Notes under the pieces: model-generated | What the model was told of the DNA's origin: nothing | Seen by the model: only the letters and a program-made list of their open reading frames with translations | Databases searched by the model: none | Position numbers and translations under genes: made by a program | In this document: positions 1 through 64,000 of the stretch, one piece after another | Position numbering within the stretch: the first letter of the stretch is position 1 | Layout: every line of letters begins with the position of its first letter | Assembly (NCBI GenBank): GCA_963842525.1 | Contig: CAWJGT010000034.1 | Location: forward strand, 128,001 to 192,000 | DNA from: an uncultured Holophagales bacterium | Lineage (GTDB): Bacteria > Acidobacteriota > Thermoanaerobaculia > Multivoradales > UBA5704 | Length of the DNA stretch: 64,000 bases | Direction of reading: 5' to 3'

Positions 1-1
1 T

Positions 2-157
2 GCGAAATCCGCTCCGGATCTTGCCCTCGCCCACAGCTCTGTCGGCCTTGCCCGCCTCTGCCTGGGCGATCCCACAGGGGCGAAGGCGGCGTTCCAGCGG
101 TCTTTGGAGATCGATCCGAACCAACCGGAGATTGCACGGGCGTTGGCGGGGCTGTGA
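2..157 (+). CDS. 3' end of a TPR-repeat protein (partial)
   Basis: Frame 2 reads ...PDLALAHSSVGLARLCLGDPTGAKAAFQRSLEIDPNQPEIARALAGL*, a typical TPR consensus; stop TGA 155-157. Confidence 0.7.
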   Translation, partial: AKSAPDLALAHSSVGLARLCLGDPTGAKAAFQRSLEIDPNQPEIARALAGL

Positions 158-453
158 CCTCACCCCTTGTCCCCCTCTCCCATCGCACTCCCCCCGACCG
201 GGAGAGGGGGGACGCAGGCGATGCCTTCAGCGCGAGCCCAAGACTGTCATTCTGAGCGCAGCGAAGAATCTGGTCGGGCGGAGCTTCCCCAACCCCCAGA
301 TCCTTCGCTTCGCTCAGGATGACACGGCGGGGCAGCATTGCCAGACATCCTCCAGGCTGTTGGAGCCTGGACCTCGCCCCTACGGCCTGAGCCACGTCCC
401 CCCTCTCCCGGTCGGGGGGAGGGCGATGGGAGAGGGGGACAGGGGGTGAGGTC
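156..453. repeat. Composite REP/REPIN-like palindromic element (CCTCACCCC..CCCCCTCTCCC family) with a nested second inverted repeat at 245-324
   Basis: Arms 156-214 and 395-453 are reverse complements; inner TGTCATTCTGAGCGCAGCGAAGAATCTGG...CCAGATCCTTCGCTTCGCTCAGGATGACA. Confidence 0.85.
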
Positions 454-481
454 CCGCTCTTGTTGTACGCTCCCTGGTCCG

Positions 482-2201
482 ATGGAGCTCCTCGAATCGC
501 GCCGCCTGACCGGCCCCAACCTGCTCCAGGAGCGGGAGGGCGCTGTGCTCGACGTCTCTCTCCTTCCAGAGGAGACGGAGGCCGCGGTGGCCGTATGGCA
601 GGAGCAGGTCCGGCTGCTCCTCGATGCGGTGGGCTGGCGCGAGGAGCAGACCGCCGTGCGGCTCTTCCCCGGCGGAGCGAGCCTGGCGATCTCGGCGCCG
701 ATCGACACCCTGTACGCCGCGACCGAGGTGAATGAAGCGGCGTGGCGGGCTGCCGAAGCGGTCCTGCACGGCGCATCCGTCCAGGACCTGGAAGAGACGG
801 CAGGCCAGCTCCGGGAAGAGATCGAGAGGGAGAGGAACCCTGCCCTCCTGACCCTTCGGGATGCGGCGGAGCGCCACGGCGTTGCCTTCCTCTGGGACGC
901 CGACCAGGTCTCTGTCGGTCTCGGGACGGGCTCGCGGACCTGGCCGGCCGGCGAGCTGCCCGGCCCTGACGCGGTGCCCTGGCAGGAGGTCCATGACATC
1001 CCCGTCGCGCTCGTGACCGGAACGAATGGCAAGACCACGACCGTCCGGCTGCTCGCGGCCATGGCGCGCGCCGCGGGCATCATGGCCGGAACCACGTCGA
1101 CCGACCGGGTCGAGGTCGGGGGCGAGGTGTTGGACGAAGGCGACTATTCAGGCCCTGGTGGAGCGCGGACGCTGCTGAGGGACCGGCGGGTGGAGCTGGC
1201 GGTGCTGGAGACCGCCCGTGGCGGCGTGCTGCGGCGGGGCCTCGTGGTGCGCCGGGCCGATACCGCGGCGGTCACCAACGTGGCCGCGGACCACCTGGGT
1301 GATTATGGGATCCATGACCTCGAAGCGCTCGCGGACGCCAAGATGCTGATCACCCGGTTCGTTCGGCCGGACGGGCGCGTCGTTCTCAACGCCGACGATC
1401 CCCTTGTGGTGGCACGGATGGGCCGGGCTTCATCCCCGGTGGCCTGGTTCAGCCTCGACCCCGGTCGCCCTGGATTCCAGGACTTCCTCTCCCCCACTGC
1501 CACGGCGTGGGTGCTCTCCGGAGATCGCCTCGAGCGCTGGGAGGCGGGCCGGCGGGAGGCTCTCGTGGATGTTGCTTCGATCCCCATCGCCTTCGGAGGA
1601 GCCGCCCGGTACAACCTCGCCAATGCGCTGGCGGCCCTGGGTCTGGGCGCGGCGCTAGGGCTCCCCCTGGAGGCCATGGTCCATGGCCTCACGGGGGTCC
1701 GCGGCACTCCGGAGGACAACCCGGGGCGCCTCAACCTGATGGACCTCGGGGGCGGCGTGCGCGTCCTGCTCGACTACGCCCACAACCCCCACGGCCTGGA
1801 GGCCTTCCTCGCGGTTGCCCGAAGCCTCCCTGCCCGGCGCCGCCTGATCCTCCTCGGGCAGGCCGGAGACCGCAGCGACGAGGCGATCCGTGACCTCGCC
1901 CGCATCACCTGGACCCTCCAACCCGATCGCGTGGTCATCAAGGAGCTTCCCGAGATGCTGCGTGGACGGATGGCCGGCGACGTCCCGGCGATCCTGGACG
2001 ACGAGCTTCCGGCAGCTCGGAGCCACGGATGAGGCGATCGACCATGCACCGGACGAGCTGACCGCTGTCCGCCAAGCCCTCACCTGGGCCCGGGAAGGGG
2101 ACCTCCTTCTGCTCCTCGTCCATACGCAGCGTGACGAGGTGCTGGAGCTGTTGGGACAGCTTCGCCTGAGCGGTTGGGAACCGGGAGCTCCGGTGCGGTA
2201 G
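482..2201 (+). CDS. Cyanophycin synthetase-like Mur ligase family protein (CphA N-domain + Mur ligase domain); frameshift near 2010
   Basis: N-terminal ESRRLTGPN; P-loop VTGTNGKTTT, ETARGG, TNVAADHLG, PGRLN, DYAHNP; C-terminus continues in the 1890..2201 frame (RQLGA...AREGDLLLLLVH). Confidence 0.8.
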
Positions 2202-2207
2202 ACGGGA

Positions 2208-3095
2208 TCAGTCGCCGCCGCTGACGAACTCAATCCGCTGCCGCAGCCAGCGGGCCTCGTCCTCGAACCCTACGCTCTCGCTGAATTCGAGCAGCCGGCG
2301 GGCGCGTTCGACCACCTCGAAGCCGATGCTGTCGTGGAGCTTGCGGAGGTCCACCGGGCAGAGGTGAAGTGGTTGGGAGTCGGTCTCTTCGAGAGAGTTC
2401 GACCCGTTCATCAGGCAGCGGTAGAAGGTGCAATGGTGGATTCCGAACATATGGCCCGTCTCATGAGCCAGCACCTTGCAGCTCCGCCGCAGCATCAGCC
2501 GCCGCCAGTCGGCGGGTCGCGTCTCGCCATAGAAGAACGGGTCGAATCGCGCGAAACTGTAGACCCCGACGCGATCGCGCAGCGAGGCCTGGCCGAAGAC
2601 GAAGTTCCAGTCCGGGCCTGGGTACAGATCCTCCATCGTGACACCCAGCACCGCGAAGGCATCATCCGGGAGCTGCCGCTCCAGCAAGCCGAGGAGATCC
2701 CCCGTCAGGAACTGGCGGTTCTTCGTGAAGGGGTTCTGCCGCGAGGTGATACGGTGCGCCTCCAGCGAGAGCGGTGGCAGGACCTCGGCCGTCAAGGCGA
2801 AGAAGGCGGCGGTGAGCTGCCTGAGCTGTTCGAGCGGCGGGCTGTTCGGGCCGAATGTGCCCAGAGGCTGAAGGTAGATCTTGTTCCGGCGGGCGTCCGG
2901 CCGGTTGGGCCGCGACCTCACAAACCGTTCGAAGGTCTGGCCCTTTTCCGGATGGATCTCCAGCCAGTCGCCGGATTTCACCTCGGGCATCGGCTCGAAG
3001 TCGTCTCCTGGCTCGAAGACGCGCGCAGGGACCTCGGGACGGCAACTGACGCTGGCCAGCGACCCGAGCAGGAGCAGCGCCAGCAGAGTGCGCAT
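2208..3095 (-). CDS. Archaemetzincin (peptidase M54) Zn metalloprotease with signal/lipoprotein peptide
   Basis: HETGHMFGIHHC zincin motif, CLMNGSN, LCPVDLRKL, DLYP..WNFVFGQA. Confidence 0.85.
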   Translation of the reverse strand: MRTLLALLLLGSLASVSCRPEVPARVFEPGDDFEPMPEVKSGDWLEIHPEKGQTFERFVRSRPNRPDARRNKIYLQPLGTFGPNSPPLEQLRQLTAAFFALTAEVLPPLSLEAHRITSRQNPFTKNRQFLTGDLLGLLERQLPDDAFAVLGVTMEDLYPGPDWNFVFGQASLRDRVGVYSFARFDPFFYGETRPADWRRLMLRRSCKVLAHETGHMFGIHHCTFYRCLMNGSNSLEETDSQPLHLCPVDLRKLHDSIGFEVVERARRLLEFSESVGFEDEARWLRQRIEFVSGGD

Positions 3096-3110
3096 GCCGG
3101 CTTCCCGCCT

Positions 3111-4247
3111 CTACAATTTCCGCAGGTCCGTTGGCAGCTCGAGCACCATGCGGTAGGCGGTCACCTGCCAGGCGGGATCGTTCATCACACCCGCGGTGCC
3201 GGCCAGGAGGAGCCGGAAGAGCCGCCAGGTCTCCACGCTCGACCGGCGGACGGCCTCCTCCCGGTTCTCGACCCAGCGCTGGTGCCCGTGCTTCGCCCAG
3301 AGGTGGTAGTTGCGCCGGTCGTTCCAGACGCCGGCGAGCTGGATGGGCGACCGGTCGATGGCCGCCATCAGCTCGGGCATGTAGGTCATGCGGAAGGTCC
3401 CGGGCCAGACGTATCTGGTGATGAAGCTGGACGTCCCGAACGGGACCTTGCCGGACGCGAAGTCGAGGTAGATCCGCCCTCCCGGCTTCACCAGCTCGGC
3501 GAGGCGCTGCATCACCCGCGGATAGTCCGACAGGTCCTCGATCACTCCCATCATCGAGATCGCGTCGAATCTTCGACCGGGCTGGTATGTAAAGAAATCC
3601 TGATAGAGAACCTGGGCGTCGAGCCCCCGCTCCCGGATCAGCCCGGTCACATAGCCGAGCTGGTCTTTCGAAAGGGTGATGCCCTGGCCGTGCAGGCCGC
3701 GGCCGCAACAGTACTGGAGGAAGCCACCCCACCCGTGCCCGACGTCGAGCACCTCGTCTCCCTCTTTCAGTTGCAACTGCTCGAAGGCGAAATCGTACTT
3801 GCGCCGCGTGCTCGTCTCGAGCGTGTCGTCCTCGTTCTCGAAGATGCCCGGCGTGTAAGCTCTGTAGTCGCGATCGATAAAGAGGAGCTGGATGTTGCCG
3901 GAGTCGTAGTGTTTGGCGATCCACTCCGGGTTCAGCCGTTCACGGCCGAGCAGCAGCGGCTGGAGCCGGCGCCAGGTCTTGATCCAGAGCCGGTCATCCG
4001 ACAAGAGATTGCGAAACCACATGGCGCGGACGGCGTCGCCCTCGATCTCGAGGTCTCCCCGCACATAGGCCTCGGCAATGGCCAACTCGTCGAGGGATTG
4101 CAGCGCCTTCGTCCCCCTGCCGTTGCGCACGTGCAGCTCGAAGGCCGGCTCGCCGTTGCCCAGGGTCATGGCTCCCGCCTCGGTGTGGAGCGTGAACGCG
4201 CACGGCAGCTCTGCGAATCGCGAAAACAGATTTCCGATCCCATCCAT
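3111..4247 (-). CDS. cfa: Cyclopropane-fatty-acyl-phospholipid synthase family SAM methyltransferase
   Basis: AEAYVRGD, IAKHYD, VLDVGHGWGG SAM motif, GITLSKDQ, FITRYVWPG. Confidence 0.8.
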   Translation of the reverse strand: MDGIGNLFSRFAELPCAFTLHTEAGAMTLGNGEPAFELHVRNGRGTKALQSLDELAIAEAYVRGDLEIEGDAVRAMWFRNLLSDDRLWIKTWRRLQPLLLGRERLNPEWIAKHYDSGNIQLLFIDRDYRAYTPGIFENEDDTLETSTRRKYDFAFEQLQLKEGDEVLDVGHGWGGFLQYCCGRGLHGQGITLSKDQLGYVTGLIRERGLDAQVLYQDFFTYQPGRRFDAISMMGVIEDLSDYPRVMQRLAELVKPGGRIYLDFASGKVPFGTSSFITRYVWPGTFRMTYMPELMAAIDRSPIQLAGVWNDRRNYHLWAKHGHQRWVENREEAVRRSSVETWRLFRLLLAGTAGVMNDPAWQVTAYRMVLELPTDLRKL

Positions 4248-4350
4248 CCTCGTCCACCTCACAAGGTCTGTGGCGCTACAAGGTCTATGATGCTGAAGCT
4301 CGGGCAGAAGTTTAGCCTAGAATACGCCCCATCGTCTTGGAGGGGGTGGG

Positions 4351-4794
4351 ATGCACAAGATCCAGAACATCGTCGGCAGGCTCGTAGAGGTCAGGGTGGC
4401 GCCGCCCCTGACCCTGGACGAAATCAAGCAGTTCGTGGAAGAGCACAAGGCGACGATCAGCCGCATCCCGGACCGCTACGTCGGCGTGGTCGATCTGCAC
4501 CGGGCCGACATCTTCCCGGCGGAAGTCACCGACGCCCTGATTCAGCTCCTCTCGCGGGTGGCGGACCGGGTGGAGCGGACCGCCTTCCTGATCGGCGAGA
4601 GCGCCGTGTTCGCGCTCCAGATCGAGCGAGTGCTCCGCAACGCGGCCAGTCCGAACCGCAGGACGTTCCGCGATCCCGAGCCGCTGAAGGAGTGGCTCGG
4701 AGAGGTCCTGAACGGCGGTGAGCGCTTCCGGCTCAACCGCTTCCTGACGGACGTGCTGGCCCCGGACGACGGCGGGCGCCCCGCCAAGAAGTGA
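4351..4794 (+). CDS. Hypothetical protein (possibly STAS/SEC14-like small alpha/beta domain)
   Basis: 147-aa ORF with host-like codon usage; VVDL...RTAFL...RTFRD..AL.EWL-like pattern. Confidence 0.65.
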   Translation: MHKIQNIVGRLVEVRVAPPLTLDEIKQFVEEHKATISRIPDRYVGVVDLHRADIFPAEVTDALIQLLSRVADRVERTAFLIGESAVFALQIERVLRNAASPNRRTFRDPEPLKEWLGEVLNGGERFRLNRFLTDVLAPDDGGRPAKK

Positions 4795-4990
4795 CCTCAC
4801 CCCCTGTCCCCCTCTCCCATCGCCCTCCCACCGACCGGGAGAGGGGGGACGCAGGCATGGCGTTCGAGGCAAGGTCGCGCCCCGATCTCCGCAGACAGGC
4901 TGTAAGAGGACTCGCCCACACCGCCTCCTCTACGTTCCCCCTCTCCCGGAGGCAGGGAGGGAGATGGGAGAGGGGGACAGGGGGTGAGGT
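4794..4990. repeat. REP/REPIN-like palindromic element between convergent genes
   Basis: ACCTCACCCCCTGTCCCCCTCTCCCATC...GATGGGAGAGGGGGACAGGGGGTGAGGT; abuts both stop codons. Confidence 0.85.
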
Positions 4991-7330
4991 TACCCGGCCC
5001 GCACCAGACCCCGCAGCTCCCGGCTGTCAGGGTACCGCCCCAGGGCATGGCGCAGGAGAGAGTCCGCCGAGGCCGTATCCTGGAGGAGCCGCAGGGTTTT
5101 GACCGCCTCGGCGTAAGCCGCCGGGCCGGGGCTCTTTTCCACCATGCGCTTCAGGGTCGGCCCCACCTCGGCGGGACGGCCGCTCAGGGCGTAGAGGATC
5201 GCGAGGCTGGACCACGCGCGGACGTTGTCGGGAAAGAGCCGGATCTCCTGTTGGAAGGCCGCTTCCGCGCCGCGGGCGTTCCCGGAATCCGCCAGGATCT
5301 TCCCCTGGATCAGCGCGAGCCCGCGGACCAGGTCCGGGTCCTTGGCCTCGCGCTGGTCGTAGGAGGCCGCGGCCCGGCGCGTCATCTCCAGCGCGCCGGC
5401 GTAGTCCTTCCGGGCGTGAAGCACCTCGGCCAGGGTGATCATCGGACCGATCCGCAGGCTCTTCTCCTCCAGGGCCAGCCGGGCCTCCCGTTCCGCCGTG
5501 CCGAGGTCGTTGCGCGAGAGGGCGATCTGGGCCAGCAGGCCGTGCGCGAAGGACGGATGGGTCGGTGCGGCCATCCGGGCGTGGGTGACCGCCTCGTCCA
5601 GGAGCCCCAGCTCGAAGAAGAGCGAGGCCGCGGACATGGCGACCTGCGGCGAGCCTCCGGAGACCTTCAGGGCCTGCCGGTATGCGTCCAGCGCTTCGCC
5701 GGTCCGTCCGAGCCTCTTCAAGGCGTTGGCGAGGAACTCCCACGCATCGGTCATCTGCGGGTTGGTGGCCAGCACCTTGCGGAAGGCCTCCACGGCCTCG
5801 CTGTATTCGCGCCGTGCGGTGTGCTGGAAGCCGACCTTCAGGTCGGCCAGGGTACCGATGCGGCTCTTCGGATCCGGGAGTGGCCCCTCCAGCGAGCTGC
5901 CGCCCCCGGCGCTGATGTAGCCGAGCGCGGCCATGGCCTGTTTGGTCTCCTCGTCGACCGCCGAGGGCGCTGACAGCCGGCGCTCGTAGCCGGAGAGGCT
6001 CGCGGCGCATCTCGGCGTAGACCCGGCGCTCGCCCCGCAGGAGGTTCTTCCGCTCTCCCGGGTCCTGGACGAGGTCGTAGAGCTCGGGCTCCGGCCCCTC
6101 GATGTAGTGCCAGCGCGCATCGACCAGCGAGGCCAGGTCGCTCCAACCGAAGTGCAGCCGCGGATAGAAGGTCTCGGAGTAGACCCGCCGCGGTGTTCCC
6201 GGGGGCGGGCTCGCGAGGAGCGAGGCCCCGGACAGGCCTTGCGGAGCAGGCAGGCCGAGCAGGGAAAGGACCGTCGGGACCACGTCGGTGAGGTGGACCG
6301 GGCCGGCAGCGGTCTCGCCGGCACGCTGCGACCCGGGCAGCTTGAGCAGGAGCGGCACGTGGATCGCCTCGCGATAGAGCAGGATGCCGTGCTCGTCCTC
6401 GCCGTGCTCGCCGAGCCCCTCGCCGTGGTCCGAGAGGAGGACGACGATCGCCCGGTCGTAGACGCCGAGGCGCTTCAGCTCGTCCAGCAGGTCGCCGACG
6501 ATCCGATCGGCCGCGGCCACCTCGCCGTCGTACTTCTGGGCATAGCGCGAGGCGAAGGGCTCCGGCGGCTGGTAGGGGGTGTGCGGCTCGTAGATGTGGA
6601 AGAAGAAGAAAAAGGGCTTCTCCGCCGCGGCGCGCAGCCAGTCGAGCGACAGCCGCAGGGTCTCGGTCCCCGGCCGCTGGAGGCCGCCGAGGCCGCGGCT
6701 GGTCTGGAACTCGATGCTGTCCTCGTAGAAATCGAAGCCGGTCCGCAACCCGTTCTGCCCCTGGAGCACATAGGCCGACACCGCGCCGCCCGTGGCATAC
6801 CCCTGCCCTTTCAGGATCTGCGGCAGGAACGGCAGCTCGCCCTTCTCGATCCGCGCGCGGTCGAGGTTGTAGCCGACGTTGTCGCGCACGCCGTGGTCGG
6901 CCGGCTGGAGGCCGGTCAGCAGGGACGAGTGGGCCGGGAACGTGAGCGGAGTCGGCGTATAGGCGTTCTGGAAAAGGACGGAGTCGCGCCGCAGGGCATC
7001 GATCGCCGGGGTCTCCACACCCTGGTAGCCATAGGCCGGCAGGTGGTCGGCACGCAGGGTGTCGATGGAGATGATGACGATGGGCGTGCCTTGCGGGATA
7101 TCGGGTGCGGCGCCGGACTTGGGGGAGCAGGCGGCGAGGAGGAGCAGGAAGAGGAAGGCGTAGCCGAGCCGAGGACCCTCACCCCCCGGCCCCCTCTCCC
7201 ATCCGCACTCCCTTCCACCGGGAGAGGGGGAGAAAAAACGAAGAAGCGGGTTCAGTCTGCCTTTGCTCCCCCTCTCCCGGGAGGCCGGGAGTGAGGATGG
7301 GAGAGGGGGCCGGGGGGTGAGGGTCCTCAC
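4990..7330 (-). CDS. Sulfatase-like hydrolase + TPR lipoprotein; frameshift near 5997; REP inserted in frame after the start codon
   Basis: IDTLRADHL, TPLTFPAHSSLLTG, HIYEPHTPY, SDHGEGL; TPR C-terminus in the 4990..6324 frame; LLLLAAC lipobox; GTG start overlaps upstream TGA. Confidence 0.8.
7172..7327. repeat. 156-bp REP-like palindromic element (in frame within the CDS)
   Basis: AGGACCCTCACCCCCCGGCCCCCTCTCCCATCC...GGATGGGAGAGGGGGCCGGGGGGTGAGGGTCCT terminal inverted repeats. Confidence 0.85.
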
Positions 7331-9372
7331 GACGGCAGCCTCCGCAGCACTCCGCGCGCCTTTTCGATGTCGCCCGCATACCGCGCCGGCGGCGCGCCGG
7401 CCACGAAGCGCTCCAGGGCTTGGCGGGCCTGCTTCGTCCGGCCGAGGCCGGCGGCCTTGAGGCCCAGGTTCCACAGCGCGTCCCAGAGGTCGGGTTTCAG
7501 GTCGACCGCCTGCTGCCAGGCGTCCAGGGCCGCCTCGGGCTGGCCGAGCTGGAAGAGGGCGACCCCCAGGTTGTTCCAGGCCAGGGGGAGCTGCCGTTGC
7601 AGCTCGACGGCCCGCCGCGAACGGTCGCGCGCCCGCTCCCAGTGGCCCAGCCGCAGCTCGACCAGACCGAGTTGCTCGTACGCCTTGGGATTTCCGGGAT
7701 CGGTCGCCAGGACCTTCTCCAGGAGGTCGTAGGCTTCCTGCTGCCGGCCGGCCTCCGAGAGGGCGAGCGCCAGCGCGTTCATCGACTGCGGCTCTCCCGT
7801 CCTGGCGAGCGGTTGCAGCACAGCGATCGCGTCGGCCGTGCGGCCAGCCTCGGTCAGGGTCAGCCCGAGCTGCCGCAGCAGAGAGTCGGAGGCGACGCCC
7901 CGTGCGCGGGCCTGCTGCATCACCTCCAGGGCCTCCGGGGTGCGGCCGTTTTCGAGGAGCGCCTGGGCCAGGAGGGAATGCCCCAGCGGCATCGACGGCC
8001 GGGCCTCGACCACCTCGCGGGCCAGGCGGACCGCATCGTCGAGCCGTCCCGTCGAATAGCGCTCGATGATCTGGTGGATCTTGAGGTCCAGCGCGATCAG
8101 CTTCTTGGGGTCATCCTCGGGGCCGTAACTCTTCTGGCCTGGAGCGGAGCTGGCAACGTAGCCGAGGCTGCGCAGCCGCGCCGTCTCTTCGGCACCGGCG
8201 GCCGTACGAGGCGGCGGCCAGACCGATTCCCGCGGCAGGTCCGCGAACGCCGCGCGGGCCAGGGCTCGGTCTTCGTCGACCCTGTTGCGGGCCTCTCCCG
8301 GATCGCGCTGCAGGTCGTAGACCTCGGGTAGCGGGAGCGCGATGAATTTCCGCCCGCCGCGCAGGAGACCGCGCAGCGGCGCCCAGCCGCGGTTCAGGGT
8401 CGTCGAGAGCGATTCGAAGTAGGTGTCGTCCGGATTTCCAGCAGGCCCCAGCAGCGACCTCCCCGGCTTACCTGCCAGCGCCGGGATTCCGGCCGCCTGG
8501 AGCACGGTCGGAAAGATGTCCACGTGCCGGGCCGGCCGCGTATCCCGTCCGGCGGACACGCCCGGCCCCCAGAGGACCAGCGGCACATGGAGCGTGGATT
8601 CGTAGGCGAAGAGGCCGTGGGTCAGCTCGCCGTGGTCTCCCAGCGACTCGCCGTGATCGGCCGTGACGACCACCAGGCAGCCCGGCTCCTTGCCGTCGAG
8701 CAGCGGCCCGAGGAGAGGGCTCAGGAACGAGTCGGTCGCGGCTACCTCGCCGAGATAGGGGTTGTCCGGAAAGCGCGAGGCGAAGGGCTCGGGCGGCACA
8801 TACGGAGCGTGCGGATCGAAGAGATGGACCCAGAGGAAGCGCGGCTTCCCCCGCTGCTGCCGCCACCAGCCGAGCGCGGCGGCCACCACCTCGTCGCCGC
8901 GCCGCTCGGGCAGCTCGAACTGCTCGGCGTCCGAGCCGCGGGTGGTGCGGTCGTCATAGACCTGGAACCCGCGGTCGAGGCCGTACTGGGAGTCCAGCGG
9001 GAAGGCGCCCACGTAGGCGGCGGTGGCATAGCCGGCCCCGCGCAGGACGGTCGCCAGCGTGGGCACGGTTGCCGGCAGGCGGAAGCCGCTGTTGTCCCGG
9101 ATCCCGTGCTGGTAGGGGTAGAGGCCGGTGAGGATGTTGGCATGCGATGGCAGGGTGACGACGTTGTGCGCGTGAGCATTCGGGAACACCCGGCCCCGCG
9201 CCGCCAAACGGTCCAGCACCGGCGTCGACGCCTTGGGATTGCCGGAGAACCCCACCGCATCGGCCCGCAGCGTGTCGATGGTGATCAGCAGTACGTCAGG
9301 CCGGCGAGGAGGCGCTGCGGCAAGGAGCGCCACTGCCAGTGCGGACAGCGCCGCGAGAACCAACTTCTTCAT
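7327..9372 (-). CDS. Sulfatase-like hydrolase + TPR protein, secreted
   Basis: Signal peptide; IDTLRADAV, NVVTLPSHANILTG, HLFDPHAPY, ADHGESL; C-terminal TPRs. Confidence 0.9.
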   Translation of the reverse strand: MKKLVLAALSALAVALLAAAPPRRPDVLLITIDTLRADAVGFSGNPKASTPVLDRLAARGRVFPNAHAHNVVTLPSHANILTGLYPYQHGIRDNSGFRLPATVPTLATVLRGAGYATAAYVGAFPLDSQYGLDRGFQVYDDRTTRGSDAEQFELPERRGDEVVAAALGWWRQQRGKPRFLWVHLFDPHAPYVPPEPFASRFPDNPYLGEVAATDSFLSPLLGPLLDGKEPGCLVVVTADHGESLGDHGELTHGLFAYESTLHVPLVLWGPGVSAGRDTRPARHVDIFPTVLQAAGIPALAGKPGRSLLGPAGNPDDTYFESLSTTLNRGWAPLRGLLRGGRKFIALPLPEVYDLQRDPGEARNRVDEDRALARAAFADLPRESVWPPPRTAAGAEETARLRSLGYVASSAPGQKSYGPEDDPKKLIALDLKIHQIIERYSTGRLDDAVRLAREVVEARPSMPLGHSLLAQALLENGRTPEALEVMQQARARGVASDSLLRQLGLTLTEAGRTADAIAVLQPLARTGEPQSMNALALALSEAGRQQEAYDLLEKVLATDPGNPKAYEQLGLVELRLGHWERARDRSRRAVELQRQLPLAWNNLGVALFQLGQPEAALDAWQQAVDLKPDLWDALWNLGLKAAGLGRTKQARQALERFVAGAPPARYAGDIEKARGVLRRLPS

Positions 9373-9397
9373 GCCGGGTGGATTGTAACCCCGGATT

Positions 9398-9444
9398 CAT
9401 CCCCCTCTCCCGCTGAGCGGGAGAGGGGGCAGGGGGAGAGGGCC
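9398..9444. repeat. Short single REP hairpin (CCCCTCTCCCGC-TGA-GCGGGAGAGGGG)
   Basis: Same repeat family; lies just after the TonB receptor stop codon. Confidence 0.65.
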
Positions 9445-12394
9445 TTACCGGAACCGGAGCGTCGCTCCGACCCGGAAGACGCGCGGGCTGAGCGCCTCCA
9501 GCGGGAAATAGGTGATCGACTCGCTGCTCGGGTTCACCGGCTCCGTCGCGGTGTCGGCATCCCGCTGGCGCTGCAGGACGGTGTCCTCGTTGGCGAGGTT
9601 GAAGCCGTCCAGGCTCAGGGTCAGCGTCGTCGCGCCGAACGTGAAGTCCTTGTCGAGGTGGCCGTTCAGGACGATGACATCGTCGTGGCGGAACTCGTCG
9701 ATATTGCTGAGCTGAACGGTGCGCCGCGACCGGCTGATGGACGGGGGTGTGATGTAGCCTTCGCGTCCTTCGACGCTGCCGCCGAGGTTGAAGCCCCACG
9801 GCTTGTCGGGGGCGATCTGGTAGACGCCGTTCAGGTTGAACGACCACTTGCTGCTGATGATGACGTTGGACTTGTTGGCGCCTCCCGCGCCCTCGAAGAA
9901 CACTTCGTCGCTGTCCGGGAATCCGAGGTCATCCGTGATGGTGTCCGTCGGATCGTCATGGCGTTTGAACTCTGGGCCTAGCTTCCAGTCCCAATCGGCG
10001 TAGGTCACGTGTCCGCGCAACGACCAGCGGTTGGCCAGGCGTTTGTCGGCGCTGAGCGTGACGCCGCGGTATTCCAGCTCGCGATCTCCATTGGTGAAGA
10101 AGTTGCCCCCGGTGGGCGACAGCCCCTCGCGGAGCTCAAAGACGGTCACCTCCCGCGATTGGCGTCCGTTGGGGAGCGTCGCGCTGACCGTCCGTAGGGG
10201 CACCCAGTCGTCGCGCGTGGCCACACGCACCTGCCCGGTGGCCTCGTCGTTGATGAGCTGCCGGGCCTCCGGGATCTCGTGCGAGTTGCGGTAGGTCAGG
10301 GTCACGCCCACTGCGAGATTCGAGCGCAGCGCGTGCTCCATGCTGAAGGTCAGCTCGTCGGTGATCGTCGGCTCGAAGCTCGGGTCGTTCACGTTGGGCG
10401 AGACGAGCGACGCCGGATTGTCGACGTTGATGTTGTAGGCATAGTAGTACGAGAGCGAGCCGAATTCGTTCGGGTCGAGCAGCAGGTTGCGGTTGGCGTC
10501 GGTGAAATAGAAGTAGGCGTAGCCGTAGCCGACCGGATTGACCCGGTTGATCACGTACTGGCCGAGCTGCTCGGCGTACTGCGAGAACGTGCCGCGCAGC
10601 AGGGTCTTCCGCTCTTCGCCCAGCGCGTAGGTGGCGCCGATGCGCGGCACGACCGACTCCCACTCGAAACCGCCGGCGTCGTTGCCGCCGAAGCTGATCG
10701 GCGGCAGCAGGCCGGGAGCGCCCGGCTCGGCGCCCGGCACCGCGGGATTGCCGACGTCGGAGCTCGCCAGGTTTTCACCGGTCTGCTTGTCAAAGCGCAA
10801 TCCGGCGCTGATCGTCCAGCCGGTCGAGCGTCAAGGTGTCCTGGATCCAGGCCGAGTCGTAGGTGGTGAGCAGGCCCGCCGACCGGTTGCGGGGGAAGAT
10901 GACCAGCTCCTGGTCTTCGGGGAGCTCCGGATCGGTGAGGGCCACGGTGCGCTTGCCGCGCGGCCAGACGGTGCCCGAGTGGTTCTCCTGCTCGCGGAAG
11001 CCGGCGCCGAACTTCAGCTCGTTGTGGCTGCGGCCGGCGTCGAAGAAGTAGCTCGCGTCCACGCGCGCCTGGTCGATGATCGCATCCTGGGCGAAATCGA
11101 AGTTGCTGCCGCGCCGCACCCCCTGCTCGTCGGTGAAGACGTCCGCATCGAGGCCGCCCTGGGGGGCGAGCGTGAAGATGCCGTCGTCGCGGCTCCAGAG
11201 GGCGGTCACGAAGAAGCTCTGCGTCGGGATGAAGGTGCCCTCGACCTTGTAGATGTCCTGCGGCGTGGTCTGGTCGTGGGTCGACGCCGGGACGCGCGTC
11301 GGGCCGGCGCCGCGGCCGAATTTGAGCTTGTCGTTGGTCCAGTAGTGGAGCACGCCCGAGAACTTCGATCCGGCCTGAAAGTTCAGCTTGGTGTTCAGGT
11401 CCTCGAGCTTGGTCCTGTCGGTCTGCTGTTCGCCGCCGCCGAGGAGGCCGACGAGGTTGCGGATGTCGCTCTCGCCATAGGCGGCCCAGATCCACAGGTG
11501 GTCCTTCCAGAGGGGTCCGCCGACGTCGGCTCCGTACTCTTCCACCGTATCGATCTCGGGGCCGATGGTGAGCGGATCCTGCACCAGAACGGGCGGCTCG
11601 GACTGCGCGCTGCCGTCGGTGCGCAGGTACCGTGCCTGGCCCCGCCATTCGTTCGTGCCCCGCTTTGTCACCTGGTTGACCGTGACGCCGGCGGTCGCAA
11701 TCGTGACGTCGGTGCTCGAGACCGTGAGCTGCACCTCCTCGAAGGCGCCGAAGTCGAAGTACGTGGCCGAGCCGCCGACGGCGTTCATGTCGGTGAGGAC
11801 GACGCCGTCGACCGAGAAGACGTTCTCGGTGGAGGGCGCTCCCAGGCCGAGGAAGGTCGACTGCTGGCCGCTCTCGTTGCCGCCGATGTTGAAGCGGTCG
11901 ACCAACACGCCGGGGGCCTGGCTGAGCAGGGACCACGGATCGCGGGCGGTGGGGACCTTGTCCAGCTCCTCGGCCGGGACACTCGAGCCTCGGTTGACGC
12001 GCCGCTCGTCGAGCAGCGGGCTCTCGCCGGTGACGGTGATGACGTCCGTCACGGCGCCGGTGAGGGTCAGCTCGAGCGTCGGCTTGCCGCCGACCCGGAT
12101 GCCGATGTCCGGGTACTCGAGGGTGGAGAACCCCTGGAGCTCGGCGGTCAGCTTGTAGGTCCCGGGGTAGAGGGCAAGGAACCGGAACTCCCCCTCATCC
12201 TCGCTCACCTGCACCTGCGGAGCGCCGATTCCAGTCAGAGTGATCGTCACTCCGGGCAGGGGTTGCCCCTGCTCGTCCTGCACAGTTCCGTAGAGGTCGC
12301 CCGTCTGGAGCTGCGCGGAGGCCGGCGTGGCCAGCGGCAGCAGAAGAAGAGCGAGTGTAGCGAGGGTCCATCTCCAGCGTCTGACTCCAGTCAT
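9445..12394 (-). CDS. TonB-dependent receptor with N-terminal carboxypeptidase-regulatory-like domain (Oar type); frameshift near 10820
   Basis: Signal peptide, GTVQDEQGQPLPGVTITLT, plug (PTARDPWSLL, TKRGTNEW), C-terminal GATLRFR; halves 10790..12394 and 9445..10800. Confidence 0.85.
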
Positions 12395-12492
12395 GCTGTT
12401 CGCCCCCTTGCAAGCGGAAGCCCCGCTTGCTTCAAAGAAGAGTTGCGCTAGATGATAGCACCGCTGCGAAAATTTATGGTTCCCTATGCGTC

Positions 12493-13293
12493 ATGAGGAG
12501 GCTCCTCTGGATCTGGCTGACCCTGCTCGGCGCCTTCCCGGTGGCGCGGACCGCGGTCGCGCTCGCCACCTCCGGCTGGGGCGGCTGGAGTGCCGAGGCC
12601 TGGCTCCAACTCGTCACCGTCCCCGCCTTCCAGTCCGTGGTGATCTGGTGGGTGACCCGCGGTCCCGGAGTGCGCTGGCGCGATGTCCTGCGGCCGATCG
12701 CCACGCCGTGGCTCGCCGCCTGGCTGGCGTGGGACGTCCTGATCGTCGTCCTCGGCTGGCTTCTGCCCGAGCATCCCTTCTTCACCCCCTACGGCGCGCT
12801 CACCCTGGGCGGCCTGCACAAGGCGCTCGCAGGGATCGCCGCCTGCCTGGTGGCGGCGGCCTGCGCCCGCAGGGAGGCCTTGGCCCGAGACAAGCTCTGG
12901 ACGGCCGCCTTCGCGGCCTGGCTGCCGCTCCTGGGGAGCGCCTTCCTCTTCGCCTGGCCGGACCTGCTCGCCACGCAGCTCGCGCCCCCGCTGACACCCC
13001 TGGTCGCGAAGATCGTGGTCTACGGCTTTCTCCTCTCCGCGTCGGTGGGCCTGGCTTTGCGGCTGGAAGCAGCCTGGCTGCCGCGGGCCCCGGTCGCGGT
13101 GCGGCTCCTTGAGGCCGCCGTGGGCCTCGCCCTGCTGGCCGCGGTCCTCGGAGCAGCGCACCTGGTGCTCCATCCCGAAGAGCCCTGGCCTCTCGCCGCC
13201 CGCGCCTGTGCCTTCTTCGCGATGACTACGGCGCTGTTGGCCTGCGTCAGTGCGTTCTGGGCGCTCCGGACCGAGAAGGAATTGGCCGTCTGA
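12493..13293 (+). CDS. Hypothetical multi-pass membrane protein
   Basis: About 8 hydrophobic segments; ATG 12493 in frame with ORF 12427..13293. Confidence 0.7.
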   Translation: MRRLLWIWLTLLGAFPVARTAVALATSGWGGWSAEAWLQLVTVPAFQSVVIWWVTRGPGVRWRDVLRPIATPWLAAWLAWDVLIVVLGWLLPEHPFFTPYGALTLGGLHKALAGIAACLVAAACARREALARDKLWTAAFAAWLPLLGSAFLFAWPDLLATQLAPPLTPLVAKIVVYGFLLSASVGLALRLEAAWLPRAPVAVRLLEAAVGLALLAAVLGAAHLVLHPEEPWPLAARACAFFAMTTALLACVSAFWALRTEKELAV

Positions 13294-13417
13294 GGACAGG
13301 CCTGCCTCTGCATGGCTTTCTCGACGATACGGTCGCCCACGCCCCGCTGGTGCCCCCTTACCTGGCGGTAGGAAGCGAGATTGAGCTAGAATTCGCCTGG
13401 AGGAGGAACAGGTTCGA

Positions 13418-13702
13418 ATGACCCTCACGATCGACCTGTCGCCGGAGCTGCAAGAGCGCCTCAGCCGAGAAGCGGCCCAGCAGGGTATCCCCATCGAGAG
13501 CTACGCGCTCGAGCTCCTGGACAAGCACCTGCCGCCCGAGGATCGCCCCGCCGAGCTGATCTCGCTGCTCCAGTCCTGGATCGAGAAAGGAGATGCAGAG
13601 GAGCAGGGGGAGACCGGGGAGTATCTGGTCCGCGTCCTGGACGAAGACCGCCTCTCCGATCGCAAGCTGTTTCCCCCGGAGCTCAAAGGCGTGACCTGGT
13701 GA
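13418..13702 (+). CDS. Putative antitoxin-like small protein (RHH-like N-terminus)
   Basis: GGAGGAGG RBS upstream; MTLTIDLSPELQERLSREAAQQG resembles type II antitoxin N-termini. Confidence 0.6.
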   Translation: MTLTIDLSPELQERLSREAAQQGIPIESYALELLDKHLPPEDRPAELISLLQSWIEKGDAEEQGETGEYLVRVLDEDRLSDRKLFPPELKGVTW

Positions 13703-13808
13703 GTTTGCCCTGTTCTTGGCGGTAGCGCGCTTCACCGAGGCGATATACTTCTCCCTCTGGCGGTGCACCAACCTGCCTCCTTAGAGGCATGGCTCGCTAG
13801 GGGACGAC

Positions 13809-14045
13809 ATGGCAGCTCAAATAATTGGACGGCACATCGTAACCGACCCTGGTATCTGCCACGGCCAACCCACCTTCCGCGGCACGCGCGTCCTCGTCTC
13901 CGACGTGTTGGAGGAGATCGCTTCCGGTATGGCCTGGGAGACCGTGATCCAGGAATGGCACGGGAGCATCACCAAAGAGGCCATTGCCGAGGCACTGCAA
14001 CTGGCCACCTTCGATTGCGGCTGCCCCGAAGGGGCAAAGGCGTAA
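13809..14045 (+). CDS. DUF433 family antitoxin
   Basis: IVTDPGICHGQPTFRGTRVLVSDVLEEIASGM...ITKEAIAEAL is the DUF433 signature. Confidence 0.85.
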   Translation: MAAQIIGRHIVTDPGICHGQPTFRGTRVLVSDVLEEIASGMAWETVIQEWHGSITKEAIAEALQLATFDCGCPEGAKA

Positions 14046-14218
14046 AGCCTGGCGCTTCAGCGCCAGTCAGCGTTCCCCCAACCCTCCAAGCCCCGAAGGG
14101 GCGACGGCATAGGCGAGGGGCGCGAGCCCCGCTGCGGGCGGATGGTAGAGAATGCCTACGCCCCTTCAGGGCTCCAGGTAATTGGGGGGCGCCAACCTGG
14201 CGCTGAAGCGCCAGGCTT
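14023..14218. repeat. GCCCCGAAGGGGC-type REP element; its right arm is interrupted by the IS and completed at 15822-15846
   Basis: Left arm GCCCCGAAGGGGC-12nt-CCTGGCGCTTCAGCGCCAG (14023-14066); right arm CTGGCGCTGAAGCGCCAGGCTT | TATGCCCCAGCCCCTTCGGGGC. Confidence 0.8.
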
Positions 14219-14598
14219 CTATGTGGGCCCCCGTTGTCAAGCGTTTCGGGTAAGTGGGTCTGCGTTTCGTCTCCTTCCTGAATGCCGCCTGAGGTTTGTT
14301 GCCCGGAGAGCTCCCCCGGCAGCAAGGTGCTGTTTCTCCTACCTCAAATGCGATCCCGTCTGGGGCTTGCCGATTGCGCCAGGAACCGTAGTCCCCGTCA
14401 AGCTTCTATCCGTGCTGACCTCCCTCAATTTCTTGGAGAGGGCACCAAATGCAGCATGCGCTGCGAGCGACTCGGGCAAGCAAACGGAGCGGCCCCATCT
14501 TTAATGGCGGCTCGAAACCGAACCCAGCCTGGCGCCGGGCACGCTCCTCCCAGCCTGAAATCTCCTATTTTGCGGTCACACTTTCTGCCTCTTGATCC
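14219..14598 (-). ncRNA. Putative bridge/seek RNA of the IS1111-like element
   Basis: Two bulged hairpins with matches to the target (14526-14535, 14499-14503) and to the donor junction (14403-14409, partial 14447-14452); exact RNA ends unknown. Confidence 0.6.
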
Positions 14599-15738
14599 TT
14601 ACCTGGCCTTCAGCTCAGCGCCATCAGGAATGATCCCTTGGTCCAAGTAGCGCCACAGCGCGGTCAGAAGCTTGCGCGCCAGGGCCACGATCCCTACCCG
14701 TCGCGAGCGCCGGTTCCCAGGGCCATAGCGCCCCTGGAACCATAAGCTCAAGCGGCTCTGCGGCTGGAACCGCAACCACGCCCAGGCGATCTCGATCGAC
14801 ATCGTACGCACCCGCACATTGCCGGACTTACTGATCCCCTGCTCGTGGTCCACCGTCGTGCCGCTCTTGTAGGGCATCGGCGTCAACCCAGCCAAGCTGC
14901 CTACCTCACGGCGATTCCGGAACTGCCGCCAGCCAAAAAATTCCAGGACGAACAACCAGGCGCTGTTGTCGCCGATGGCCTTGAGCTTTTTCAGCCGCTG
15001 CACCATCCCGCCCTCTCTGGACGCGGCTTCGGCCCGCTGCCGAGTTTGCTCCAACTCCTTGATCTGACTCTCCAGAAGCTCCAGCCGCTCGACTTCCCGA
15101 CGCAGACGCTCCCGCAAGACTGGCAGCAGCGGCTCGCCGTTCCACTGCCGCAACTGCTCCAACTGCTGCGCAAACCCCTTGCCTACCTTCACCCGGATTC
15201 CAAGGCTCACCAGCAAGGACTTGATCCGATTGGTGTGGGCCGTCCGCTCCTGCTTCAGGCCCTCCAACTCTCGACCCAGGTGGCGCACATCCTCCTGCTC
15301 CGGCGTCGGCGCATGCGCCACACCGAACACTTTTCTTTCACCTGCCGCGTAGCGGATCAGCAGCGACAGCAACTTCTCAGCGTCAACCCGGTCCGTCTTC
15401 GCCCGCCGAGCCCGACGATTCACCTCGATGCTCGAGGAGTCCACCACAACGTTCTCCACACCCTCCAGCAGCAAGAACCGGTGAAGCCAGAATCCATCCC
15501 GGCCTGCCTCGTAGCAACTCACGACAGGAGTTGTTTCCGGTAAACCGAAACGGTGTTTGGCGCGTCCGATCTCCAACATCAGCCCGTTGAGATCCCCGGC
15601 CGCCACCGAGCGCAGCCGAGGTTTCGGGCCAGCCTCCGCAGCAAAAGCCAACTTCCACTCGCTACCGCCCAGCTCCAATGCCACGTGCAATGCTCTCTCC
15701 GTTCGCGTAAACTCTGCCTTCTGGGCTGTCTGGTTCAT
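14599..15738 (-). CDS. IS110 family transposase/recombinase (DEDD RuvC-like + Transposase_20)
   Basis: SCYEAGRDGFWLHR, KTDRVDA, SLAGLTPMPYKSG, GISKSGN, VALARKL. Confidence 0.95.
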   Translation of the reverse strand: MNQTAQKAEFTRTERALHVALELGGSEWKLAFAAEAGPKPRLRSVAAGDLNGLMLEIGRAKHRFGLPETTPVVSCYEAGRDGFWLHRFLLLEGVENVVVDSSSIEVNRRARRAKTDRVDAEKLLSLLIRYAAGERKVFGVAHAPTPEQEDVRHLGRELEGLKQERTAHTNRIKSLLVSLGIRVKVGKGFAQQLEQLRQWNGEPLLPVLRERLRREVERLELLESQIKELEQTRQRAEAASREGGMVQRLKKLKAIGDNSAWLFVLEFFGWRQFRNRREVGSLAGLTPMPYKSGTTVDHEQGISKSGNVRVRTMSIEIAWAWLRFQPQSRLSLWFQGRYGPGNRRSRRVGIVALARKLLTALWRYLDQGIIPDGAELKAR

Positions 15739-15879
15739 CGGGGTTCCCCTTTCAAACGCTAAGTTCCCCGAAACATACAACCAGCGGCCCCGCTCTTGCA
15801 CCCCCTCGCCCTGCATAGCATCTTTATGCCCCAGCCCCTTCGGGGCCTCTCCAACCGAAGCGAATCTGACAAAGCAGAA

Positions 15880-16791
15880 TTATCCTCTGCCAGTAACGCG
15901 CGCCACCGAGGCGAGCCGGCGGCAGGCCCACACCGCCGCAACGCCGCCTAAAGAAAAGACCACGGCCGCGATCCAGAACGCCGGGTCCGGTCCGCTCTCC
16001 CAGAGCAGCGGCCGCGGCGCGGGCTCGCCCATCCGCCAGACCCAGAGAAAGGTTGCGACGTCCACCGCAGTGTGGAGGACCACGCCCGGCAGGATGGAGC
16101 CTGTGATCCAGGCCAGGGCTCCGAAGAGCACGGAGACGCCCAGGAAGACCGGCATCAGCGCCGGCGACCAGCTCGCATGCGAGGCATGGATCAGGCCGAA
16201 GACGGTCCCGGTGATCAGGATCGCCACCACCACGCCGTGGCGCCGCTCGATGGTCCCCTGCATATAGCCGCGGAAGCCGGCCTCCTCGGATACGCCGGCG
16301 ACCAGGGAGACCATGATGAAGAAGCTGAGGATCTCGAGCGAGGAGAACCGGGACAGGTCGGGGAGCGCCTCCCGCGGAATCGCGATCAGCCGCAGGATGA
16401 GCCGTTGCAGGCCGACCACGCTCGCAATGCCAAGGACGCCCGCGAGCAGCGACCAGCTCCAGGCGCGCCCGGACAGGCGGGTGGCCCGCAAACCCCGGCG
16501 CCGCGCCTCGGCCGTGGACCGAGGCCATCCCCGTCCCCGGAGCCATTGCCAGAAGAGCCCGAGCAGGACCGCCATGACCAGCACCGACCAGGGGATGGGG
16601 AATGCCCAGGGGTGTTTCAGGTTGGCCCCGACCAGGAGCGCCCAGGGTCCGTTGCCTCCGGCCGAAACCAGCAATCCAACGAGGATCGCGCGCGGGATGA
16701 CCGGGAGACCTCGCCAAGCCCTGGCCGCCAAGCTCCCTGCCGCGTCCGTGGGCGTCCTCGTCCTCTCGTTTGCCATTACGTCAGGAACCAT
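15880..16791 (-). CDS. CPBP (CAAX/Abi) intramembrane metalloprotease
   Basis: SEEAGFRG, FGLIH, HTAVD motifs; multiple TM segments; AGGAGG RBS. Confidence 0.85.
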   Translation of the reverse strand: MVPDVMANERTRTPTDAAGSLAARAWRGLPVIPRAILVGLLVSAGGNGPWALLVGANLKHPWAFPIPWSVLVMAVLLGLFWQWLRGRGWPRSTAEARRRGLRATRLSGRAWSWSLLAGVLGIASVVGLQRLILRLIAIPREALPDLSRFSSLEILSFFIMVSLVAGVSEEAGFRGYMQGTIERRHGVVVAILITGTVFGLIHASHASWSPALMPVFLGVSVLFGALAWITGSILPGVVLHTAVDVATFLWVWRMGEPAPRPLLWESGPDPAFWIAAVVFSLGGVAAVWACRRLASVARVTGRG

Positions 16792-16886
16792 CTCCAGCCT
16801 CCTTTCGCGGCGTCCGTGCCGCCTCCATCTCCTCTGAAGATAGGTCTCCAAGCCGCTCTGAGTCCTGGAAAAGAGCTGGGATCTTC

Positions 16887-18318
16887 CTAAGGAAAAGATG
16901 AGGAAGGCACGGACATGCCCAGCCGGCGGAGCAGCCGGGGGAACCGGGGATCAGAACGCAGGCCGTCGATCAGCGGCGAGACCGGGAAGAGGACGAGGTA
17001 GGGGTCCTGCCGCTCTACGCCTCGCTCGATCCAGGCGAAGGCCCGGTCCCGATCTCCCGCGGCGGCGTAGAGGACCGCGAGGTCGATCCAGCTCCCGGCA
17101 CCGAGCACCGGAGCCGCGCCCTCCATCCAACGGGCCGTAGCGCGGTACAAGCCCGGGAGGCCCTCCGCGGCGAAGACGCCGTCGAGGTTTTCCAGGACGC
17201 GGGGCGTCACGCCCACCGAGCGGAGCGTGGCGCGGAAGGCGGCGTAGGCTTCCCGGTCCCTGCCCTGGTGAGCCAGCGCCCATGCCACCTTGAGGCGGGC
17301 ATCCGCATGGTCGGGAGCCAGCTCGAGGGTCCTCTTCCCCTGGCGGACGACCGCTTCGTAGTCGCGGGCGAGGAGAAAGACCTCCAGCACATCGCGGTGG
17401 ATCGTCAGATCCCGGGGAGCGAGGCTCAGGGCCCGGCGTGCCTCGGCCACGGCCTCGGACCGCCGTCCGCTGCAGGCGAGGACGAAAGCGTACCAGCGGT
17501 GGGCATTGGCGTCATCGGGCCGCGACCGCAGCGCGCGGCGGATCTCCTGTTCGCCGCGTGGAAAATCGTGATCGGCCAGGAAGAACACCATGGCGAGGGT
17601 GGTCCGCGCCTCGGCCAGATCCGGGTCGAGCGCAAGCGCGCGCTGGGCCGCGGCCCGGGCGTGCGGATAGAGGTCCGCGGGACGGTCGAGGCCGATGACG
17701 ATCCGCTGCAGATAGCTGTCCGCAATGCCCGCATGGGCCTCGGCGTAGCGCGGGTGGATCTCGAGCGCCCGCTCGAAATCGACGCGGGCCTGCTCCAGCG
17801 CCGGCGCGATCCGCTGATCGAGGAGGGCACGTCCGTGAAGATAGGCCTGCAGGGCCTCCGGCGGTGGCCGGTCCGCGCCGATCCGCGGCAGGCTCCCGGC
17901 GAGGACAAGCGCCAGGATCAGGAGGAGCGCGACCGTCGCCACCGCCGGAAAACGCCGGCTCTTCGATGAGCGGCGCTCCCTCGGAGACCGTCCCAGGAGC
18001 AATCAGCAGGCGATAGCCCCGCTTGGGAAGCGTCTCGATGAAGCGTGGGCTCCGGGCATCGTCCCCCAAGACCTTGCGGAGCTGGTAGATCGAGCCGCTC
18101 AGCGCATCGTCGCTGACCGCGCGCCCACCCCAGACGCCGTCCAGGAGCTGCTGCTTGGAGACCACCTCGCCCGGGTGCGCGGCGAGGAACACCAGCACAT
18201 CCATGAGCTGCGGCTCGATCCGCTGGGAGACACCTGCGCCACGCAGGGTGCCGTCCACAGGCCGGACCTCCCAGGGTCCCAGTCGGAAGGAATCGCCGGT
18301 GAAGGAGCTTGCGTGCAT
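16887..18318 (-). CDS. CadC/OmpR-type winged-helix + TM + TPR transcriptional regulator; frameshift near 17960-17995
   Basis: IEPQLMDVLVFLAAHPGEVVSKQQLLDGVW...FIETLPKRGYRL; second frame gives TM + TPRs ending LRSDPRF. Confidence 0.8.
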
Positions 18319-18337
18319 GTGGTCCAGAGCCAGGGAT

Positions 18338-21300
18338 TCAGAGTCCAGGGCGGAATTGGATCAGCGCCACCCGAAAGCCTATGGTCCTGTAGCGGCGCCG
18401 AGGGTGCTCCTTGTTGCGAAAGGCGCAGCGCATGAACCTGGAACTCAAGATGGCCGAGCCTCCCCGCAACACCCGGCGGCCCTCCACAGAATGATCCTCA
18501 CGGCGCTGCCGATCTTTGAGGTCCGCCGGGTACGGGTAGGGCTCAAAGAGGCTGCGCGTCCATTCCCAGATATTCCCAGCCATCTCCTCGCAACCGTAAG
18601 GGCTCGCTCCCCCGGCAAAACAGCCGGCCGGGCTCACCTGCCGAGTTTTCGCCTCCAGAGAATTAGCAAGGCGACGATCGTCCTTCTCTCCCCAGGGGTA
18701 GCGCCGGTGTGGCCTCGGATTCTCCATCAGAGGACCATTCGAACTCCTGTTTCTCAAGGAGCCGACCTGCGGACGACTCAGAATTTTCACTCCGCCCCGT
18801 GCCGCCTTCTCCCATTCAGCCTCAGAGGGCAAGCAAACCGCCCACCCCTTTTTGAGCAGACCTCCGACTCGCCACCTCTCGGTAAGCCATTCACAAAACG
18901 CTGCGGCATCGTTCCAATTGACTCGTTCCGCGGGCACGTTGAGCGCTCCCCATCCCCACAGGCCGAAAGGCGCTCTGGACTGCCGGCCTGAGGCTTCCGC
19001 CCAGGCCCGGAGCTGCGTCACGGTCACTGGATACCGGGCAAGGAAATAGTCGTAGGGGATTTCGCAGAGATGGAGCGGCTTCTCTTCTTCCCATGCCTGC
19101 TCGTCGGAGTCCTCGCTCCCCATCCAGAACGGTCCCGCGGGCACCCGGCAGAATTCCATCCCATCGAGCGTCATGACCTCCGGCCGCGGATCTCCGACGT
19201 CGGCCAGAGCCCTACCGGCCTGTGCCCGGCGGACCGGCGCCACCTTGTCCGCGCGCATCGTCCGGAGCAAAGCCTCAACCACTCTCTGCCGGCAGGCGGA
19301 AGTCACGCCGGCCGAGCCGGCATCGGCCACCGCGCGGCCGGCCAGCACGACAGCCTGTCCGGGTCGACCGGGCGCTTGGTCCAGGAGCGCCTCCACCACC
19401 GCGCTCGCCGCCTCGTCCCGCTTCTGACCGATCCCCAGGTACCCGACGGTCAGCAGAATCACCTCGTGCCACGGCGCCTCGTCCACATGCTGGGCCAGCG
19501 CCTCGACGATTGGCTCGACTCCCTGCTGGCCTTTCTGCGCCAGGGCCACCGCCGCCAGATACTCCTGGAAGGTCAGATGAATGAAGCCGTATTGGCGGCC
19601 TCCCCGGTCGAGGAGGAGCGCGGCGTGGTCCCGCACGTCGTCCAGGAAATGCCGGGTGGCCGCTTCCGGATCACTCTCCCCCCTCTCGCGATAGATCCGC
19701 TCCAGCTCCTGGTGGAGGTCCCACTCCCTCACCAGGCCCACGCCCGGCGATGTCTGGTGCATCCAGAGAGCCAGCGGCGCCAGGATCTTCAGGGTCTCCA
19801 CCAGATCCAGGTCGCGGGACGACCGGCCGGCCAGGCTCCGCACCAGGTTCCAATTCCGCAGCAGCGTCTCGACATATGTCTGGTAGAGCTCCGTCCGCCG
19901 CTCGGGAAGGGTCACCCCCTGCCGCTTCATCAGGGCCAGGATGGTCAGCAGCAGCGGATTCGCGGCGAGCGAGCGCACCCCGGGATTGCGCTCGATGGCG
20001 GCAAGCAGCTCGTCCCGCTCGCGCTTCGCGTCCTGGACGGCCACTTGGCCGTCCCCCACCGCCGCGCGCTCCAGGGCGGAAGTCCACTTCTCCACGAACA
20101 CCTCGATCTCCTCTCGATCGAAGTCCACCAGCGTGCCTTCGACCAGCCCCTCGGCAGCGGGCCGGACCTCCCTGTACCCCACGATGCGGCTGGTGAGGGC
20201 AAATTTGTTGCCCTGCCGGCGGTGGAGGCCGTAGAAATCCCGAACCCGCTCGACCACGGTGTTGCGCAGGCCCAGCTCCTTCACCTCATCCAGACCGTCC
20301 AGAAGGAAGAGGACGTTGCCGCGAGGAAGCTCGCTGTCGAGGAGGGCGTCCAGGGGCAGGTCGAGCCCCCGCTGCTCCTGGTGATACCGGGGCAGGAAAC
20401 GGCCCAGGGGGATGTCCTCCTTGACGAGCGCGTTGGCGTAGGCGGAGAGCGGAAGGAGCACCGGCAGGCGGCCGCCCAGGCCCAGGGTTTCGCCCTGGCC
20501 GGTGGCGAGGGTGAGGGCCAGGTACTTGAGGAAGGTGGTCTTCCCCGACCCCGGGTCTCCCAGCAGGACGAGGCCGTCGTGGCTCGCCAGGAGATCGAGG
20601 ACCGGCTGCGGCTCACCGAGCTTCCGGCCCATGGCCTCCGCCTCGTCCTCGGAGGGCGTCCGGCCGGCCAGGAGGAGGCGCTCCCAGGTCTCCCCCTCGG
20701 GCGTCTCCAGGCGGGCTTTCAGAGGCACGTACATCTCCAGCAGGGGGAGCCGGATCGCGACACGGTCGGAGACGCCGAAGCCCTTGAAGTCCAGATAGCG
20801 GTAACGCTCGACGAGGTGAGCGAGGTAGCGCTCCCGGACCTGGGCGAGGTCGGGGGCCGGGGCTCGCTGGGAGTTCCTCGGCTCGCGGGCGTCGACCTTC
20901 GGCTCCTTGTCCCGCTCGAGATGGCGGAGGGCTGTGACGACCTGGGTCGCCAAGGTGTCTGGGTTGCCGTCGAAGACGTCGACAATTCGGTCCTGGCGGA
21001 CCCGGTCACGGAAACGATCCTGACGCTGGAAGAGCTCATCCGGCTCATGCAGGCTCCGGGGCAGCGGGAAGTCGTCCGAGGCGAGGAAGATGAGACGGGG
21101 AATTCCGGCAGCGATCGCGGCCTCGTATTCGCGCTCCGTGAAGGAGGTCTGCGATCCGGGAGGAGAGCTTCCGTAGAGCCCTCCGACGAGGCCCACGAGC
21201 ACGTCGCACTCGGCGATCTTGGTGCGGCAGAAGACGTCAGCTTCCCAGTCGCGGGCGCCGAAGTCTTCCATCCGAATGCAGACGCAGCCGTAGCGCTGGA

Positions 21301-21367
21301 TTGCGCGATAGACCGCCGCCCTGTGGGAACCGAGGTCGCGGGCTGTGGAGCTGAGGAAGACTTTCAT
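18338..21367 (-). CDS. DUF4062 + NACHT NTPase + FGE-sulfatase (SUMF1) domain protein (NLR-related STAND)
   Basis: MKVFLSST..DL, TEREYEAA (DUF4062); GDPGSGKTT, LLDGLDEV, TSR, NPLLL, FIHLTFQEYLAA (NACHT); LPSEAEWEKAARG, MAGNIWEWT, VLRGGS, IGFRV (FGE). Confidence 0.9.
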   Translation of the reverse strand: MKVFLSSTARDLGSHRAAVYRAIQRYGCVCIRMEDFGARDWEADVFCRTKIAECDVLVGLVGGLYGSSPPGSQTSFTEREYEAAIAAGIPRLIFLASDDFPLPRSLHEPDELFQRQDRFRDRVRQDRIVDVFDGNPDTLATQVVTALRHLERDKEPKVDAREPRNSQRAPAPDLAQVRERYLAHLVERYRYLDFKGFGVSDRVAIRLPLLEMYVPLKARLETPEGETWERLLLAGRTPSEDEAEAMGRKLGEPQPVLDLLASHDGLVLLGDPGSGKTTFLKYLALTLATGQGETLGLGGRLPVLLPLSAYANALVKEDIPLGRFLPRYHQEQRGLDLPLDALLDSELPRGNVLFLLDGLDEVKELGLRNTVVERVRDFYGLHRRQGNKFALTSRIVGYREVRPAAEGLVEGTLVDFDREEIEVFVEKWTSALERAAVGDGQVAVQDAKRERDELLAAIERNPGVRSLAANPLLLTILALMKRQGVTLPERRTELYQTYVETLLRNWNLVRSLAGRSSRDLDLVETLKILAPLALWMHQTSPGVGLVREWDLHQELERIYRERGESDPEAATRHFLDDVRDHAALLLDRGGRQYGFIHLTFQEYLAAVALAQKGQQGVEPIVEALAQHVDEAPWHEVILLTVGYLGIGQKRDEAASAVVEALLDQAPGRPGQAVVLAGRAVADAGSAGVTSACRQRVVEALLRTMRADKVAPVRRAQAGRALADVGDPRPEVMTLDGMEFCRVPAGPFWMGSEDSDEQAWEEEKPLHLCEIPYDYFLARYPVTVTQLRAWAEASGRQSRAPFGLWGWGALNVPAERVNWNDAAAFCEWLTERWRVGGLLKKGWAVCLPSEAEWEKAARGGVKILSRPQVGSLRNRSSNGPLMENPRPHRRYPWGEKDDRRLANSLEAKTRQVSPAGCFAGGASPYGCEEMAGNIWEWTRSLFEPYPYPADLKDRQRREDHSVEGRRVLRGGSAILSSRFMRCAFRNKEHPRRRYRTIGFRVALIQFRPGL

Positions 21368-21420
21368 GGCGGACGGAATCTCGCCATGAGTTTAGCAAAG
21401 GCGGTCCCCGCCTGCTCTTA

Positions 21421-21692
21421 AGGTTGGGCAGTCACCGCCCTTCGCTAACGACAGGGGCGTCGAGGTTGGGCAGTCGCTGCCCTTCGCTAACAGCAGGGCC
21501 GTTAAGGTTGGGCAGTCACTGCCCTTCGCTAACAGCAGGACCGTTGAGGTTGGGCAGCCGCTGCCCTTCGTTAACAGCAGAGCCGTTGAGGTTGGGCAGC
21601 CGCTGCCCTTCGTTAACAGCAGAGCCGTTAAGGTTGGGCAGTCACTGCCCTTCGTTAACAGCAGGGGCGTTAGGGTTGGGCAGTCGCTGCCC
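21421..21692. repeat. Tandem array of a 42-bp unit (6 full + 1 partial), each with a GGGCAG-N3-CTGCCC hairpin
   Basis: Units start at 21421, 21463, 21505, 21547, 21589, 21631, 21673; consensus AGGTTGGGCAGYCRCTGCCCTTCGYTAACAGCAGRRCCGTTR. Confidence 0.9.
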
Positions 21693-21763
21693 TCGGTCAG
21701 GAATCGACCGGGATTCGAAGAGCGGGCGAGACGCCATCGGTCCGAGGCCCGCCCACCCCAGCT

Positions 21764-22879
21764 TCAGACCAGCCCCTGGAGAAACGCCAGAGCCGGAGCG
21801 ACGCGGATCCCCTCCGGGCTGACATAGTCCTTCTGCCCGGTGGCCGAGATCTGCCAGGCCTCGGCGTCTGGAAAGCGCGCCTTGAGGTACCGCAGGCTGC
21901 GGTCGATCTCCGCGTCCGCCCATTTGCACTCGATGAGCCGGAGGGGCTTGCGCCTGTCCGTGACCACGAAGTCCACCTCCCGGCCGTCGACGTCCCGGAA
22001 GTACCGCAGCTCCAGGTCGCGCCCCTGGGTGTCCTGCTCGTACTGGACCCATTTCAGGAGGTGGGAGGCGACCAGGTTCTCGAAGCGCTGAGGGTCGGTT
22101 GGGACGAGGGTCCAGTCGAAGTGGTAGTGCTTCTGCTCCTTCTTGACCGCCCGGATCGCCGGGCTGCCGAAGGGCGGCAGGCGGAAGATTGCGAAGAGTC
22201 GTTCGAGGATCTGCAACCAGCTCGACACGGTCTTGTGGCTCACCTGGAGATCCTCTCGCAGGCCGTTGACCGACAGGGGCGATCCGACGAGATCGGGCAG
22301 ACGGAGCATCAGCAGCTCGAGGGTTCCAAGATCCTGGACCCGCTCCAGGCTCACGAGCTCCTCGCGGATCAGCAGGTTGCGGTATTCGCGCGACCAGCGC
22401 CGGGCCTCGACCTCGGAGCCGCTGAAGTAGGGCTCTGGGAAGCCTCCCAGGGTGAGGAGCCGGAGCAACTCGTCCAGAGTTGTGAGGCCAAGCTCGGCTG
22501 ACGACAAGGGATGGAGATGAAGCAGGTGATAGCGCCCCTGGAGGGAGTCCCCGGAGTAGCGGTATAGATCCAGCCGTGCGCTGCCGGTGACCAGGATGTG
22601 CTGGTCGGGCGACTTGCCGTCGTAGAGACCCTTCAGATAGTTGAGCCAGAGACGGTATTTATGGATCTCGTCAAAGATCCAAAGAGGGGACACCGGCAGC
22701 TCCCGGCGGAGGATCCGCTCCCGGTGCTCAGGGATGTCCCAGTTGAGATAGCCCCGATCCGCGCCCGGCAGACTCTTCGCCAGTGTGGTCTTGCCGACCT
22801 GGCGCGGCCCGGCCACGAAAACCATCTTCCGGGTCAGATCCTTCTCGATCTGGGATCTCAGATACCGGGGAGCGTCCAT
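21764..22879 (-). CDS. AAA_14 ATPase with DUF4143 C-terminal domain
   Basis: GPRQVGKTT, IFDEIHK, VTGSARL, SLQGR, GGFPE, FENLV, REVDFV, IECK. Confidence 0.9.
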   Translation of the reverse strand: MDAPRYLRSQIEKDLTRKMVFVAGPRQVGKTTLAKSLPGADRGYLNWDIPEHRERILRRELPVSPLWIFDEIHKYRLWLNYLKGLYDGKSPDQHILVTGSARLDLYRYSGDSLQGRYHLLHLHPLSSAELGLTTLDELLRLLTLGGFPEPYFSGSEVEARRWSREYRNLLIREELVSLERVQDLGTLELLMLRLPDLVGSPLSVNGLREDLQVSHKTVSSWLQILERLFAIFRLPPFGSPAIRAVKKEQKHYHFDWTLVPTDPQRFENLVASHLLKWVQYEQDTQGRDLELRYFRDVDGREVDFVVTDRRKPLRLIECKWADAEIDRSLRYLKARFPDAEAWQISATGQKDYVSPEGIRVAPALAFLQGLV

Positions 22880-22897
22880 GTCACCATGGTGCCAGGA

Positions 22898-22949
22898 TTT
22901 TCACCCCCAGTCAAAAAAACTCGCGCGTGTTTTCGACTCCGGGTGAAAA
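22898..22949. promoter_or_regulatory. Long imperfect inverted repeat (putative operator) between divergent genes
   Basis: TTTTCACCC.AGTC.AAAA...TTTT.GACT.GGGTGAAAA, AT-rich relative to the flanks. Confidence 0.45.
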
Positions 22950-22989
22950 CGCTCGGGGGTCGCTCCATGCTACTCTGAACACAGGGCTT

Positions 22990-24096
22990 ATGCGCGACAC
23001 CAAGCTCATCCTGATCCTGCTGTCGATCCTGGTCTTCCTGACCGTCGGGTTCGTCCTCAACCTGCTGCAGTCGATCCTCATTCCGCTGGTGGTCGCGGTC
23101 TTCCTGTTCCAGATCTTCTCGCCGCTGATGGCGGCGCTGCACCGGCGGCGGCTGCCGCCTTCGGTGGCGATCCTCGTGGTGCTGGTGGTGGTCTCGGCGG
23201 TCCTCCTGCTCGCCTCCCTGATCCTCTATTCGAGCGCGGAGGCCTTCACCGAGAAGATGCCGGCGTACCAGGAGAAGCTCACCGGGCTCTTCGATCACCT
23301 CTTCGCGCGCCTGAGCGCCGCCTTCCCCGTGATGCGGCCGCAGGTCGAGCGCTGGCGGATGGGCGAGACCCTCGAGATCTCGGCGGTGACCGGGTTCCTG
23401 GCCGCGGGGGTCGGCTCGTTCCTGGTCTTCTTCACGGACCTGGTGATGATCCTGCTGTTCCTGGTCTTCCTCCTGCTGGGGAGCGCAAGCTTCCCGAACA
23501 AGCTGGGCCGCGCCCTGGCGCCGGGCCGCACCAAGCGGATGACCGTCATGATGCGCAACATCGAGGAGCAGGTCCGGCAGTACCTGCTGATGAAGACGCT
23601 GATCAACCTCGCCAACGGCGTGCTGGTGACGATCCTCCTCGCCGCGTTCGGCGTCGACCTGCCGATCTTCTGGGGGTTCGTGACCTTCCTCGCCCACTAC
23701 ATCCCGCAGATCGGCGGCGTCCTCTCGGTCGGCCTGCCCGCAATCTTTTTCCTGCTCCAGTTCGACTCTCTCGGACAGGCCCTGCTGGTGGCGGGGCTCA
23801 ACCTGGTGCTGCAGTTCGTGATCGGCAACGTCGTCGAGCCGCGGGTCATGGGGACGCGGCTCAACCTGAGCCCGCTCCTGGTGCTCCTCTCCCTGATCTT
23901 CTGGGGCTGGCTGTGGGGACCGTGGGGCATGGTCCTCGCCGTGCCGATCACCGCCACGATCAAGATCGTCTGCGAGAACGTCCAGGTCCTCTGGCCCATC
24001 GCGATCCTGATGAGCGATTCGGTCGACAAGGAGGAGGAGCAGATCGAGGACATCCAGGAGCTGCCGGTCGCGCCGGCGTCCGGTCAGGTGTCCTGA
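22990..24096 (+). CDS. AI-2E (PerM/TqsA) family transporter
   Basis: ILIPLVVA, YIPQIGG, GNVVEPRVMG, LNLSPL, WGWLWGPWGMVLAVP. Confidence 0.9.
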   Translation: MRDTKLILILLSILVFLTVGFVLNLLQSILIPLVVAVFLFQIFSPLMAALHRRRLPPSVAILVVLVVVSAVLLLASLILYSSAEAFTEKMPAYQEKLTGLFDHLFARLSAAFPVMRPQVERWRMGETLEISAVTGFLAAGVGSFLVFFTDLVMILLFLVFLLLGSASFPNKLGRALAPGRTKRMTVMMRNIEEQVRQYLLMKTLINLANGVLVTILLAAFGVDLPIFWGFVTFLAHYIPQIGGVLSVGLPAIFFLLQFDSLGQALLVAGLNLVLQFVIGNVVEPRVMGTRLNLSPLLVLLSLIFWGWLWGPWGMVLAVPITATIKIVCENVQVLWPIAILMSDSVDKEEEQIEDIQELPVAPASGQVS

Positions 24097-24116
24097 TCCT
24101 CACCCCCCTCGCGCCC

Positions 24117-24758
24117 TCAGACGATCCCCCGCTCCAGCGCCTTGACGACCGCCTGCGTGCGGTCGCGCACACCCAGCTTCGACAGGATGTTCGAGATGTG
24201 GTTCTTGACCGTGCCCTCGGCGACGTGGAGGGAATCGGCGATCTCGCGGTTGCTCAGGCCGCCGGTCATCAGGCGCAGGACCGTGACCTCGCGCTCGGTG
24301 AGCGGGTCCGGCTCGTCCAGGCTCGGGAAGGCGGAGCCCACATGGAGCGCGGCCCGCAGCAGGCGTTCGGTGACCGCCGGTTGCAGGAGGGTGCCCCCGC
24401 CGGCCACGGTGCGGATCGCCTCGGCCAGACGCTCCAGCGAGATGTCCTTCAAGAGAAAGCCGCGGGCTCCCTGGCGGATGGCTTCGAGCATCAGGCCGTC
24501 GTCGTCGAAGGTCGTTAGGACGATGGTCGGCGGCAGGCGGTCTTCGGCGCGGAGGGCGCGCAGGACGCCGATCCCGTCGAGGCCCGGCATGCGGAGGTCG
24601 AGGAGGACGACGTCGGGCCGGGTCTCGGCCAGGACCCGCAGGGCGGTCTCGCCGTCCGCGGCCTCGCCGGCGACCTCGATGTCCGGCAACAGGTCGATCA
24701 GGGCGCGGATGCCCTCGCGCACCAGGGTCTGATCGTCCACCAGGCAGGTCCGGATCAC
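24117..24758 (-). CDS. NarL/LuxR family response regulator
   Basis: LVDDQ, LLDLRMP, LTTF, FLLKD, LTERE...SNREIA...TVKNH; GTG overlaps the kinase stop. Confidence 0.9.
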   Translation of the reverse strand: MIRTCLVDDQTLVREGIRALIDLLPDIEVAGEAADGETALRVLAETRPDVVLLDLRMPGLDGIGVLRALRAEDRLPPTIVLTTFDDDGLMLEAIRQGARGFLLKDISLERLAEAIRTVAGGGTLLQPAVTERLLRAALHVGSAFPSLDEPDPLTEREVTVLRLMTGGLSNREIADSLHVAEGTVKNHISNILSKLGVRDRTQAVVKALERGIV

Positions 24759-25951
24759 GCCGCGTCCTCCGCGGTGTCCGGCAGCCAAGCCGTCACCTCG
24801 AAGCCGCGGTCCGGGGCCGAGTCGATGTCGAGCCGTCCGCCCAGCTTCTCCAGCCGCTCGCGCATCCCCCGCAGGCCGTTGCCCGGCACGACCTCGGCCG
24901 CTCCGCGACCGTCGTCGCGCGCCCGCAGAGTGAGCCCTCCCCCGCCGTCGCTCACCTCCAGCCAGAGGTTGCGTGCCGCGGCGTGGCGCACCGCATTGGT
25001 AAAGACCTCCTGGGTCCAGCGCAGCACGGTGTGGGCGAGGTCGGAGCTTTCGAGTCGCACCTCCGGCCGGACGGTCAGGTGGACCAGCGGCTCGTCCACG
25101 CCTGCTCCCAGCTCGGCGAGGGCCGCGGCGAGACGGCCTTCCAGGGCCACGGCGGGATCGGACGGGACGGGAGGCTCGTCCTGGCGCAGGGTGGTCACCA
25201 CCTCGCGAACCTCCTGGAGGAGCCCCTTCGCGACGCGTTGCGCCGTGACTACGCGCTCCCGCGCCGTGCCCTCCAGGGTCTCCGGAGCGTGGAGCGCCGC
25301 CTCCAGGTTGAGCGAGAGGGCGGTCAGGTGGTGGCCCAGCACGTCGTGCAGCTCGCGGGCGATGCGCAGGCGCTCGGCCGCGCGGGTGCTCTCGGCGAGG
25401 AGCTGGCGCGTGGCGAGCAGCGATTCATGGGTCCGGGCGAGCTCGGCCCGGGCCTGCCTTTCGCTCTGCGCGATGCGGAAGGTGTAGAGCGCGAAGAGCT
25501 GGAAGCCGAGGTAGACCCCGCTGACAAGGATCGCCATGACGACCCCTGCGCTGGCGACCAGAGGGCCCGCCAACACCGCCGTCTGGACCGCGACCCAGGC
25601 GAGGGAAGGGCCGAGCGGGAGAAAGCCGGGGAGCTGCGCCGCGACGATGACCGGCAGGACGCTTCCCATGGGATTGGGGACCAACCAGCCCAGGGCCAAA
25701 GCCGTCAGGCTCTGGAGCGCCAGGAGGGCCAGGTGCCATCGGGTTGCTCGGTCCGGAGGCCGGAGCGCCGTCACAGTGAACGCGGCAAGGAAGATGAAGA
25801 ACCCCGCCATCCAGGCGACGCACCGGGGCTGGGCCATCCGCGAGGGGTCTTGCAGAAGCTCCATCCAGACCGGGAATTCGGCAAAACAGCAGGTCGCGAT
25901 CCCGACCCAGAGGAGAGGCCGGGTCTGGGACGAGGTCCGGGGCTCGGTCAT
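24755..25951 (-). CDS. Membrane sensor histidine kinase (HisKA_3, DesK/NarX-like)
   Basis: About 5 TMs, ERLRIARELHDVLGHHL, QEVFTNAVRHA, DDGRG, GNGLRGMRER. Confidence 0.9.
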   Translation of the reverse strand: MTEPRTSSQTRPLLWVGIATCCFAEFPVWMELLQDPSRMAQPRCVAWMAGFFIFLAAFTVTALRPPDRATRWHLALLALQSLTALALGWLVPNPMGSVLPVIVAAQLPGFLPLGPSLAWVAVQTAVLAGPLVASAGVVMAILVSGVYLGFQLFALYTFRIAQSERQARAELARTHESLLATRQLLAESTRAAERLRIARELHDVLGHHLTALSLNLEAALHAPETLEGTARERVVTAQRVAKGLLQEVREVVTTLRQDEPPVPSDPAVALEGRLAAALAELGAGVDEPLVHLTVRPEVRLESSDLAHTVLRWTQEVFTNAVRHAAARNLWLEVSDGGGGLTLRARDDGRGAAEVVPGNGLRGMRERLEKLGGRLDIDSAPDRGFEVTAWLPDTAEDAA

Positions 25952-26120
25952 GCATCGAGTATAGGCCCGGGCTCGACGGCTCACCCGTGCCGAAAGTCAT
26001 GATCGAAAGATCCCACCTCCGGCACTGGGAGATGGCAGGCGTCCCACCCTACCGTGGAGAACAGGCCGGAGACCCGGGGCATGATGCCCTGAACCGACCG
26101 GCCCCCGGAGGACTCACCCC

Positions 26121-26726
26121 ATGCGCCGTCTCGCTCTCCTTCAGATTCTTTTTGGGGCCATCGCCCTGCTGCTCGCCGCGGGCGCCGAAGCCCAGCAGCC
26201 CAAGGACCTCGCCGACATCGCCCGCACGCTTCCGTCCCTGCCACGGGAGGCCGGGCTCGTCCGCATGCCCCTCGACGGGGCCGGTCCCTTCACCTGGCGC
26301 CCCGTGCGCGATGGGATCGCCGTCACCCCCCAGGCCGGTGCGCTGACCGCGTCCTACCGCATCTCCTCGGGGCAGCCCGCGGGTGCGGCCCTGGTGTTGC
26401 CGGCCGGCACCTTCGCCGGGCTCAAGTCCCTGCGGCTCAAGACCCACGGCAGCCGCAGCACGCAGCTCGTGATCGCCCTGCACGACGCGGCCGGCGTGGT
26501 CTACGCCTTTCCGGCCGTCTTCGTGCGGGTCGGCGACAGCCGCGACGCCGAGGTCTTCGTCGAGGATCTGTCGTATCTGGGTCCCGCATCGACCGCGCCC
26601 GATCCGGGCCGCTTCGATCCGTCCGGAGCGGTGATGGTCACCCTGCTCGATCTCGCAGGCTTCATGAGCCCGGACACATCCGAGGTCGCCTGGACGGTCG
26701 AGAGCCTGGAAGGGGTGCTGCAATGA
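26121..26726 (+). CDS. Secreted hypothetical protein (possible carbohydrate-binding-like beta sandwich)
   Basis: Signal peptide ending AEA; GGAGG RBS; coupled to the next gene by ATGA overlap. Confidence 0.65.
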   Translation: MRRLALLQILFGAIALLLAAGAEAQQPKDLADIARTLPSLPREAGLVRMPLDGAGPFTWRPVRDGIAVTPQAGALTASYRISSGQPAGAALVLPAGTFAGLKSLRLKTHGSRSTQLVIALHDAAGVVYAFPAVFVRVGDSRDAEVFVEDLSYLGPASTAPDPGRFDPSGAVMVTLLDLAGFMSPDTSEVAWTVESLEGVLQ

Positions 26727-27601
26727 GCCGCCGCCGTTCGATCGCCCTCGTCTCCCTGGGTCTCCTGATGGTTTTGGGCGTGGCCGCGGCGCTGGCTGCC
26801 GGCACCGGCCGCCACCCCATGGCCCTCAAGGCCGAGCAGGAATTCTTCGCGGCCTTCAACGGCAACCCGCGGGCCAGGACAGCCCCGCTGCGCAGCCTGT
26901 GGACCGCGGCCGTGTCCGATCCGGCCGACGCCCGCACCTGGCTTCTGCTCGGCCTCGACCACCTGTGGATCGCGGCGGAGGGGGATAAGACCAACCCCAC
27001 CGTCATCGAGCACTTGGTGCTCGCCGAGCGCTTCCTCGCCCGCGCCCAGGAGCTCGACCCGAAGGACCGCCGCATCCCGAGCTGGCTGGTCCCCGTGCGT
27101 CTCTCGCTCACAGGCTACCTCGGCCAGAAAGGCAAGGAGGCGGAGATCCTGCGAGACCTCGAGACCGCCTATGCCGAGGACCCCAATTTCCACTCGTTCT
27201 CGATCGCGCTGCTGGGCGTGGGCTCCGACCGCCGCTCTCCCGAGTTTCAGCGTGGGCTTGTGGCGCTCCGGTCCACCACCAGCGGCTGCGCCGTGGCCGA
27301 AGACCCTTCGTGCCAGAACCGTCCGCACTGGCCGCACAACCAGGAGGCCTATGAGACCTTCTGGGCCGACTACGAGCTCAAGGCCGGGAACGCCGACCGG
27401 GCACGCGAGCTCCTGCTCGCGGTCCAGCAGAGCCCGGCGTATTCGCAGTGGCCGTTCCGCCACGAGACGGAAGACCGTCTGAAGAACCTGGACGCCTACG
27501 CCGCTCTCCTCGGCAACGACGACCCCGGCGACGACCCTCCCCACCTGATGTCCATCTCCAGCGGCATCATGTGCCAGAGCTGCCACCTGGGGGTTGACTG
27601 A
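26723..27601 (+). CDS. Secreted helical (TPR-like) protein with C-terminal CxxCH motif
   Basis: Signal peptide; ends MCQSCHLGVD*. Confidence 0.7.
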   Translation: MSRRRSIALVSLGLLMVLGVAAALAAGTGRHPMALKAEQEFFAAFNGNPRARTAPLRSLWTAAVSDPADARTWLLLGLDHLWIAAEGDKTNPTVIEHLVLAERFLARAQELDPKDRRIPSWLVPVRLSLTGYLGQKGKEAEILRDLETAYAEDPNFHSFSIALLGVGSDRRSPEFQRGLVALRSTTSGCAVAEDPSCQNRPHWPHNQEAYETFWADYELKAGNADRARELLLAVQQSPAYSQWPFRHETEDRLKNLDAYAALLGNDDPGDDPPHLMSISSGIMCQSCHLGVD

Positions 27602-27710
27602 GCCCCCTCCCCCGACCCCTCCCCCGCGCGTCCACCACCCCACCCCCCGAGCGGGAGAGGGGCGTCACCACCCAGGCACCATAGCGTTCCCCCTCTCCCG
27701 TTCGGGGTGG
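27602..27710. repeat. Degenerate REP element (right arm truncated)
   Basis: CCCCCTCCCCCGACCCCTCCCCC...GCGGGAGAGGGG...CCCCTCTCCCG. Confidence 0.55.
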
Positions 27711-28164
27711 TTGGAGCTGGGCGACGTGAAGGTCCCGGCTCCGGTGATCGACGTCGCCCTGGTCGAGAAGGGGGCGTTCGCCGACCCTTATCTGGCCGGG
27801 AACGTGGGCGGCGGCGTCCTCAAGCGCTTCACCGTGACGTTCGACTACGGACAGCAGAAGCTGATCTTCGAGCCCAACGAGAGCTACGGAGCTTCCCGAC
27901 GTCTACGACCGGGCCGGCGTCTGGATCAACCGTGACGAGGACGGCTACCGGATCGAGGATGTGGCCCCGGGCGGCCCGGCGGCCGAGGCGGGCCTGAAGA
28001 TCGGGGACGTCGTCGTCACCCTGGACGGCCGTAACGCCGCGGACCTCTCCCTGGCCGACGCCCGCCAGCGCTTGAGGGACTCTCCCGGCACGCGGGTCCG
28101 GCTGACGGTCCGCTCCGGCACGGCGACGCGCGAGGTGACGGTGGTGCTGCGGGATCTGGTGTAG
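27711..28164 (+). pseudogene. 5'-truncated aspartyl-protease + PDZ gene remnant
   Basis: LELGDVKV...AGNVGGGVLKRFTVTFDY then, after a frameshift near 27890, PDZ-like VAPGGPAAEAGLKIGDVV; no start codon or N-terminal half. Confidence 0.65.
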
Positions 28165-28318
28165 CCTCACCCCCTGTCCCCCTCTCCCATCGCCCAATGC
28201 CGAACCTCCTCGGGGACTCCCTCGTAAGAAAAGCCTCGACCTCGCCTGCAAGCCCGAGCTACGTCCCCCCTCTCCCGGTCGGGGGGAGGGCGATGGGAGA
28301 GGGGGACAGGGGGTGAGG
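28165..28318. repeat. REP/REPIN-like palindromic element between convergent genes
   Basis: CCTCACCCCCTGTCCCCCTCTCCCATCGCCC...GGGCGATGGGAGAGGGGGACAGGGGGTGAGG. Confidence 0.85.
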
Positions 28319-28319
28319 T

Positions 28320-28829
28320 CTACTCCAGCCAGGGCTGGAACGCCTCTTCCGCCTCCGGTGTCAGGTCGGGGTGCTGCATGAGCATGCGGGCGCAGGTGTT
28401 CCACCGCAGGATGGCATCGTCGTTGGCGGCAGGACGGACCGCGGCGGCTTTCTCGAAGTGGTCCATGGCCTGTCGCAACCATTCGTAAGCGCTGTGGCCG
28501 GCGACGGGGCCACCGCGCTTCAGGTGGGCCTTGGCCCTCCGCTCGCAGAGAATGCCGCTGTAATAGTGCCGGCTGTACTCGTCACGGAGCCGCGCCAGCA
28601 CGTCACGCGCCTGTTCGGCGGCGGCGGCCAGGCGGTCTTCGAACTGGTCGGTCAGGGCCAGGAACAGGGTGACGAGCGCGTCCTGATTCTCCGAGTCCAC
28701 CGCCAGGATGTCGCGGCAGATGCTCTCGGCCTCCATGGGCTCGTTGAGGAGGCGGTAACGGTGGGCCTTCTCCAGAGCGGCGGGGATGGCTTCGCGCGAG
28801 AGGGGCTTCAGCTCGAATTTTGCCGGCAT
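28320..28829 (-). CDS. Hypothetical helical protein, fourth gene of the sdh operon
   Basis: MPAKFELKPLSREAIPAALEKAHRYRLLNEP...; AAGGAGG RBS; 14 bp after sdhB. Confidence 0.75.
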   Translation of the reverse strand: MPAKFELKPLSREAIPAALEKAHRYRLLNEPMEAESICRDILAVDSENQDALVTLFLALTDQFEDRLAAAAEQARDVLARLRDEYSRHYYSGILCERRAKAHLKRGGPVAGHSAYEWLRQAMDHFEKAAAVRPAANDDAILRWNTCARMLMQHPDLTPEAEEAFQPWLE

Positions 28830-28843
28830 GGGCAGGCCCTCCT

Positions 28844-29591
28844 TCAGCTCGATCCGCGGAAGACCCGGAAGAGGCGCCGGAGCGGATCGTAGAGCTCGTC
28901 GACCACCCGCTCCTTGAGCGGGATGATGGCATTGTCGGTAATCGTGATGTTTTCGGGACACACCTTCGTGCAGCACTTGGTGATGTTGCAGTAGCCGATG
29001 CCGTCGCGACCTCGGAGGTCTTCGACGCGGTCCTGGACATCCAGCGGGTGCATCTCGAGGGCCGCGGCATAGACCAGCAGGCGCGGGCCGATGAATTCGT
29101 CGTGAAGCTGGTGCTCGCGCAGGACGTGGCAGACGTCCTGGCAGAGGAAGCACTCGATGCATTTGCGGAACTCCTGCACCCGGTCGACGTCCTCCTGCGC
29201 GATCCGCCAAGTGCCATCCGGTGCGTCCGGCGGGCGCGGCTGGAACTTCTTGATCCTCTTCTTGGCCGCGAAGTTCCAGGAGACGTTGGTCACCAGGTCG
29301 CGGATCAATGGAAAGGTTTTCATCGGCTCGATGGTGACCGGCTGGTCCAGCGGCAGATCGCTCAACCGGGTCATGCACATCAGCCGCGGCGAGCCGTTGA
29401 CCTCGGCCGAGCACGAGCCGCACTTGCCCGCCTTGCAGTTCCAGCGCACGGCCAGGTCGTTGGCCGGCCCGGCCTGGATCTGGTGCACGGCGTCGAGCAC
29501 GACCATGCCTTCGGAGACCTCGGCCGGATAGTCCACGAACGCGCCGCCTGCGGCATCGCCCCGCCAGATCCTGAAACGTTGCCTGCGCCAT
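28844..29591 (-). CDS. sdhB: Succinate dehydrogenase/fumarate reductase Fe-S subunit; frameshift near 29575
   Basis: CKAGKCGSC, CIECFLCQDVC, CNITKCCTKVCP; one extra T breaks MAQATFRIWRG. Confidence 0.9.
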
Positions 29592-31409
29592 CACTTCATC
29601 TCCTCGATGACCGCCTGCAGCTCCGGGCTCAGCGCGGGGAGCGGCTCGCGGGAGACCTGCATCTCCCCGTCCGGCCCCTTGCGGACGATGACGTTGACCC
29701 GGCCGAACGCATCGTCCTTCTCCGGGTAGTCGTCGCGGAACTGGGCGCCGCGGCTCTCCTTGCGTTCCAGGGCCGCACGGGTGATCGCTTCGGACACGGT
29801 GAGCAGGTTGTCGAGGTCCAGGGCGGTGTGCCAGCCGGGGTTGTATTCGCGGTTGCCGGGGACGGCGACCTGCGCCGCCCGTTGGCGGAGGCGGCCGAGC
29901 CCTTCGAGGGCGCGCTCCATCTCCTCACCCGTGCGGACGATTCCCACCAGGTCCTGCATCATCTTTTGCAGCTCGTGCTGGATCGCGTACGGCCCTTCGC
30001 CCCCTGCATGTCCATTTTGCTCGAAGGGCACCACGGCCCGTCGCGCCGCCGCGTCGACCTGCGCCTCGTCGATCCGTCCGGGTCCGTGCTCGCGCGCGAT
30101 CCGCGCGGCGTGCTCGCCGGCCCGTTGGCCGAAGACCAGGAGGTCCGACAGCGAGTTGCCGCCCAGGCGGTTGGCGCCGTGCAGGCCGGCTCCGCACTCG
30201 CCGGCGGCGAAGAGGCCCGGCACCGAGGACATCTGGCTTTCGGGATCGACCCGCACCCCGCCCATCATGTAGTGGGTCGTGGGCCCCACCTCCATGGGCT
30301 CGCGGGTGATGTCGATCCCGGCGAGCTGCTTGAACTGGTGATACATGCTGGGGAGCTTCTTCTTGATGTGCTCCTCCGCGTGCGGCAGCCGCTCCTTGAT
30401 CCAGGAGATGTCGAGGAACACGCCGCCGTGCGGGCTACCCCTGCCTTCCCGGATCTCGCGCACGATGCAGCGCGCCACATGGTCGCGGGTGAGGAGCTCC
30501 GGGCGGCCGGCGGGCCTCCTTGTCCCCCTGGCAATAGCGCCAGCCCTCCTCCTCGTTGTCGGCGGTCTGGCTGCGGTACAGAGGAGGAATGTCGTCGAAC
30601 ATGAAGCGCCGTCCCTCGCGGTTGCGCAGCACTCCGCCCTCGCCCCGCACCCCTTCGGTCACCAGGATGCCGCGCACGCTGGGCGGCCAGACCATGCCGG
30701 TGGGATGGAACTGGACGAACTCCATGTCGATCAGGTCGGCGCCGGCGTCGTAGGCCAGGGCATGGCCGTCGCCGGTGTATTCCCAACTGTTGCTGGTGAT
30801 CGAAAAGGCGCGGCCGATGCCGCCGGTCGCAAGGACTACGGCCCCGGCCTGGAAGACCAGGAACCGGCCCCGCTCCCGGTCGTAGCCGAACGCTCCCACC
30901 ACCCGGTCGCCGTCCTTGAGGAGCGTGGTGACCGTGTGCTCCATGTGGAAGTCGATCCCCTGGTGGATGCCGTGGTCCTGGAGCGTGCGGATCATCTCGA
31001 GGCCGGTGCGGTCGCCGACGTGGGCGAGGCGGGGATAGCGGTGGCCGCCGAAGTTGCGCTGCAGGATGCGGCCATCCGGCGTGCGGTCGAAGAGCGCGCC
31101 CCAGGCCTCAAGCTCGCGCACTCGGTCGGGAGCCTCCTTGGCGTGGATCTCGGCCATGCGCGGATGGCTCAGGTACTGACCGCCGCGCATCGTGTCCGCG
31201 AAGTGGACCTTCCAACCGTCGCGCTCGTCCACGTTGGCCAGGGCCGCGGCGATTCCCCCTTCGGCCATCACGGTATGGGCCTTGCCCAGGAGCGACTTCG
31301 ACACGACACCCACTTTGGCCCCGGCGGCCGAGGCCGCGATGGCGGCTCGCAGGCCGGCGCCCCCGGCGCCGATCACCAGCACGTCGTATTCGTGGCGTGG
31401 AAGATCCAT
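29591..31409 (-). CDS. sdhA: Succinate dehydrogenase/fumarate reductase flavoprotein; frameshift near 30500
   Basis: IGAGGAGL, KAHTVMAEGG, QFHPTG, TEGVRGEGG, HYMMGG, HGANRLGGNSL, ESRGA. Confidence 0.92.
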
Positions 31410-31411
31410 TC

Positions 31412-32212
31412 CTAGAAGATCCTCCAGTCGGTCCAGATCCCCATCGAGCAGAGGCGGACATAGAGGTCCGAGAAGCCCACGGAGAACAGGCTCATCCAGG
31501 CCCACAGCATGTGCCGGCGGTTGAAGCAGCCGACGCATTGGTAGGCCTTGAAGCGCGCGGGAGTCCGGGAGAGCTGGTCCAGCCGTCCGCCGATCAGGTG
31601 GCGCAGCGAATGGCAGCCAAAGGTGTAGCCGCCCAGCATGACCGTATTGGCGGCCAGCACCAGGGTGCCCACCCCGATGCCGAACGACACCGCGCCCGTG
31701 GCGGGATCGGTGAACCACAGGGCCTTCCAGACGTCGTGCGCGAGGAAGATCAGGAAGACGAGGGCGAGATAGAGGAAGTAGCGGTGGACGTTCTGAATGA
31801 TCAGGGGGAAGGAGCGCTCGCCGCGATAGTGCTTGCGCGGCTCGCCTACCGTGCAGGCCGGCGGATCGGCCCAGAACGCCTTGTAGTAGGCGCCACGGTA
31901 GTAGTAGCAGGTGAGGCGGAAGCCGCCGGGCGCCCAGAGGATGAAGAAGGCCGCCGACCACGGGAACCATCCCGGCCACCAGTCGGGCTTGCCGCCGAAC
32001 CAACTGTGCTCGGCGTCGCCGAAGAGCTCGGGGGAGTAGAGCGGAGAGAGATAGGGGCCGGCGTGGTAGTGCGCGTCCTGGAACGCCGCCCAGGTCGAGT
32101 AGACGATGAAGGCGGAGAGCCCGAGGAAGACCACCAAGGGCTGCACCCACCACGCATCGCGGCGCATCGTCTCGCCGAAGGTCCGCCGCTGGAGAACGCC
32201 CGTGTGACCCAT
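31412..32212 (-). CDS. Succinate dehydrogenase membrane anchor (actinobacterial Sdh1/Rv0249c-like)
   Basis: YLSPLYSP, FRLTCYYYRGAYY, QNVHRY, YTFGCHSLRH; 5 TMs; first gene of the operon. Confidence 0.8.
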   Translation of the reverse strand: MGHTGVLQRRTFGETMRRDAWWVQPLVVFLGLSAFIVYSTWAAFQDAHYHAGPYLSPLYSPELFGDAEHSWFGGKPDWWPGWFPWSAAFFILWAPGGFRLTCYYYRGAYYKAFWADPPACTVGEPRKHYRGERSFPLIIQNVHRYFLYLALVFLIFLAHDVWKALWFTDPATGAVSFGIGVGTLVLAANTVMLGGYTFGCHSLRHLIGGRLDQLSRTPARFKAYQCVGCFNRRHMLWAWMSLFSVGFSDLYVRLCSMGIWTDWRIF

Positions 32213-32379
32213 GCCTGTTGCCCCCGTAGCGGAGCGGGCCCCGCCTGAGTGAACGCGAAAAGCCGGTCAGGTCGTCCGTAAGAACCGAGGGTATTGAAGC
32301 CCAAGCCGGGGGAGGGTGTCAAACCTCGCTCCTGGCCGAAGTCGTGACGCTCGCAGCGACGTCCTGTGCGAGCCTTCCG

Positions 32380-33642
32380 TCAAGGCTTCGTTGCCGCCTG
32401 CGGGTCCCGCCTTTCAGTCCCCAGGCGCGCCCGCAGTCTGCCCGCCGGGTCTTCGAGTCGAAGGACGTAGAGGTTCGAGAAGGTGCATGGGAATACGCTC
32501 AGCGCGGCGTTGAGGCTCACCATGCCGGAGAGTCCCGCGAGCTCGCCGGTTCCCCCCTTGATCGGGCCGAAGCCGCCGATCCGGAAGGCCGGCGTGGCGA
32601 CTCCCGGCAGGGCGGCGCGGAAGGCGCGCCCCTCGACGAGGTTCGCATGGAGGGAGCCGAGGCTGCTCCCCGCAGGATCGTGGAGGCTGAAGACCCCTCC
32701 CGTCGTCTGGAGTGGGATCACCGCTCCCGGGCTCTGGAAATCGCAATAGAACAGCGACGACCTAGTCCCCACCGGCGGACCGATCTCCGTACGGCTGCGC
32801 AGCAGGGCGGAGGTCTCGAGGGCGTCGCCGAAGCGGACAAGGCGGAGGTTTTCGGAGATCTGGGCACCGATGAGCCGCCCCTCCGGCCCGAACAGGAGCC
32901 GGGCCGGCCGCTGCGGATCGGTCTCTCCGAGCAGGAACAGGGTCATGATCCCCGGATCGGGGAGAACCGGGCTCGGCTCCATGGGGACGAGAGGCTCCTC
33001 GGCAGCGATCCGGCCGGCCGGATCCAGGACGCGGAAAACCAGGTGGAGACGCAGGTCGTCCGGCGGCCGGAGCAGGCCGTCCAGCACCAGCGTGGCCCCG
33101 GGGAAGGTCTCGCCCGGCAGACCAGCAAGGTCGCCGGCTCCCGCCAGGACATCGATCACGGCGCCAATCTTCAAGGCCGGCCGGCCATCGATGGTGGCCG
33201 GGAAGGTGCGCCCGGAGCCGAAGATCTGGATGCTGCTCGCCTTCCGGTCGTGGAAATCCAGCCGTCCATCGAGCAGGGCGAGCCGCTGGGCGCGGAAGGG
33301 GTTGAGGAGTGTGGGAGGAGGCACGAGCCCGGGACCGGGGACGAAGTCGTCCGGGATCGGCGTCAGCCGGCCATGGATCTCGGCGATGGGGAGCCGTCCC
33401 ATCTGGCGGCCGTCGAAACGGTGGAGCGGCGCATCGACGTGGACCGCGACCAGGAGTTGGTCCCGCAGGATCGGGAGGAGCGGGACCGGCTGATTCAGGA
33501 CCGATGGCCCGGGGGCGCTGACCACCGGGAAGCAGGCCGCCGCCGCGAGCAGGCGGGCCACCTCGGCGATCTTGCCGGCGTCCGGCGGCGCGCCGGGCGG
33601 GGTCACCCGAGACACCGTTGGCGTCGTTCTCGATCTGGGCAT
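32380..33642 (-). CDS. Hypothetical protein with two dirigent/allene-oxide-cyclase-like barrel motifs
   Basis: DVLAGAGDLAGLPG and GPIKGGTGELAGLSG recall the dirigent/AOC-type I.GGTG.F.GA.G motif; last gene of the cluster. Confidence 0.6.
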   Translation of the reverse strand: MPRSRTTPTVSRVTPPGAPPDAGKIAEVARLLAAAACFPVVSAPGPSVLNQPVPLLPILRDQLLVAVHVDAPLHRFDGRQMGRLPIAEIHGRLTPIPDDFVPGPGLVPPPTLLNPFRAQRLALLDGRLDFHDRKASSIQIFGSGRTFPATIDGRPALKIGAVIDVLAGAGDLAGLPGETFPGATLVLDGLLRPPDDLRLHLVFRVLDPAGRIAAEEPLVPMEPSPVLPDPGIMTLFLLGETDPQRPARLLFGPEGRLIGAQISENLRLVRFGDALETSALLRSRTEIGPPVGTRSSLFYCDFQSPGAVIPLQTTGGVFSLHDPAGSSLGSLHANLVEGRAFRAALPGVATPAFRIGGFGPIKGGTGELAGLSGMVSLNAALSVFPCTFSNLYVLRLEDPAGRLRARLGTERRDPQAATKP

Positions 33643-33648
33643 GATCGG

Positions 33649-34053
33649 CTATTTCGACCGGGCCGCCTCGGGAGGCGACGGAACCGGTCCCCACCCGCGG
33701 GCCCCCTGCTGTTGCCGCCAAGCGGTCCCGTTCATCCAGGACGCCGAATCGACACCCAATTGCAGGATCTCGATGCCCAGGTTCCCCGCCTGCGCGACGG
33801 GGCCGCTCGGCGCGTCGTTCTTCGGGCCCAGGCCGACGAAGCTGAACGACAGGTCCACCATTGCCTGCTGCAACCGGTCGCCGGCCCGGAAGGCCGAGCG
33901 CAGCCCCGGCCCGAGCGCCTCTTCCGCGGTGCGGGTCACGGCCCCGAAGGCCTTCACCGCCCGGCGCGGAGACATCAGGTTGGTCATCTGCTCGACGCCG
34001 AACAGGGACATCGCCCACGAGAAGCTCGCCATGGAACGGGCCAATTCACGCAT
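33649..34053 (-). CDS. Small protein consisting mainly of the shared 'SFSWAM' module
   Basis: MRELARSMASFSWAMSLFGVEQM...AGDRLQQAMVDLSFS; GGGAGG RBS. Confidence 0.8.
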   Translation of the reverse strand: MRELARSMASFSWAMSLFGVEQMTNLMSPRRAVKAFGAVTRTAEEALGPGLRSAFRAGDRLQQAMVDLSFSFVGLGPKNDAPSGPVAQAGNLGIEILQLGVDSASWMNGTAWRQQQGARGWGPVPSPPEAARSK

Positions 34054-34109
34054 GGTCGTGCCTCCCTCTTTCAACGCAAGCATAATGAAACAGGCGCTGC
34101 CCGGGGGAT

Positions 34110-34898
34110 TCAAAGAGGATTCAAGAGGAGCCCGGCGTCCCGGGCGCGGACGAGGATTTCCTCTCCCAGGCGGCCGTAGGCATGGGCACCTTTCGACCAG
34201 CCCTCGTAGTGGAAGATGGTGCGGCTGTGGGCCGGCGCCTCGGCGAGGCGGACGTTGATCGGAATCTCGGTCTGGCAGACGCTCGCTCCGTAGGTCCCGC
34301 GGAGCCCCTCCACCACCTTCCCGGTCACCGCCGTGCGGCGGTCGGCCATGGTCACGAGGATGCCCAACAGCTCGGGGATCCGTTCGAGGCGCCCGCGGAC
34401 CTCCTCCAGCGCCTCGAACAGCGCCTCCAGGGCCTCGGTGTTCAGAGGCTGCGGCACGACCGGGACGAGGAAGGCGTCGGCGGCGGCCAGGGCATTGAGG
34501 GTCAGGATCGACAGCCCGGGCGGGCAGTCCACGAGGATGACGTCGTAGTGGCGGCGGATGGGAGCGAGCGCCTCCGCAAGGGCCTTCTCCGGCTCTTTCC
34601 GGCGGGCGAGCGCGACGTCGCTGCTCGCCAGGCGCAGCGAGCCCGGCAGCAGATCGATCCTCTCGACGCCGGTGTCCCAGATCGCCTGGCCGGCAGGGAC
34701 CTTGCCGTTCAGGACTTCGGCCACCGACGGCTCGGCGTCCCGCCGGTGGATGCCGAACGAGTGGGTCGCCGAGGCTTGCGGATCGAGGTCGACGACCAGC
34801 ACCTCGAAGCCGCTCTCGGCGGCGAAGAAGGCCGCCAGATTGACCGCCGTCGTCGTCTTGCCGACGCCTCCCTTGATGTTCACCAGGGCCAGGTTCAT
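34110..34898 (-). CDS. parA: ParA/Soj family ATPase (orphan)
   Basis: KGGVGKTTTAVN deviant Walker A, DLDPQASAT, VDCPP, EAPAH; no parB in the window. Confidence 0.9.
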   Translation of the reverse strand: MNLALVNIKGGVGKTTTAVNLAAFFAAESGFEVLVVDLDPQASATHSFGIHRRDAEPSVAEVLNGKVPAGQAIWDTGVERIDLLPGSLRLASSDVALARRKEPEKALAEALAPIRRHYDVILVDCPPGLSILTLNALAAADAFLVPVVPQPLNTEALEALFEALEEVRGRLERIPELLGILVTMADRRTAVTGKVVEGLRGTYGASVCQTEIPINVRLAEAPAHSRTIFHYEGWSKGAHAYGRLGEEILVRARDAGLLLNPL

Positions 34899-34921
34899 GC
34901 CATGGATCCGCTCACCGCGGC

Positions 34922-36586
34922 TCACGCAGCCACATCCGGCACCATCCTTTCGGCAATCCTTTCGGCCAGGGCGGAGATCGTGATCAGGGGGTTGACCGCC
35001 AGAGCCATCGGAATGATGGCGCCGTCGACCACGTAGAGCCCCTGGTGCACTCCGCCCTCGCCGTCGAAGACCCGGCCGTCCACATCCACCACCCCGGAGT
35101 CGGCGTCCTCGCCGAGATGGCAGCCGCCCATGGGATGCGCCGTGACCAGGTTGTCGTGGTGCGTCCACGGGTTGAACCGGCCGAGGTGGACGAAGGTCCC
35201 GCCGAGGGTCCGGGCGTGCTCGCGGAGCTCGTCGTCGACCATCTTGTAGACCGGGTCCGTGAGGAGGTCCGGCCATTCGACCTGCAGGCGGTCCTTGTTG
35301 TCGAGCACCATCCTGCCCTGGGCGTTGTCGAGCGCCATGGCCAGGTACACCATCGAATGGTTTGCCGCTCCATCCGGCCGCCAACCCACCAGGTCGTCCT
35401 TGATCCGGCCGAGCTCGCGCAGCTTGTCCCCCTTGTCGGTGTCCGTACCGGTGACGGCGGCCAGCCCGGGCAGGGTGTACCGGAAAAAATCGACCAGCCC
35501 GCTGGGAAAGGTGGTGAAGTCCTGGATGGTGAACCGCTGCCGGATGGGCTGGCCGCGGTGGTACTGGATGCCGCTGACGATGGTCGGACCGGGCTGCACC
35601 TGGGCGCGCGGCGAATCCGGGTGATTGCCGTAGCCCAGGACGTTGGTGCGTTCGTTGGTGTTGTACGCCAGGGCCAGATAGTCGCCGTTGCCGCTGAAGC
35701 CGTCGCCCAGGTGGGACGAGGCGTTCAGGCCCTGCTGGACCGAGCGCAGAAGGATCTCGGTCGAGCCCAGCGTTCCGCCGGACAGGACGACGTTCTTCGC
35801 CCGCAGCCGCCGCGGCGCGCCGAAGCCTTTGAGGTGGTTGTAGCGGTAGTGGACGACGTATCCACCGCTGCCCTTCTCGATCCAGAGCACCTCGATCTGC
35901 GTGAAGATCTCGGCGCCCTTTTGCCGGGCGTAGGGGATGTAGTTCATGTACAGGGTGTTCTTGGCGCCGACGTTGCAGCCGGTGATGCAGTCGTTGCAAT
36001 TGATGCACGGCTTCTGGAGGACGCCGACGTGGTTCGGGCCGTCGACGTCGAAGTTGACGGCGATGGGCATCGGCCAGAACTTGTTGCCGTCCGGGACCTG
36101 CTGGGCCCGCTTTTCGATCATCTGCACCTTGGTGAGCTGCAGGGCGTTCGGGTGGGGCCGCACACGCAGCATCTCCTCGGCCTTCTCGTAGTACTTCCAG
36201 AGCTCGCCCGAAGCCGCCAGGTCGCGGTAGAGCCGCGGCCAGCTCTGGTTGTCGAACAGCTCCGGATCGGGCCGCAACGCGACGTTGGCGTTGATCAGCG
36301 ACGTGCCGCCGAGGCCGCTCCCCTTGAGGACGTCGATGTCGTTGCAGAGGTAGTAGTCGATGTAGCCGAGGGGATGCTTCTTGTTGCGGATGTTGCCGGC
36401 GAGCTTGCGCAGGCTGTCCGGAAAGTCGCCGGGATGCCATTCCTGGCCCCGCTCGAGCAGGCAGACCGGCAGCCCGCGTTCGGCCAGCCGCGCGGCGGTG
36501 ATGGCGCCGCCATAGCCGGAGCCGATGACGACGGTGGGATATTCGTCCTTGAGGGTGCCGCTCGCGTCCGCCAGAAGCTCGCTCAC
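34922..36586 (-). CDS. GMC oxidoreductase, cholesterol-oxidase-like
   Basis: VIGSGYGG, LERG, GLGGTSLINANV, CINCNDCITGC..GAKNTL, TAHPMGGC, YVVDG, NPLITISALAER. Confidence 0.85.
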   Translation of the reverse strand: MSELLADASGTLKDEYPTVVIGSGYGGAITAARLAERGLPVCLLERGQEWHPGDFPDSLRKLAGNIRNKKHPLGYIDYYLCNDIDVLKGSGLGGTSLINANVALRPDPELFDNQSWPRLYRDLAASGELWKYYEKAEEMLRVRPHPNALQLTKVQMIEKRAQQVPDGNKFWPMPIAVNFDVDGPNHVGVLQKPCINCNDCITGCNVGAKNTLYMNYIPYARQKGAEIFTQIEVLWIEKGSGGYVVHYRYNHLKGFGAPRRLRAKNVVLSGGTLGSTEILLRSVQQGLNASSHLGDGFSGNGDYLALAYNTNERTNVLGYGNHPDSPRAQVQPGPTIVSGIQYHRGQPIRQRFTIQDFTTFPSGLVDFFRYTLPGLAAVTGTDTDKGDKLRELGRIKDDLVGWRPDGAANHSMVYLAMALDNAQGRMVLDNKDRLQVEWPDLLTDPVYKMVDDELREHARTLGGTFVHLGRFNPWTHHDNLVTAHPMGGCHLGEDADSGVVDVDGRVFDGEGGVHQGLYVVDGAIIPMALAVNPLITISALAERIAERMVPDVAA

Positions 36587-36599
36587 GGTCGTCTCTCCT

Positions 36600-38000
36600 C
36601 TAGAACCTGAAGGTGAAGGAAGCCAGGCCCGAGATGATCTGTTCGGAGATCGTGAACCTGCCACCGGGGACGTTTTGCTGATTCAGTGGCGGCCCCGTGG
36701 TGCGATCCCCCCTCAGGAAGGGACTGAGCAACGGCCCCGAGACCTCGTGGCGGGGCGCGTAGTAGGCGCCCAGGCTCAGCTCGATCTTGTCGGTGGCCCG
36801 CACTCCCAGCCCGAGCGTGTAGTGGTCCTTGAACGTCGGGGGAGTCCCGAGGCTGGTGAACGCCACCTCGCTACGGATCGGCGTCTCGCTGTAGTTGAAG
36901 CCGCCCCGCAGCGTGACTTTCTCCGAGACCTCATACTCCACGCCGATGGCGCCAACCAAGATGTCGGCCCAGCCGATCCCGTTCAGGCTGCGGTCCGTCT
37001 TGAAGCCTCCCGGGCCGCCCGCACCCTCGACGCTGCTGTAGTCCACCCAGCGGGCATCGAACCCAGCCCTCCATTTCCTGCCGGGATCGTAGGCGAATCC
37101 GGCCGAGACGATCTGGGGGCCATCGAGCGCATAGCTGACAACTCTGTGCTCGCCGTAGTGTTCGTTGCGGGTTTGTGCACCGGTATTCGGATCGGTTTCG
37201 TACGGCAGGGAATTGAAGGAGTTCCACTCGTAGTCGGCGAAGTCCTGCGGACTGGTGTACGAGAACCCTACGCTCCAAGCCTCGTTCAGGCGGTAGTGCA
37301 GGCCCACCTGGACGGCCAGCGCGTAGGAGGTCACCACGTTCTCGGCAGGCGCGTAGAAGCAATCGACGACGCGGCCCGACCCAGGCGTCGGCGCGGTGCA
37401 GTCCGGCACTGCCGGTGGCAGAGGAGAGATGGACAATGCACCCTGGTAGACGACGAGACTGCCGCCGAGCGAGAGCTTCGGGCTCACCTCGTAAGCCAGC
37501 GACAGAGGGATCTTCAGGATGGCCAGATTGGTCTTGACCGTGCCAAAGCCGTCCGGCTGCGGCAGGAAGATGGGGTTGCTCGGATCCTGGGGCCAGTCGG
37601 TGCGAAATCCCGCGACTGCAAGGAGGCCGAAGCCGACGGCCCAGGGGCGACCCTGTGGATGGTAGAGCAGACCGATGGCAGGTAGGACGCCCGGCTCGGT
37701 GTCTCCTTCGGTGGTGAAGGGCCCGCGCCCGAACGGTACGTCGCTTGCAAAACTCGCCGTCGCCTTCGGTCCATCCGTGAAGACCTCCACGCCGATGCCG
37801 ACCTGGTAACCGTCGAAGCAGGTCAGCAGCGCCGGATTGACGTGCAGCGTGCCGATCACCTCGACCGGCAGCGCGGTCGACACGCCTCCGAGCGAGCTGT
37901 TGATTGCGCCCACGCCATGCAGGAGGTGCCCGTTGCCGGCCCGGACCGAAACCGTCACGAGCAAGGCCGCGATAGTAAGGAGCCCAATTTTCTTGACCAC
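36600..38000 (-). CDS. OmpP1/FadL/TodX outer-membrane hydrophobic-compound transporter
   Basis: Signal peptide, G..SSLGG...NPALL hatch motif, LRGGFNYSETPI, C-terminal FTFRF. Confidence 0.85.
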   Translation of the reverse strand: MVKKIGLLTIAALLVTVSVRAGNGHLLHGVGAINSSLGGVSTALPVEVIGTLHVNPALLTCFDGYQVGIGVEVFTDGPKATASFASDVPFGRGPFTTEGDTEPGVLPAIGLLYHPQGRPWAVGFGLLAVAGFRTDWPQDPSNPIFLPQPDGFGTVKTNLAILKIPLSLAYEVSPKLSLGGSLVVYQGALSISPLPPAVPDCTAPTPGSGRVVDCFYAPAENVVTSYALAVQVGLHYRLNEAWSVGFSYTSPQDFADYEWNSFNSLPYETDPNTGAQTRNEHYGEHRVVSYALDGPQIVSAGFAYDPGRKWRAGFDARWVDYSSVEGAGGPGGFKTDRSLNGIGWADILVGAIGVEYEVSEKVTLRGGFNYSETPIRSEVAFTSLGTPPTFKDHYTLGLGVRATDKIELSLGAYYAPRHEVSGPLLSPFLRGDRTTGPPLNQQNVPGGRFTISEQIISGLASFTFRF

Positions 38001-38189
38001 GAAGTCCTCCGAGGCGTGAGAAAGACGATGGTACTCTGCCGTATCTTAGAGCTTCTTCTAGAATCCGACCAGCGTGGCCCAGGCGACAATAGATCCACGG
38101 AGCCAATTCGTATTCACCGATCATAAGGGGCGGGGCGGCGACCGCTTGCGGCCGCCGCTGAGCCGCCGGACAGGAATCGGAAAGCTCTC

Positions 38190-39662
38190 TTACGGATGGT
38201 GGGCGCCGGGCAGGGGCGCCTTGAGATACGGGAAGACCTCGTCGAACTGCAGCGCGTTCACCGGCACGCCGTCGGTGAAGGGAAGCGCCCGCGAAGGGGC
38301 CTCCGCGTCCGACAGACCGAAGCCCATCAGCACGCGCAGAGAGTTGTCGACTACGTCGTCACCCGGCCGCCGTCCGTTGGGATAGCCGGCCACATCGCCC
38401 CCCACGACTCCGAGAGGGCTCTGCTCTGCGGCAGGCTTGGGTGGGATCAAGGTGTTCAACCGCATGACCTCGCCCTGCGGGCCTCCCTCGTTGAGGCCCG
38501 GGAGCCCGGTCATGAAACCGACGATCAGGTCCGCCCGTGGGAAGAGGTTCGGCGCCTTCACCCCAAAGCCGCTCAGCAGGATCTCCAGGAGCTCGGGCAG
38601 GACTGGATGTGTGACGTACTGCACGATCTGCTCGTCATCCCGCGGGTGGCTGGCATTGTACAGGTCCTTGTCGGGTAGACCGATCAGGAACTCGCTGACC
38701 AGCGGATTGCCGAGGCGCGAGACCTGAATGAATTCCCCCTCCTGCAGATAGGGCTCACTGAAGGTGGGCTTCTTCTTCAGGATTCGGGTCCGCGGCAGGC
38801 GGGCGGCCGTCCAGGCCGAGACCAGGCCTTTGCCACCGCCGACGAGACACGCTGTCGGCACCTCGAGAGCGATGCTCGTGACGTTCTTCTCCTCGGTATT
38901 GGATGCCTGGCTGGCCGGATTGCCCAGCAGATTCGGCAGGTTCGCCAGATCGAAGAGGGCCCCGATATCCGCCTGGAACGGATCCTTGCGCTGGCCGACA
39001 AAAACCTTGCCATGACCGCATCCCGGTATGTCCACCTCGTGGATGAAGTGGCGGGCATATGCCTCGTAGTCCGGGATCGACTTCTCGCCGATGTTGTCGA
39101 GCGGCGCCGCGAAACGGGCCCTCCCGGTCACCGCGTGCCGGAGAGATACGATCTCGCTGGGATGGCGGAGGTCGCCGCGGATCAGGCGGATGGTGTAGGA
39201 CCGCTTAGCGTTCGTGTTCCCGGGTCTGGCGAGGGGTCCTATATTGATCAAGGGGACGGGGATGTCCACTTGCTCGCCAGGATTCCCGATCTTCAAGCTC
39301 AGCAGGGGGGAAGAATTTGTGAAGCGGAATCGGAACGTCAGATCCTCGACCTCGTCATTGTCGTTGATGATATGGATGTCATAGTTGGCGTCGCTGTCGA
39401 GCGGAAAATAGATGGGCCCGGCGAAGGCGTCCTGGAAAGGGTTGTAGTCGGCGATCAGGGTGACGAAGCCTTCTCTTCCCGCCTCGTAGCTCCGGAACAT
39501 GAAGAAATCGGTGGCATCGACCTTCGGGCTTCCGGTGATGGCGGGTGCCTCACGATGGCTGGACGCGGTCAGGGGAAGCGCCGTCCCGCCGAGCAGGATG
39601 GCAATCCATGCGACGCCGTAGAGGATCGGACGACGGGTCACATCACTGCGAAAAACTCTCAT
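38190..39662 (-). CDS. DUF4331 family secreted protein (copy 2)
   Basis: ASSHREAP, FVGQRKDPF, QVSRLGNP, YPNGRRPGDDVVD, FPYL. Confidence 0.85.
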   Translation of the reverse strand: MRVFRSDVTRRPILYGVAWIAILLGGTALPLTASSHREAPAITGSPKVDATDFFMFRSYEAGREGFVTLIADYNPFQDAFAGPIYFPLDSDANYDIHIINDNDEVEDLTFRFRFTNSSPLLSLKIGNPGEQVDIPVPLINIGPLARPGNTNAKRSYTIRLIRGDLRHPSEIVSLRHAVTGRARFAAPLDNIGEKSIPDYEAYARHFIHEVDIPGCGHGKVFVGQRKDPFQADIGALFDLANLPNLLGNPASQASNTEEKNVTSIALEVPTACLVGGGKGLVSAWTAARLPRTRILKKKPTFSEPYLQEGEFIQVSRLGNPLVSEFLIGLPDKDLYNASHPRDDEQIVQYVTHPVLPELLEILLSGFGVKAPNLFPRADLIVGFMTGLPGLNEGGPQGEVMRLNTLIPPKPAAEQSPLGVVGGDVAGYPNGRRPGDDVVDNSLRVLMGFGLSDAEAPSRALPFTDGVPVNALQFDEVFPYLKAPLPGAHHP

Positions 39663-40159
39663 CTGGTGTCCTTTCTGGGCGTTCCACCTTGCCCCGATGT
39701 CGAGTTAGGCGCCCCACGGGAGGCCAGAGTTACATCAGCGTCCTGGCCAGGAAGATCTAAAAGAGATCTATGCCCTGTGAATCCGTTTGCGATGCCAGCG
39801 CCTCGCGCGCGGCTCGCAAGGCTCGTCGCGGCCACAGTTTTGCTAAGGATTACCACGGGGCGGCTAGCGCAGTTCCAGCGACCTTCAAGCAGTAAAGGCT
39901 TTGGACCCGATTTCAGGTTCCGTAGCTCCCCGGTTCGGGAACAGACACTACTCCCTTCAGCGATCCGGCAGAAATCCCTTTGTCGAAGAAAAACGTCGCC
40001 TGTACCTGAATCTCCAGGTTTGAGAGAGGCGCATCCTGCTTGAGAATTGCGATTGGACCTTCATATTTCGCACTGAAGTCGAGATCCGCCATGTCTCCTC
40101 CTTTGAAGTTCGTATCAGCCGACCAGATTCTGACTGCCTTTTAGCAAACCACAAGAGAT

Positions 40160-40777
40160 CTATCGGTTCATATGAGATCCGAGCGCCTCCCGGATCTGGT
40201 CCTGGTGGCGCTCCTCGTGGGCGGCGGTGAGGCGGAGGATCTGCGGCACGTCGTTGACCCCCAGGAAGGGGTGCCGATAGATCATCCGGGTGTAGTCGAG
40301 CTGTGGGCTCGCGGCGAAGAGGGCGCGGGTCGCGGCCACGGAGACGGCGAGCGCTTCGCGCAGCTCCCCGGCAGGCCTCCCGGGCCGCGGCTGCATGCTC
40401 TCCGCGGCGACGGCGGGAAAGAGACGGCTGCGCACCAGCGCCTCGCGCACCCCGGCGGGGATGAACAGGGTCATCAGGCCGACCGGCAGCGACAGGAACG
40501 GCAGCAGGCTCCGCGGCACGAACGCCGGGGCGATTCCCGTGGGCGTGAGCTCGCGCTCGATATAGGGTTCCCGGCCTGAGCGCGCCAGGTCGATCATCCG
40601 CGCAATGTCCTCGCGGTTGGCCGCCTCGGCCTTGAGGAGATGGTCGAGGATCTCCCCCACCGACCAGCCGCCGCGGGCGGGCCGGCGGTCCAGATCCTCT
40701 TGTCCGAGCCCTTCGACCAGGGCCAGCGTGCCGGCGCGGGCGCGCTCGAAGCGCTGCAGCTCCGCCTCGGGGATCAC
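40160..40777 (-). CDS. DinB/YfiT family protein
   Basis: WSVGEILDHL, HPFLG, HEERHQDQI His triad. Confidence 0.8.
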   Translation of the reverse strand: MIPEAELQRFERARAGTLALVEGLGQEDLDRRPARGGWSVGEILDHLLKAEAANREDIARMIDLARSGREPYIERELTPTGIAPAFVPRSLLPFLSLPVGLMTLFIPAGVREALVRSRLFPAVAAESMQPRPGRPAGELREALAVSVAATRALFAASPQLDYTRMIYRHPFLGVNDVPQILRLTAAHEERHQDQIREALGSHMNR

Positions 40778-40795
40778 GTGCTTCCTCCTCTGCGC

Positions 40796-42034
40796 TCAAG
40801 CCGTCACCGGGATCATCGCGTACTGCGCCTGCGGGGCTTCGGGCAGGACGCACTCTTCGTCCAAGCAGTCGTGCAGGGTCGCGTCGGTGAATCCCTTGTC
40901 CATCAGCCGCTCGAGGTGGCCGCGGTTCAGGTTCAGCAGGCCGAGCGCCCCGCCTTCGCTCAGCTCCTCGCACGGGTGATAGCGATGGATCGTCATCGGT
41001 TTGTAGGTGAGGTACCGCTTGAGGCGCGGCACGATCAGGTTCATGCCCTTGGCGAGGGACTCCAGCTCGGGGTCCGCGACCTGCTCGCCCGCCTCGATGC
41101 GCCGCAGGAGGCGGATCCCCTGGTTGATCATGGCCGCGTCCTGGATGTCGTCGTTGACCAGCGCCGCCCAGGCGATCTGCTGCAGGCGGTAGTTGGTGGC
41201 GATGGTGCTGCCGAGGGCGCTGTTGGGGATGGAGGCGACGTCCGGGTCGAGGTAGATGACGTGCAGGACCTCCGCGCCCAGGTGGATCGCCTCGCGCAGC
41301 GGGGTGTTCATCAGGACGCCTCCGTCCACGTAGGGCTCGGCCCCCACGTAGGCCGGCGGGAACACGCCGGGGATGGCGCTCGAGGCGAGGATCGCCTGGG
41401 GCCCCAGAGTCTCGGTCATGTCGCGGTTGCGGAAGTACCTCACCTCCCCCGTCGTCCAGTTCGTCGCGACGACCGAGAGCTGCTTCTCGGTGCGGCGGAT
41501 GGCCTCGAAGTTGATGCTCCCGCGGATCGCTCTCGCCCAAGGGTCGATCGAGATGAAGGTCGGGAAGTTGATCAGCCCGGTGAGCCTCTCCCCCAACGTC
41601 TCGTTGCGCGCCGTCGCCAGGTGCACCATTCGCTGGATCCCGTCCCAGGCGACGGCCGCGCTGTCCCCGGCAAACTGCAGGAACGGGTGCAAGGGGTTCG
41701 GCAGATAGGACCTGGGGTTCAGGTAATAGGTCGGGTCGAAGCGGAACCGGTAGCCGCCGTTCCGGCCCGTGACGTCGGCGGCCAGGGTCTCGAGCCAGAC
41801 CCGCTCGAGGTTGGTGATCGCCGCAGGGCCGTAGGCGTCCCACTGGGAGGCCAGAAAGGACGCGTTGAACGAGCCGATCGAGGTGCCGAGGAAGATGTCC
41901 GGATCGAGCAGTTGGCCGCGGGTCGCCACGGACTTGCCGCTGAACAGCGCCTTGAGGACGCCGACCTCGTAGGCGCCGTTGGCGCCGCCGCCCGAGAGGA
42001 CGAGCGCGACTTTTCTTCCCTGTGGATCGGTCAT
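40796..42034 (-). CDS. Patatin-like phospholipase (copy 2)
   Basis: LSGGGANGAYEVG, GTSIG nucleophile elbow, ASSAIPGVFPP, VDGG. Confidence 0.9.
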   Translation of the reverse strand: MTDPQGRKVALVLSGGGANGAYEVGVLKALFSGKSVATRGQLLDPDIFLGTSIGSFNASFLASQWDAYGPAAITNLERVWLETLAADVTGRNGGYRFRFDPTYYLNPRSYLPNPLHPFLQFAGDSAAVAWDGIQRMVHLATARNETLGERLTGLINFPTFISIDPWARAIRGSINFEAIRRTEKQLSVVATNWTTGEVRYFRNRDMTETLGPQAILASSAIPGVFPPAYVGAEPYVDGGVLMNTPLREAIHLGAEVLHVIYLDPDVASIPNSALGSTIATNYRLQQIAWAALVNDDIQDAAMINQGIRLLRRIEAGEQVADPELESLAKGMNLIVPRLKRYLTYKPMTIHRYHPCEELSEGGALGLLNLNRGHLERLMDKGFTDATLHDCLDEECVLPEAPQAQYAMIPVTA

Positions 42035-43272
42035 CGGGTTGCACCTCCAGCTCTGCCCTGGGGGGGACAGATGCAATCGGATTGATCGCAGTCGTGGTGG
42101 ACCGCGTCCTCATAGCCCTGGGCGATGAGGTTGTCGATGTTCTCCAGGCTGAAGTCGAGGAGGGTGTCAGGCGCTCCCAGGCTCGTCTTCGGCCGGTAAC
42201 GGTGGATCTCCAGCGGGAGATAGGGCGGGCCCGCGGTTGCGGCGGAGCCCTTCTCCATCTTCTGCCGCGCCCGCGCGATGGGCATGGCGCTGCGCGGGGC
42301 CCCCGGGCCGAGCACCGCCAGCTCCTCGTTCACCGTGGCGGCGGTCCGGATGTCGCCGTTGATCTGCGCCGCGAGCAGGATGGTGTAGACGCGGCTGAAG
42401 GTGTCCAGCGTGTTCGGCAGCGGCGGGAACGGGATCTCGGAGGCCAGCGGATCGACGTAGATCACGTGCAGCACCTTGGCCCCGTCACGGATCGCCGGCC
42501 TGAGCGGCGTGTTCATGAGCAACCCGCCGTCGACGCAGATCGTGTTGTCCACCTCGACCGGAGGGAAGATGCCCGGGATGGCGGCCGAGGCCAGGATGGT
42601 GTCGGTCCCCAGCCGGTCGGTGACGTCGGCCTTGCGGAACACCTTGGTCTTGCCGTTGACCCAGTCGGAGGCCACGACGGACAGCGTGCTGGCCGAGGTC
42701 CGCAGGCGGCCCAGGTCGAGCGTGTCCGCCAGCAGCTCGTCAAGCGGCGAGCGCGAGAACAGGGCGGAGAGGTTGAAGGTCTCGAGCAGGCGGATACGCA
42801 CGGGCGCCTCCGAGGTGACGAGCTGCGTCCCGTAGGCGAGCGCATAGGCGCCCCAGAAGGCCGCGTCGCGTCCCATGTCGGCGAGGAGGGCGAGCGGCTT
42901 CTGGAGGCAGCCGGGATCGAGCAGCCGGCTGGGATCGCAACGCAGCCGGTAGACGCCGTTGCCGCAGCTCTGCGCGGTATCGGCGATGCGCCGGCACCAG
43001 ATCTCCTTGAGGTGTCCGATCGTGCCCGGCCCGGCCGCGTCCGCCTGCGCCAGGAAGGCGGCGTTGTAGGCTCCCACCGAGGTGCCGGTGAAGATCCGCA
43101 CCGTGAGCGGCCGGCCGCCGGTGATGGGCGAGGCTCCCTCGAACAACGCCTTCATGACGCCGACCTCGTAGGCGCCGCGGGCTCCCCCGCCCGAGAGGAC
43201 GAGGGCGTGCCGGGCGCCGTCTCCGCCGGCGGGAGGCGCGTTCGCGGCCGGCGAAGAGGCGGTCCTGATCAT
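42031..43272 (-). CDS. Patatin-like phospholipase (copy 1)
   Basis: LSGGGARGAYEVG, GTSVG, ASAAIPGIFPP, VDGG. Confidence 0.9.
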   Translation of the reverse strand: MIRTASSPAANAPPAGGDGARHALVLSGGGARGAYEVGVMKALFEGASPITGGRPLTVRIFTGTSVGAYNAAFLAQADAAGPGTIGHLKEIWCRRIADTAQSCGNGVYRLRCDPSRLLDPGCLQKPLALLADMGRDAAFWGAYALAYGTQLVTSEAPVRIRLLETFNLSALFSRSPLDELLADTLDLGRLRTSASTLSVVASDWVNGKTKVFRKADVTDRLGTDTILASAAIPGIFPPVEVDNTICVDGGLLMNTPLRPAIRDGAKVLHVIYVDPLASEIPFPPLPNTLDTFSRVYTILLAAQINGDIRTAATVNEELAVLGPGAPRSAMPIARARQKMEKGSAATAGPPYLPLEIHRYRPKTSLGAPDTLLDFSLENIDNLIAQGYEDAVHHDCDQSDCICPPQGRAGGATR

Positions 43273-43288
43273 CTCGGTCTGTCGGCTC

Positions 43289-44851
43289 CTACGGATTGGG
43301 GTTGGTGTTCCCCGGGAGCGGCGTCAGCAGGTAGGGGAACGCCGAATCGAAATCGGTGGCCTGCACCAGGGACTGGTCGGTCAAGGGGGCGGCGCCGAAA
43401 GGAGCGTCCGCCGGAACGCACAGGCCGAAGGCCTGATAGCAGAGCGCGCCCTCGAGCACCCGCATGGTGATGTCGATCACGTCGTCGCCCGGACGCCGGC
43501 CGTTGGGCCAGCCGGCATTGTCGCCCCCCAGCACGCCGAGCCGGTTCTGCTGCACGGCGGGCACGGCAGTGGTGTTCGTGTTCAGGCGCAGCACCTCGGC
43601 GTTCGAGTTGTCCCGGTTGATCCCCTGCAGGCCGTTCAGGTAGAAGGCCACCAGGTCGTTGCGCGGGATGTTGGTCGGCGGCAGCACCGTCACGCCCGGG
43701 GCCGGCGGGAACAGCAGGCTGACGAGCTGGATGCCCACGGGCACCGTCGGCCGCTCGAAATAGATCTTGAAGAGCGTGTCGTCGTCCTCGGGATGGCTGG
43801 CGTTGAAAAGGTTTTTGTCCTTGAGCGCGATGTTGATCTCGTTGACCGCGGGGTTGCCCAGCCGCGAGACCTGGATGTACGGCCCCTTCTCCAGATAGGG
43901 CTTGTCGAACGTCGGATTGTCCACCAGCGTGCGGTCGCGGGGCAGGCTCGCCGTGGTCCAGCCGGAGATGATGCCGCTGCCGTTGCCGCCGGCCGTGAGG
44001 CAGGAGATCGGCACCTCGAGCTCGAGGGCGGTGATGTTCTTGTTGGCCAGGCTGTTGGGCACGGCCGCCGGGTCGCCGATCACATTGGGGATGTGGACGA
44101 GGTCGAAGAAGTCGCCGAGGTTGAAGACGAAGGGGTCCTTGCGCTGGCCGACGAACATCCGGCCCGTGCCGGTGCAATCGGGGATGTCGACGTCGTAGAG
44201 GTGGAGCGCCGCGTAGGCCTCGTAGTCCGGGAACGAGCGGGTCCCGATGTAGTCGAAGGGCATGCCGAACCGCTGTTGGCCGTTGTCGGCGTGGCTCAGG
44301 AACTTGAACGTCGTCGCCCCGGTGACCCGGCCGCGCAGCAGGCGCACCGTGTAGGTGCGGATCCAGTTGATGCGCTGGTTGAAGGGCGGCGCTCCCCCGA
44401 CGCCTGGCGGCGGCGAGCCCGGGCCGGCCGGGAAGACGTTGCTGATCGCCACCGGGACGAAGACCCCGGGCGGAATCGGGCCCAGCGGCACCGGCACGCC
44501 CAGCCCCACGTCGCCGTTGGACAGCGCATTGTTGAAGCGGAAGCGGAAGGTCAGGTCCTCCACCGCGTCGCCGTCGTTGTCGATGTGGATGTCGTAGGCG
44601 GCGTCCTCGCGCAGCGGATAGAAGTTGGGCGCTCCGAAGGGGTCCTGCATCGGGAAGTAGGTGGCGACCAGGGTGACGAAGCCCTGACGCCCGGCCTCGT
44701 AGCTGCGGAACATGTAGAAGTCGGCGCCATCGACCTGCGGCATCTCGAGAGAGCTCGGCGCTTCGCGATGGCTCGACGCCGCCGCGGGCAGGGCCATGAC
44801 GAGAGCGAGCAGGACGAGGACCGGGACGCAGGCACAGCGGGCTCGTTGCAT
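43289..44851 (-). CDS. DUF4331 family secreted protein (copy 1)
   Basis: Signal peptide, ASSHREAP, FVGQRKDPF, QVSRLGNP, WPNGRRPGDDVID, FPYL. Confidence 0.85.
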   Translation of the reverse strand: MQRARCACVPVLVLLALVMALPAAASSHREAPSSLEMPQVDGADFYMFRSYEAGRQGFVTLVATYFPMQDPFGAPNFYPLREDAAYDIHIDNDGDAVEDLTFRFRFNNALSNGDVGLGVPVPLGPIPPGVFVPVAISNVFPAGPGSPPPGVGGAPPFNQRINWIRTYTVRLLRGRVTGATTFKFLSHADNGQQRFGMPFDYIGTRSFPDYEAYAALHLYDVDIPDCTGTGRMFVGQRKDPFVFNLGDFFDLVHIPNVIGDPAAVPNSLANKNITALELEVPISCLTAGGNGSGIISGWTTASLPRDRTLVDNPTFDKPYLEKGPYIQVSRLGNPAVNEINIALKDKNLFNASHPEDDDTLFKIYFERPTVPVGIQLVSLLFPPAPGVTVLPPTNIPRNDLVAFYLNGLQGINRDNSNAEVLRLNTNTTAVPAVQQNRLGVLGGDNAGWPNGRRPGDDVIDITMRVLEGALCYQAFGLCVPADAPFGAAPLTDQSLVQATDFDSAFPYLLTPLPGNTNPNP

Positions 44852-44872
44852 GCTTTTTCCTCCCTTCCAGTT

Positions 44873-47800
44873 TCAAGGCAAGACGTCTTTTTGGATCGGC
44901 GGCTTGGTGTTGACGTTCGACGTGGCGCCTCCGTCGATCTGGATACCCACAAAGGAAGCGTTCCTGGCGGTGGAGATCTGGACCGTCACCGGCAGCGGGA
45001 AATCCTTTCCGTTCTTGCTCCAGATCCCATAGCCGGCGAAGGCGACGACGTCATAATCGCCTGCCCCGGCGCGGGACGTGAGCGGGTTGGCGAAGTGGAC
45101 CCAGGAGAGGCTGCGCAGCCGGAACTTGCCATTCTGGCTGTGGTTCTCGTATTCGAACGAAGCAGGCAGGCTCCCCGGGTCCGCCGGAATGTCATAGCTG
45201 TAGGAGAAGGAGTCGCCGCTGGAAGCGAGCACCTTGGTGGCGCTGCCTTTCTTCGCGAACTGCGGCGGCGCGGGATCGCCGTCCACGGCCTGGATCCAGA
45301 AGAAGGGGTCGAGCGACGAGCCCGGTCCGGCTGGAAAGCCCACCGCCAGGTTCGGCTGGGGGAAAAGGAAGCCCTCGGGATACGGGATGTGGACCTCGCC
45401 GCAAAAACGGTAGACGGTCTCGCCTCGTGGCGTCTTCTGGAAGCTCGCCGGACCGCGGAAGAGAAACGAGCTGCTCGGAGTGCGCGGCTCGACCCGCAGC
45501 AGGGCGAAGAAGACGTTCTGGCCGATGAAGCCGCGGTGGAGCTGCCCGCCGAGCACCTCGCCGGTGCGCACGTCGACCGCGCCGACGGCCAGGTCGAACG
45601 GATCGCTGACCAGGAAGACGTCGTCCAGATAGAAGGAGCGCCGCGGGAAGCGCAGGAACTCGTTGAACCCGAGCTGCCCGGTCGCGAGCTGGCCGGGGAA
45701 CCCCCCGGCGGAGAGGCCCTGCGAAATCGGTCCCGGCGGCTCCGGGGCGGGAGCCAGGAACCCGCCCGGAGGCATGCCGCTGACGTAGAACGGCACGGTG
45801 TTGCCCTCCCGCTCGCCGAACTGGACGTGCAGCCGCCCCATGAGCTGGGAGCGCCCTGTCCCGGTCCCGCCGAGGAACTCGCCAGTGAGGGTGAAATCGT
45901 CGCCGAAGCTCGTGTTGCGGGCGATGTAGGTGAATTCCCGGACCGTGTTGGTGGGGATCTCCGGCACGCCTTCCGGCGTCTCGATGGGCCCTTCCCGGGT
46001 GCTCAAAAAGATGTGCGGGTGGAGCGCCAGGCCGCGTGTCGGGATGCTCGCGAACTGCGGCATCTGGCCGGCAAGGCTGGCAAAGGGGAGCGGGAAGCGG
46101 ACCGGCTGCGCGCCGAAGACCTGTTGCAGGGGCAGGAAGGTGGTGCCGAAGAGCTCGAAATCGAGCTTGCCGTCCGCCCTCTGGGTGAACTGCGCCACGG
46201 CCGTGCCGTACTGGCCGGGAAAGCTGATGGGCACCCGCGGGAAGTTGGGGTTGACCAGCGCCAGGGCGAAGATCGCCGTATTGGCGAAGGCGAAGTTGAG
46301 GTTCGGCGTCGCGGCAGGAGGCTCGACGAGCTGGCCCGTGGTCAGGTCCAGCAACCCGGTGGAAACCATGCCGGGAAAATCCGTGACCTGCTGCTGCTTG
46401 CCCGGCAGCTTGAAGAACTGCGGCGCGGCGAGGATCCCGTCGTCGCCCTGCAGGCCGTCGAGCACCGAAAGCTCGAACTGGGTCACGTTGTTCACCGGCG
46501 GCGAGAAGCGGATGCGGACCTGCCCGCTGAGGTGGCTGTCCATCAGGGCCAGGCCGCCGAAGAGCACGCCGCCGCAGCCGCCCATCGCCGCATACCTGGG
46601 ATCCTGGCAGTCGACGGCGCGCAGGGCGTCGCCGAAATAGCTGCGCTCCTTGTTGAGCGGCAGGATTTGTTCCAGGCCGGGCGGCAGCTCGAGCGGCTTG
46701 GCGAGCGGCGGCTGGGGACACTGATCGACCGGCCGCCGGACGGCGGCGGACTTGGGCGCCACGGGGCTCGCCGCCGCTCCCCCGGTGGCGGAGGTGCCGA
46801 CCTGGGCCGGCTGGGCCGGCTGGGCCGGAGGAGGCGGCGGGAGCTGCCCGGCCGTCAGCTCAGGTCCCTCGGCGGGCTGGTAGAGGACGACCGGATCGCT
46901 CGCCGCCACCGGGCCGAGGTCGATCAGCGGGAAGGATGCGCCATAGACCTGGTTGAGGAGCTGCAGCGCCTCGTTGGCGATCAGGGCCTGTCCGGTCCGG
47001 CCCGGGTAGTAGCCGTTCAGCGTGTAGAGCCCGCCGAGGAAGCCCGCGGTCAGCCGCCGCGAGCCGGTGCCGGTGCCGACGCCCTCGGCGCGGACGCGGC
47101 GGAAGAGAGCGTGGAGGTCGCAGACGAACGCGCCTTGTTCCCGCGCCAGGTTGGCGAGCTCGGCGTTGATCTCGCGGATGCGGGCGCTGATCCGGCCGGC
47201 GGTCTCGCCGCTCAGCACGCTGCCTTGCGGCAGCGGACCGAGGCCCTGCGAGAGAAACTGGTAGCCGATCTCCACCAGCCCGCGGACGGTGATCAGGTCG
47301 TCCTCGTGCAGGCCGTAGACCTTGAGCAGGATCGCGGGCTCCAGCTTGACGACCTGCGCGGCCGCCGCGATGGAGGAGACGCAGGCGGTGTCCAGGGGAT
47401 CGGGGACGTTCATCACCAGGACCGCGGCGCCCGCCTCGCGCAGCGGCTTGAGCAGCCGGAGGTAGTCGGCGCGGCAGCGCGCGGCATCCGGCAGCCGGCG
47501 GGTGTCGCCGGTGACGACGGCCTCGATGGCCTCCGTGTAACCGAGGGCGACGAGCGCCAGGGTGGGCCTGCGCTGCAGTGCCCGCTGAAGCTGGGTGGGT
47601 AGCTCGCCTGCGGCGCCCTCCAGCATCTCCGGCATGCCCAGGATGAGGTTGGCGGCCGTCTGCCGGGCGTCGTCGCGGTGCACCAGCGGCGGTTGCGGAC
47701 GAAGCTTGAGCGCGTCGGCGATCCGGAAGCCCGGCACCGACAGGTTGCCCACCGCGGCCGGCGGTGGCCACGGCTCGAGGACCGTCGTCTGCATCAGCCC

Positions 47801-48463
47801 CGGAATCACGACCGGCAGCGGCGGGAAGCCCGGCAGATTGCCGATGCCCGGCTGCTGGAGGAGCGGCTGCACGAGATCGGTCTGCATCTGGCAGGCCATC
47901 TGCGCCGGGAAGCTCCAGCGCTGGAAGTCGTCCCAGAGCGCGAAGTCTCCGGCGCCGGCGGCGAGCCCCTCGCCGAGCACGACGAAGACGCCCCGGTCGA
48001 GCCGGCCGGCATCGACAGGCGTGCGCGGCGCGAGCGGCGCCGCGAGGGCCGCGGAGGAGGACATGGACACAGTGGAGCCCGGGGCGGCGGACTGCGGCGT
48101 CCCGGTCGCTCCCATCCCGGGCGGTCCGGCCGCGCCGCCTCCGGCCGCGCCCATCCCGGGCGCGGCGCCGAACATCATGTCGACGAGCCCCCTCTGCATG
48201 CGGTCCCCGGCCTGGAAGAGCGGGCGTAGCCCGTCGCCCAACTGCTCCCCGGTCGCCTGCGCGACCGCGTCGAGCGAGGCGACGGCCTTGTCGGGCGCGA
48301 GCGCGTTGCTCAGGCTCTTGACGCCGAACAGCGACATGGCCCAGGAGAACCCGAGCGTCGATTTCATCAGCTCGCGCAGAGCGCCGACCGGCCCCATGGC
48401 AGATCCGGGGCCCTGCCCGGGCGCGGGCTTGCCGCCCGGCCGGTCGCCTCCCTGTCCGTTCAT
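44873..48463 (-). CDS. 1196-aa multidomain protein: SFSWAM module + degenerate SGNH/GDSL domain + unknown beta-rich domains
   Basis: ATG overlaps upstream TGA; LRELMKSTLGFSWAMSLFG; VVLGEGLAAG, GNLSVPG, LNGYYPGRTGQALIANE. Confidence 0.8.
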   Translation of the reverse strand: MNGQGGDRPGGKPAPGQGPGSAMGPVGALRELMKSTLGFSWAMSLFGVKSLSNALAPDKAVASLDAVAQATGEQLGDGLRPLFQAGDRMQRGLVDMMFGAAPGMGAAGGGAAGPPGMGATGTPQSAAPGSTVSMSSSAALAAPLAPRTPVDAGRLDRGVFVVLGEGLAAGAGDFALWDDFQRWSFPAQMACQMQTDLVQPLLQQPGIGNLPGFPPLPVVIPGLMQTTVLEPWPPPAAVGNLSVPGFRIADALKLRPQPPLVHRDDARQTAANLILGMPEMLEGAAGELPTQLQRALQRRPTLALVALGYTEAIEAVVTGDTRRLPDAARCRADYLRLLKPLREAGAAVLVMNVPDPLDTACVSSIAAAAQVVKLEPAILLKVYGLHEDDLITVRGLVEIGYQFLSQGLGPLPQGSVLSGETAGRISARIREINAELANLAREQGAFVCDLHALFRRVRAEGVGTGTGSRRLTAGFLGGLYTLNGYYPGRTGQALIANEALQLLNQVYGASFPLIDLGPVAASDPVVLYQPAEGPELTAGQLPPPPPAQPAQPAQVGTSATGGAAASPVAPKSAAVRRPVDQCPQPPLAKPLELPPGLEQILPLNKERSYFGDALRAVDCQDPRYAAMGGCGGVLFGGLALMDSHLSGQVRIRFSPPVNNVTQFELSVLDGLQGDDGILAAPQFFKLPGKQQQVTDFPGMVSTGLLDLTTGQLVEPPAATPNLNFAFANTAIFALALVNPNFPRVPISFPGQYGTAVAQFTQRADGKLDFELFGTTFLPLQQVFGAQPVRFPLPFASLAGQMPQFASIPTRGLALHPHIFLSTREGPIETPEGVPEIPTNTVREFTYIARNTSFGDDFTLTGEFLGGTGTGRSQLMGRLHVQFGEREGNTVPFYVSGMPPGGFLAPAPEPPGPISQGLSAGGFPGQLATGQLGFNEFLRFPRRSFYLDDVFLVSDPFDLAVGAVDVRTGEVLGGQLHRGFIGQNVFFALLRVEPRTPSSSFLFRGPASFQKTPRGETVYRFCGEVHIPYPEGFLFPQPNLAVGFPAGPGSSLDPFFWIQAVDGDPAPPQFAKKGSATKVLASSGDSFSYSYDIPADPGSLPASFEYENHSQNGKFRLRSLSWVHFANPLTSRAGAGDYDVVAFAGYGIWSKNGKDFPLPVTVQISTARNASFVGIQIDGGATSNVNTKPPIQKDVLP

Positions 48464-49764
48464 GCGAAGCTCCTCCCGTGAAGGGCCCATTGCGGCAGCG
48501 CCTCGGTGTCGAGCCAGTCGGGGACCTGGCGCCAGGTCTCGAGCGAGCCGATCAGGGTCTGAAAGTGCTGCTGGAAGTGGGTGACGAGAAAGTCCCGTTC
48601 CAACTGTTTGAGGGAGATGCAGAAGTCCCGCGCCGCCAGGCCGCCGGTCAACAGGTTGGCCGCCGAGATGGAGAGCGTCACGGGGTCGAAGGTCAGGCCG
48701 CTGCCGGGCAGCCTGTCGAAGGCCCGTTTGACCGGCGCCAGGAGGTAGCGGGAGGTCCCCAGGGTCAGCAGGCTCGCCACCTGGTAGCCCCATTCGACGG
48801 GGTTGAGCGACACGTTGACGATCTGGGTGGGGCGGTTGACCACGAAGATCGCCTCCGCCTTGATCTTCCCCGCCGTGTCGACGGACCACTGGATGATCTC
48901 GATGGCGGCTTCGAACTCGCCGGGGCCGTAGGCGGGGCCAAAGCTGGGCGGCTTGGGGTTCTTGATGAAGGCGTAGCCGAAGCCGTAACGGCCCAGCAGG
49001 TCGGGCGTGGGCTCCTCCTCGTTGACCACGAAGTCGCGGTTCATGATGAGGTAGCTGCCCTCCTTGAGCGGCACGCTCAAGGAGGGGGTGCCGGGCCCGA
49101 ACGGCTGGATGGGCAGGTTGAAGTTGAAGATGTAGACGCGCGGCAGGATCCATTCGTATTTCGGCCCGATCTCGCGCAGGTCGACGATGGCGGAACGGTC
49201 GGTCTCCGGGAAGACGCCGATCCGGTCGCCGGCCGCCAGCTGGTAGAAGATCTGCCGGAAGCCGAAGCCCATGAGCTGGGGGTCCTCCTCCGGGCACCAG
49301 CTCAGGGGGCGCAGGAAGTCGGGGATGGGCTCGCGGTCGCTCGGCGGGATGAACGCCTCGGGCAGCCGGAAGCTGCTGACGCGCATGAAATAGCGCAGCA
49401 CGAACTCGCGGAGCTGATCGCGCATCCACTGCGCCGCGATGCCCTTGCTCGTGCCCGGCGACTTGGGCTGGTCGTAGAACATGGCCTGGTAGTTGCCCAT
49501 GATGGGCATCTGCCGGCCCCCCACCTCCGCGGTGTCGAAGAAGCCGAAGCTCTCCTCGTCATGCCGGTCGAATGTGGTCGTGAGCGGAAACCTCTGGGCG
49601 AAGCTCTTCGTGGCCCAGGCCTGGTCCCACCAGCGCTTGAGGTCGAGCCCCCGCCGCAGATAGGTCCCGGCGCTGGCCAGCGCCGCATCCTGCTCGCCGG
49701 TGGTCCCGAAGTCCGGCGAGGACCTCTCGGCGCCACCACCGCAGCAGCACGGGGAGCCGGTCAT
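48460..49764 (-). CDS. Hypothetical protein (434 aa) with N-terminal CCC
   Basis: ATGA overlaps at both ends; MTGSPCCCGGG; globular aromatic-rich body of unknown family. Confidence 0.8.
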   Translation of the reverse strand: MTGSPCCCGGGAERSSPDFGTTGEQDAALASAGTYLRRGLDLKRWWDQAWATKSFAQRFPLTTTFDRHDEESFGFFDTAEVGGRQMPIMGNYQAMFYDQPKSPGTSKGIAAQWMRDQLREFVLRYFMRVSSFRLPEAFIPPSDREPIPDFLRPLSWCPEEDPQLMGFGFRQIFYQLAAGDRIGVFPETDRSAIVDLREIGPKYEWILPRVYIFNFNLPIQPFGPGTPSLSVPLKEGSYLIMNRDFVVNEEEPTPDLLGRYGFGYAFIKNPKPPSFGPAYGPGEFEAAIEIIQWSVDTAGKIKAEAIFVVNRPTQIVNVSLNPVEWGYQVASLLTLGTSRYLLAPVKRAFDRLPGSGLTFDPVTLSISAANLLTGGLAARDFCISLKQLERDFLVTHFQQHFQTLIGSLETWRQVPDWLDTEALPQWALHGRSFA

Positions 49765-50666
49765 CGCGGCCTCCTGCGCGGCGGACCGGGGGGACGGTTG
49801 CCACGCCGCGGCCCGACGGGCGGTGCTCCTGCACCGGAGCCGCCCGGCGAGGGTGGCGCCTCCGCAACCGGCGGAGCCGCCTTGCGCGGAGGTCTCGGCC
49901 GGCGTGGGGGTACCGTGACGGCCGGAGTAGGCTCGGCAGTCGGCGCGACCACCGCGGGACCCGGGGCGGGCTCGTAGGCCGGCGGCGGTGCGATTGCCGC
50001 GACCGGCCCTCGGGCCGCAGACGGTTGTGGAGCAGGCGACAAGAGGAGCGGACGGCGGAGCCCGAGCAGAGCGTTCCGGATGCCCTCCAGGGAGTCGCTC
50101 TTGCCGCGGCCGCAGCCGCTTGAAGGCGTGCGCGGCCAACGCTTGAGCACCCCGTACGAGACCCGCAGGTACTTCTTGTCGGCATGCGTGATCTCGTTGC
50201 GGCGGTCCTGCGCCACGGCGGCCTGGTACTCGGGCGACTGCAGATACATGGCCACGATCCAGGTGGCGAAGCCCGCGGCGGTCATCGGGGTGGTCACCAG
50301 GATCACTCCCCCGGTGAGGACTTTTTCGTGGCACCGCCGGATGGAGACGAGGGCGTACTTCACGAGCTGGATCGCGTCGTCGTCGAGGTCTCGCGGCGAG
50401 AGGGTCCGGCTCTCCTGCCGCTCCACGACCACGACCGTGGTGCTGCTGGCCGCGGGCTGCTGCCAGGCAGCGGGCTGCCGGGGGGCGGGCACCGGGAAGG
50501 CGCCGGCGCTCGCCCCGGCTCCTGGCGCGGGAGGCAGCGCCGGCTGCGCCGGCGGTGACATGGCATTCCACGGAGAGCCCTGGTTGCCGGGCCGCGGACC
50601 GCCCAGCATAGTCAACATCTGACCCATCGTGGCATCGAAGAGCCGGCCGAACAGAGTCCAGATCAT
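49761..50666 (-). CDS. Hypothetical protein: amphipathic N-terminus, P/A linker, 'KKYLRV' domain, Pro-rich tail
   Basis: ATGA overlaps; LVKYALVSIRRC...FATWIVAMYLQ...DKKYLRVSYGVLKRWPR is paralogous to 51970..52581. Confidence 0.75.
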   Translation of the reverse strand: MIWTLFGRLFDATMGQMLTMLGGPRPGNQGSPWNAMSPPAQPALPPAPGAGASAGAFPVPAPRQPAAWQQPAASSTTVVVVERQESRTLSPRDLDDDAIQLVKYALVSIRRCHEKVLTGGVILVTTPMTAAGFATWIVAMYLQSPEYQAAVAQDRRNEITHADKKYLRVSYGVLKRWPRTPSSGCGRGKSDSLEGIRNALLGLRRPLLLSPAPQPSAARGPVAAIAPPPAYEPAPGPAVVAPTAEPTPAVTVPPRRPRPPRKAAPPVAEAPPSPGGSGAGAPPVGPRRGNRPPGPPRRRPR

Positions 50667-51814
50667 GGCCTGGACACCCCCTTTCCCGGCGGGCAGCGAA
50701 ATAGCGGAGCCATCCCGCCGCTCTGCCGGAGTCGCGGATAGGTGTGCTGGAGCGCCTCCTCGCAAGGTGCCACGACGCGATCGCGCCAGAGCGCGGCCAG
50801 AGCACGGCCGTCCGGGCGATGCGCGAGGAAGGCGTCGAGATGGAAATCGAGCCCTACGATGTCATACCAGACGAGCACGGCCGAGGCGACGCCGTTCGAG
50901 AAAGCCTCGGCCGAGCCGATTTCTCCGTCATGGCGCCGCAGCACGCCGGCGAGGATCGCCGGGTGCCGGAGGTTGACCAGGGTGAGCGCCCAGGCCAGGC
51001 CCGCGGTGGCGTTGCGCCGGCCTGGCTCGTCGGGAGGCTCCCGCCAGGCCTTCTCGAACGCCCGCCCCAGGGCGCCGCTGTGAGGCACTGCATGGGTGGG
51101 TGCGAAATAGAGACCGCGGCCGGCGCCGTGCCAGAGATGCTCGGCGAGAACCGGATCGATCGACCCCAGCAGCTCGCCGAGCCCGGAGAGGAGATAGGGA
51201 TGGAGATTCCTGGCCACCAGCCCCAGCGCCTCGACCGCGATGCAGCCGTACCCGGGTCCGGCGTTCTCCTCCCACGACGCATGCCAGCGGGCGAGGCCCT
51301 CCGGGTTGCGTGCGCCGTCCGCCGCGAGCAGGCGGTCGGCGAAGCACAGGCCGGCTCCGGTGTGGAGCGGCAGGACGGCGCCCAGGGGCAGACCTTCCAG
51401 CCTGAGGTCCGCCAGGAGACGGCCTGGAGCCGCTGCCGCAGCCCAGGCGCTCCGGGCACGAGCGTAGCCGAGCCCTTCCACCGTCCACACCGCACGGTAG
51501 GGACCGAGCGCCGCGGCCCGCAGGACCTGCTCGGCCAACGGCCTCTCGCCGGCCGCCAGGTCCAGCCGTGCGTCCTGAAAGTGCTCGAACGCTTCGAGCT
51601 TGTTGGCGAGCTCGAGCCACTCGAGCCCCACCTCTCCCGGCAGCGCCGTCTGTGCCACCTTCGCCGACTCCTGCAGCAGCCGCAGGGCCGCTCCCAGAGT
51701 CTGCCGAGACGCGGCCTCCCCCAGCACCCCACCAAGCTGGCGGGCGCTGTGCACCATCAGCGAAGAGGACAGGTCCATCATCGGTTCGCCGGCCTCACCG
51801 AACGTACGGAGCAC
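50663..51814 (-). CDS. Helical hypothetical protein, paralog 3 of the 'WHGAGR' family (weakly DUF1702-like)
   Basis: WTVEGLGY, LHTGAGL, EALGLV, LWHGAGRGLYF, GLAWALTLVN, FSNGVAS. Confidence 0.75.
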   Translation of the reverse strand: MLRTFGEAGEPMMDLSSSLMVHSARQLGGVLGEAASRQTLGAALRLLQESAKVAQTALPGEVGLEWLELANKLEAFEHFQDARLDLAAGERPLAEQVLRAAALGPYRAVWTVEGLGYARARSAWAAAAAPGRLLADLRLEGLPLGAVLPLHTGAGLCFADRLLAADGARNPEGLARWHASWEENAGPGYGCIAVEALGLVARNLHPYLLSGLGELLGSIDPVLAEHLWHGAGRGLYFAPTHAVPHSGALGRAFEKAWREPPDEPGRRNATAGLAWALTLVNLRHPAILAGVLRRHDGEIGSAEAFSNGVASAVLVWYDIVGLDFHLDAFLAHRPDGRALAALWRDRVVAPCEEALQHTYPRLRQSGGMAPLFRCPPGKGVSRP

Positions 51815-51969
51815 TCTCCACGCGATCGTTCATCCCTCCTTGCCACGGCGCGAGCCCACAGCACGGGACGAGACGCGTGTCCCCAGGGGCGCCCGGTGCG
51901 CGGCAGATGCGCGCCGCGCGCCCCTGTCGGACGACAGGAGGCTCCGGTCCAGCCGCAGCCGAAGCGGCG

Positions 51970-52581
51970 TCAGCTGACCGCAGTCTCTTCGCGCCGCGAC
52001 CCGGAGAGCTCCCGAATCGCCCTTTCGATCCCGCGCAGGACGTCGACCTGCCGGTCGTCGCAGCAGTCCTTGTCCGGGCGCGGCCACGACTCCAGGACGT
52101 GGTGGTAGACCCGGAGATACTTCTTCTCCTCATGGGGAATCGGCTCGCCGTTCGGGTCCTGCAAGTAGAGCGCGACGACCCAGGTGGCGAAGGACTCGGG
52201 GCTCATGTCGTCCGAGTAGATGATCTCGCCCTTGGTGATGATCCTCTCGGCGCAACGCTTGATCGAGACGATCGTGTACTCCACCAGCTTGACTTCGTGG
52301 TGATCGTTGTCGCAGCAGCAATCCGACATTTTGCGTTCCTCCTTGGCTTGCTTGGTGGCGCCGACCCCCTGCGCCCGTTGGTGGTCCGTATACGTTCCAG
52401 CCCCCGGGAATCCCGTACCCGGAGCATTCGGAGCATTCGGAGCATTGCCAGCCCAGATCGCGCTCTGAGCACTGTGCCCGCCCGGTTGCTGCAGACCCCG
52501 CATCGCCGTGGCGAGCAGGTTGATGCAGCCGGTGAGCATCGAGACCGGCAACCACATCATCTGGCCGAACAACTGCATCAT
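51970..52581 (-). CDS. Hypothetical protein with 'KKYLRV' domain and Cys clusters; possible internal start at 52329
   Basis: GAGGAGG RBS at 52581 and AAGGAGG RBS before MSDCCCD; NAP x3 linker. Confidence 0.75.
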   Translation of the reverse strand: MMQLFGQMMWLPVSMLTGCINLLATAMRGLQQPGGHSAQSAIWAGNAPNAPNAPGTGFPGAGTYTDHQRAQGVGATKQAKEERKMSDCCCDNDHHEVKLVEYTIVSIKRCAERIITKGEIIYSDDMSPESFATWVVALYLQDPNGEPIPHEEKKYLRVYHHVLESWPRPDKDCCDDRQVDVLRGIERAIRELSGSRREETAVS

Positions 52582-52593
52582 TCGTGCACCTCC

Positions 52594-54219
52594 TCAGCCG
52601 GCGCGGCGCGCAACCCAGAGCAAAAAGCCCCCGAACACCAGGAAGAGGGCTGCGGCGATTTCGTCTCCCCGGCCGGCGAGCGCTCCCGACTCGGCGAGCC
52701 GGCGCAGCACGAGGGCCGCAGCCCCCAGCACCATCAGCAGGGAGGCGACGACCAGAGACGAGCTCCCCTGCGGGCGCGGCCGGCGGCCAGGCTCCGCGAC
52801 GACGGACCGGTCACTCCCTTCGGCGGCCAGGGTGAGCAGCTCGTCGAGCTTCTGCGGCAGCACCGACAGCAGGGCGGCGTAGCGGTCGAGCTGGCCGCCC
52901 CAGTGGTCGGGACGGATCGCGTCCCGCACCTGCGAGAAGCTCGTCAGCACCCGGACCTCCTGGAGGCCTTCGAGGAGCGCATCCATTTCGGGAGCCAGGC
53001 CCCGGGCGGCGGCGGCGGTCGCGAAAAGGCCGCGGTAGAAGACCAGCAGCTGGTAGCGCGGCCGGTAGCCGCAGGAGCGCGCGACGCGCGCATAGACGAA
53101 GAGGTGCTCGGCCAGGCTTTCGCCGCCGGCGCTCCAGGCGCCGTCGCGAAAGGGGACGATCTGCCGTAGCTGCAACCGGAGCTCCTCCTCGGAGGCGGCG
53201 GTCCCCTCCGCGAGCATTTCGGGCAGCAGGCGCGTGCAGGCCTCGTCCGGGTCGCGCGCCGCCACGGCGATCACGAACCCCAGCAGATCGGCCTGCGCCG
53301 CCGCCGGCGGCCGCACGAAAGCGGCGCCCTGCCAGCCGATCCGCCCGTCCGGCAGCACCCGGACGTCCTCGGGGCCCAGCTCGACGGGAAAGGCGCGGCC
53401 CAGGAGGGCCTGTCGCAGCCAGACGGAGCAGAGATGGCGCACGATCTCCCGCCGGTCCGGCCCCCCCAGGCTCCGCGCTCCCACCCGGCCGATCTCGCCG
53501 AGGGACACGCCGCCCAGGTCCGCGGTGGTGAGCAGCCGCGAGGTCGTCAGATCGGGGAACACTGACGGCACGGCCAGGCGCCCGAAGCCTGCCGCATCGC
53601 CAGCCAGCAGCTCCAGGGACCGGGCCACGGACCGGAAGCTCGTCTGCTCCTGGAGGTCCTGCCGGAAGCCGGCGACCGCCTCTTCGGCGGCCAGGGCGCT
53701 CCAGCCGTTGGCGGCCAGGGCCTCGGCGACGCGGGAGAGCATCTCGAGATCGAGCGCGAACGCCTCGTCCTCCTCGGTCCGGACCAGACGCAGGATCACG
53801 GGCTCGCCGCTCGCCAGCCGTCCGCGGTGGACCTGCACCAGCAGGCGGGACTCGTAGGGAGTTTCCTCCAGTGCGGCGAAGGCCTCGGCAGCGGGAGCGC
53901 CGAGCTCGGCCGCGATCCGTTCGCGCACCGCGCCGATCGGCAGCGGCGCCGCCCGGCTGCGGATCGCCGCCAGCGCCAGCCCCTCGCTCGCGGTCACGAG
54001 GTCGATCCGCGAGGCCAGGTAGGCCCCGAAGGCCGTGAAGACCGGCCCCAGCTCCTCGAGGGCCCCCTGCAGACGGTGGACGAGGGACGCGTCGGCGGGC
54101 CCGGCCCCGGGGCGCAACGGGCGGGGGCGGCGCAGCAGCTCCCAGCGGGCGAGGCAGCTCTCGACCTCGCGCCTGCGTTGCTGCGCCGCCGGCCGGCCGG
54201 CTCGCCGCGGCTGCATCAC
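52594..54219 (-). CDS. ABC1/UbiB-family pseudokinase
   Basis: ALEELGPVFTAFGAYLASRIDLV (ABC1 N-terminus); VILRLVR, PVELGPED and WQGA replace AVKVQR, HADLHPAN and DFG; two C-terminal TMs. Confidence 0.75.
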   Translation of the reverse strand: MMQPRRAGRPAAQQRRREVESCLARWELLRRPRPLRPGAGPADASLVHRLQGALEELGPVFTAFGAYLASRIDLVTASEGLALAAIRSRAAPLPIGAVRERIAAELGAPAAEAFAALEETPYESRLLVQVHRGRLASGEPVILRLVRTEEDEAFALDLEMLSRVAEALAANGWSALAAEEAVAGFRQDLQEQTSFRSVARSLELLAGDAAGFGRLAVPSVFPDLTTSRLLTTADLGGVSLGEIGRVGARSLGGPDRREIVRHLCSVWLRQALLGRAFPVELGPEDVRVLPDGRIGWQGAAFVRPPAAAQADLLGFVIAVAARDPDEACTRLLPEMLAEGTAASEEELRLQLRQIVPFRDGAWSAGGESLAEHLFVYARVARSCGYRPRYQLLVFYRGLFATAAAARGLAPEMDALLEGLQEVRVLTSFSQVRDAIRPDHWGGQLDRYAALLSVLPQKLDELLTLAAEGSDRSVVAEPGRRPRPQGSSSLVVASLLMVLGAAALVLRRLAESGALAGRGDEIAAALFLVFGGFLLWVARRAG

Positions 54220-55583
54220 GCCGCGCCCCTCCCGCCCCAGCCCTCGCGCTGGAGCTGCGCCACGAACGCCGGCAGGTCGCGGTACTCGAAGACCTCGCCC
54301 AGCCGGGCGCTCGCCTTGATCACCGGATAGTACACGTCGAGCGCGGCCGTGAACGGCCCGCGCACCAGGTGGTCCCAGAGCTCCACCAGCCGGCGGTTCG
54401 ACGGCTCCGGCTCGTACCGGCGGAAGGCTTCGAGGAGGGGGGCGTCCGGCGTCGTGTCGAAGCGCATGACCGTCGAGGAGGCCACGCCGTTGGCGAAGGC
54501 GCCGTCGCGCGCCAGCTCGTCGCCATAGGGCTCGATCAGCAGCTTGGCGAGGACGTTCGGATCGCGCTGGGAGACCAGCGTGTAGCCCCAGGCCGCGCCG
54601 GCCACCGCGCTCAGGCGGGCCTGTTCGTCCGGGGCTTCCTGCCCCGCCTGTTCGAAGAGCAACCCGTCCGAGCCCGGCAGGAAGTTGATCGCGCCGAAAT
54701 AGATCGCCCGGCCCGCGCCGTGCCAGAAGTAGCCGCGGAACTCGGGAGCGACCTCCTGCACCGCCCGGTCGATGGACTGCGTCAGCTCGGGGTGGAAGGT
54801 GCGGGTCACCAGGCCGAGCGACTCGACGGCGCAGCCGAGGTATCCCGGACGCGAGTTGTCCACGTCGAGCTCGAAGATCTGGCGCACCGTGTCGCGGAGC
54901 TGCTCGAACGAGGTCTGGTTGCTAGCGTTGCTCAGGAGGTGCTGCGCGATGGACAGACCGATGCCCGCATGGAGCATGGTCAGGCTCTTGTCCGGCAGGG
55001 CGCTCGTCCGCTCGTCGTTCAGGATGCGGTGCGGCGTCATGCCGTGATTCCAGAAGCTGTCGCCGTAGTCGTGCCCCAGGCCCTCCACCGCCCAGAGAGC
55101 GCGGAACGGGCCGAGGGCGTAGGACCGGTCGAGCAGCTCGTAGAGGGGGAATGGCAGAGTCGTGGGCACCCCGATCAGCTTGGCCACGTCGAGGACGAGG
55201 CAGAAGACCTCGCCCTTGAAGCGGATCTCCTCCAGGGCGAGCCCCCCGTTGCCCTCCGCGACCAGGCGGGCCGCCACGGCCGACCGCTGCGCCGCCGCCA
55301 TGGAGGCGTTCAGCCAGAGCGTCGGGTCCAACATCTGCGGACTGAGAAGGCTGGGCCCCATCGTCACCAGGGCGTTCTGCAGGCATTGGCCGACCTGGTA
55401 GATCTGCTTCAGCCAGCTCTCCTCGCCGAGCTGGCCCGACATCGCGCCGGTGACCGCACCGAGGCCTCCGGTGGCTTTCTGGCGCTCCCCGGCCGACGAC
55501 GACAGCAGGCGGAGGAGCTGCTGTGTGCCGTACAGCGGTGCCCCCCAGGAGAGGCTGACCGCCGATTTGGTCAGGTCGCGCAT
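54216..55583 (-). CDS. 'WHGAGR' family paralog 2 with N-terminal SFSWAM-like module
   Basis: MRDLTKSAVSLSWGAPLYG; WAVEGLGH, LHAGIGL, ESLGLV, FWHGAGRAIYF, FANGVAS. Confidence 0.8.
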   Translation of the reverse strand: MRDLTKSAVSLSWGAPLYGTQQLLRLLSSSAGERQKATGGLGAVTGAMSGQLGEESWLKQIYQVGQCLQNALVTMGPSLLSPQMLDPTLWLNASMAAAQRSAVAARLVAEGNGGLALEEIRFKGEVFCLVLDVAKLIGVPTTLPFPLYELLDRSYALGPFRALWAVEGLGHDYGDSFWNHGMTPHRILNDERTSALPDKSLTMLHAGIGLSIAQHLLSNASNQTSFEQLRDTVRQIFELDVDNSRPGYLGCAVESLGLVTRTFHPELTQSIDRAVQEVAPEFRGYFWHGAGRAIYFGAINFLPGSDGLLFEQAGQEAPDEQARLSAVAGAAWGYTLVSQRDPNVLAKLLIEPYGDELARDGAFANGVASSTVMRFDTTPDAPLLEAFRRYEPEPSNRRLVELWDHLVRGPFTAALDVYYPVIKASARLGEVFEYRDLPAFVAQLQREGWGGRGAA

Positions 55584-55599
55584 GGCCGTTTCCTGCCGC

Positions 55600-56169
55600 T
55601 CAAATCCTCGGCGCGGCCGAGGTCCAGCCCGCGGGCACGTCGATCGGGCTACCGGCCGTGCCGCCGAGGGCGGCGTCCGTCGCGCGGGCGGTCGCGTCCG
55701 CGGCACGGTAGGCCACGTCCGTCATGCCGGCGGCGGTCTGGTAGGCGGCCTCGTCCATGACGGCCGCGGTGCGGTAGGCCGCATCTCCGGCGCTCGCGGC
55801 GGCGCGGTCGCCCTGGCCCATGCTCCCCGGCATGACCTGCCCCATGCCGCGCTCCATGCCCCGCATCGAGCGCTGCATCATCTCCGAGCTCATCCGCATC
55901 CAGGAGGTCGGATCGAACGCCTGGACGTTGAAGACGCTGAACATCAGGTCCGTCACGCCGCGCTGGATCTGGTCGCCGGCGTCGAACAGACCGCGCAGGG
56001 TCGGGCCCAGCTCCTTCCTCATCGTGCCGGTCACGGTGTCGAATCCCTCGGCCGCCTTGTCGAAGGGGCGGCTCATGTCCTGCGGCATCGACAGGTTGAG
56101 CATCTGCTTCAGGCCGTAGAGCGGCATCGCCCAGGAGAAACTCAGCATCGACTTGGTCAACTCACGCAT
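55600..56169 (-). CDS. Small SFSWAM-module protein with Ala-rich 11-mer repeats (phasin/perilipin-like by pattern)
   Basis: MRELTKSMLSFSWAMPLYG...AGDQIQRGVTDLMFS; AGDAAYRTAAV/MDEAAYQTAAG/MTDVAYRAADA. Confidence 0.8.
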   Translation of the reverse strand: MRELTKSMLSFSWAMPLYGLKQMLNLSMPQDMSRPFDKAAEGFDTVTGTMRKELGPTLRGLFDAGDQIQRGVTDLMFSVFNVQAFDPTSWMRMSSEMMQRSMRGMERGMGQVMPGSMGQGDRAAASAGDAAYRTAAVMDEAAYQTAAGMTDVAYRAADATARATDAALGGTAGSPIDVPAGWTSAAPRI

Positions 56170-56209
56170 GGGCAGCTCCTTCCTCTCCTGCAGGTCTCTC
56201 ATACAGATC

Positions 56210-57865
56210 TCATACCAACCTGCGCAAACTGTCGACGAACAGGATCAGGGAGGCTGCGGCAATCAGGAGCTCGGCCGTGAACAGGTTGAGCCCGAGAGCA
56301 GCCTGCTCCCCGGTCATCGTGATGAGCAACGAGATTCCGAAAGCGACCGCGGCGAAGCGGAAGGCCCGCTCCGCCGGTACCGGGTCCCTGGCGGCAGGAC
56401 CGATCGCCGTCCGCCGCTCCCGTGACGTCAGCCTCTCGAGAAACCGGGTGGCACGGGCTTGCCCGTCTTGCGCCAGGTGGCCCACCGCCGCCGACCACTG
56501 AACCATGCGGTCGTACGAGACCAGTTGACTCCAGGACTCCTGGCGGAGGTAACGGTCGCATACCAAGGCCAGATACCCGCCGATGTCGAACCCCGGCGCG
56601 AAGCGGGTGATCAGGCCGTCGATGGCGATCGACGAGCGGATGTATTTGATGACGTCCCGCTCAGGCCAGATGCCGGTGGCGCGGGACAGGCGCAGCATGT
56701 CGAGCATCACCAGGGTGAAATTCTTGCGCAGGCGCCGCTCCTGCCCCTGGTAGTCGTACCACTGATCGGCCATCTTCAGCAGCCCCGCCCGGAAGCCGAC
56801 GGGATCGGAGCTCGCGTCCATGGAGGTGACCTTGAAGAAGGCCTGGCACATCCCGTCGAGATCGCCCTGGGTGTAGGAAAGAGTGAGATTGATCAGATGG
56901 CGGCGCGAATAGTGGCTGAGCACGCCGGTGATGCCGAAGTCGATATAGCCGACGACGTTTTCCGGCAGGATCATCAGGTTCGCCGGGTGGAGATCGGCGT
57001 GGAACAGGCCATGCCGGAAGGCATCGCCCAGGAAGTTCTCGATGATGTTGCGCGCGAAGCGCTGCGGGTCGAAGCCCGTCAGCTCCAGGCGGCGGACGGT
57101 GGTCTCGTCTCCCGTCTCCCGCGCCCGCAGATAGCCGAGCAGGGTGGAGCCCTCGAAGAATTCCATGACCAGAATGCGGCGCGTGGTGTGGCGGCACAGG
57201 ACCTCGGGCACCCGCTCCACCGGGTTGTCGCGGGCGTTGATCCGGAGCTGGTCCATGTAGCGGGCCTCGTTCCGGTAGTCGAGCTCCTCGGCGGTCCAGC
57301 CGATGAACTCGGAGAGCGGCTCGATCATCCAGTAGATGGCCTTGATGCGGAGAGCGCGGATCACTCGGATCATCGTCGTCATCAGACGGATGTCACCGGC
57401 GAAGTCCGTCTTCACGCTCGGCCGCTGCACCTTGACAGCGAGCTTGCATCCTTCGAGGTAGGCGATGTGGACCTGGCCGATGGAGGCGGTGGCGATCGGC
57501 TCGGTCTCGAACGACTCGAAGATCGCGGATGGCGGCGCCCCGAGCTCTTCGACGAAGGTCTGCTCGACCTCGGCGTACCCGAAGGGCGCCACGCGGTCGA
57601 GGAGCCGCGACAGCGCGTGGCAATACTCGAAGGGGATCACATCGGTTTGCAGGGCCAGCATCTGGCCAAACTTGATGAACGTGCCGCCGAGGTCCTCGAG
57701 GACGACGCGCGCGCGCTCGGGGCCGGAGAGCCCCACCTCCGGCAGGCGCCGGGCGAGACGGGGCCAGCGGGCCAGGCGCGGCCCCAGCCCGTGCGCGAGC
57801 CCGTGGAGGACGAGCACGCGGACGATCCAGCCCATCCGGCGGAGGTTGAGCCAGAAGACCCTCAT
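56210..57865 (-). CDS. ABC1/UbiB (AarF) atypical protein kinase
   Basis: LEDLGGTFIKFGQML, ATASIGQVH, AVKVQRP, EELDY..EA, HADLHPAN, IDFG; C-terminal TMs. Confidence 0.9.
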   Translation of the reverse strand: MRVFWLNLRRMGWIVRVLVLHGLAHGLGPRLARWPRLARRLPEVGLSGPERARVVLEDLGGTFIKFGQMLALQTDVIPFEYCHALSRLLDRVAPFGYAEVEQTFVEELGAPPSAIFESFETEPIATASIGQVHIAYLEGCKLAVKVQRPSVKTDFAGDIRLMTTMIRVIRALRIKAIYWMIEPLSEFIGWTAEELDYRNEARYMDQLRINARDNPVERVPEVLCRHTTRRILVMEFFEGSTLLGYLRARETGDETTVRRLELTGFDPQRFARNIIENFLGDAFRHGLFHADLHPANLMILPENVVGYIDFGITGVLSHYSRRHLINLTLSYTQGDLDGMCQAFFKVTSMDASSDPVGFRAGLLKMADQWYDYQGQERRLRKNFTLVMLDMLRLSRATGIWPERDVIKYIRSSIAIDGLITRFAPGFDIGGYLALVCDRYLRQESWSQLVSYDRMVQWSAAVGHLAQDGQARATRFLERLTSRERRTAIGPAARDPVPAERAFRFAAVAFGISLLITMTGEQAALGLNLFTAELLIAAASLILFVDSLRRLV

Positions 57866-59091
57866 GCCGCGCCCCGCCGCAGCTGCGCGACATATGCCGC
57901 CAGGTCGCGGTACTCGAAGATGTCACCCATGCGGCCCTGCTGCTTGATTACCGGGTAGTAGTCGTTGAGCGCCGTCTCGGCGGGGATGCGCACCAGCCGG
58001 TCCCACAGCGCAGCGACCCGCCGGTCGGCCGGCCGATAGCGGATGAACGGCTCGATGTACGACGCGTCCGGCGTCGTGTCGAAGCGCATCATCATCGAGG
58101 AGGCGATGCCGTTGGCAAAGCCGCCGTTCTGCGCCAGCTCCTCGCCGTTGAGCCGGAGGAGCAGGTCCGCCATGATCTGCGGGTTTCGCTGGTTGACGAG
58201 CGCGTAGCCCCAGGCCGCTCCGGCCCAGGTGTTGAGGAGCGCCGCCTCGTCGGGAGCCTCGTGCCGTGCCATCTCGAAGATGGTCCAGTCCGAGCAGGGA
58301 AGGAAATTGATGAGCCAGAAATACAGCAACCGGCCCACGCCGTGCCAGAAGTAGCCGCGGACCTCCGGCGCGATCTCGCGCAGCACCTGGTCGACGGCCG
58401 GCACCATGGTCGGACGCAGCAAGCGGGTGGTCAGGCCCAGGTTTTCGTAGACCGCCCCGGCGTAGCCGGGCGTGGCGTTGTCGTGGTCGAGGCGGACGAT
58501 CTCCGCGATCATCCGGCGGATGTCCGCGGCCGGCGTGTCCCAGCGCAGCCCGCCCGGGAACCCGGCGAGATTGCCTTCGTAGGTCTTGCGGGCGATGGAC
58601 AGCCCGATGCCGGCGTTCAGCATGGGCAGGCTGCCGGGCGGCAGGTCCCTGGTGACCTCCGTCGACAGGATGCCATGCGGCGCCGTGCCCTGCTCCCAGA
58701 ATCGGTCCCCGTAGCTGTGCCCCAGACCCTCGATGGCCCAGAGCGAGTAGAACTCGCCGAGCCGCCCATAGGCATTGGCGACCATTTGCGGCAGCGGCAG
58801 GAGACCGTGGGGGGGTGCGCCGATCAGCGGTCCGACCGCCGGCACGAGCACGAAGATCGCGCCCTTGTTCCCGAGCTCCTTGGCGCTGGTCCAGACATTG
58901 CCGCCCGCCAGGAAGAGGCGGAGCCCGGCGGTCGCCCGCGAGATGGGATTCCCCGTCAGGGTGAGCGCCACGAACGGGTTCAGCACCTGGGGCGTGGTAA
59001 GCCCCTTGGCCATGCCGGCCAGCAGCGAGACCACCTCGTTGCCGAATTGGAAGGCGCCTCTGACGATACCGCTAGTCTGCTGTTCGCTCAC
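57862..59091 (-). CDS. 'WHGAGR' family paralog 1
   Basis: GGAGG RBS + GTG; WAIEGLGH, LNAGIGL, ENLGL, FWHGVGRLLYF, FANGIAS; closely similar to 54216..55583. Confidence 0.8.
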   Translation of the reverse strand: MSEQQTSGIVRGAFQFGNEVVSLLAGMAKGLTTPQVLNPFVALTLTGNPISRATAGLRLFLAGGNVWTSAKELGNKGAIFVLVPAVGPLIGAPPHGLLPLPQMVANAYGRLGEFYSLWAIEGLGHSYGDRFWEQGTAPHGILSTEVTRDLPPGSLPMLNAGIGLSIARKTYEGNLAGFPGGLRWDTPAADIRRMIAEIVRLDHDNATPGYAGAVYENLGLTTRLLRPTMVPAVDQVLREIAPEVRGYFWHGVGRLLYFWLINFLPCSDWTIFEMARHEAPDEAALLNTWAGAAWGYALVNQRNPQIMADLLLRLNGEELAQNGGFANGIASSMMMRFDTTPDASYIEPFIRYRPADRRVAALWDRLVRIPAETALNDYYPVIKQQGRMGDIFEYRDLAAYVAQLRRGAA

Positions 59092-59222
59092 AATACCTCC
59101 CCACCTTGCGGCTCTCCGACGCCTGTCTGGGCGTGATCCTCGCGCAAGATCCAGGCCTGCGCAGAGCTGCGCCCTTTGTCAGAGTACGGTTTAGCTCTGC
59201 TTTACGCAAGGAGCGCGGGGGT

Positions 59223-59898
59223 TCAAAAGAGATCCAACGCCTCCCGCGGCTCGCGCAGGAGGCCCATCTCGTAGGCGAGGCGCACGGCGTCGCGGCGCCG
59301 GTGGACCCGCAGCTTCCCGAGGATGTTGTGCACGTGATTCTTCACCGTCTGCACGGTGATGTGGAGCGCGTGGGCAATCTCCTTGTTGCGCAGACCGCGG
59401 GCCATGAGAGAGAGGGTCTCGAGCTTCCCGAGCGGTGAGCGGATCGCAGCCCTCGGGCAGCGCGATGACCCGGCGGTCCTTCTCGAGGGCGGCGATCCGG
59501 TCCAGGACGGCGGCTGTGATCCGCGGCGAGGAGTGGACCTGGCCGTCGCGCAGGAAGCGGAGCGCCTCGATCAGCCGGTCGGGCGAGGCGCTCTGGAGGA
59601 GGTAGGCTGCCGCGCCCGCCTCGATGAACTCGAGGACGCTTTCGTCCTCGCGCTCCAGCCCGAGGACCATGATCTGGGCTTCAGGAAACCGCTCGCGCGC
59701 GGACCAGGTCAGAGAGAGGGCCTCTGCCGGGCTGTACGACGCGTCGATCAGGATGATCGAGGGAGGGTCCTGGCTTTCCGCGGAAGTGGCACAGAGGCGG
59801 AGCCCCTTCTCCGCCGGCAGAACCGCCTCCAATGCTTCGACGAAAACCCGATCCCCTCCCAGGATCATCACGGAGATGGTCGGCTCCACTTCCTCCAT
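59223..59898 (-). CDS. LuxR/NarL-type regulator with atypical receiver; frameshift near 59426
   Basis: IEAGAAAYLL; PLTARE then, in the next frame, MARGLRNKEIA...TVKNHVHNILGKL. Confidence 0.8.
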
Positions 59899-59900
59899 GA

Positions 59901-60578
59901 CTACGAGCCCCGCCGCCCCTCTTGCAGCCAACCCTTGGCAAAGGCGTGCCGTACGGCTGCCCAGCGGTTCGGAACGCCGAGCGTCTCCAGGATCTTGTGG
60001 ACGTGGTTCTTGACCGTATGGACGGACAGGAAGAGGCGCTGGGCGATCTCCTGGTTGCTCAGGCCCCCGGCCATCAGGTGCAGGATTTCCATCTCCCGCG
60101 CCGTGAGCTCCAGCACGTCGAGCCGCTCGCGCCGCCGCCGCTCGCGGCCGAGCTCGCCCAGGCGGGAGAACAGGATGTGCGCCACCCGCGGCGAGCAGGC
60201 CATCTCGCCGCGCTCGACCAGCTCCAGGGACGACAGCAGATCCGACAGCGGCTGATTGCGAAAGAGAAAACCCTTCGCTCCGCTCTGCAGGTATTCGAGA
60301 ATCTGCTCCTCGGAATCGTTACGTCCCAGGAGCAGCAGCTTGACGTCCGGGAAGCGGTCCCGCAGGCTCCGGATCCTCTGCGGACCCTCCCCATCAAAGA
60401 GATCGAGGCTCGCCACCAGGATGCCAGGACCCTGCGCCGCGAGCAGGCCCGACATCTGTTCCCAGCTCCCGGCTTCGCCGACCGCCTCGAAACGGCCGTG
60501 CTGGCAGAGCGCCGAAGCGAGCGATTTGCGGAAGAGCTCGTAAGGATCGGCGATCAGGAGCCATAGAGGTCTCCGCAT
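59901..60578 (-). CDS. LuxR/NarL-type regulator with atypical receiver
   Basis: LLIADPY, GILVASLD (no canonical phospho-Asp), GAKGFL, LTAREMEIL...SNQEIA...TVKNHVHKI. Confidence 0.85.
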   Translation of the reverse strand: MRRPLWLLIADPYELFRKSLASALCQHGRFEAVGEAGSWEQMSGLLAAQGPGILVASLDLFDGEGPQRIRSLRDRFPDVKLLLLGRNDSEEQILEYLQSGAKGFLFRNQPLSDLLSSLELVERGEMACSPRVAHILFSRLGELGRERRRRERLDVLELTAREMEILHLMAGGLSNQEIAQRLFLSVHTVKNHVHKILETLGVPNRWAAVRHAFAKGWLQEGRRGS

Positions 60579-60737
60579 TACGACAATTCCCCCCTTTTTC
60601 CCAGAATTTCCTCCAGCAATCTAAAGCGCCGGAGCGCAATACAAAAGAGGCTCCGCAGCCGGAGCGCGTGCAGGGAACACACTCACTTTAGTGCACCCCA
60701 AGCGTTATGGACAAGGGCGCCCTGGGAATGGTCGCGT

Positions 60738-61541
60738 TCATTCTTGATCGATGTCGCGAGGATGCGCCAAATCGTGGCGGAAGACCTGAAAAATTCTCTC
60801 GATCAGGAAAACTATTTCCGCTGCGAGCCGCAGCAGCCCCGCCACGATCAATCCTGCCCCCTCGACCAGGAGCTTCGCCAACGCCAGCAGGCCCACCGCG
60901 CCGGTCCAGGCGAGCAGCCAGACCAGCACGACAGGAGCGAACAGCGGCACGACCCATGGCGACCGGACCGCCCGGCTCCCCGGTGTGCTCGTCGCCAGCT
61001 TGCGCCAGAAGCGCAGGCCGCTCGTCTCGACCGATACGCATCCGGGGGCTCCGCCCGCGCACTCGAAGAGGCTCCGGCCCCTCCCGGCAATGCGATAGGC
61101 GTCGCGCTCCATCGGATGGCGGTGATACTGGAATCCATTGCCGGCCGCACAGGCGAGATAGAGGACGATGAAGGGACGGAGGAGACCGAGCCCCGGGCCG
61201 GCCTCCTGCATCTGCAGGGCGTGGAAGGCCTCGTGGACGAGGAGCCCGAGACCGTCGACCGAGGCGGTGTCCAACCTGCGTGGCTGGATGTAGATGCGGC
61301 ACCCGAAGGGCGAGAGCACTGCCGACAGCGTAATGCCGTGGGCGGCCCACCGCAGCAGATGCGGCAGGCCGCGGTGGAAGCTCACCCGGCGGAGATCGAG
61401 GGTCGGGTAGGACACGGCGAGCAGGCGCCGCACCTCCTCAGGCAGCTCCACCCGCGGCGGGAAGAGCCACTCCCACAGGCGCCGGGCACGCCACCGGAGC
61501 CGCTGCCCGAGGCCTCTGCCGGGGGGACGAGGGTCTCTCAA
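60738..61541 (-). CDS. Putative membrane-anchored zincin (DUF4157-like)
   Basis: LLVHEAFHALQ...HPMERDAY; TTG start overlaps upstream TGA; C-terminal hydrophobic helices. Confidence 0.6.
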   Translation of the reverse strand: MRDPRPPGRGLGQRLRWRARRLWEWLFPPRVELPEEVRRLLAVSYPTLDLRRVSFHRGLPHLLRWAAHGITLSAVLSPFGCRIYIQPRRLDTASVDGLGLLVHEAFHALQMQEAGPGLGLLRPFIVLYLACAAGNGFQYHRHPMERDAYRIAGRGRSLFECAGGAPGCVSVETSGLRFWRKLATSTPGSRAVRSPWVVPLFAPVVLVWLLAWTGAVGLLALAKLLVEGAGLIVAGLLRLAAEIVFLIERIFQVFRHDLAHPRDIDQE

Positions 61542-62718
61542 CCGGCCTTGCCGTAGGTGATCCGGTAGATGGCGCCCGCCTCGTCGTCGGACACCAGCAA
61601 CGCCCCGTCCGGCATCACCAGCACGTCGGCCGGACGCCCCCAGGCCTTGCCGTTCCTGCGCAGCCACCCCTCGGCAAAGGGCTCGTAGGAGACGGCCCGG
61701 CCGTCCTTCAGGCGGACGAGCATGACGCGGTAGCCGATCGGCTCGCTGCGGTTCCACGAGCCGTGCTCGGCAATGAAGATCTGGTTGCGGTACTCGGCCG
61801 GAAACATCGACCCGGTGTAGAAGCGCATCCCGATCGCCGCCACATGCGGTCCGAGCTCCTCTCCGGCCCGACAAACTGGTCGCAGCTCCTCTTCTTACCG
61901 AATTCCGGGTCCGGGATGGCGTTGCCGTGGCAGTATGGGTACCCGAAATGGAGCCCGGGCCGGGGGACCCGGTTCAGCTCGTCCGGAGGCTGGTTGTCCC
62001 CCATCATGTCGCGGCCGTTCTCGGCAAACCAGAGCTCCCTGGTCTGCGGATGCCAGTCGAAGCCCACCGTGTTGCGGACGCCGCGGGCGACGATCTCGGG
62101 AGCCGAGGCCGTGCCGTTCGGATTCACCTTGATCCGCGTGATCGAGGCGTAGATCGGCTTCTCGCTCTCGCAGATGTTGCACGGCGCCCCCACCGGCACA
62201 TAGAGGAGGCCGTCGGGACCGAAGGCGATGAACTTCCAGCCATGGTGGCGGTCGCTCGGAAAGGCCTCCGAAACCACCTTGGGCTCCGGGGGATTCTTCA
62301 GCCGGTCGTCGATGCCGTCCCAGCGCAGCACCCGCGACACGTCGCCGACATAGAGGGCGCCGTCGCGGAAGGCCAGGCCGCTCGGCATCTTCAGGCCGCG
62401 GGCGATGGTGAAGACCTGGTCTGCGCGGCCGTCCTTGTTGGCGTCGACGACCGCATAGACCTTCCCTTCGCTACGCGAGCCCGCATAGAGGATGCCGCGC
62501 GGCGACAGCGCCATCTGGCGGGAATTGGGGACCTGGTCGGAGAAGACCTCGATCTTGAACCCGGCAGGCAGGCGGATCTCGCCAAGCGGCAGCCGCGAAG
62601 AGGCCTGCGCCGCCGGTGCCTGGGGGGCGGCGGACGCCTCCCGGGCCTCCCCGCCCCCGCCAGGAGCGCAGGAGAGGAGGAGCCAAAGAGCCAGGGGGAT
62701 CTGGAAGAGCGCTCGCAT
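61538..62718 (-). CDS. Glucose/sorbosone dehydrogenase family (PQQ-type beta-propeller) lipoprotein; frameshift near 61860
   Basis: LLLSC lipobox, HHGWKFIAFGPDG, GAPCNIC, GVRNTVG, PDELN, AEHGSWNR, GRPADV, SDD. Confidence 0.85.
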
Positions 62719-62757
62719 GAACGCAGTGTAGCGTACCGAGGCGGGCGCTCGTGGCCT

Positions 62758-63141
62758 TCACACCCGGGGAATCTGGGGCAGATGATCGAAATGACGATCG
62801 CGATCGCAGAGGACGAGAGCGTGCTGCAGGACCAGCGCGGCAATCCACACATCGTTGGTCGGAATCGGCGTTCCTTGCCGCCGTAGCTGGCGAAAGACAG
62901 CAGCGTAGTGATGCGTGGTCTGGTCGTCGGCGAACAGGACGGCCACTCCTGGTTTCATCAGGAAACGGCGCAACATGCGTTCGTTCTCGGCTCCCCTCTT
63001 CCCGAGGGAGAAGCCGGCCCTCAGCTCGCCAAGCACAGCAAAGGGAAGAAAGACGGCCTCCGCATGCTCGATGAGCTCGACCACCTCGTCCACGCCGCGG
63101 CCCAGGTCGGTATAGCGGTTGGTGTCGAGGGCGAGCCTCAT
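62758..63141 (-). CDS. vapC: VapC/PIN-domain toxin
   Basis: LALDTN, GEL, TPIPTNDVWIAA, DRHFDHLP. Confidence 0.9.
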   Translation of the reverse strand: MRLALDTNRYTDLGRGVDEVVELIEHAEAVFLPFAVLGELRAGFSLGKRGAENERMLRRFLMKPGVAVLFADDQTTHHYAAVFRQLRRQGTPIPTNDVWIAALVLQHALVLCDRDRHFDHLPQIPRV

Positions 63142-63380
63142 CGCCACAGCCGTTCGTCGATCTGGTCCTGCTCCGCAATCGCCTGGTCGAAGTCGGGGTC
63201 CTCCTGCCAAGTCCCGGCGATATCGCCGAGATCGCGTTGGCGGACCGGGGTCTCGCCCAAACCCGCGCCACGGATCAGAGCTTCGATGGCCACGGTATTG
63301 AGGCTTCTGCCTTCTGCCTTCGCGCGCCGGCGAAGCTCGGCGTCCACAGTTGACGGGATGTCTCTGAGGGTATACTGCAT
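63138..63380 (-). CDS. FitA-like ribbon-helix-helix antitoxin
   Basis: MQYTLRDIP..VDAELRRRAKAEGRSLN; ATGA overlap with vapC. Confidence 0.85.
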   Translation of the reverse strand: MQYTLRDIPSTVDAELRRRAKAEGRSLNTVAIEALIRGAGLGETPVRQRDLGDIAGTWQEDPDFDQAIAEQDQIDERLWR

Positions 63381-63405
63381 GCAAACATCATAGGCAATGC
63401 ATGCA
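63376..63405. promoter_or_regulatory. Paired TGCATGCA palindromes, putative TA operator
   Basis: TGCATGCA at 63376-83 and 63398-405 (22-bp period), overlapping the antitoxin start. Confidence 0.5.
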
Positions 63406-63457
63406 CAGGGCACAAGCGGCGCCGGTTCCCGAACGACTGAGCTACACTTCCCCTCGT

Positions 63458-63811
63458 ATGACGCTCACCCCCGACCTCGTCGCAGACATCCTGGTGCGCC
63501 AGAAGCACATCACCCCGGAACAGGGCGAGATGATCAAGCAGGAGGCGAAGCTCCTGCCGAGCCGCATGCGGACCGGCAGCGCCTACGAGCAGAAGTCCGT
63601 CGCCTACGAGATCATCATCCGGCTCAACCTGCGCGACCTGCGCGGGAACTGGCCACCAGGGGTCTTCTCCGAGGACATTGATCTCGCGAGAGAGATCATC
63701 CAGACGTGCCGGGAGCGAGCCAAAGCGTCGTCCGGCCGGTCCCTTGAACCAAGCTCAAGAGAGCTATTTATTACGAGGGCTTCTGCTCAACCTCCAGAAA
63801 CATTGGGTTAG
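63458..63811 (+). CDS. Short hypothetical protein, possibly a truncated N-terminal fragment (GspE/PilB N-like)
   Basis: VADILVRQKHITPEQ resembles the MshEN-like LGEILV...IT.EQ pattern; tail overlaps the convergent gene. Confidence 0.4.
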   Translation: MTLTPDLVADILVRQKHITPEQGEMIKQEAKLLPSRMRTGSAYEQKSVAYEIIIRLNLRDLRGNWPPGVFSEDIDLAREIIQTCRERAKASSGRSLEPSSRELFITRASAQPPETLG

Positions 63812-64000
63812 AGGCCTCGCCGTCGGGCGGCTTGTTGAAGACTACCACTTGAACCTTGCCGGGTTTCTCGATGTCCCTTGGATCAAGCGGGACGACGAGC
63901 TTCGTCTCCGTCACGGGCTCCTGGGGCTTGCGCAAATCCGACCCAACCATCACTTGGCACGATGGCGCGAAGCCGCTGCCATGAATCGTGAGAACGGTCA
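63771..64000 (-). CDS. 3' end of an IPT/TIG-domain protein (partial)
   Basis: TVLTIHGSGFAPSCQVMVG...TKLVVPL...PGKVQVVVFN...SNPMFLEV. Confidence 0.6.
   Translation of the reverse strand, partial: TVLTIHGSGFAPSCQVMVGSDLRKPQEPVTETKLVVPLDPRDIEKPGKVQVVVFNKPPDGEASNPMFLEVEQKPS

What the first reader, a model, noticed from the sequence alone, without database searches (positions are those of the whole stretch)
14395..14550. Readable bridge/seek-RNA guides in the IS non-coding end
Seen, reading the minus-strand RNA. Loop 1 is closed by a GGAGCG/GCCC stem (14486-14496 with 14537-14547). It contains GCGCCAGGCU (14535-14526), a 10/10 match to the target left flank plus CT core, and UAAAG (14503-14499), the reverse complement of core plus right flank, on either side of an inner hairpin. 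Loop 2 has GCAUUU (14452-14447, near donor GCATCT) and AUAGAAG (14409-14403, 7/7 to donor CTTCTAT) flanking a GTGC...GCAC hairpin. This fits the target-loop/donor-loop design of bridge RNAs and gives a ready candidate programmable recombinase. Its first RuvC acidic residue appears to be Glu (VALEL) rather than the usual Asp.
Basis: partly seen in the sequence, partly recalled or inferred. Interest (0 to 1): 0.75.

Follow-up and report, generated by a model that had tools for sequence, protein, structure and literature searches.

The report
Bridge RNA of an IS1111-type element
The non-coding tail of this insertion sequence encodes a guide ("bridge") RNA whose short loops spell out the element's insertion site and its own ends, an already known way of aiming a mobile element, shown here for an unstudied relative.

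Summary
Window 14216-15823 (minus strand) is an IS110-family insertion sequence. It has a 379-aa recombinase gene followed by a 381-nt non-coding right end, and sits at a CT core in an Acido-Lenti-1-like repeat. The genome holds four near-identical copies and 19 empty perfect target sites.

A covariance model finds a conserved RNA of about 210 nt (14348-14563) 3' of the recombinase gene: 79 matches in 83 sources searched. 89% of cells are paired and 34 of 39 pairs show compensatory changes.

Loop 1 carries GCGCCAGGCU and UAAAG, which match this element's own flanks. Two sister elements in the same genome carry GCCCAGGGCU and GGGCGGAGCU, each 10/10 to its own different target. Across homologous loci:
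- The 5' guide shares at least 7 nt with its own flank in 23 of 51, against 6 of 3421 mismatched pairings.
- The donor guides follow the element ends.
- The base after the right donor guide is complementary to target position 7 in 44 of 51, the "handshake" reported for IS621.

No expression data were available. This is a new member of a known kind (bridge RNA / seekRNA of IS1111-type elements). In this clade Glu usually replaces the first catalytic Asp. Interest is moderate.

The parts
14216..15823 (-). Whole insertion sequence with both copies of the core dinucleotide (AG on the minus strand, CT on the plus strand, at 15823-15822 and 14217-14216). The element body is 14218-15821.
   Evidence: Alignment of four copies (98-100% identical) with unrelated outer flanks. 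Nineteen uninterrupted target sites elsewhere in the genome.
15739..15821 (-). Left end, 83 nt. It starts ATGCTATGCAGG, and CTATG is the left arm of the subterminal inverted repeat.
14599..15738 (-). Recombinase gene: 379 aa, start MNQT..., stop TAA at 14601-14599. Acidic residues E22, E77, D116 and D119, and Ser292.
   Evidence: Pfam PF02371 (56.3 bits) and PF01548 (30.9 bits), both above their cut-offs. Conservation. Predicted fold best matches the ISCro4 and IS621 recombinases.
14218..14598 (-). Right non-coding end, 381 nt. It ends ...CCCACATAGA.
14348..14563 (-). Conserved structured RNA (bridge RNA / long seekRNA). Closing stem 14553-14549 with 14364-14360.
   Evidence: Model R1 match of 156.4 bits, the only match in the window. 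Pair counts. Helix coordinates.
14486..14547 (-). Target-binding loop. Outer stem 14547-14537 with 14496-14486. Inner hairpin 14524-14509.
14526..14535 (-). Left target guide GCGCCAGGCU. It equals + strand 14208-14217 (flank plus core).
   Evidence: 10/10 in three copies and 8/10 in the C19 copy. The guide covaries with the flank in sister elements and homologs.
14499..14503 (-). Right target guide UAAAG. It equals minus strand 15826-15822 (flank end plus core). The AU at 14498-14497 that follows is a candidate handshake guide for the donor.
   Evidence: The AU equals the first two bases of the left end in 38 of 48 loci.
14449..14452 (-). Left donor guide GCAU, the reverse complement of the first four bases of the left end (ATGC, 15821-15818).
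   Evidence: Guide/end pairs GCAT/ATGC 18, GTAT/ATAC 8 and GGAT/ATCC 4, of 48 loci.
14403..14409 (-). Right donor guide AUAGAAG. It equals the last five bases of the right end (14222-14218) plus the core.
   Evidence: Variant guides ATAGGAG and ATAGACG recur at the matching element ends in L090, L047, L083 and L049.
14402..14402 (-). Handshake base C, complementary to target position 7 (the G next to the core).
   Evidence: Watson-Crick complementary in 44 of 51 loci. Permutations give a mean of 18.9, and 0 of 10000 reach 44.
14412..14445 (-). Inner hairpin of the donor-binding loop (GUGC...GCAC).
   Evidence: Helix 7: 93.3% of cells paired and 6 of 8 pairs with changes on both sides.
14235..14240 (-). 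TTGACA, 17 nt before the right end. Candidate -35 of a promoter completed only in the circular form.
   Evidence: TTGAC lies 16-17 nt from the end in 42 of 59 loci. The computed junctions put GATNCT-type hexamers at 17-18 nt spacing.
14196..14215 (+). First hairpin of the interrupted target repeat (CCTGGCGCTGAAGCGCCAGG).
   Evidence: Rfam RF01687 partial match, 27.2 bits..
15824..15850 (+). Second half of the interrupted target repeat (TTATGCCCCAGCCCCTTCGGGGCC...).

Best explanation
Window 14216-15823 is an active IS110-family insertion sequence of the IS1111 type. Its 3' non-coding end, on the recombinase strand, encodes a bridge RNA of about 210 nt (14348-14563).

Inferred mechanism, by analogy with IS621, ISEc11 and their relatives:
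1. The element excises as a circle joined at the CT core.
2. The RNA binds the recombinase.
3. Loop 1 holds the target. GCGCCAGGCU pairs with one strand of GCGCCAGG-CT, and UAAAG pairs with the other strand of CT-TTA.
4. Loop 2 holds the joined ends. GCAU pairs with the left end and AUAGAAG with the right end plus core.
5. After first-strand exchange, the bases next to the 3' guides pair with the partner DNA (the handshake): C14402 with the target and AU14498-14497 with the donor.
6. Ser292, together with the E22/E77/D116/D119 site, cuts and rejoins at the core.

Shown here: the element borders, the target, the conserved structure, and the agreement and covariation of all four guides and the handshake base with the DNA. 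Inferred: that the RNA is made, that it binds the protein, and the chemistry.

The natural target is a sub-family of the Acido-Lenti-1 repeat.
For: Borders and target. Four copies are 98-100% identical, and identical across the whole gene. There are 19 empty 13-mer sites against 0.38 expected.

Recombinase. Pfam PF01548 and PF02371 match. The best fold matches are ISCro4 and IS621, E 2e-10. E77, D116 and D119 are each kept in 195 of 196 relatives, S292 in 193 of 196, and position 22 is E or D in 192 of 196.

RNA. Model R1 gives 79 matches in 83 sources, next to the gene, and 12 matches in this genome, one per element copy. 89.3% of cells are paired, against 32-49% when partners are slid. 34 of 39 pairs have changes on both sides. 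0 of 500 shuffles reach the observed values. G-U pairs number 219 against 84 C-A.

Target guides. Variant A has GCGCCAGGCU, B1 GCCCAGGGCU and B2 GGGCGGAGCU. Each is 10/10 to its own flank, and the 3' guides UAAAG and CUCAG also match. L085 shows a single-base change in guide and target together. The longest shared stretch between the 5' guide and its own flank is at least 7 nt in 23 of 51 loci, against 6 of 3421 non-self pairings. For the 3' guide it is at least 6 nt in 16 of 46, against 21 of 2909.

Donor guides. 30 of 48 loci have a left donor guide perfectly complementary to the left end, with a covarying middle base. Right donor guide variants follow the right end.

Handshake. 44 of 51 loci, and 0 of 10000 permutations reach that.

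Literature. The design and the 3' location are as described for IS1111-type elements (passages and sections read).
Against: - No RNA data. No RNA run was listed, so transcription, processing and RNA ends are unknown.
- No sigma-70-like promoter was found in the integrated element.
- Single-sequence folding is no better than shuffles (z -0.26 and -0.30).
- In this element the right target guide is only 5 nt and the left donor guide 4 nt. The base where the donor core C would pair is U.
- In 20 of 51 loci the 5' guide shares 5 nt or fewer with the flank I assigned. Causes could be wrong border calls, decayed copies or relaxed specificity.
- Alignment A3 was fitted to the model, which inflates pair counts. 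The loci are related, so the counts are not independent events.
- The RuvC part of the protein model is only moderately confident (mean pLDDT 70.9; residues 102-117 below 50).
Confidence: 0.9

Rival explanations
1. Only loop 1 matters. A short processed seekRNA (target guides only) is the working molecule. The ends are recognised by the protein through the subterminal inverted repeats and the flanking target halves. The loop-2 matches are conserved for protein binding rather than for pairing with DNA.
For: The seekRNA paper reports that the predominant RNAs bound to IS1111-type transposases are 82-96 nt and describes only target matches in them (section read). Here the left donor guide is only 4 nt and the right donor guide is almost invariant, so little covariation is possible.
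Against: The middle base of the left donor guide covaries with the left end (GCAT/ATGC 18, GTAT/ATAC 8, GGAT/ATCC 4, of 48). Four rare right-donor-guide variants match their own right ends. The base after the right donor guide follows the target, not the donor, in 44 of 51 loci. That is hard to explain unless loop 2 meets DNA during strand exchange.
Confidence: 0.07
2. The conserved right end acts as DNA, for example as internal binding sites for the recombinase or an att-like copy of the target, and no RNA is involved.
For: No expression data and no promoter-like site in the integrated element.
Against: There are eight helices with compensatory changes (34 of 39 pairs). G-U pairs exceed C-A by 219 to 84 on the gene strand. 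The guides lie 180-320 nt from the crossover point, and each is split into two pieces that read opposite DNA strands, as in experimentally proven bridge RNAs (passages).
Confidence: 0.02
3. Chance, or a captured fragment of the Acido-Lenti-1 repeat inside the element.
For: The target hairpin is G+C-rich and repeated more than 100 times in this genome.
Against: Rfam finds no Acido-Lenti-1 match inside 14348-14563. Sister elements with unrelated targets carry the matching guides at the same RNA positions. Non-self pairings almost never match.
Confidence: 0.01

Closest known systems
Bridge RNAs / seekRNAs of IS1111-type elements (ISEc11, ISPa11, ISKpn4; Siddiquee et al. 2024, PMC11187229; Durrant et al. 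2024, PMC11208160, Fig. 6)
   Same: - The long non-coding end lies 3' of the recombinase gene, with the RNA on the gene strand.
- With the DNA read in gene orientation, the segment complementary to the top strand lies 5' of the one complementary to the bottom strand (sections read). That is the order here.
- The element has subterminal inverted repeats, and insertion is site-specific with only the core dinucleotide repeated.
- A natural change of guides between relatives goes with a change of target.
   Different: - The recombinase is 379 aa, against 330-350 aa stated for the IS1111 family.
- It is only about 27-29% identical to IS5075/IS4321.
- The first acidic residue is Glu.
- The perfect inverted repeat is only 5 bp (8 of 11 if imperfect).
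- The conserved RNA is about 210 nt with two extra hairpins and two long-range closing stems.
- I could not see the published IS1111 structures (figures and supplements are not held), so a helix-by-helix comparison was not possible.
IS621 / ISCro4 bridge recombinase with bridge RNA (Durrant 2024; Hiraizumi 2024, PMC11208158; PDB 8wt6, 9t56)
   Same: - The RNA has two internal loops. In each, the 5' side reads one strand (8-9 nt in IS621) and the 3' side reads the other (4-7 nt), and both overlap a CT core.
- There is a handshake base next to the right donor guide that pairs with target position 7. Here that holds in 44 of 51 loci.
- The protein has RuvC, coiled-coil and Tnp domains with a catalytic Ser.
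- The target lies in a repeated extragenic palindrome.
   Different: - The RNA is at the 3' end instead of the 5' end of the element, so the element lies the other way round relative to the RNA-defined target.
- Sequence similarity to IS621 is confined to the C-terminal domain (29-41 bits).
- Glu stands where IS621 has D11.
- The left donor guide is 4 nt, and the core-pairing bases on the 5' sides are not conserved in the family.
ISPpu9 of Pseudomonas putida (Pares-Guillen et al. 2025, PMC12288879)
   Same: An IS110-family element inserted in repetitive extragenic palindromes, with an AG dinucleotide at both borders in gene orientation and an RNA gene downstream of the recombinase gene (passages).
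   Different: In ISPpu9 the downstream Ssr9 RNA is not needed for transposition, moves as a module of its own, and is not the bridge RNA. Here the downstream RNA carries the guides, and it occurs only attached to the gene (12 of 12 copies).

Membership tests
IS110-family DEDD recombinase | N-terminal DEDD_Tnp_IS110 domain and C-terminal Transposase_20 domain | tested here: met
   PF01548 scores 30.9 bits (cut-off 29) and PF02371 scores 56.3 bits (cut-off 21.3). Foldseek's best hits are ISCro4 and IS621 over 360-376 columns, E about 1e-10 to 1e-8.
IS110-family DEDD recombinase | Four acidic residues (D, E, D, D) in the RuvC fold plus a catalytic Ser-Gly | tested here: inconclusive
   E77, D116 and D119 are each kept in 195 of 196 relatives, S292 in 193 and G293 in 195. 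The first position is Glu (E22): E in 172 and D in 20 of 196. In the model it lies in the first strand, residues 17-23. By eye, ALELGG lines up with GIDLGK of IS5075. The site stays acidic but is not the canonical Asp. Activity was not tested.
IS110-family DEDD recombinase | Site-specific insertion with no duplication beyond a shared core dinucleotide | tested here: met
   Occupied sites read ...GCGCCAGG-CT-[element]-CT-TTATGCC.... Empty sites read GCGCCAGG-CT-TTATGCC.
Bridge RNA / seekRNA | Conserved structured RNA in the long non-coding end, on the gene strand | tested here: met
   79 matches in 83 sources. 89.3% of cells paired and 34 of 39 pairs compensatory. G-U 219 against C-A 84. No Rfam family matches it.
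Bridge RNA / seekRNA | Target loop: the 5' side equals left target plus core, and the 3' side is the reverse complement of core plus right target | tested here: met
   10/10 and 5/5 in this element. The guides covary in variants B1 and B2, in L085 and across loci.
Bridge RNA / seekRNA | Donor loop: guides match the joined element ends | tested here: met
   AUAGAAG is 7/7. GCAU is 4/4, with a possible G-U pair after it. Left-end covariation in 30 of 48 loci. Right donor guide variants follow the right end. The left donor guide is shorter than in IS621.
Bridge RNA / seekRNA | Handshake guide complementary to the partner DNA at position 7 | tested here: met
   44 of 51 loci Watson-Crick, and 0 of 10000 permutations reach that.
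Bridge RNA / seekRNA | The RNA is expressed, binds the recombinase and is required for recombination | not testable with these tools
   No RNA run was listed. This needs bench work.
IS1111 group (as against the IS110 group) | The long non-coding end lies downstream of the gene | tested here: met
   Left end 83 nt, right end 381 nt.
IS1111 group (as against the IS110 group) | Subterminal inverted repeats of 7-17 bp | tested here: inconclusive
   CTATG/CATAG is perfect over 5 bp and sits 3 nt and 1 nt from the tips. It extends to 8 of 11 with mismatches (read).
IS1111 group (as against the IS110 group) | Order of the target matches in the RNA (top-strand match 5' of bottom-strand match, in gene orientation) | tested here: met
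   The 5' guide is complementary to the minus (gene) strand at 14217-14208. The 3' guide is complementary to the plus strand at 15822-15826.
IS1111 group (as against the IS110 group) | Recombinase clusters with IS1111-family proteins (330-350 aa) | tested here: inconclusive
   The same profile scores IS5075 at 69.5 bits, against ISCro4 at 40.7 and IS621 at 35.1. hhalign to IS5075 gives probability 98.3. But the length is 379 aa, and I made no tree with labelled references. Some IS110-type clusters also have a 3' non-coding end.
Rfam RF01687 Acido-Lenti-1 (the target repeat) | Score at or above the gathering cut-off of 37 bits | tested here: not met
   The window copies score 33.5 bits (14022-14067) and 27.2 bits (the interrupted copy). 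In the whole genome 98 of 122 listed matches pass. The perfect-target copies straddle the cut-off (28-49 bits).

The most novel reading that the evidence does not exclude
These roughly 380-aa recombinases mostly have Glu at the first catalytic position. They are found in Acidobacteriota, Chloroflexota, Gemmatimonadota, Planctomycetota and Proteobacteria, with a 3'-encoded bridge RNA of about 210 nt. They may form a distinct, uncharacterised branch of bridge recombinases, neither classical IS1111 nor IS621-like. Its RNA reads up to about 16 bp of target (10-nt left guide, right guide up to 8 nt) plus a handshake base. Such a branch could be a source of more specific programmable recombinases. 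It would also explain the orphan Acido-Lenti-1 'RNA motif' as a repeat used as a landing pad by mobile elements.
Probability: 0.3. Interest if true: 0.55.

Novelty: new member of a known kind. Interest (0 to 1): 0.4.

Why it matters
- It adds an independent, purely comparative confirmation of RNA-guided target and donor recognition, including the handshake base, in a branch of the family where the RNA lies behind the gene. Published mechanistic work is mostly on IS621-like elements.
- One genome holds three sister elements that differ almost only in their guides and land in three different repeats. This is a clean natural case of reprogramming.
- The element gives a defined recombinase, RNA, target and donor set that could be tested as a programmable recombinase.
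- The Glu at the first metal-binding position shows that this position tolerates Glu in a large natural clade.
- It links an orphan Rfam motif (Acido-Lenti-1) to mobile-element biology.

None of this overturns current understanding.

Tried and rejected
- Single-sequence folding of 14216-14600 and 14390-14555 gave z-scores of -0.26 and -0.30. It was uninformative in this G+C-rich DNA, and I used comparative analysis instead.
- An Rfam scan of 13800-16300 at E up to 10 found no RNA family over the bridge RNA, only sub-threshold Acido-Lenti-1 matches in the flanks.
- phmmer and a profile search against PDB sequences aligned only the C-terminal domain to IS621 and ISCro4. The E22 = D11 equivalence therefore rests on conservation, the predicted strand order and a by-eye match to IS5075, not on a residue-level structural alignment.
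- RNA evidence: the look-up of sequencing runs listed no RNA holder, and read laying was therefore not used.
- Promoter scan of the integrated element: 0 sites.
- My first scoring of the 5' guide, a suffix match anchored at the core, undercounted loci where the guide's core bases differ. I replaced it with the longest common substring. Both results are reported.
- Tree with labelled IS110 and IS1111 references: not done. IS5075 was the only labelled reference protein I fetched; IS4321 also appeared but I did not fetch it. IS621 and ISCro4 appear only inside the PDB tools.
- Literature search for 'EEDD' together with 'IS110' found 0 papers. This does not show that the Glu variant is unreported.
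Supplementary Table 5 and the Data files of Durrant et al. may already list this family and its predicted RNA.

Rows dropped:
- Of the 79 model matches, 72 rows are distinct and give 71 distinct guide pairs.
- A right end was assigned in 52. This required the RNA's own right-donor 7-mer within 500 nt downstream, TTGAC upstream of it, and at least 12 nt of flank. One of these had an N, which leaves 51.
- A left end was assigned in 48 (pattern core + A.. + CTAT upstream of the gene), and 46 of those had at least 10 nt of flank.

Full report
THE ELEMENT

The minus strand of window 14599-15816 holds an open frame with the two Pfam domains of IS110-family recombinases: PF02371 at 56.3 bits and PF01548 at 30.9 bits. 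The likely start is the ATG at 15738 (MNQT...), preceded by a purine-rich stretch. That gives 379 aa.

A search of the window's own genome (9.95 Mb, 34 contigs) found four copies 98-100% identical and eight copies of relatives about 77% identical. When the four copies are aligned, identity starts and stops sharply. In gene orientation the borders read ...GGGCATAA-AG|ATGCTATGCAGG...CCCACATAGA|AG-CCTGGCGC.... The element body is therefore 14218-15821, with the dinucleotide AG (CT on the + strand) on both sides. The four copies are identical over the whole gene, and the few differences lie in the non-coding right end. This points to recent movement.

THE TARGET

On the + strand the interrupted site reads CCTGGCGCTGAAGCGCCAGG-CT-TTATGCCCC...CCCCTTCGGGG. 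This is a two-hairpin repeat that Rfam scores as a sub-threshold Acido-Lenti-1 match.

The 13-mer GCGCCAGGCTTTA occurs 19 times uninterrupted in the genome, against 0.38 expected from composition, always in this repeat. The genome has 122 listed Acido-Lenti-1 matches, 98 of them over Rfam's cut-off. One of the four copies (contig C19) sits in a variant repeat, ACCCCAGG-CT-TTATGCC.

CHECK OF THE OBSERVATION

The matches follow from the borders above:
- GCGCCAGGCU (14535-14526) equals the + strand flank plus core.
- UAAAG (14503-14499) is the reverse complement of core plus TTA.
- AUAGAAG (14409-14403) equals the right-end tip plus core.
- GCAU (14452-14449) is the reverse complement of the left-end tip ATGC.

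NATURAL REPROGRAMMING IN ONE GENOME

The relatives at about 77% identity fall into two variants. B1 has six copies, one of them truncated. B2 has two copies. Both keep the same element tips and the same loop-2 strings.
- B1 lies in AGCCCAGGG-CT-GAGGCCGAAGGCC and carries GCCCAGGGCU and CUCAG at the loop-1 positions.
- B2 lies in GGGCGGAG-CT-GAG and carries GGGCGGAGCU and CUCAG.

So there are three 5' guides and three targets, each 10/10. A fourth element from another genome (L085, 76% protein identity) has GCCCUGGGCU and lies in CCCTGGG-CT. Compared with B1, that is a one-base change in guide and target together.

A CONSERVED RNA

A scan of one genome per species returned 80 loci with relatives of 49-76% identity, from many phyla. 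I aligned thirteen 3' regions (A2) and built a covariance model with 39 pairs (R1).

R1 gave 79 matches in 83 sources, next to the gene in nearly every case. The window has a single match, 14348-14563 at 156.4 bits. In the window's own genome R1 finds 12 matches, one per element copy.

On the 72 distinct rows:
- 89.3% of cells are paired, against 32-49% when the partners are slid.
- 34 of 39 pairs show changes on both sides.
- No shuffle out of 500 reaches the observed values.
- G-U pairs outnumber C-A by 219 to 84, which favours the gene strand as the RNA strand.

Caveats: the alignment was fitted to the model, and the sequences are related.

The structure, in window coordinates, is:
- a closing stem, 14553-14549 with 14364-14360;
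- the target loop, with outer stem 14547-14537 with 14496-14486 and inner hairpin 14524-14509;
- a second long-range stem, 14481-14475 with 14371-14365;
- inside that stem: a two-pair helix (14461-14460 with 14452-14451, whose 3' strand overlaps the first two bases of the left donor guide), the donor loop around hairpin 14445-14412, and a further hairpin, 14395-14392 with 14385-14382.

GUIDES AGAINST DNA ACROSS THE FAMILY

I placed right ends without using the target guides, by the recurrence of the RNA's own right-donor 7-mer downstream with TTGAC before it. I placed left ends by the pattern core + A.. + CTAT upstream of the gene.

| Test | Own flank | Non-self pairings |
|---|---|---|
| 5' guide, longest shared stretch at least 6 nt | 31 of 51 | 48 of 3421 |
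| 5' guide, at least 7 nt | 23 of 51 | 6 of 3421 |
| 5' guide, at least 8 nt | 17 of 51 | 2 of 3421 |
| 3' guide, at least 6 nt | 16 of 46 | 21 of 2909 |

In 20 of 51 loci the 5' guide shares 5 nt or fewer. I cannot tell whether this reflects wrong borders, decayed copies or loose specificity.

The donor side behaves the same way.
- The four-base left donor guide is perfectly complementary to the left-end tip in 30 of 48 loci, and its second base covaries (GCAT/ATGC 18, GTAT/ATAC 8, GGAT/ATCC 4).
- The right donor guide is almost always AUAGAAG and the right end almost always ...ATAGA|AG.
- The rare variants agree with their own ends: ATAGGAG with ...ATAGG|AG in three loci, and ATAGACG with a CG core in one locus, where the 3' target guide also ends in CG.
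- The 3'-side guides always contain the core complement AG (71 of 72 for the right target guide). The core positions on the 5' sides vary.

THE HANDSHAKE

The IS621 structure paper reports that bases next to the 3' guides pair with position 7 of the partner DNA after strand exchange (passages). Here the base after the right donor guide (C14402 in the window) is Watson-Crick complementary to target position 7 in 44 of 51 loci, and in 49 of 51 if wobble pairs are counted. Permuted pairings average 18.9, and 0 of 10000 reach 44. The two bases after the right target guide (AU, 14498-14497) equal the first two bases of the left end in 38 of 48 loci. This is less telling, because both are nearly invariant.

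EXPRESSION (INFERRED)

The integrated element has no sigma-70-like promoter. TTGACA lies 16-17 nt from the right end in 42 of 59 loci. In 37 computed junctions it comes to lie 17-18 nt from a GATNCT-type hexamer made of the core G and the left-end tip, with 3-4 of 6 matches to TATAAT. This fits the junction promoter reported for this family (passages). It would drive the gene with the RNA in its 3' part. This is an inference. No RNA run was listed.

THE PROTEIN

E77, D116 and D119 are each kept in 195 of 196 aligned relatives, S292 in 193 and G293 in 195. Position 22 is E in 172 and D in 20.

The AlphaFold model has a mean pLDDT of 70.9. It gives the strand-strand-strand-helix-strand-helix-strand order of an RNase H fold, with E22 in the first strand and E77 at the end of the fourth. 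Its best PDB matches are the ISCro4 and IS621 recombinases, E about 2e-10.

The family profile scores IS5075, an IS1111-family element, at 69.5 bits and hhalign probability 98.3. It scores ISCro4 at 40.7 bits and IS621 at 35.1 bits.

COMPARISON WITH WHAT IS KNOWN

[quoted passage not shown] Siddiquee et al. show that IS1111-type seekRNAs carry the top-strand match 5' of the bottom-strand match (sections 9 and 12). Read in gene orientation, the window's RNA has exactly that order.

The element therefore works like, and most likely is, an IS1111-type bridge system. Membership in the IS1111 family proper is not settled:
- The protein is 379 aa, against 330-350 aa for that family.
- The perfect inverted repeat is only 5 bp.
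- Some IS110-type clusters also have 3' non-coding ends.
- I made no labelled tree.

VERDICT

The kind of system has been known since 2024, so this is a new member of a known kind. The features worth recording are:
- natural reprogramming among three sister elements in one genome;
- the handshake signal in a family with a 3'-encoded RNA;
- Glu at the first catalytic position across the clade;
- Acido-Lenti-1 repeats as the landing site.

Noticed in passing
window 14022-14067 (-), 14196-14234 (+); genome-wide in G000: The Rfam motif Acido-Lenti-1 (RF01687, listed in Weinberg et al. 2010 Table 1 as a likely RNA that is not cis-regulatory) behaves here as a high-copy, REP-like two-hairpin repeat. 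The genome has 122 listed matches, 98 over the cut-off, often in inverted pairs about 150 nt apart. One sub-family of the repeat is the insertion site of this element.
   Followed up: partly
G000 contigs C34, C11, C30, C21, C9 (variant B1) and C23 (variant B2); loci L005-L012: Variants B1 and B2 insert into two other repeated palindromic sequences: AGCCCAGGG-CT-GAGGCCGAAGGCC, which lies next to GGCCTTTCAGGCC hairpins, and GGGCGGAG-CT-GAG. The 13-mer targets occur 13 and 5 times, against 1.67 expected for each. One B1 copy (C9:1835830) is truncated at its 5' side.
   Followed up: partly
window 14235-14240 (-) and homologous loci: A perfect TTGACA lies 16-17 nt inside the right end in most family members. 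In the circle it would face GATGCT/GATACT, formed by the core G and the left-end tip. This looks like a junction promoter with a weak -10.
   Followed up: partly
window 13418-13702 (+) and 13809-14045 (+): Two small genes lie just downstream of the element. One is a ribbon-helix-helix, ParD-like antitoxin candidate (PF09386, 24.3 bits, below its cut-off of 27.3). The other is a DUF433 protein (58.5 bits). No partner toxin gene was looked for.
   Followed up: no
window 15880-16851 (-): The gene upstream of the element encodes a CAAX protease / Rce1-like membrane protein (PF02517, 66.8 bits). The element sits in the intergenic repeat cluster behind it and does not interrupt a gene.
   Followed up: no
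L016:87-292 and L016:2673-2878; L092:1588-1793 and L092:2008-2209: Some loci carry two RNA matches. In L016 the extra match near the start of the locus probably belongs to an adjacent copy of the element. In L092 the two matches lie about 200 nt apart, and the second lacks most of the 5' guide. This may be a partial duplication or nested insertion.
   Followed up: no
window 14308-14309 region (minus-strand text GGGGGAGCTCTCCGGG): The window's copy has two extra bases (CT) in a hairpin of the distal right end compared with the other three copies, and the C19 copy has three substitutions there. This part lies outside the conserved RNA.
   Followed up: no

Follow-up and report, generated by a model that had tools for sequence, protein, structure and literature searches.

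A reused N-terminal domain encoded alongside ABC1/UbiB-family genes in Acidobacteriota, a possible docking handle for lipid-active enzymes

Described systems closest to the locus

The peptides that direct cargo to bacterial microcompartments (BMC) and encapsulins are short terminal helical elements, joined through a flexible linker to the unrelated enzymes of a single gene cluster. A comparable arrangement was observed in a 64,000-nt stretch of DNA from an acidobacterial genome (hereafter, the window), where a domain of about 75 residues, referred to here as the module, recurs at the N-terminus of different proteins. BMC and encapsulin peptides, however, encompass about 10-20 residues, are weakly conserved and require shell genes, whereas the module is strongly conserved and exists also as abundant standalone proteins. 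A preliminary description of the window had likened the module to phasins and to microcompartment encapsulation peptides, but neither analogy withstood a search of the source genome (G000, 96.4% complete). BMC shell proteins (PF00936) yielded no matches in this genome and were detected in the E. coli and Synechococcus control genomes; the Linocin_M18 encapsulin family (PF04454), the only encapsulin family searched, yielded none either, and PhaC_N (PF07167) was found neither in the genome nor in the window. The module was hence rejected as a BMC encapsulation peptide, given the absence of PF00936 and a length of about 75 aa, with three helices and 13 conserved positions, against the short (~18 aa), weakly conserved peptides of that class, and as an encapsulin cargo-loading peptide, given the lack of a Linocin-type shell gene in the genome.

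Phasins and lipid-body coat proteins resemble the module proteins in being small and helical, in containing amphipathic helices and in their link to lipid metabolism. They differ from them in that module conservation is concentrated on polar positions and in that WS/DGAT, a neutral-lipid synthase family, was found in only three of seven module-bearing genomes. With no phasin family match and no PhaC_N, the module was also rejected as a phasin, an amphipathic helix (helix 3) being the one phasin trait detected. LXG, PE/PPE and WXG100-type proteins present a conserved helical N-terminal domain on varied C-terminal bodies, with small standalone helical paralogues nearby. The module likewise heads many bodies and has small standalone helical paralogues encoded in its vicinity, but the module cluster showed no type VII secretion genes, the phylum is a different one and, in place of toxins, the module heads lipid hydrolases.

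The fourth parallel involves the UbiB/ABC1 family, to our knowledge among the least understood kinase-like families, and one for which we know of essentially no bacterial partners outside quinone synthesis. Plastoglobule ABC1 kinases and UbiB/COQ8 are associated with accessory lipid-binding proteins and with the handling of hydrophobic lipids at the membrane, and UbiB/COQ8 acts on coenzyme Q, an isoprenoid lipid. COQ10 is described as a START protein acting on this same isoprenoid lipid (PMC13525633). The module cluster resembles the UbiB/COQ8 and COQ10 system in encoding an ABC1/UbiB protein together with a START-fold lipid binder and small helical accessory proteins. It differs from it in containing a kinase and pseudokinase pair, two patatins and tagged hydrolases, and no quinone biosynthesis genes; for this cluster, a quinone is at most a hypothetical ligand.

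A recurrent N-terminal domain

The module-bearing proteins of the window, and their paralogues, are the following:

33649..34053 (-): standalone module protein, 134 aa; module at 33823-34053
44873..48463 (-): 1196-aa module protein; 28-aa G/P-rich lead, module (48149-48379), G/A/P linker, SGNH/GDSL-like region and ~700-aa C-terminal part of unknown type
50663..51814 (-): famA paralogue, 383 aa, without recognisable module
54216..55583 (-): 455-aa protein; module (55338-55583) and a ~330-aa all-alpha body, famA
55600..56169 (-): standalone module protein, 189 aa; module at 55939-56169 (residues 1-77), then an A/G/T-rich tail
57862..59091 (-): famA paralogue, 409 aa, retaining only the last helix of the module (BLASTP against the 455-aa paralogue)

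The four module copies previously noted, starting at 34053, 48379, 55583 and 56169 on the minus strand, were confirmed, as was their distribution over two standalone (134 and 189 aa) and two fused (455 and 1196 aa) proteins. They share 31-47% identity with the first copy over about 75 aa, and their alignment contains 14 invariant columns. An HMM built from the four copies identified six matches (E <= 1.2e-26) among the 121,887 ORFs of the 9.95-Mb genome, comprising the four copies in the window and two on another contig (C2), with the next-best ORF at E 0.3. A profile built from 46 public sequences, from which the copies in the window were excluded, returned the same six (E 6.7e-42 to 4.7e-22), with the next-best of these genome ORFs at E 0.66. 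The recovery of the six copies is far beyond chance.

A search of public sequences gathered 845 representatives of the family at E <= 1e-3; at E <= 1e-10, 533 remain. Most of the family comes from Acidobacteriota, a phylum dominant in soil yet little studied. The match begins at residue 1 in 135 of the best 150 hits, and within 22 residues in 149 of them. No sequence match for the module was found in Pfam, NCBIfam or the PDB, and Pfam searches (E <= 0.01) with the four module proteins and 18 public members did not detect any phasin, LXG, PE/PPE or WXG100-type family. The module is an autonomous N-terminal domain, about 75 residues long and without a name until now; its reuse agrees with what was initially reported, and flexible linkers rich in G, A and P connect it to the bodies that follow.

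Three bodies recur behind the module: the 330-aa all-alpha protein, an SGNH-like protein of ~1150 aa and haloalkane-dehalogenase-like hydrolases. Among 36 longer family members, 18 span ~1120-1180 aa and are of the same type as the 1196-aa protein, six are alpha/beta hydrolases (PF00561/PF12697), five are famA proteins, five have ~240 aa and two are of other types. Fasciclin and Abhydrolase_1 domains were also identified among the fusions in a Pfam scan of public members, and fusions with a middle beta-rich domain are present in the loci as well. In the window, the 1196-aa protein shows a weak match to Lipase_GDSL_2 (E 0.0014, below the curated Pfam cut-off); its likely start codon is the ATG at 48463, behind the ribosome-binding site GGGAGGAG, which places the beginning of the module at residue 29. 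PDB fold comparison of the 455-aa protein gave no clear match. The protein starting at 59091 had been thought to begin with only the second half of the module. A start within the last part of the module is supported by BLASTP, which pairs residue 10 of this protein with residue 58 of the 455-aa paralogue (48% identity, E 1e-122), and at most 29 further codons are open in frame upstream. On its own, this protein did not match the module profile significantly (E 0.047), and neither did the 383-aa paralogue, which is 34% identical to the 455-aa protein.

The standalone forms carry a disordered tail, in many cases with GWGPMP at its end; in the 134-aa protein, a GWGPVP motif lies 12 residues before the C-terminus. 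Searches of Pfam, NCBIfam, PADLOC and PHROGs with the 189-aa protein gave no match. Gly (16.8%), Ala (15.1%) and Pro (10.2%) abound in tails and linkers, and 24 of 142 standalone tails contain a CxC to CxxxC motif. Variable tails containing G, S and C are what would be expected if the module were the conserved leader of a RiPP precursor (NHLP/Nif11-like), with a sometimes Cys-containing core following the ~75 conserved residues. This is extremely improbable, for the same domain heads enzymes of 450-1200 aa, no leader family was matched in NCBIfam or Pfam, and the cluster encodes no maturation enzyme or peptidase-transporter.

Across 50 sequences, 13 module positions are invariant or nearly so (R2, K6, S7, S12, G19, Q22, P29, G65, D66, Q69 and D74, versus M1 and W13). 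Ten of these are polar, Gly or Pro, and they are spread over all sides of helix 1. Since the conserved positions are mostly of this kind, the pattern looks like that of specific protein recognition, as judged from the alignment, and not like that of a generic lipid-coating helix.

The preliminary description had proposed instead that the module is an amphipathic address tag in the manner of phasins. In this scenario, the module itself would bind a membrane or lipid-body surface through amphipathic helices, like phasins, perilipins or apolipoproteins, and would tether the enzymes to their substrate surface with no receptor. The analysis of amphipathicity bore this out for the last helix, with a family mean for the maximal hydrophobic moment of 0.61 against 0.36 for shuffled sequences (0.54-0.70 in the six genome copies), but barely for helix 1 (0.35 against 0.31); helices 2 and 3 are both amphipathic. 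A lipid-surface anchor is further favoured by helix 1 being the most hydrophobic part of the module (mean H 0.18), by the lipase and esterase nature of the fused bodies, by the patatins and the START-like protein encoded nearby, by the lack of a confident fold for the module on its own (AF2) and by the presence of WS/DGAT in the genome. Helix 1, however, is too weakly hydrophobic to span a membrane (maximal 18-residue Kyte-Doolittle mean of 0.5-0.9), and high conservation falling mostly on polar, Gly or Pro positions is unusual for lipid-coating helices. Together with the absence of PhaC_N and of any phasin match, and with the patchy occurrence of WS/DGAT noted above, this leads us to regard direct lipid binding as unlikely, if still worth serious consideration.

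In the AF2 model of the 455-aa protein, the module forms helices at residues 2-26, 31-51 and 57-79 with pLDDT 42-69, whereas the body (residues 95-450) is above pLDDT 90, and the module is not confidently packed on it. In this model, such an arrangement would fit a tag or docking role. The model of the module itself is of low confidence and retrieves only generic three-helix look-alikes (Z <= 5.7).

The ABC1 gene cluster

The remaining genes of interest in the window are the following:

32380..33642 (-): unk420, 420-aa protein of unknown type, encoded as a conserved partner behind standalone module genes
34110..34901 (-): ParA/MinD-like ATPase (AAA_31, E 2.7e-47), directly upstream of the 134-aa module gene
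40796-42076 and 42031-43272 (-): two patatin-like phospholipases (PF01734, E 1.5e-34 and 4.9e-30), conserved cluster members
48460..49770 (-): famC, 436 aa, START/Bet v 1-like helix-grip protein (AF2 mean pLDDT 71.9, medium confidence)
49761..50666 (-): second famB-like protein, with a likely start at ATG 50666 (from translation) overlapping the stop codon of the upstream gene
51970..52581 (-): famB, 203 aa, with N-terminal helix, disordered linker, Cys-rich patch and conserved ~100-aa C-terminal domain
52594..54219 (-): second ABC1-family protein, 541 aa, pseudokinase-like (PF03109, E 1.2e-21, 77.4 bits vs a cut-off of 22.9)
56210..57865 (-): ABC1/UbiB-family kinase, 551 aa (PF03109, E 5.9e-54, 183.2 bits vs a cut-off of 22.9)
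59191-59931 and 59901-60578 (-): two LuxR/NarL-type regulators upstream of the cluster, a position conserved in a number of loci (GerE and Response_reg for 59901-60578)

The comparison with public loci outlined a conserved cluster in soil Acidobacteriota, composed of the ABC1/UbiB kinase, a module protein, the ABC1 pseudokinase, the START-like protein and two patatins. In the window, the 551-aa kinase gene lies immediately upstream of the 189-aa module gene, and 14 of the 15 public loci with a complete kinase gene have the start of a module gene no more than about 40 nt behind it. One or both ABC1 genes were matched in 19 of 25 public loci and, in a 301-genome sample of the phylum, all seven module-bearing genomes presented a module gene beside an ABC1 gene.

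The catalytic motifs of the ABC1/UbiB family comprise KxGQ, the beta3 Lys, HxD...N and DFG. KxGQ, VAVKVQRP, HADLHPAN and DFG are present in all 16 proteins of the 551-aa type. In the kinase of the window, a hydrophobic C-terminal region was read by eye as two putative membrane helices. In the 541-aa type, the KxGQ Lys and Gln, the HxD His and DFG are absent from all 18 proteins, and the beta3 Lys is kept in four of the 18.

No Pfam or NCBIfam match was found for famC, and the assignment derives from its model, which matched StAR (3p0l_C; 192 residues aligned, rmsd 4.3) and MLN64 (1em2; 205 aligned) at VIA Z 10.5, in alignments spanning nearly the whole START target. All 50 VIA matches listed correspond to START, Bet v 1, PYL or cyclase folds, and Foldseek returned E 2e-3. 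famC is hence a predicted binder of hydrophobic ligands. The famB protein, also a conserved cluster member, is encoded downstream of the pseudokinase and had no family or PDB match. No family match was obtained either for unk420, which in other genomes presents up to three tandem paralogues.

Six module genes were identified in the source genome, and two to four in each public locus, with standalone forms always accompanying fused ones. This multiplicity would be expected if modules bundled together into homo- or hetero-oligomers, with the standalone forms as stoichiometric fillers or adaptors, so that the enzymes would assemble with no separate receptor. The amphipathic character of helices 2 and 3 and the abundance of small residues in helix 1, which may be compatible with tight helix packing, agree with such a scaffold. 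In two genomes of the sample (G005 and G180, with only 14 candidates scored per genome), however, a single match each was obtained, and we consider this reading rather improbable.

According to the window Pfam annotation and the locus comparison, the conserved cluster contains no secretion machinery, RiPP maturation enzyme or peptidase-transporter, or quinone biosynthesis genes. The first of these absences bears on the idea that the module is a non-classical export or sorting signal, read by some translocation route by which the hydrolases and the fasciclin protein would leave the cytoplasm. Its strictly N-terminal position and the single fasciclin fusion, a domain usually located outside the cytoplasm, would agree with export, as would the secreted and outer-membrane genes nearby in the window (DUF4331 twice and FadL), which are not members of the conserved cluster. 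The module, nevertheless, with the low Kyte-Doolittle maximum given above, seems to lack a hydrophobic core of signal-peptide strength, no twin-arginine (RR) motif was visible by eye in the alignment, and it is hard to see why bare signals would be made as abundant standalone proteins whose C-terminal motifs are conserved. An export function is hence very unlikely.

A possible docking role

We tentatively propose, as the best of the readings considered but short of probable, that the module is a three-helix docking handle bringing lipid-active enzymes to the putatively membrane-anchored ABC1 kinase pair. The linkers tie this proposed docking or assembly handle of about 75 residues to bodies read as active on lipids or associated with them (famA, the SGNH-like giant or haloalkane-dehalogenase-like alpha/beta hydrolases) or, alternatively, to disordered tails with short motifs (GWGPMP, CxxC). 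The core of the cluster consists of the putatively membrane-anchored ABC1/UbiB kinase, the ABC1 pseudokinase, the START-like predicted lipid binder and the two patatin phospholipases. The handle would gather these proteins around the kinase and pseudokinase, on the membrane side facing the cytoplasm, to yield an assembly for lipid extraction and remodelling. The lipid theme is suggested by the START-like fold of famC, the two patatins, the fusion of the module to SGNH-like and alpha/beta-hydrolase bodies and the UbiB/COQ8-COQ10 parallel.

What was observed directly is the existence of the domain family, where it sits in its proteins, the bodies to which it is fused and its synteny; docking, the ABC1 pair as receptor and lipids as substrates are what we infer. 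Gene adjacency is the sole argument pointing to the ABC1 pair, which is a more likely recruitment target than a phasin-coated granule or a shell. Several observations run against docking. Locus L012 has the two ABC1 genes side by side and lacks a module gene in between. The amphipathicity of helix 3 fits direct lipid or membrane binding equally well, the fasciclin fusion is difficult to reconcile with a location on the cytoplasmic side of the membrane, and the module fold is of low confidence, with generic look-alikes. Furthermore, we know of no work establishing UbiB-family proteins as scaffolds.

A bolder version of the docking proposal, which we deem decidedly unlikely, would have the module address proteins to a bacterial assembly for lipid handling that has not been described before. 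A membrane-anchored UbiB-type kinase/pseudokinase hub, comparable in prokaryotes to the plastoglobule or the coenzyme Q 'synthome', would recruit hydrolases, the START-like carrier and adaptors by way of a single three-helix domain, and the standalone adaptors would use their C-terminal GWGPMP motif to engage one more protein, for which the neighbouring 420-aa protein is a candidate.

Should the ABC1 pair prove to be the docking site, the handle would represent the first defined client-recruitment domain for the UbiB/ABC1 family and could serve as a tag with which to direct proteins there. The cluster provides a compact, conserved test bed in which an active/pseudo ABC1 pair, a START-like carrier, two patatins and enzymes all sharing one handle are encoded together. 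Whatever the partner, the analysis defines a new, unannotated domain family (845 representative clusters) and a new C-terminal linear motif, GWGPMP.

The genes flanking the cluster are conserved to different extents. The 134-aa module gene lies between the ParA-like gene and the gene encoding the 420-aa protein, and the ParA-like gene is outside the conserved cluster, which it adjoins in only one other locus (L027). Matches to the regulator LuxR225 were identified upstream in seven loci (L002, L008, L010, L011, L013, L014 and L021).

Module copies in the genome

The four proteins of the window described as sharing an N-terminal module lie in a long series of minus-strand genes, in a genome with a G+C content of 65-72%.

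Module-bearing proteins of the window, from alignment
33649-34053, minus strand: 134-aa protein, module at the N-terminus
44873-48463, minus strand: 1196-aa protein, module from 48379
54216-55583, minus strand: 455-aa protein, module at the N-terminus
55600-56169, minus strand: 189-aa protein, module at the N-terminus

The aligned copies present 14 invariant columns and 31-47% identity to the first copy. An HMM built from the four copies matched six of the 121,887 ORFs of 40 aa or longer in the 9.95-Mb genome (E <= 1.2e-26), and no further ORF below E 0.3. A profile of 46 public sequences, from which the window copies were excluded, recovered the same six copies (E 6.7e-42 to 4.7e-22), the next genome match having an E of only 0.66. 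The N-terminal placement of the module on these four proteins in the preliminary description was borne out; the two additional copies map to contig C2 (10.9 kb). Translation of the 1196-aa protein likely starts from the ATG at 48463, which is preceded by GGGAGGAG, with the result that its module begins at residue 29.

The same description had the protein read from 59091 begin with only the latter part of the module. Residue 10 of this 409-aa protein (57862-59091) indeed pairs with residue 58 of its 455-aa paralogue, indicating that it retains just the last module helix, and the upstream open frame adds at most 29 codons. No significant match to famA383 or famB203 was obtained with the module profile. 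What had been observed on the module was confirmed on every point.

The module family and its fusion partners

A profile search run exhaustively against 1.84 billion representative sequences identified 845 module proteins at E <= 1e-3, with 533 at E <= 1e-10. These proteins are named 'hypothetical protein' in the databases and did not match any Pfam, NCBIfam, PADLOC or PHROGs model, while Atlas matches of the module were to unnamed Acidobacteriota clusters only. PDB sequence searches with the module profile returned nothing usable, the best match, to the designed protein ThreeFoil (E 0.032), being treated as due to chance. Comparison with known domains hence mapped the module to no known family in Pfam, NCBIfam or PDB sequence searches, and the module constitutes a new domain family.

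Among the best 150 of the 845 members, the module begins at residue 1 in 135 and within the first 22 residues in 149, and 124 of the proteins are 100-199 aa long. Thirteen positions are invariant or nearly so in 50 sequences (M1, R2, K6, S7, S12, W13, G19, Q22, P29, G65, D66, Q69 and D74). The tails following the module abound in G, A and P, and those of 80 of the best 150 members contain, sometimes twice, a GWGP[MVLI](P) motif, nearly always located 5-20 residues before the C-terminus. GWGP[MVLI] is a new linear motif, present in this genome only in the 134-aa protein (33649-34053), and GWGP-bearing genes often lie ahead of the gene for a 420-aa protein discussed below. A second tail motif, CxC to CxxxC, occurs in 24 of 142 short members. 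It is unlikely that the module serves as the leader of a RiPP.

A census of 36 longer members comprised proteins of ~1120-1180 aa resembling the 1196-aa protein of the window (18), alpha/beta hydrolases named haloalkane dehalogenase by their sources (6), proteins with the ~330-aa famA body (5), standalone forms of ~240 aa (5) and others (2). One fusion each to Abhydrolase_1 and to fasciclin was detected among the best 150 of the 845. The bodies that carry the module thus form a small set that recurs, and most of them are hydrolases. Further fused forms in the loci compared below carry a beta-rich domain between module and hydrolase; BLASTP of the 420-aa protein against this middle domain revealed no similarity.

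In the AlphaFold2 model of the 455-aa protein, based on 40 aligned sequences, the famA body (residues 95-450) is confidently all-alpha (pLDDT above 90). The module is modeled as three helices (2-26, 31-51 and 57-79) with pLDDT 42-69; it is thus predicted to be helical, without a confident fold of its own and without confident packing against the famA body. The body yielded no Foldseek match at E <= 1e-3, with weak ARM-like rows only, and its profile no match among PDB sequences. A wide VIA search with the same model returned for the module only generic three-helix matches (Z <= 5.7). Bundling of modules with one another is a live alternative to their acting as a docking domain.

The proposal that the module helices are amphipathic held for part of the module. 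The hydrophobic moment of helix 3 ranges from 0.54 to 0.70 in the six copies and averages 0.61 across the family, against 0.36 for shuffles, and that of helix 2 is moderate (0.44 against 0.30); in helix 1 the moment is scarcely above that of shuffles (0.35 against 0.31). Helix 1 is the most hydrophobic part of the module, yet it falls far below membrane-span level, and a role of the module as an export signal is unlikely. Direct lipid binding by the module is likewise a live alternative. Conservation is concentrated on polar residues, on every side of helix 1 and down the length of helix 3, and this argues for a specific protein interface.

The strict N-terminal position of the module, its flexible linkers, its reuse on several enzymes and the existence of standalone, adaptor-like forms fit the address or docking tag put forward in the preliminary description, an interpretation that is partly supported. 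The likeness to phasins and to microcompartment peptides drawn there did not stand. This 96.4%-complete genome contains no BMC shell or Linocin encapsulin gene and no PhaC_N gene, and no phasin match was obtained. WS/DGAT is present in this genome, yet in only three of the seven module-bearing genomes. Functionally, the module is akin to encapsulation peptides and to the N-terminal domains that polymorphic proteins share, although membership of a known family could not be established.

A conserved cluster around two ABC1 proteins

A scan of one genome per species, using a six-sequence module alignment as the query, returned 25 loci, assigned by record title to Thermoanaerobaculia (14), unclassified Acidobacteriota (5), Holophagales (2), Blastocatellia (1), Nitrospinota (1) and a single unclassified contig (2). 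Searching the six-frame ORFs of these loci with the window proteins outlined the following gene order.

Order of the cluster genes
1: two LuxR-type regulators
2: ABC1 kinase, 551-aa type
3: standalone module protein
4: module-famA protein (often)
5: second ABC1 protein, 541-aa type
6: famB protein
7: 420-aa unknown protein, one to three copies
8: famC protein
9: two patatins
10: module-hydrolase or giant module protein

Of the 15 loci whose kinase gene is complete, 14 have a module gene starting within ~40 nt of its end; locus L012 is the one exception. In a phylum sample, with only 14 candidates scored per genome, the module was found in 7 of 301 genomes, and all seven have a module gene adjacent to an ABC1 gene. 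Across lineages the ABC1 pair are the only invariant neighbours of module genes, which suggests that the kinase/pseudokinase pair is most likely the receptor of the module. A complex prediction for the ABC1 kinase with module residues 1-90 gave no answer (score 0.00) and speaks neither for nor against binding.

All 16 proteins of the 551-aa type retain KxGQ, VAVKVQRP (with the beta3 Lys), HADLHPAN and DFG, and all 18 of the 541-aa type lack the KxGQ Lys and Gln, the HxD His and DFG. We take KxGQ, the beta3 Lys, HxD and DFG to be the ABC1 motifs on which assignment as active or pseudokinase rests. In the window (56210-57865 for the 551-aa type and 52594-54219 for the 541-aa type, both minus strand) and among the orthologues in loci L002-L023, the two types hence represent, as judged from sequence, a conserved kinase/pseudokinase pair. 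Their hydrophobic C-terminal region, read by eye, would form two putative membrane helices.

The famC protein (48460-49770, minus strand, 436 aa) is predicted to adopt a helix-grip fold of the START/Bet v 1 type that contains large insertions, in a model with a pLDDT of 71.9 from 15 sequences. VIA aligned it to StAR and to MLN64 (Z 10.5 each) with coverage of almost the entire target, and the 50 rows listed all belong to the START/Bet v 1 superfamily; in the 50 BFVD rows listed, viral START proteins are among the only ones whose probability exceeds 0.5. An Atlas lead to an SPP1-type phage portal (score 0.93, 121-129 of 256 features shared) was rejected because famC had no PHROGs match, no portal appeared in the 50 BFVD rows and PDB matches were consistently to START proteins.

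The famB proteins (51970-52581 and 49761-50666, minus strand) begin with a hydrophobic helix (MMxxFGQMLxLP) and continue through a disordered linker and a patch rich in Cys (CCCDNDHH in the window) to a conserved C-terminal domain of ~100 aa; this domain matched no known family, and a PDB sequence search with the famB profile returned nothing. The 420-aa protein (32380-33642, minus strand) is represented elsewhere (L007, L008 and L019) by as many as three paralogues in tandem. Its consensus contains two glycine-rich motifs of the type G-x-G-x-(F/L)-x-G, including GTGxFAGAxG, possibly reminiscent of allene-oxide-cyclase or dirigent-type barrels; against PDB sequences its profile reached at best an E of only 0.8.

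As judged from synteny, the whole cluster could operate as an assembly that extracts and remodels lipids. Its context recalls UbiB/COQ8 working with the START protein COQ10. COQ10 is treated in a 2026 review on START proteins of bacteria (PMC13525633); in the passages searched, the words 'acidobacter' and 'patatin' are absent. No paper describing the cluster was found; it is a coherent ABC1-centred cluster and, within the literature searched, undescribed. PADLOC reported generic kinase, phospholipase and ParA similarities only, and no defence system.

Contig C2 (locus L001, 1-10947) contains a second, diverged cluster core, made up of famC, famB and famA together with two module genes and the ABC1 pair. 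The standalone module encoded there shares 73% identity with that of the window, and the module-famA gene and the two ABC1 genes are split over several frames. This copy could be a decayed duplicate, could stem from a related strain that was binned together with this genome (contamination 3.4%), or could reflect assembly errors.

Other genes of the window

The ParA-like, GMC oxidoreductase, FadL and DUF4331 genes of the window do not belong to what is conserved of the cluster in the 25 loci. The ParA/MinD-like ATPase gene (34110-34901, minus strand) is the immediate upstream neighbour of the gene for the 134-aa module protein; one distant genome likewise has a ParA-like match beside the cluster (L027, 17654-18508), and none was seen in the other loci. 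In searches of sequencing runs, a fraction of 0.08 of the sampled words was found in one soil DNA run, and no RNA run was listed as containing the region.

A succinate dehydrogenase/fumarate reductase flavoprotein gene (29591-32153, minus strand) is seemingly split across two overlapping frames, one (30435-32153, minus strand) covering positions 1-289 of the FAD_binding_2 profile and the other (29591-30478, minus strand) positions 300-414 and the C-terminal domain; the split is a frameshift or an assembly error. The window also encodes a 1009-aa protein (18338-21367, minus strand) of unusual STAND architecture, combining DUF4062, a NACHT NTPase and a C-terminal FGE-sulfatase domain, near the gene of which lies an IS110-family transposase (14599-15816).
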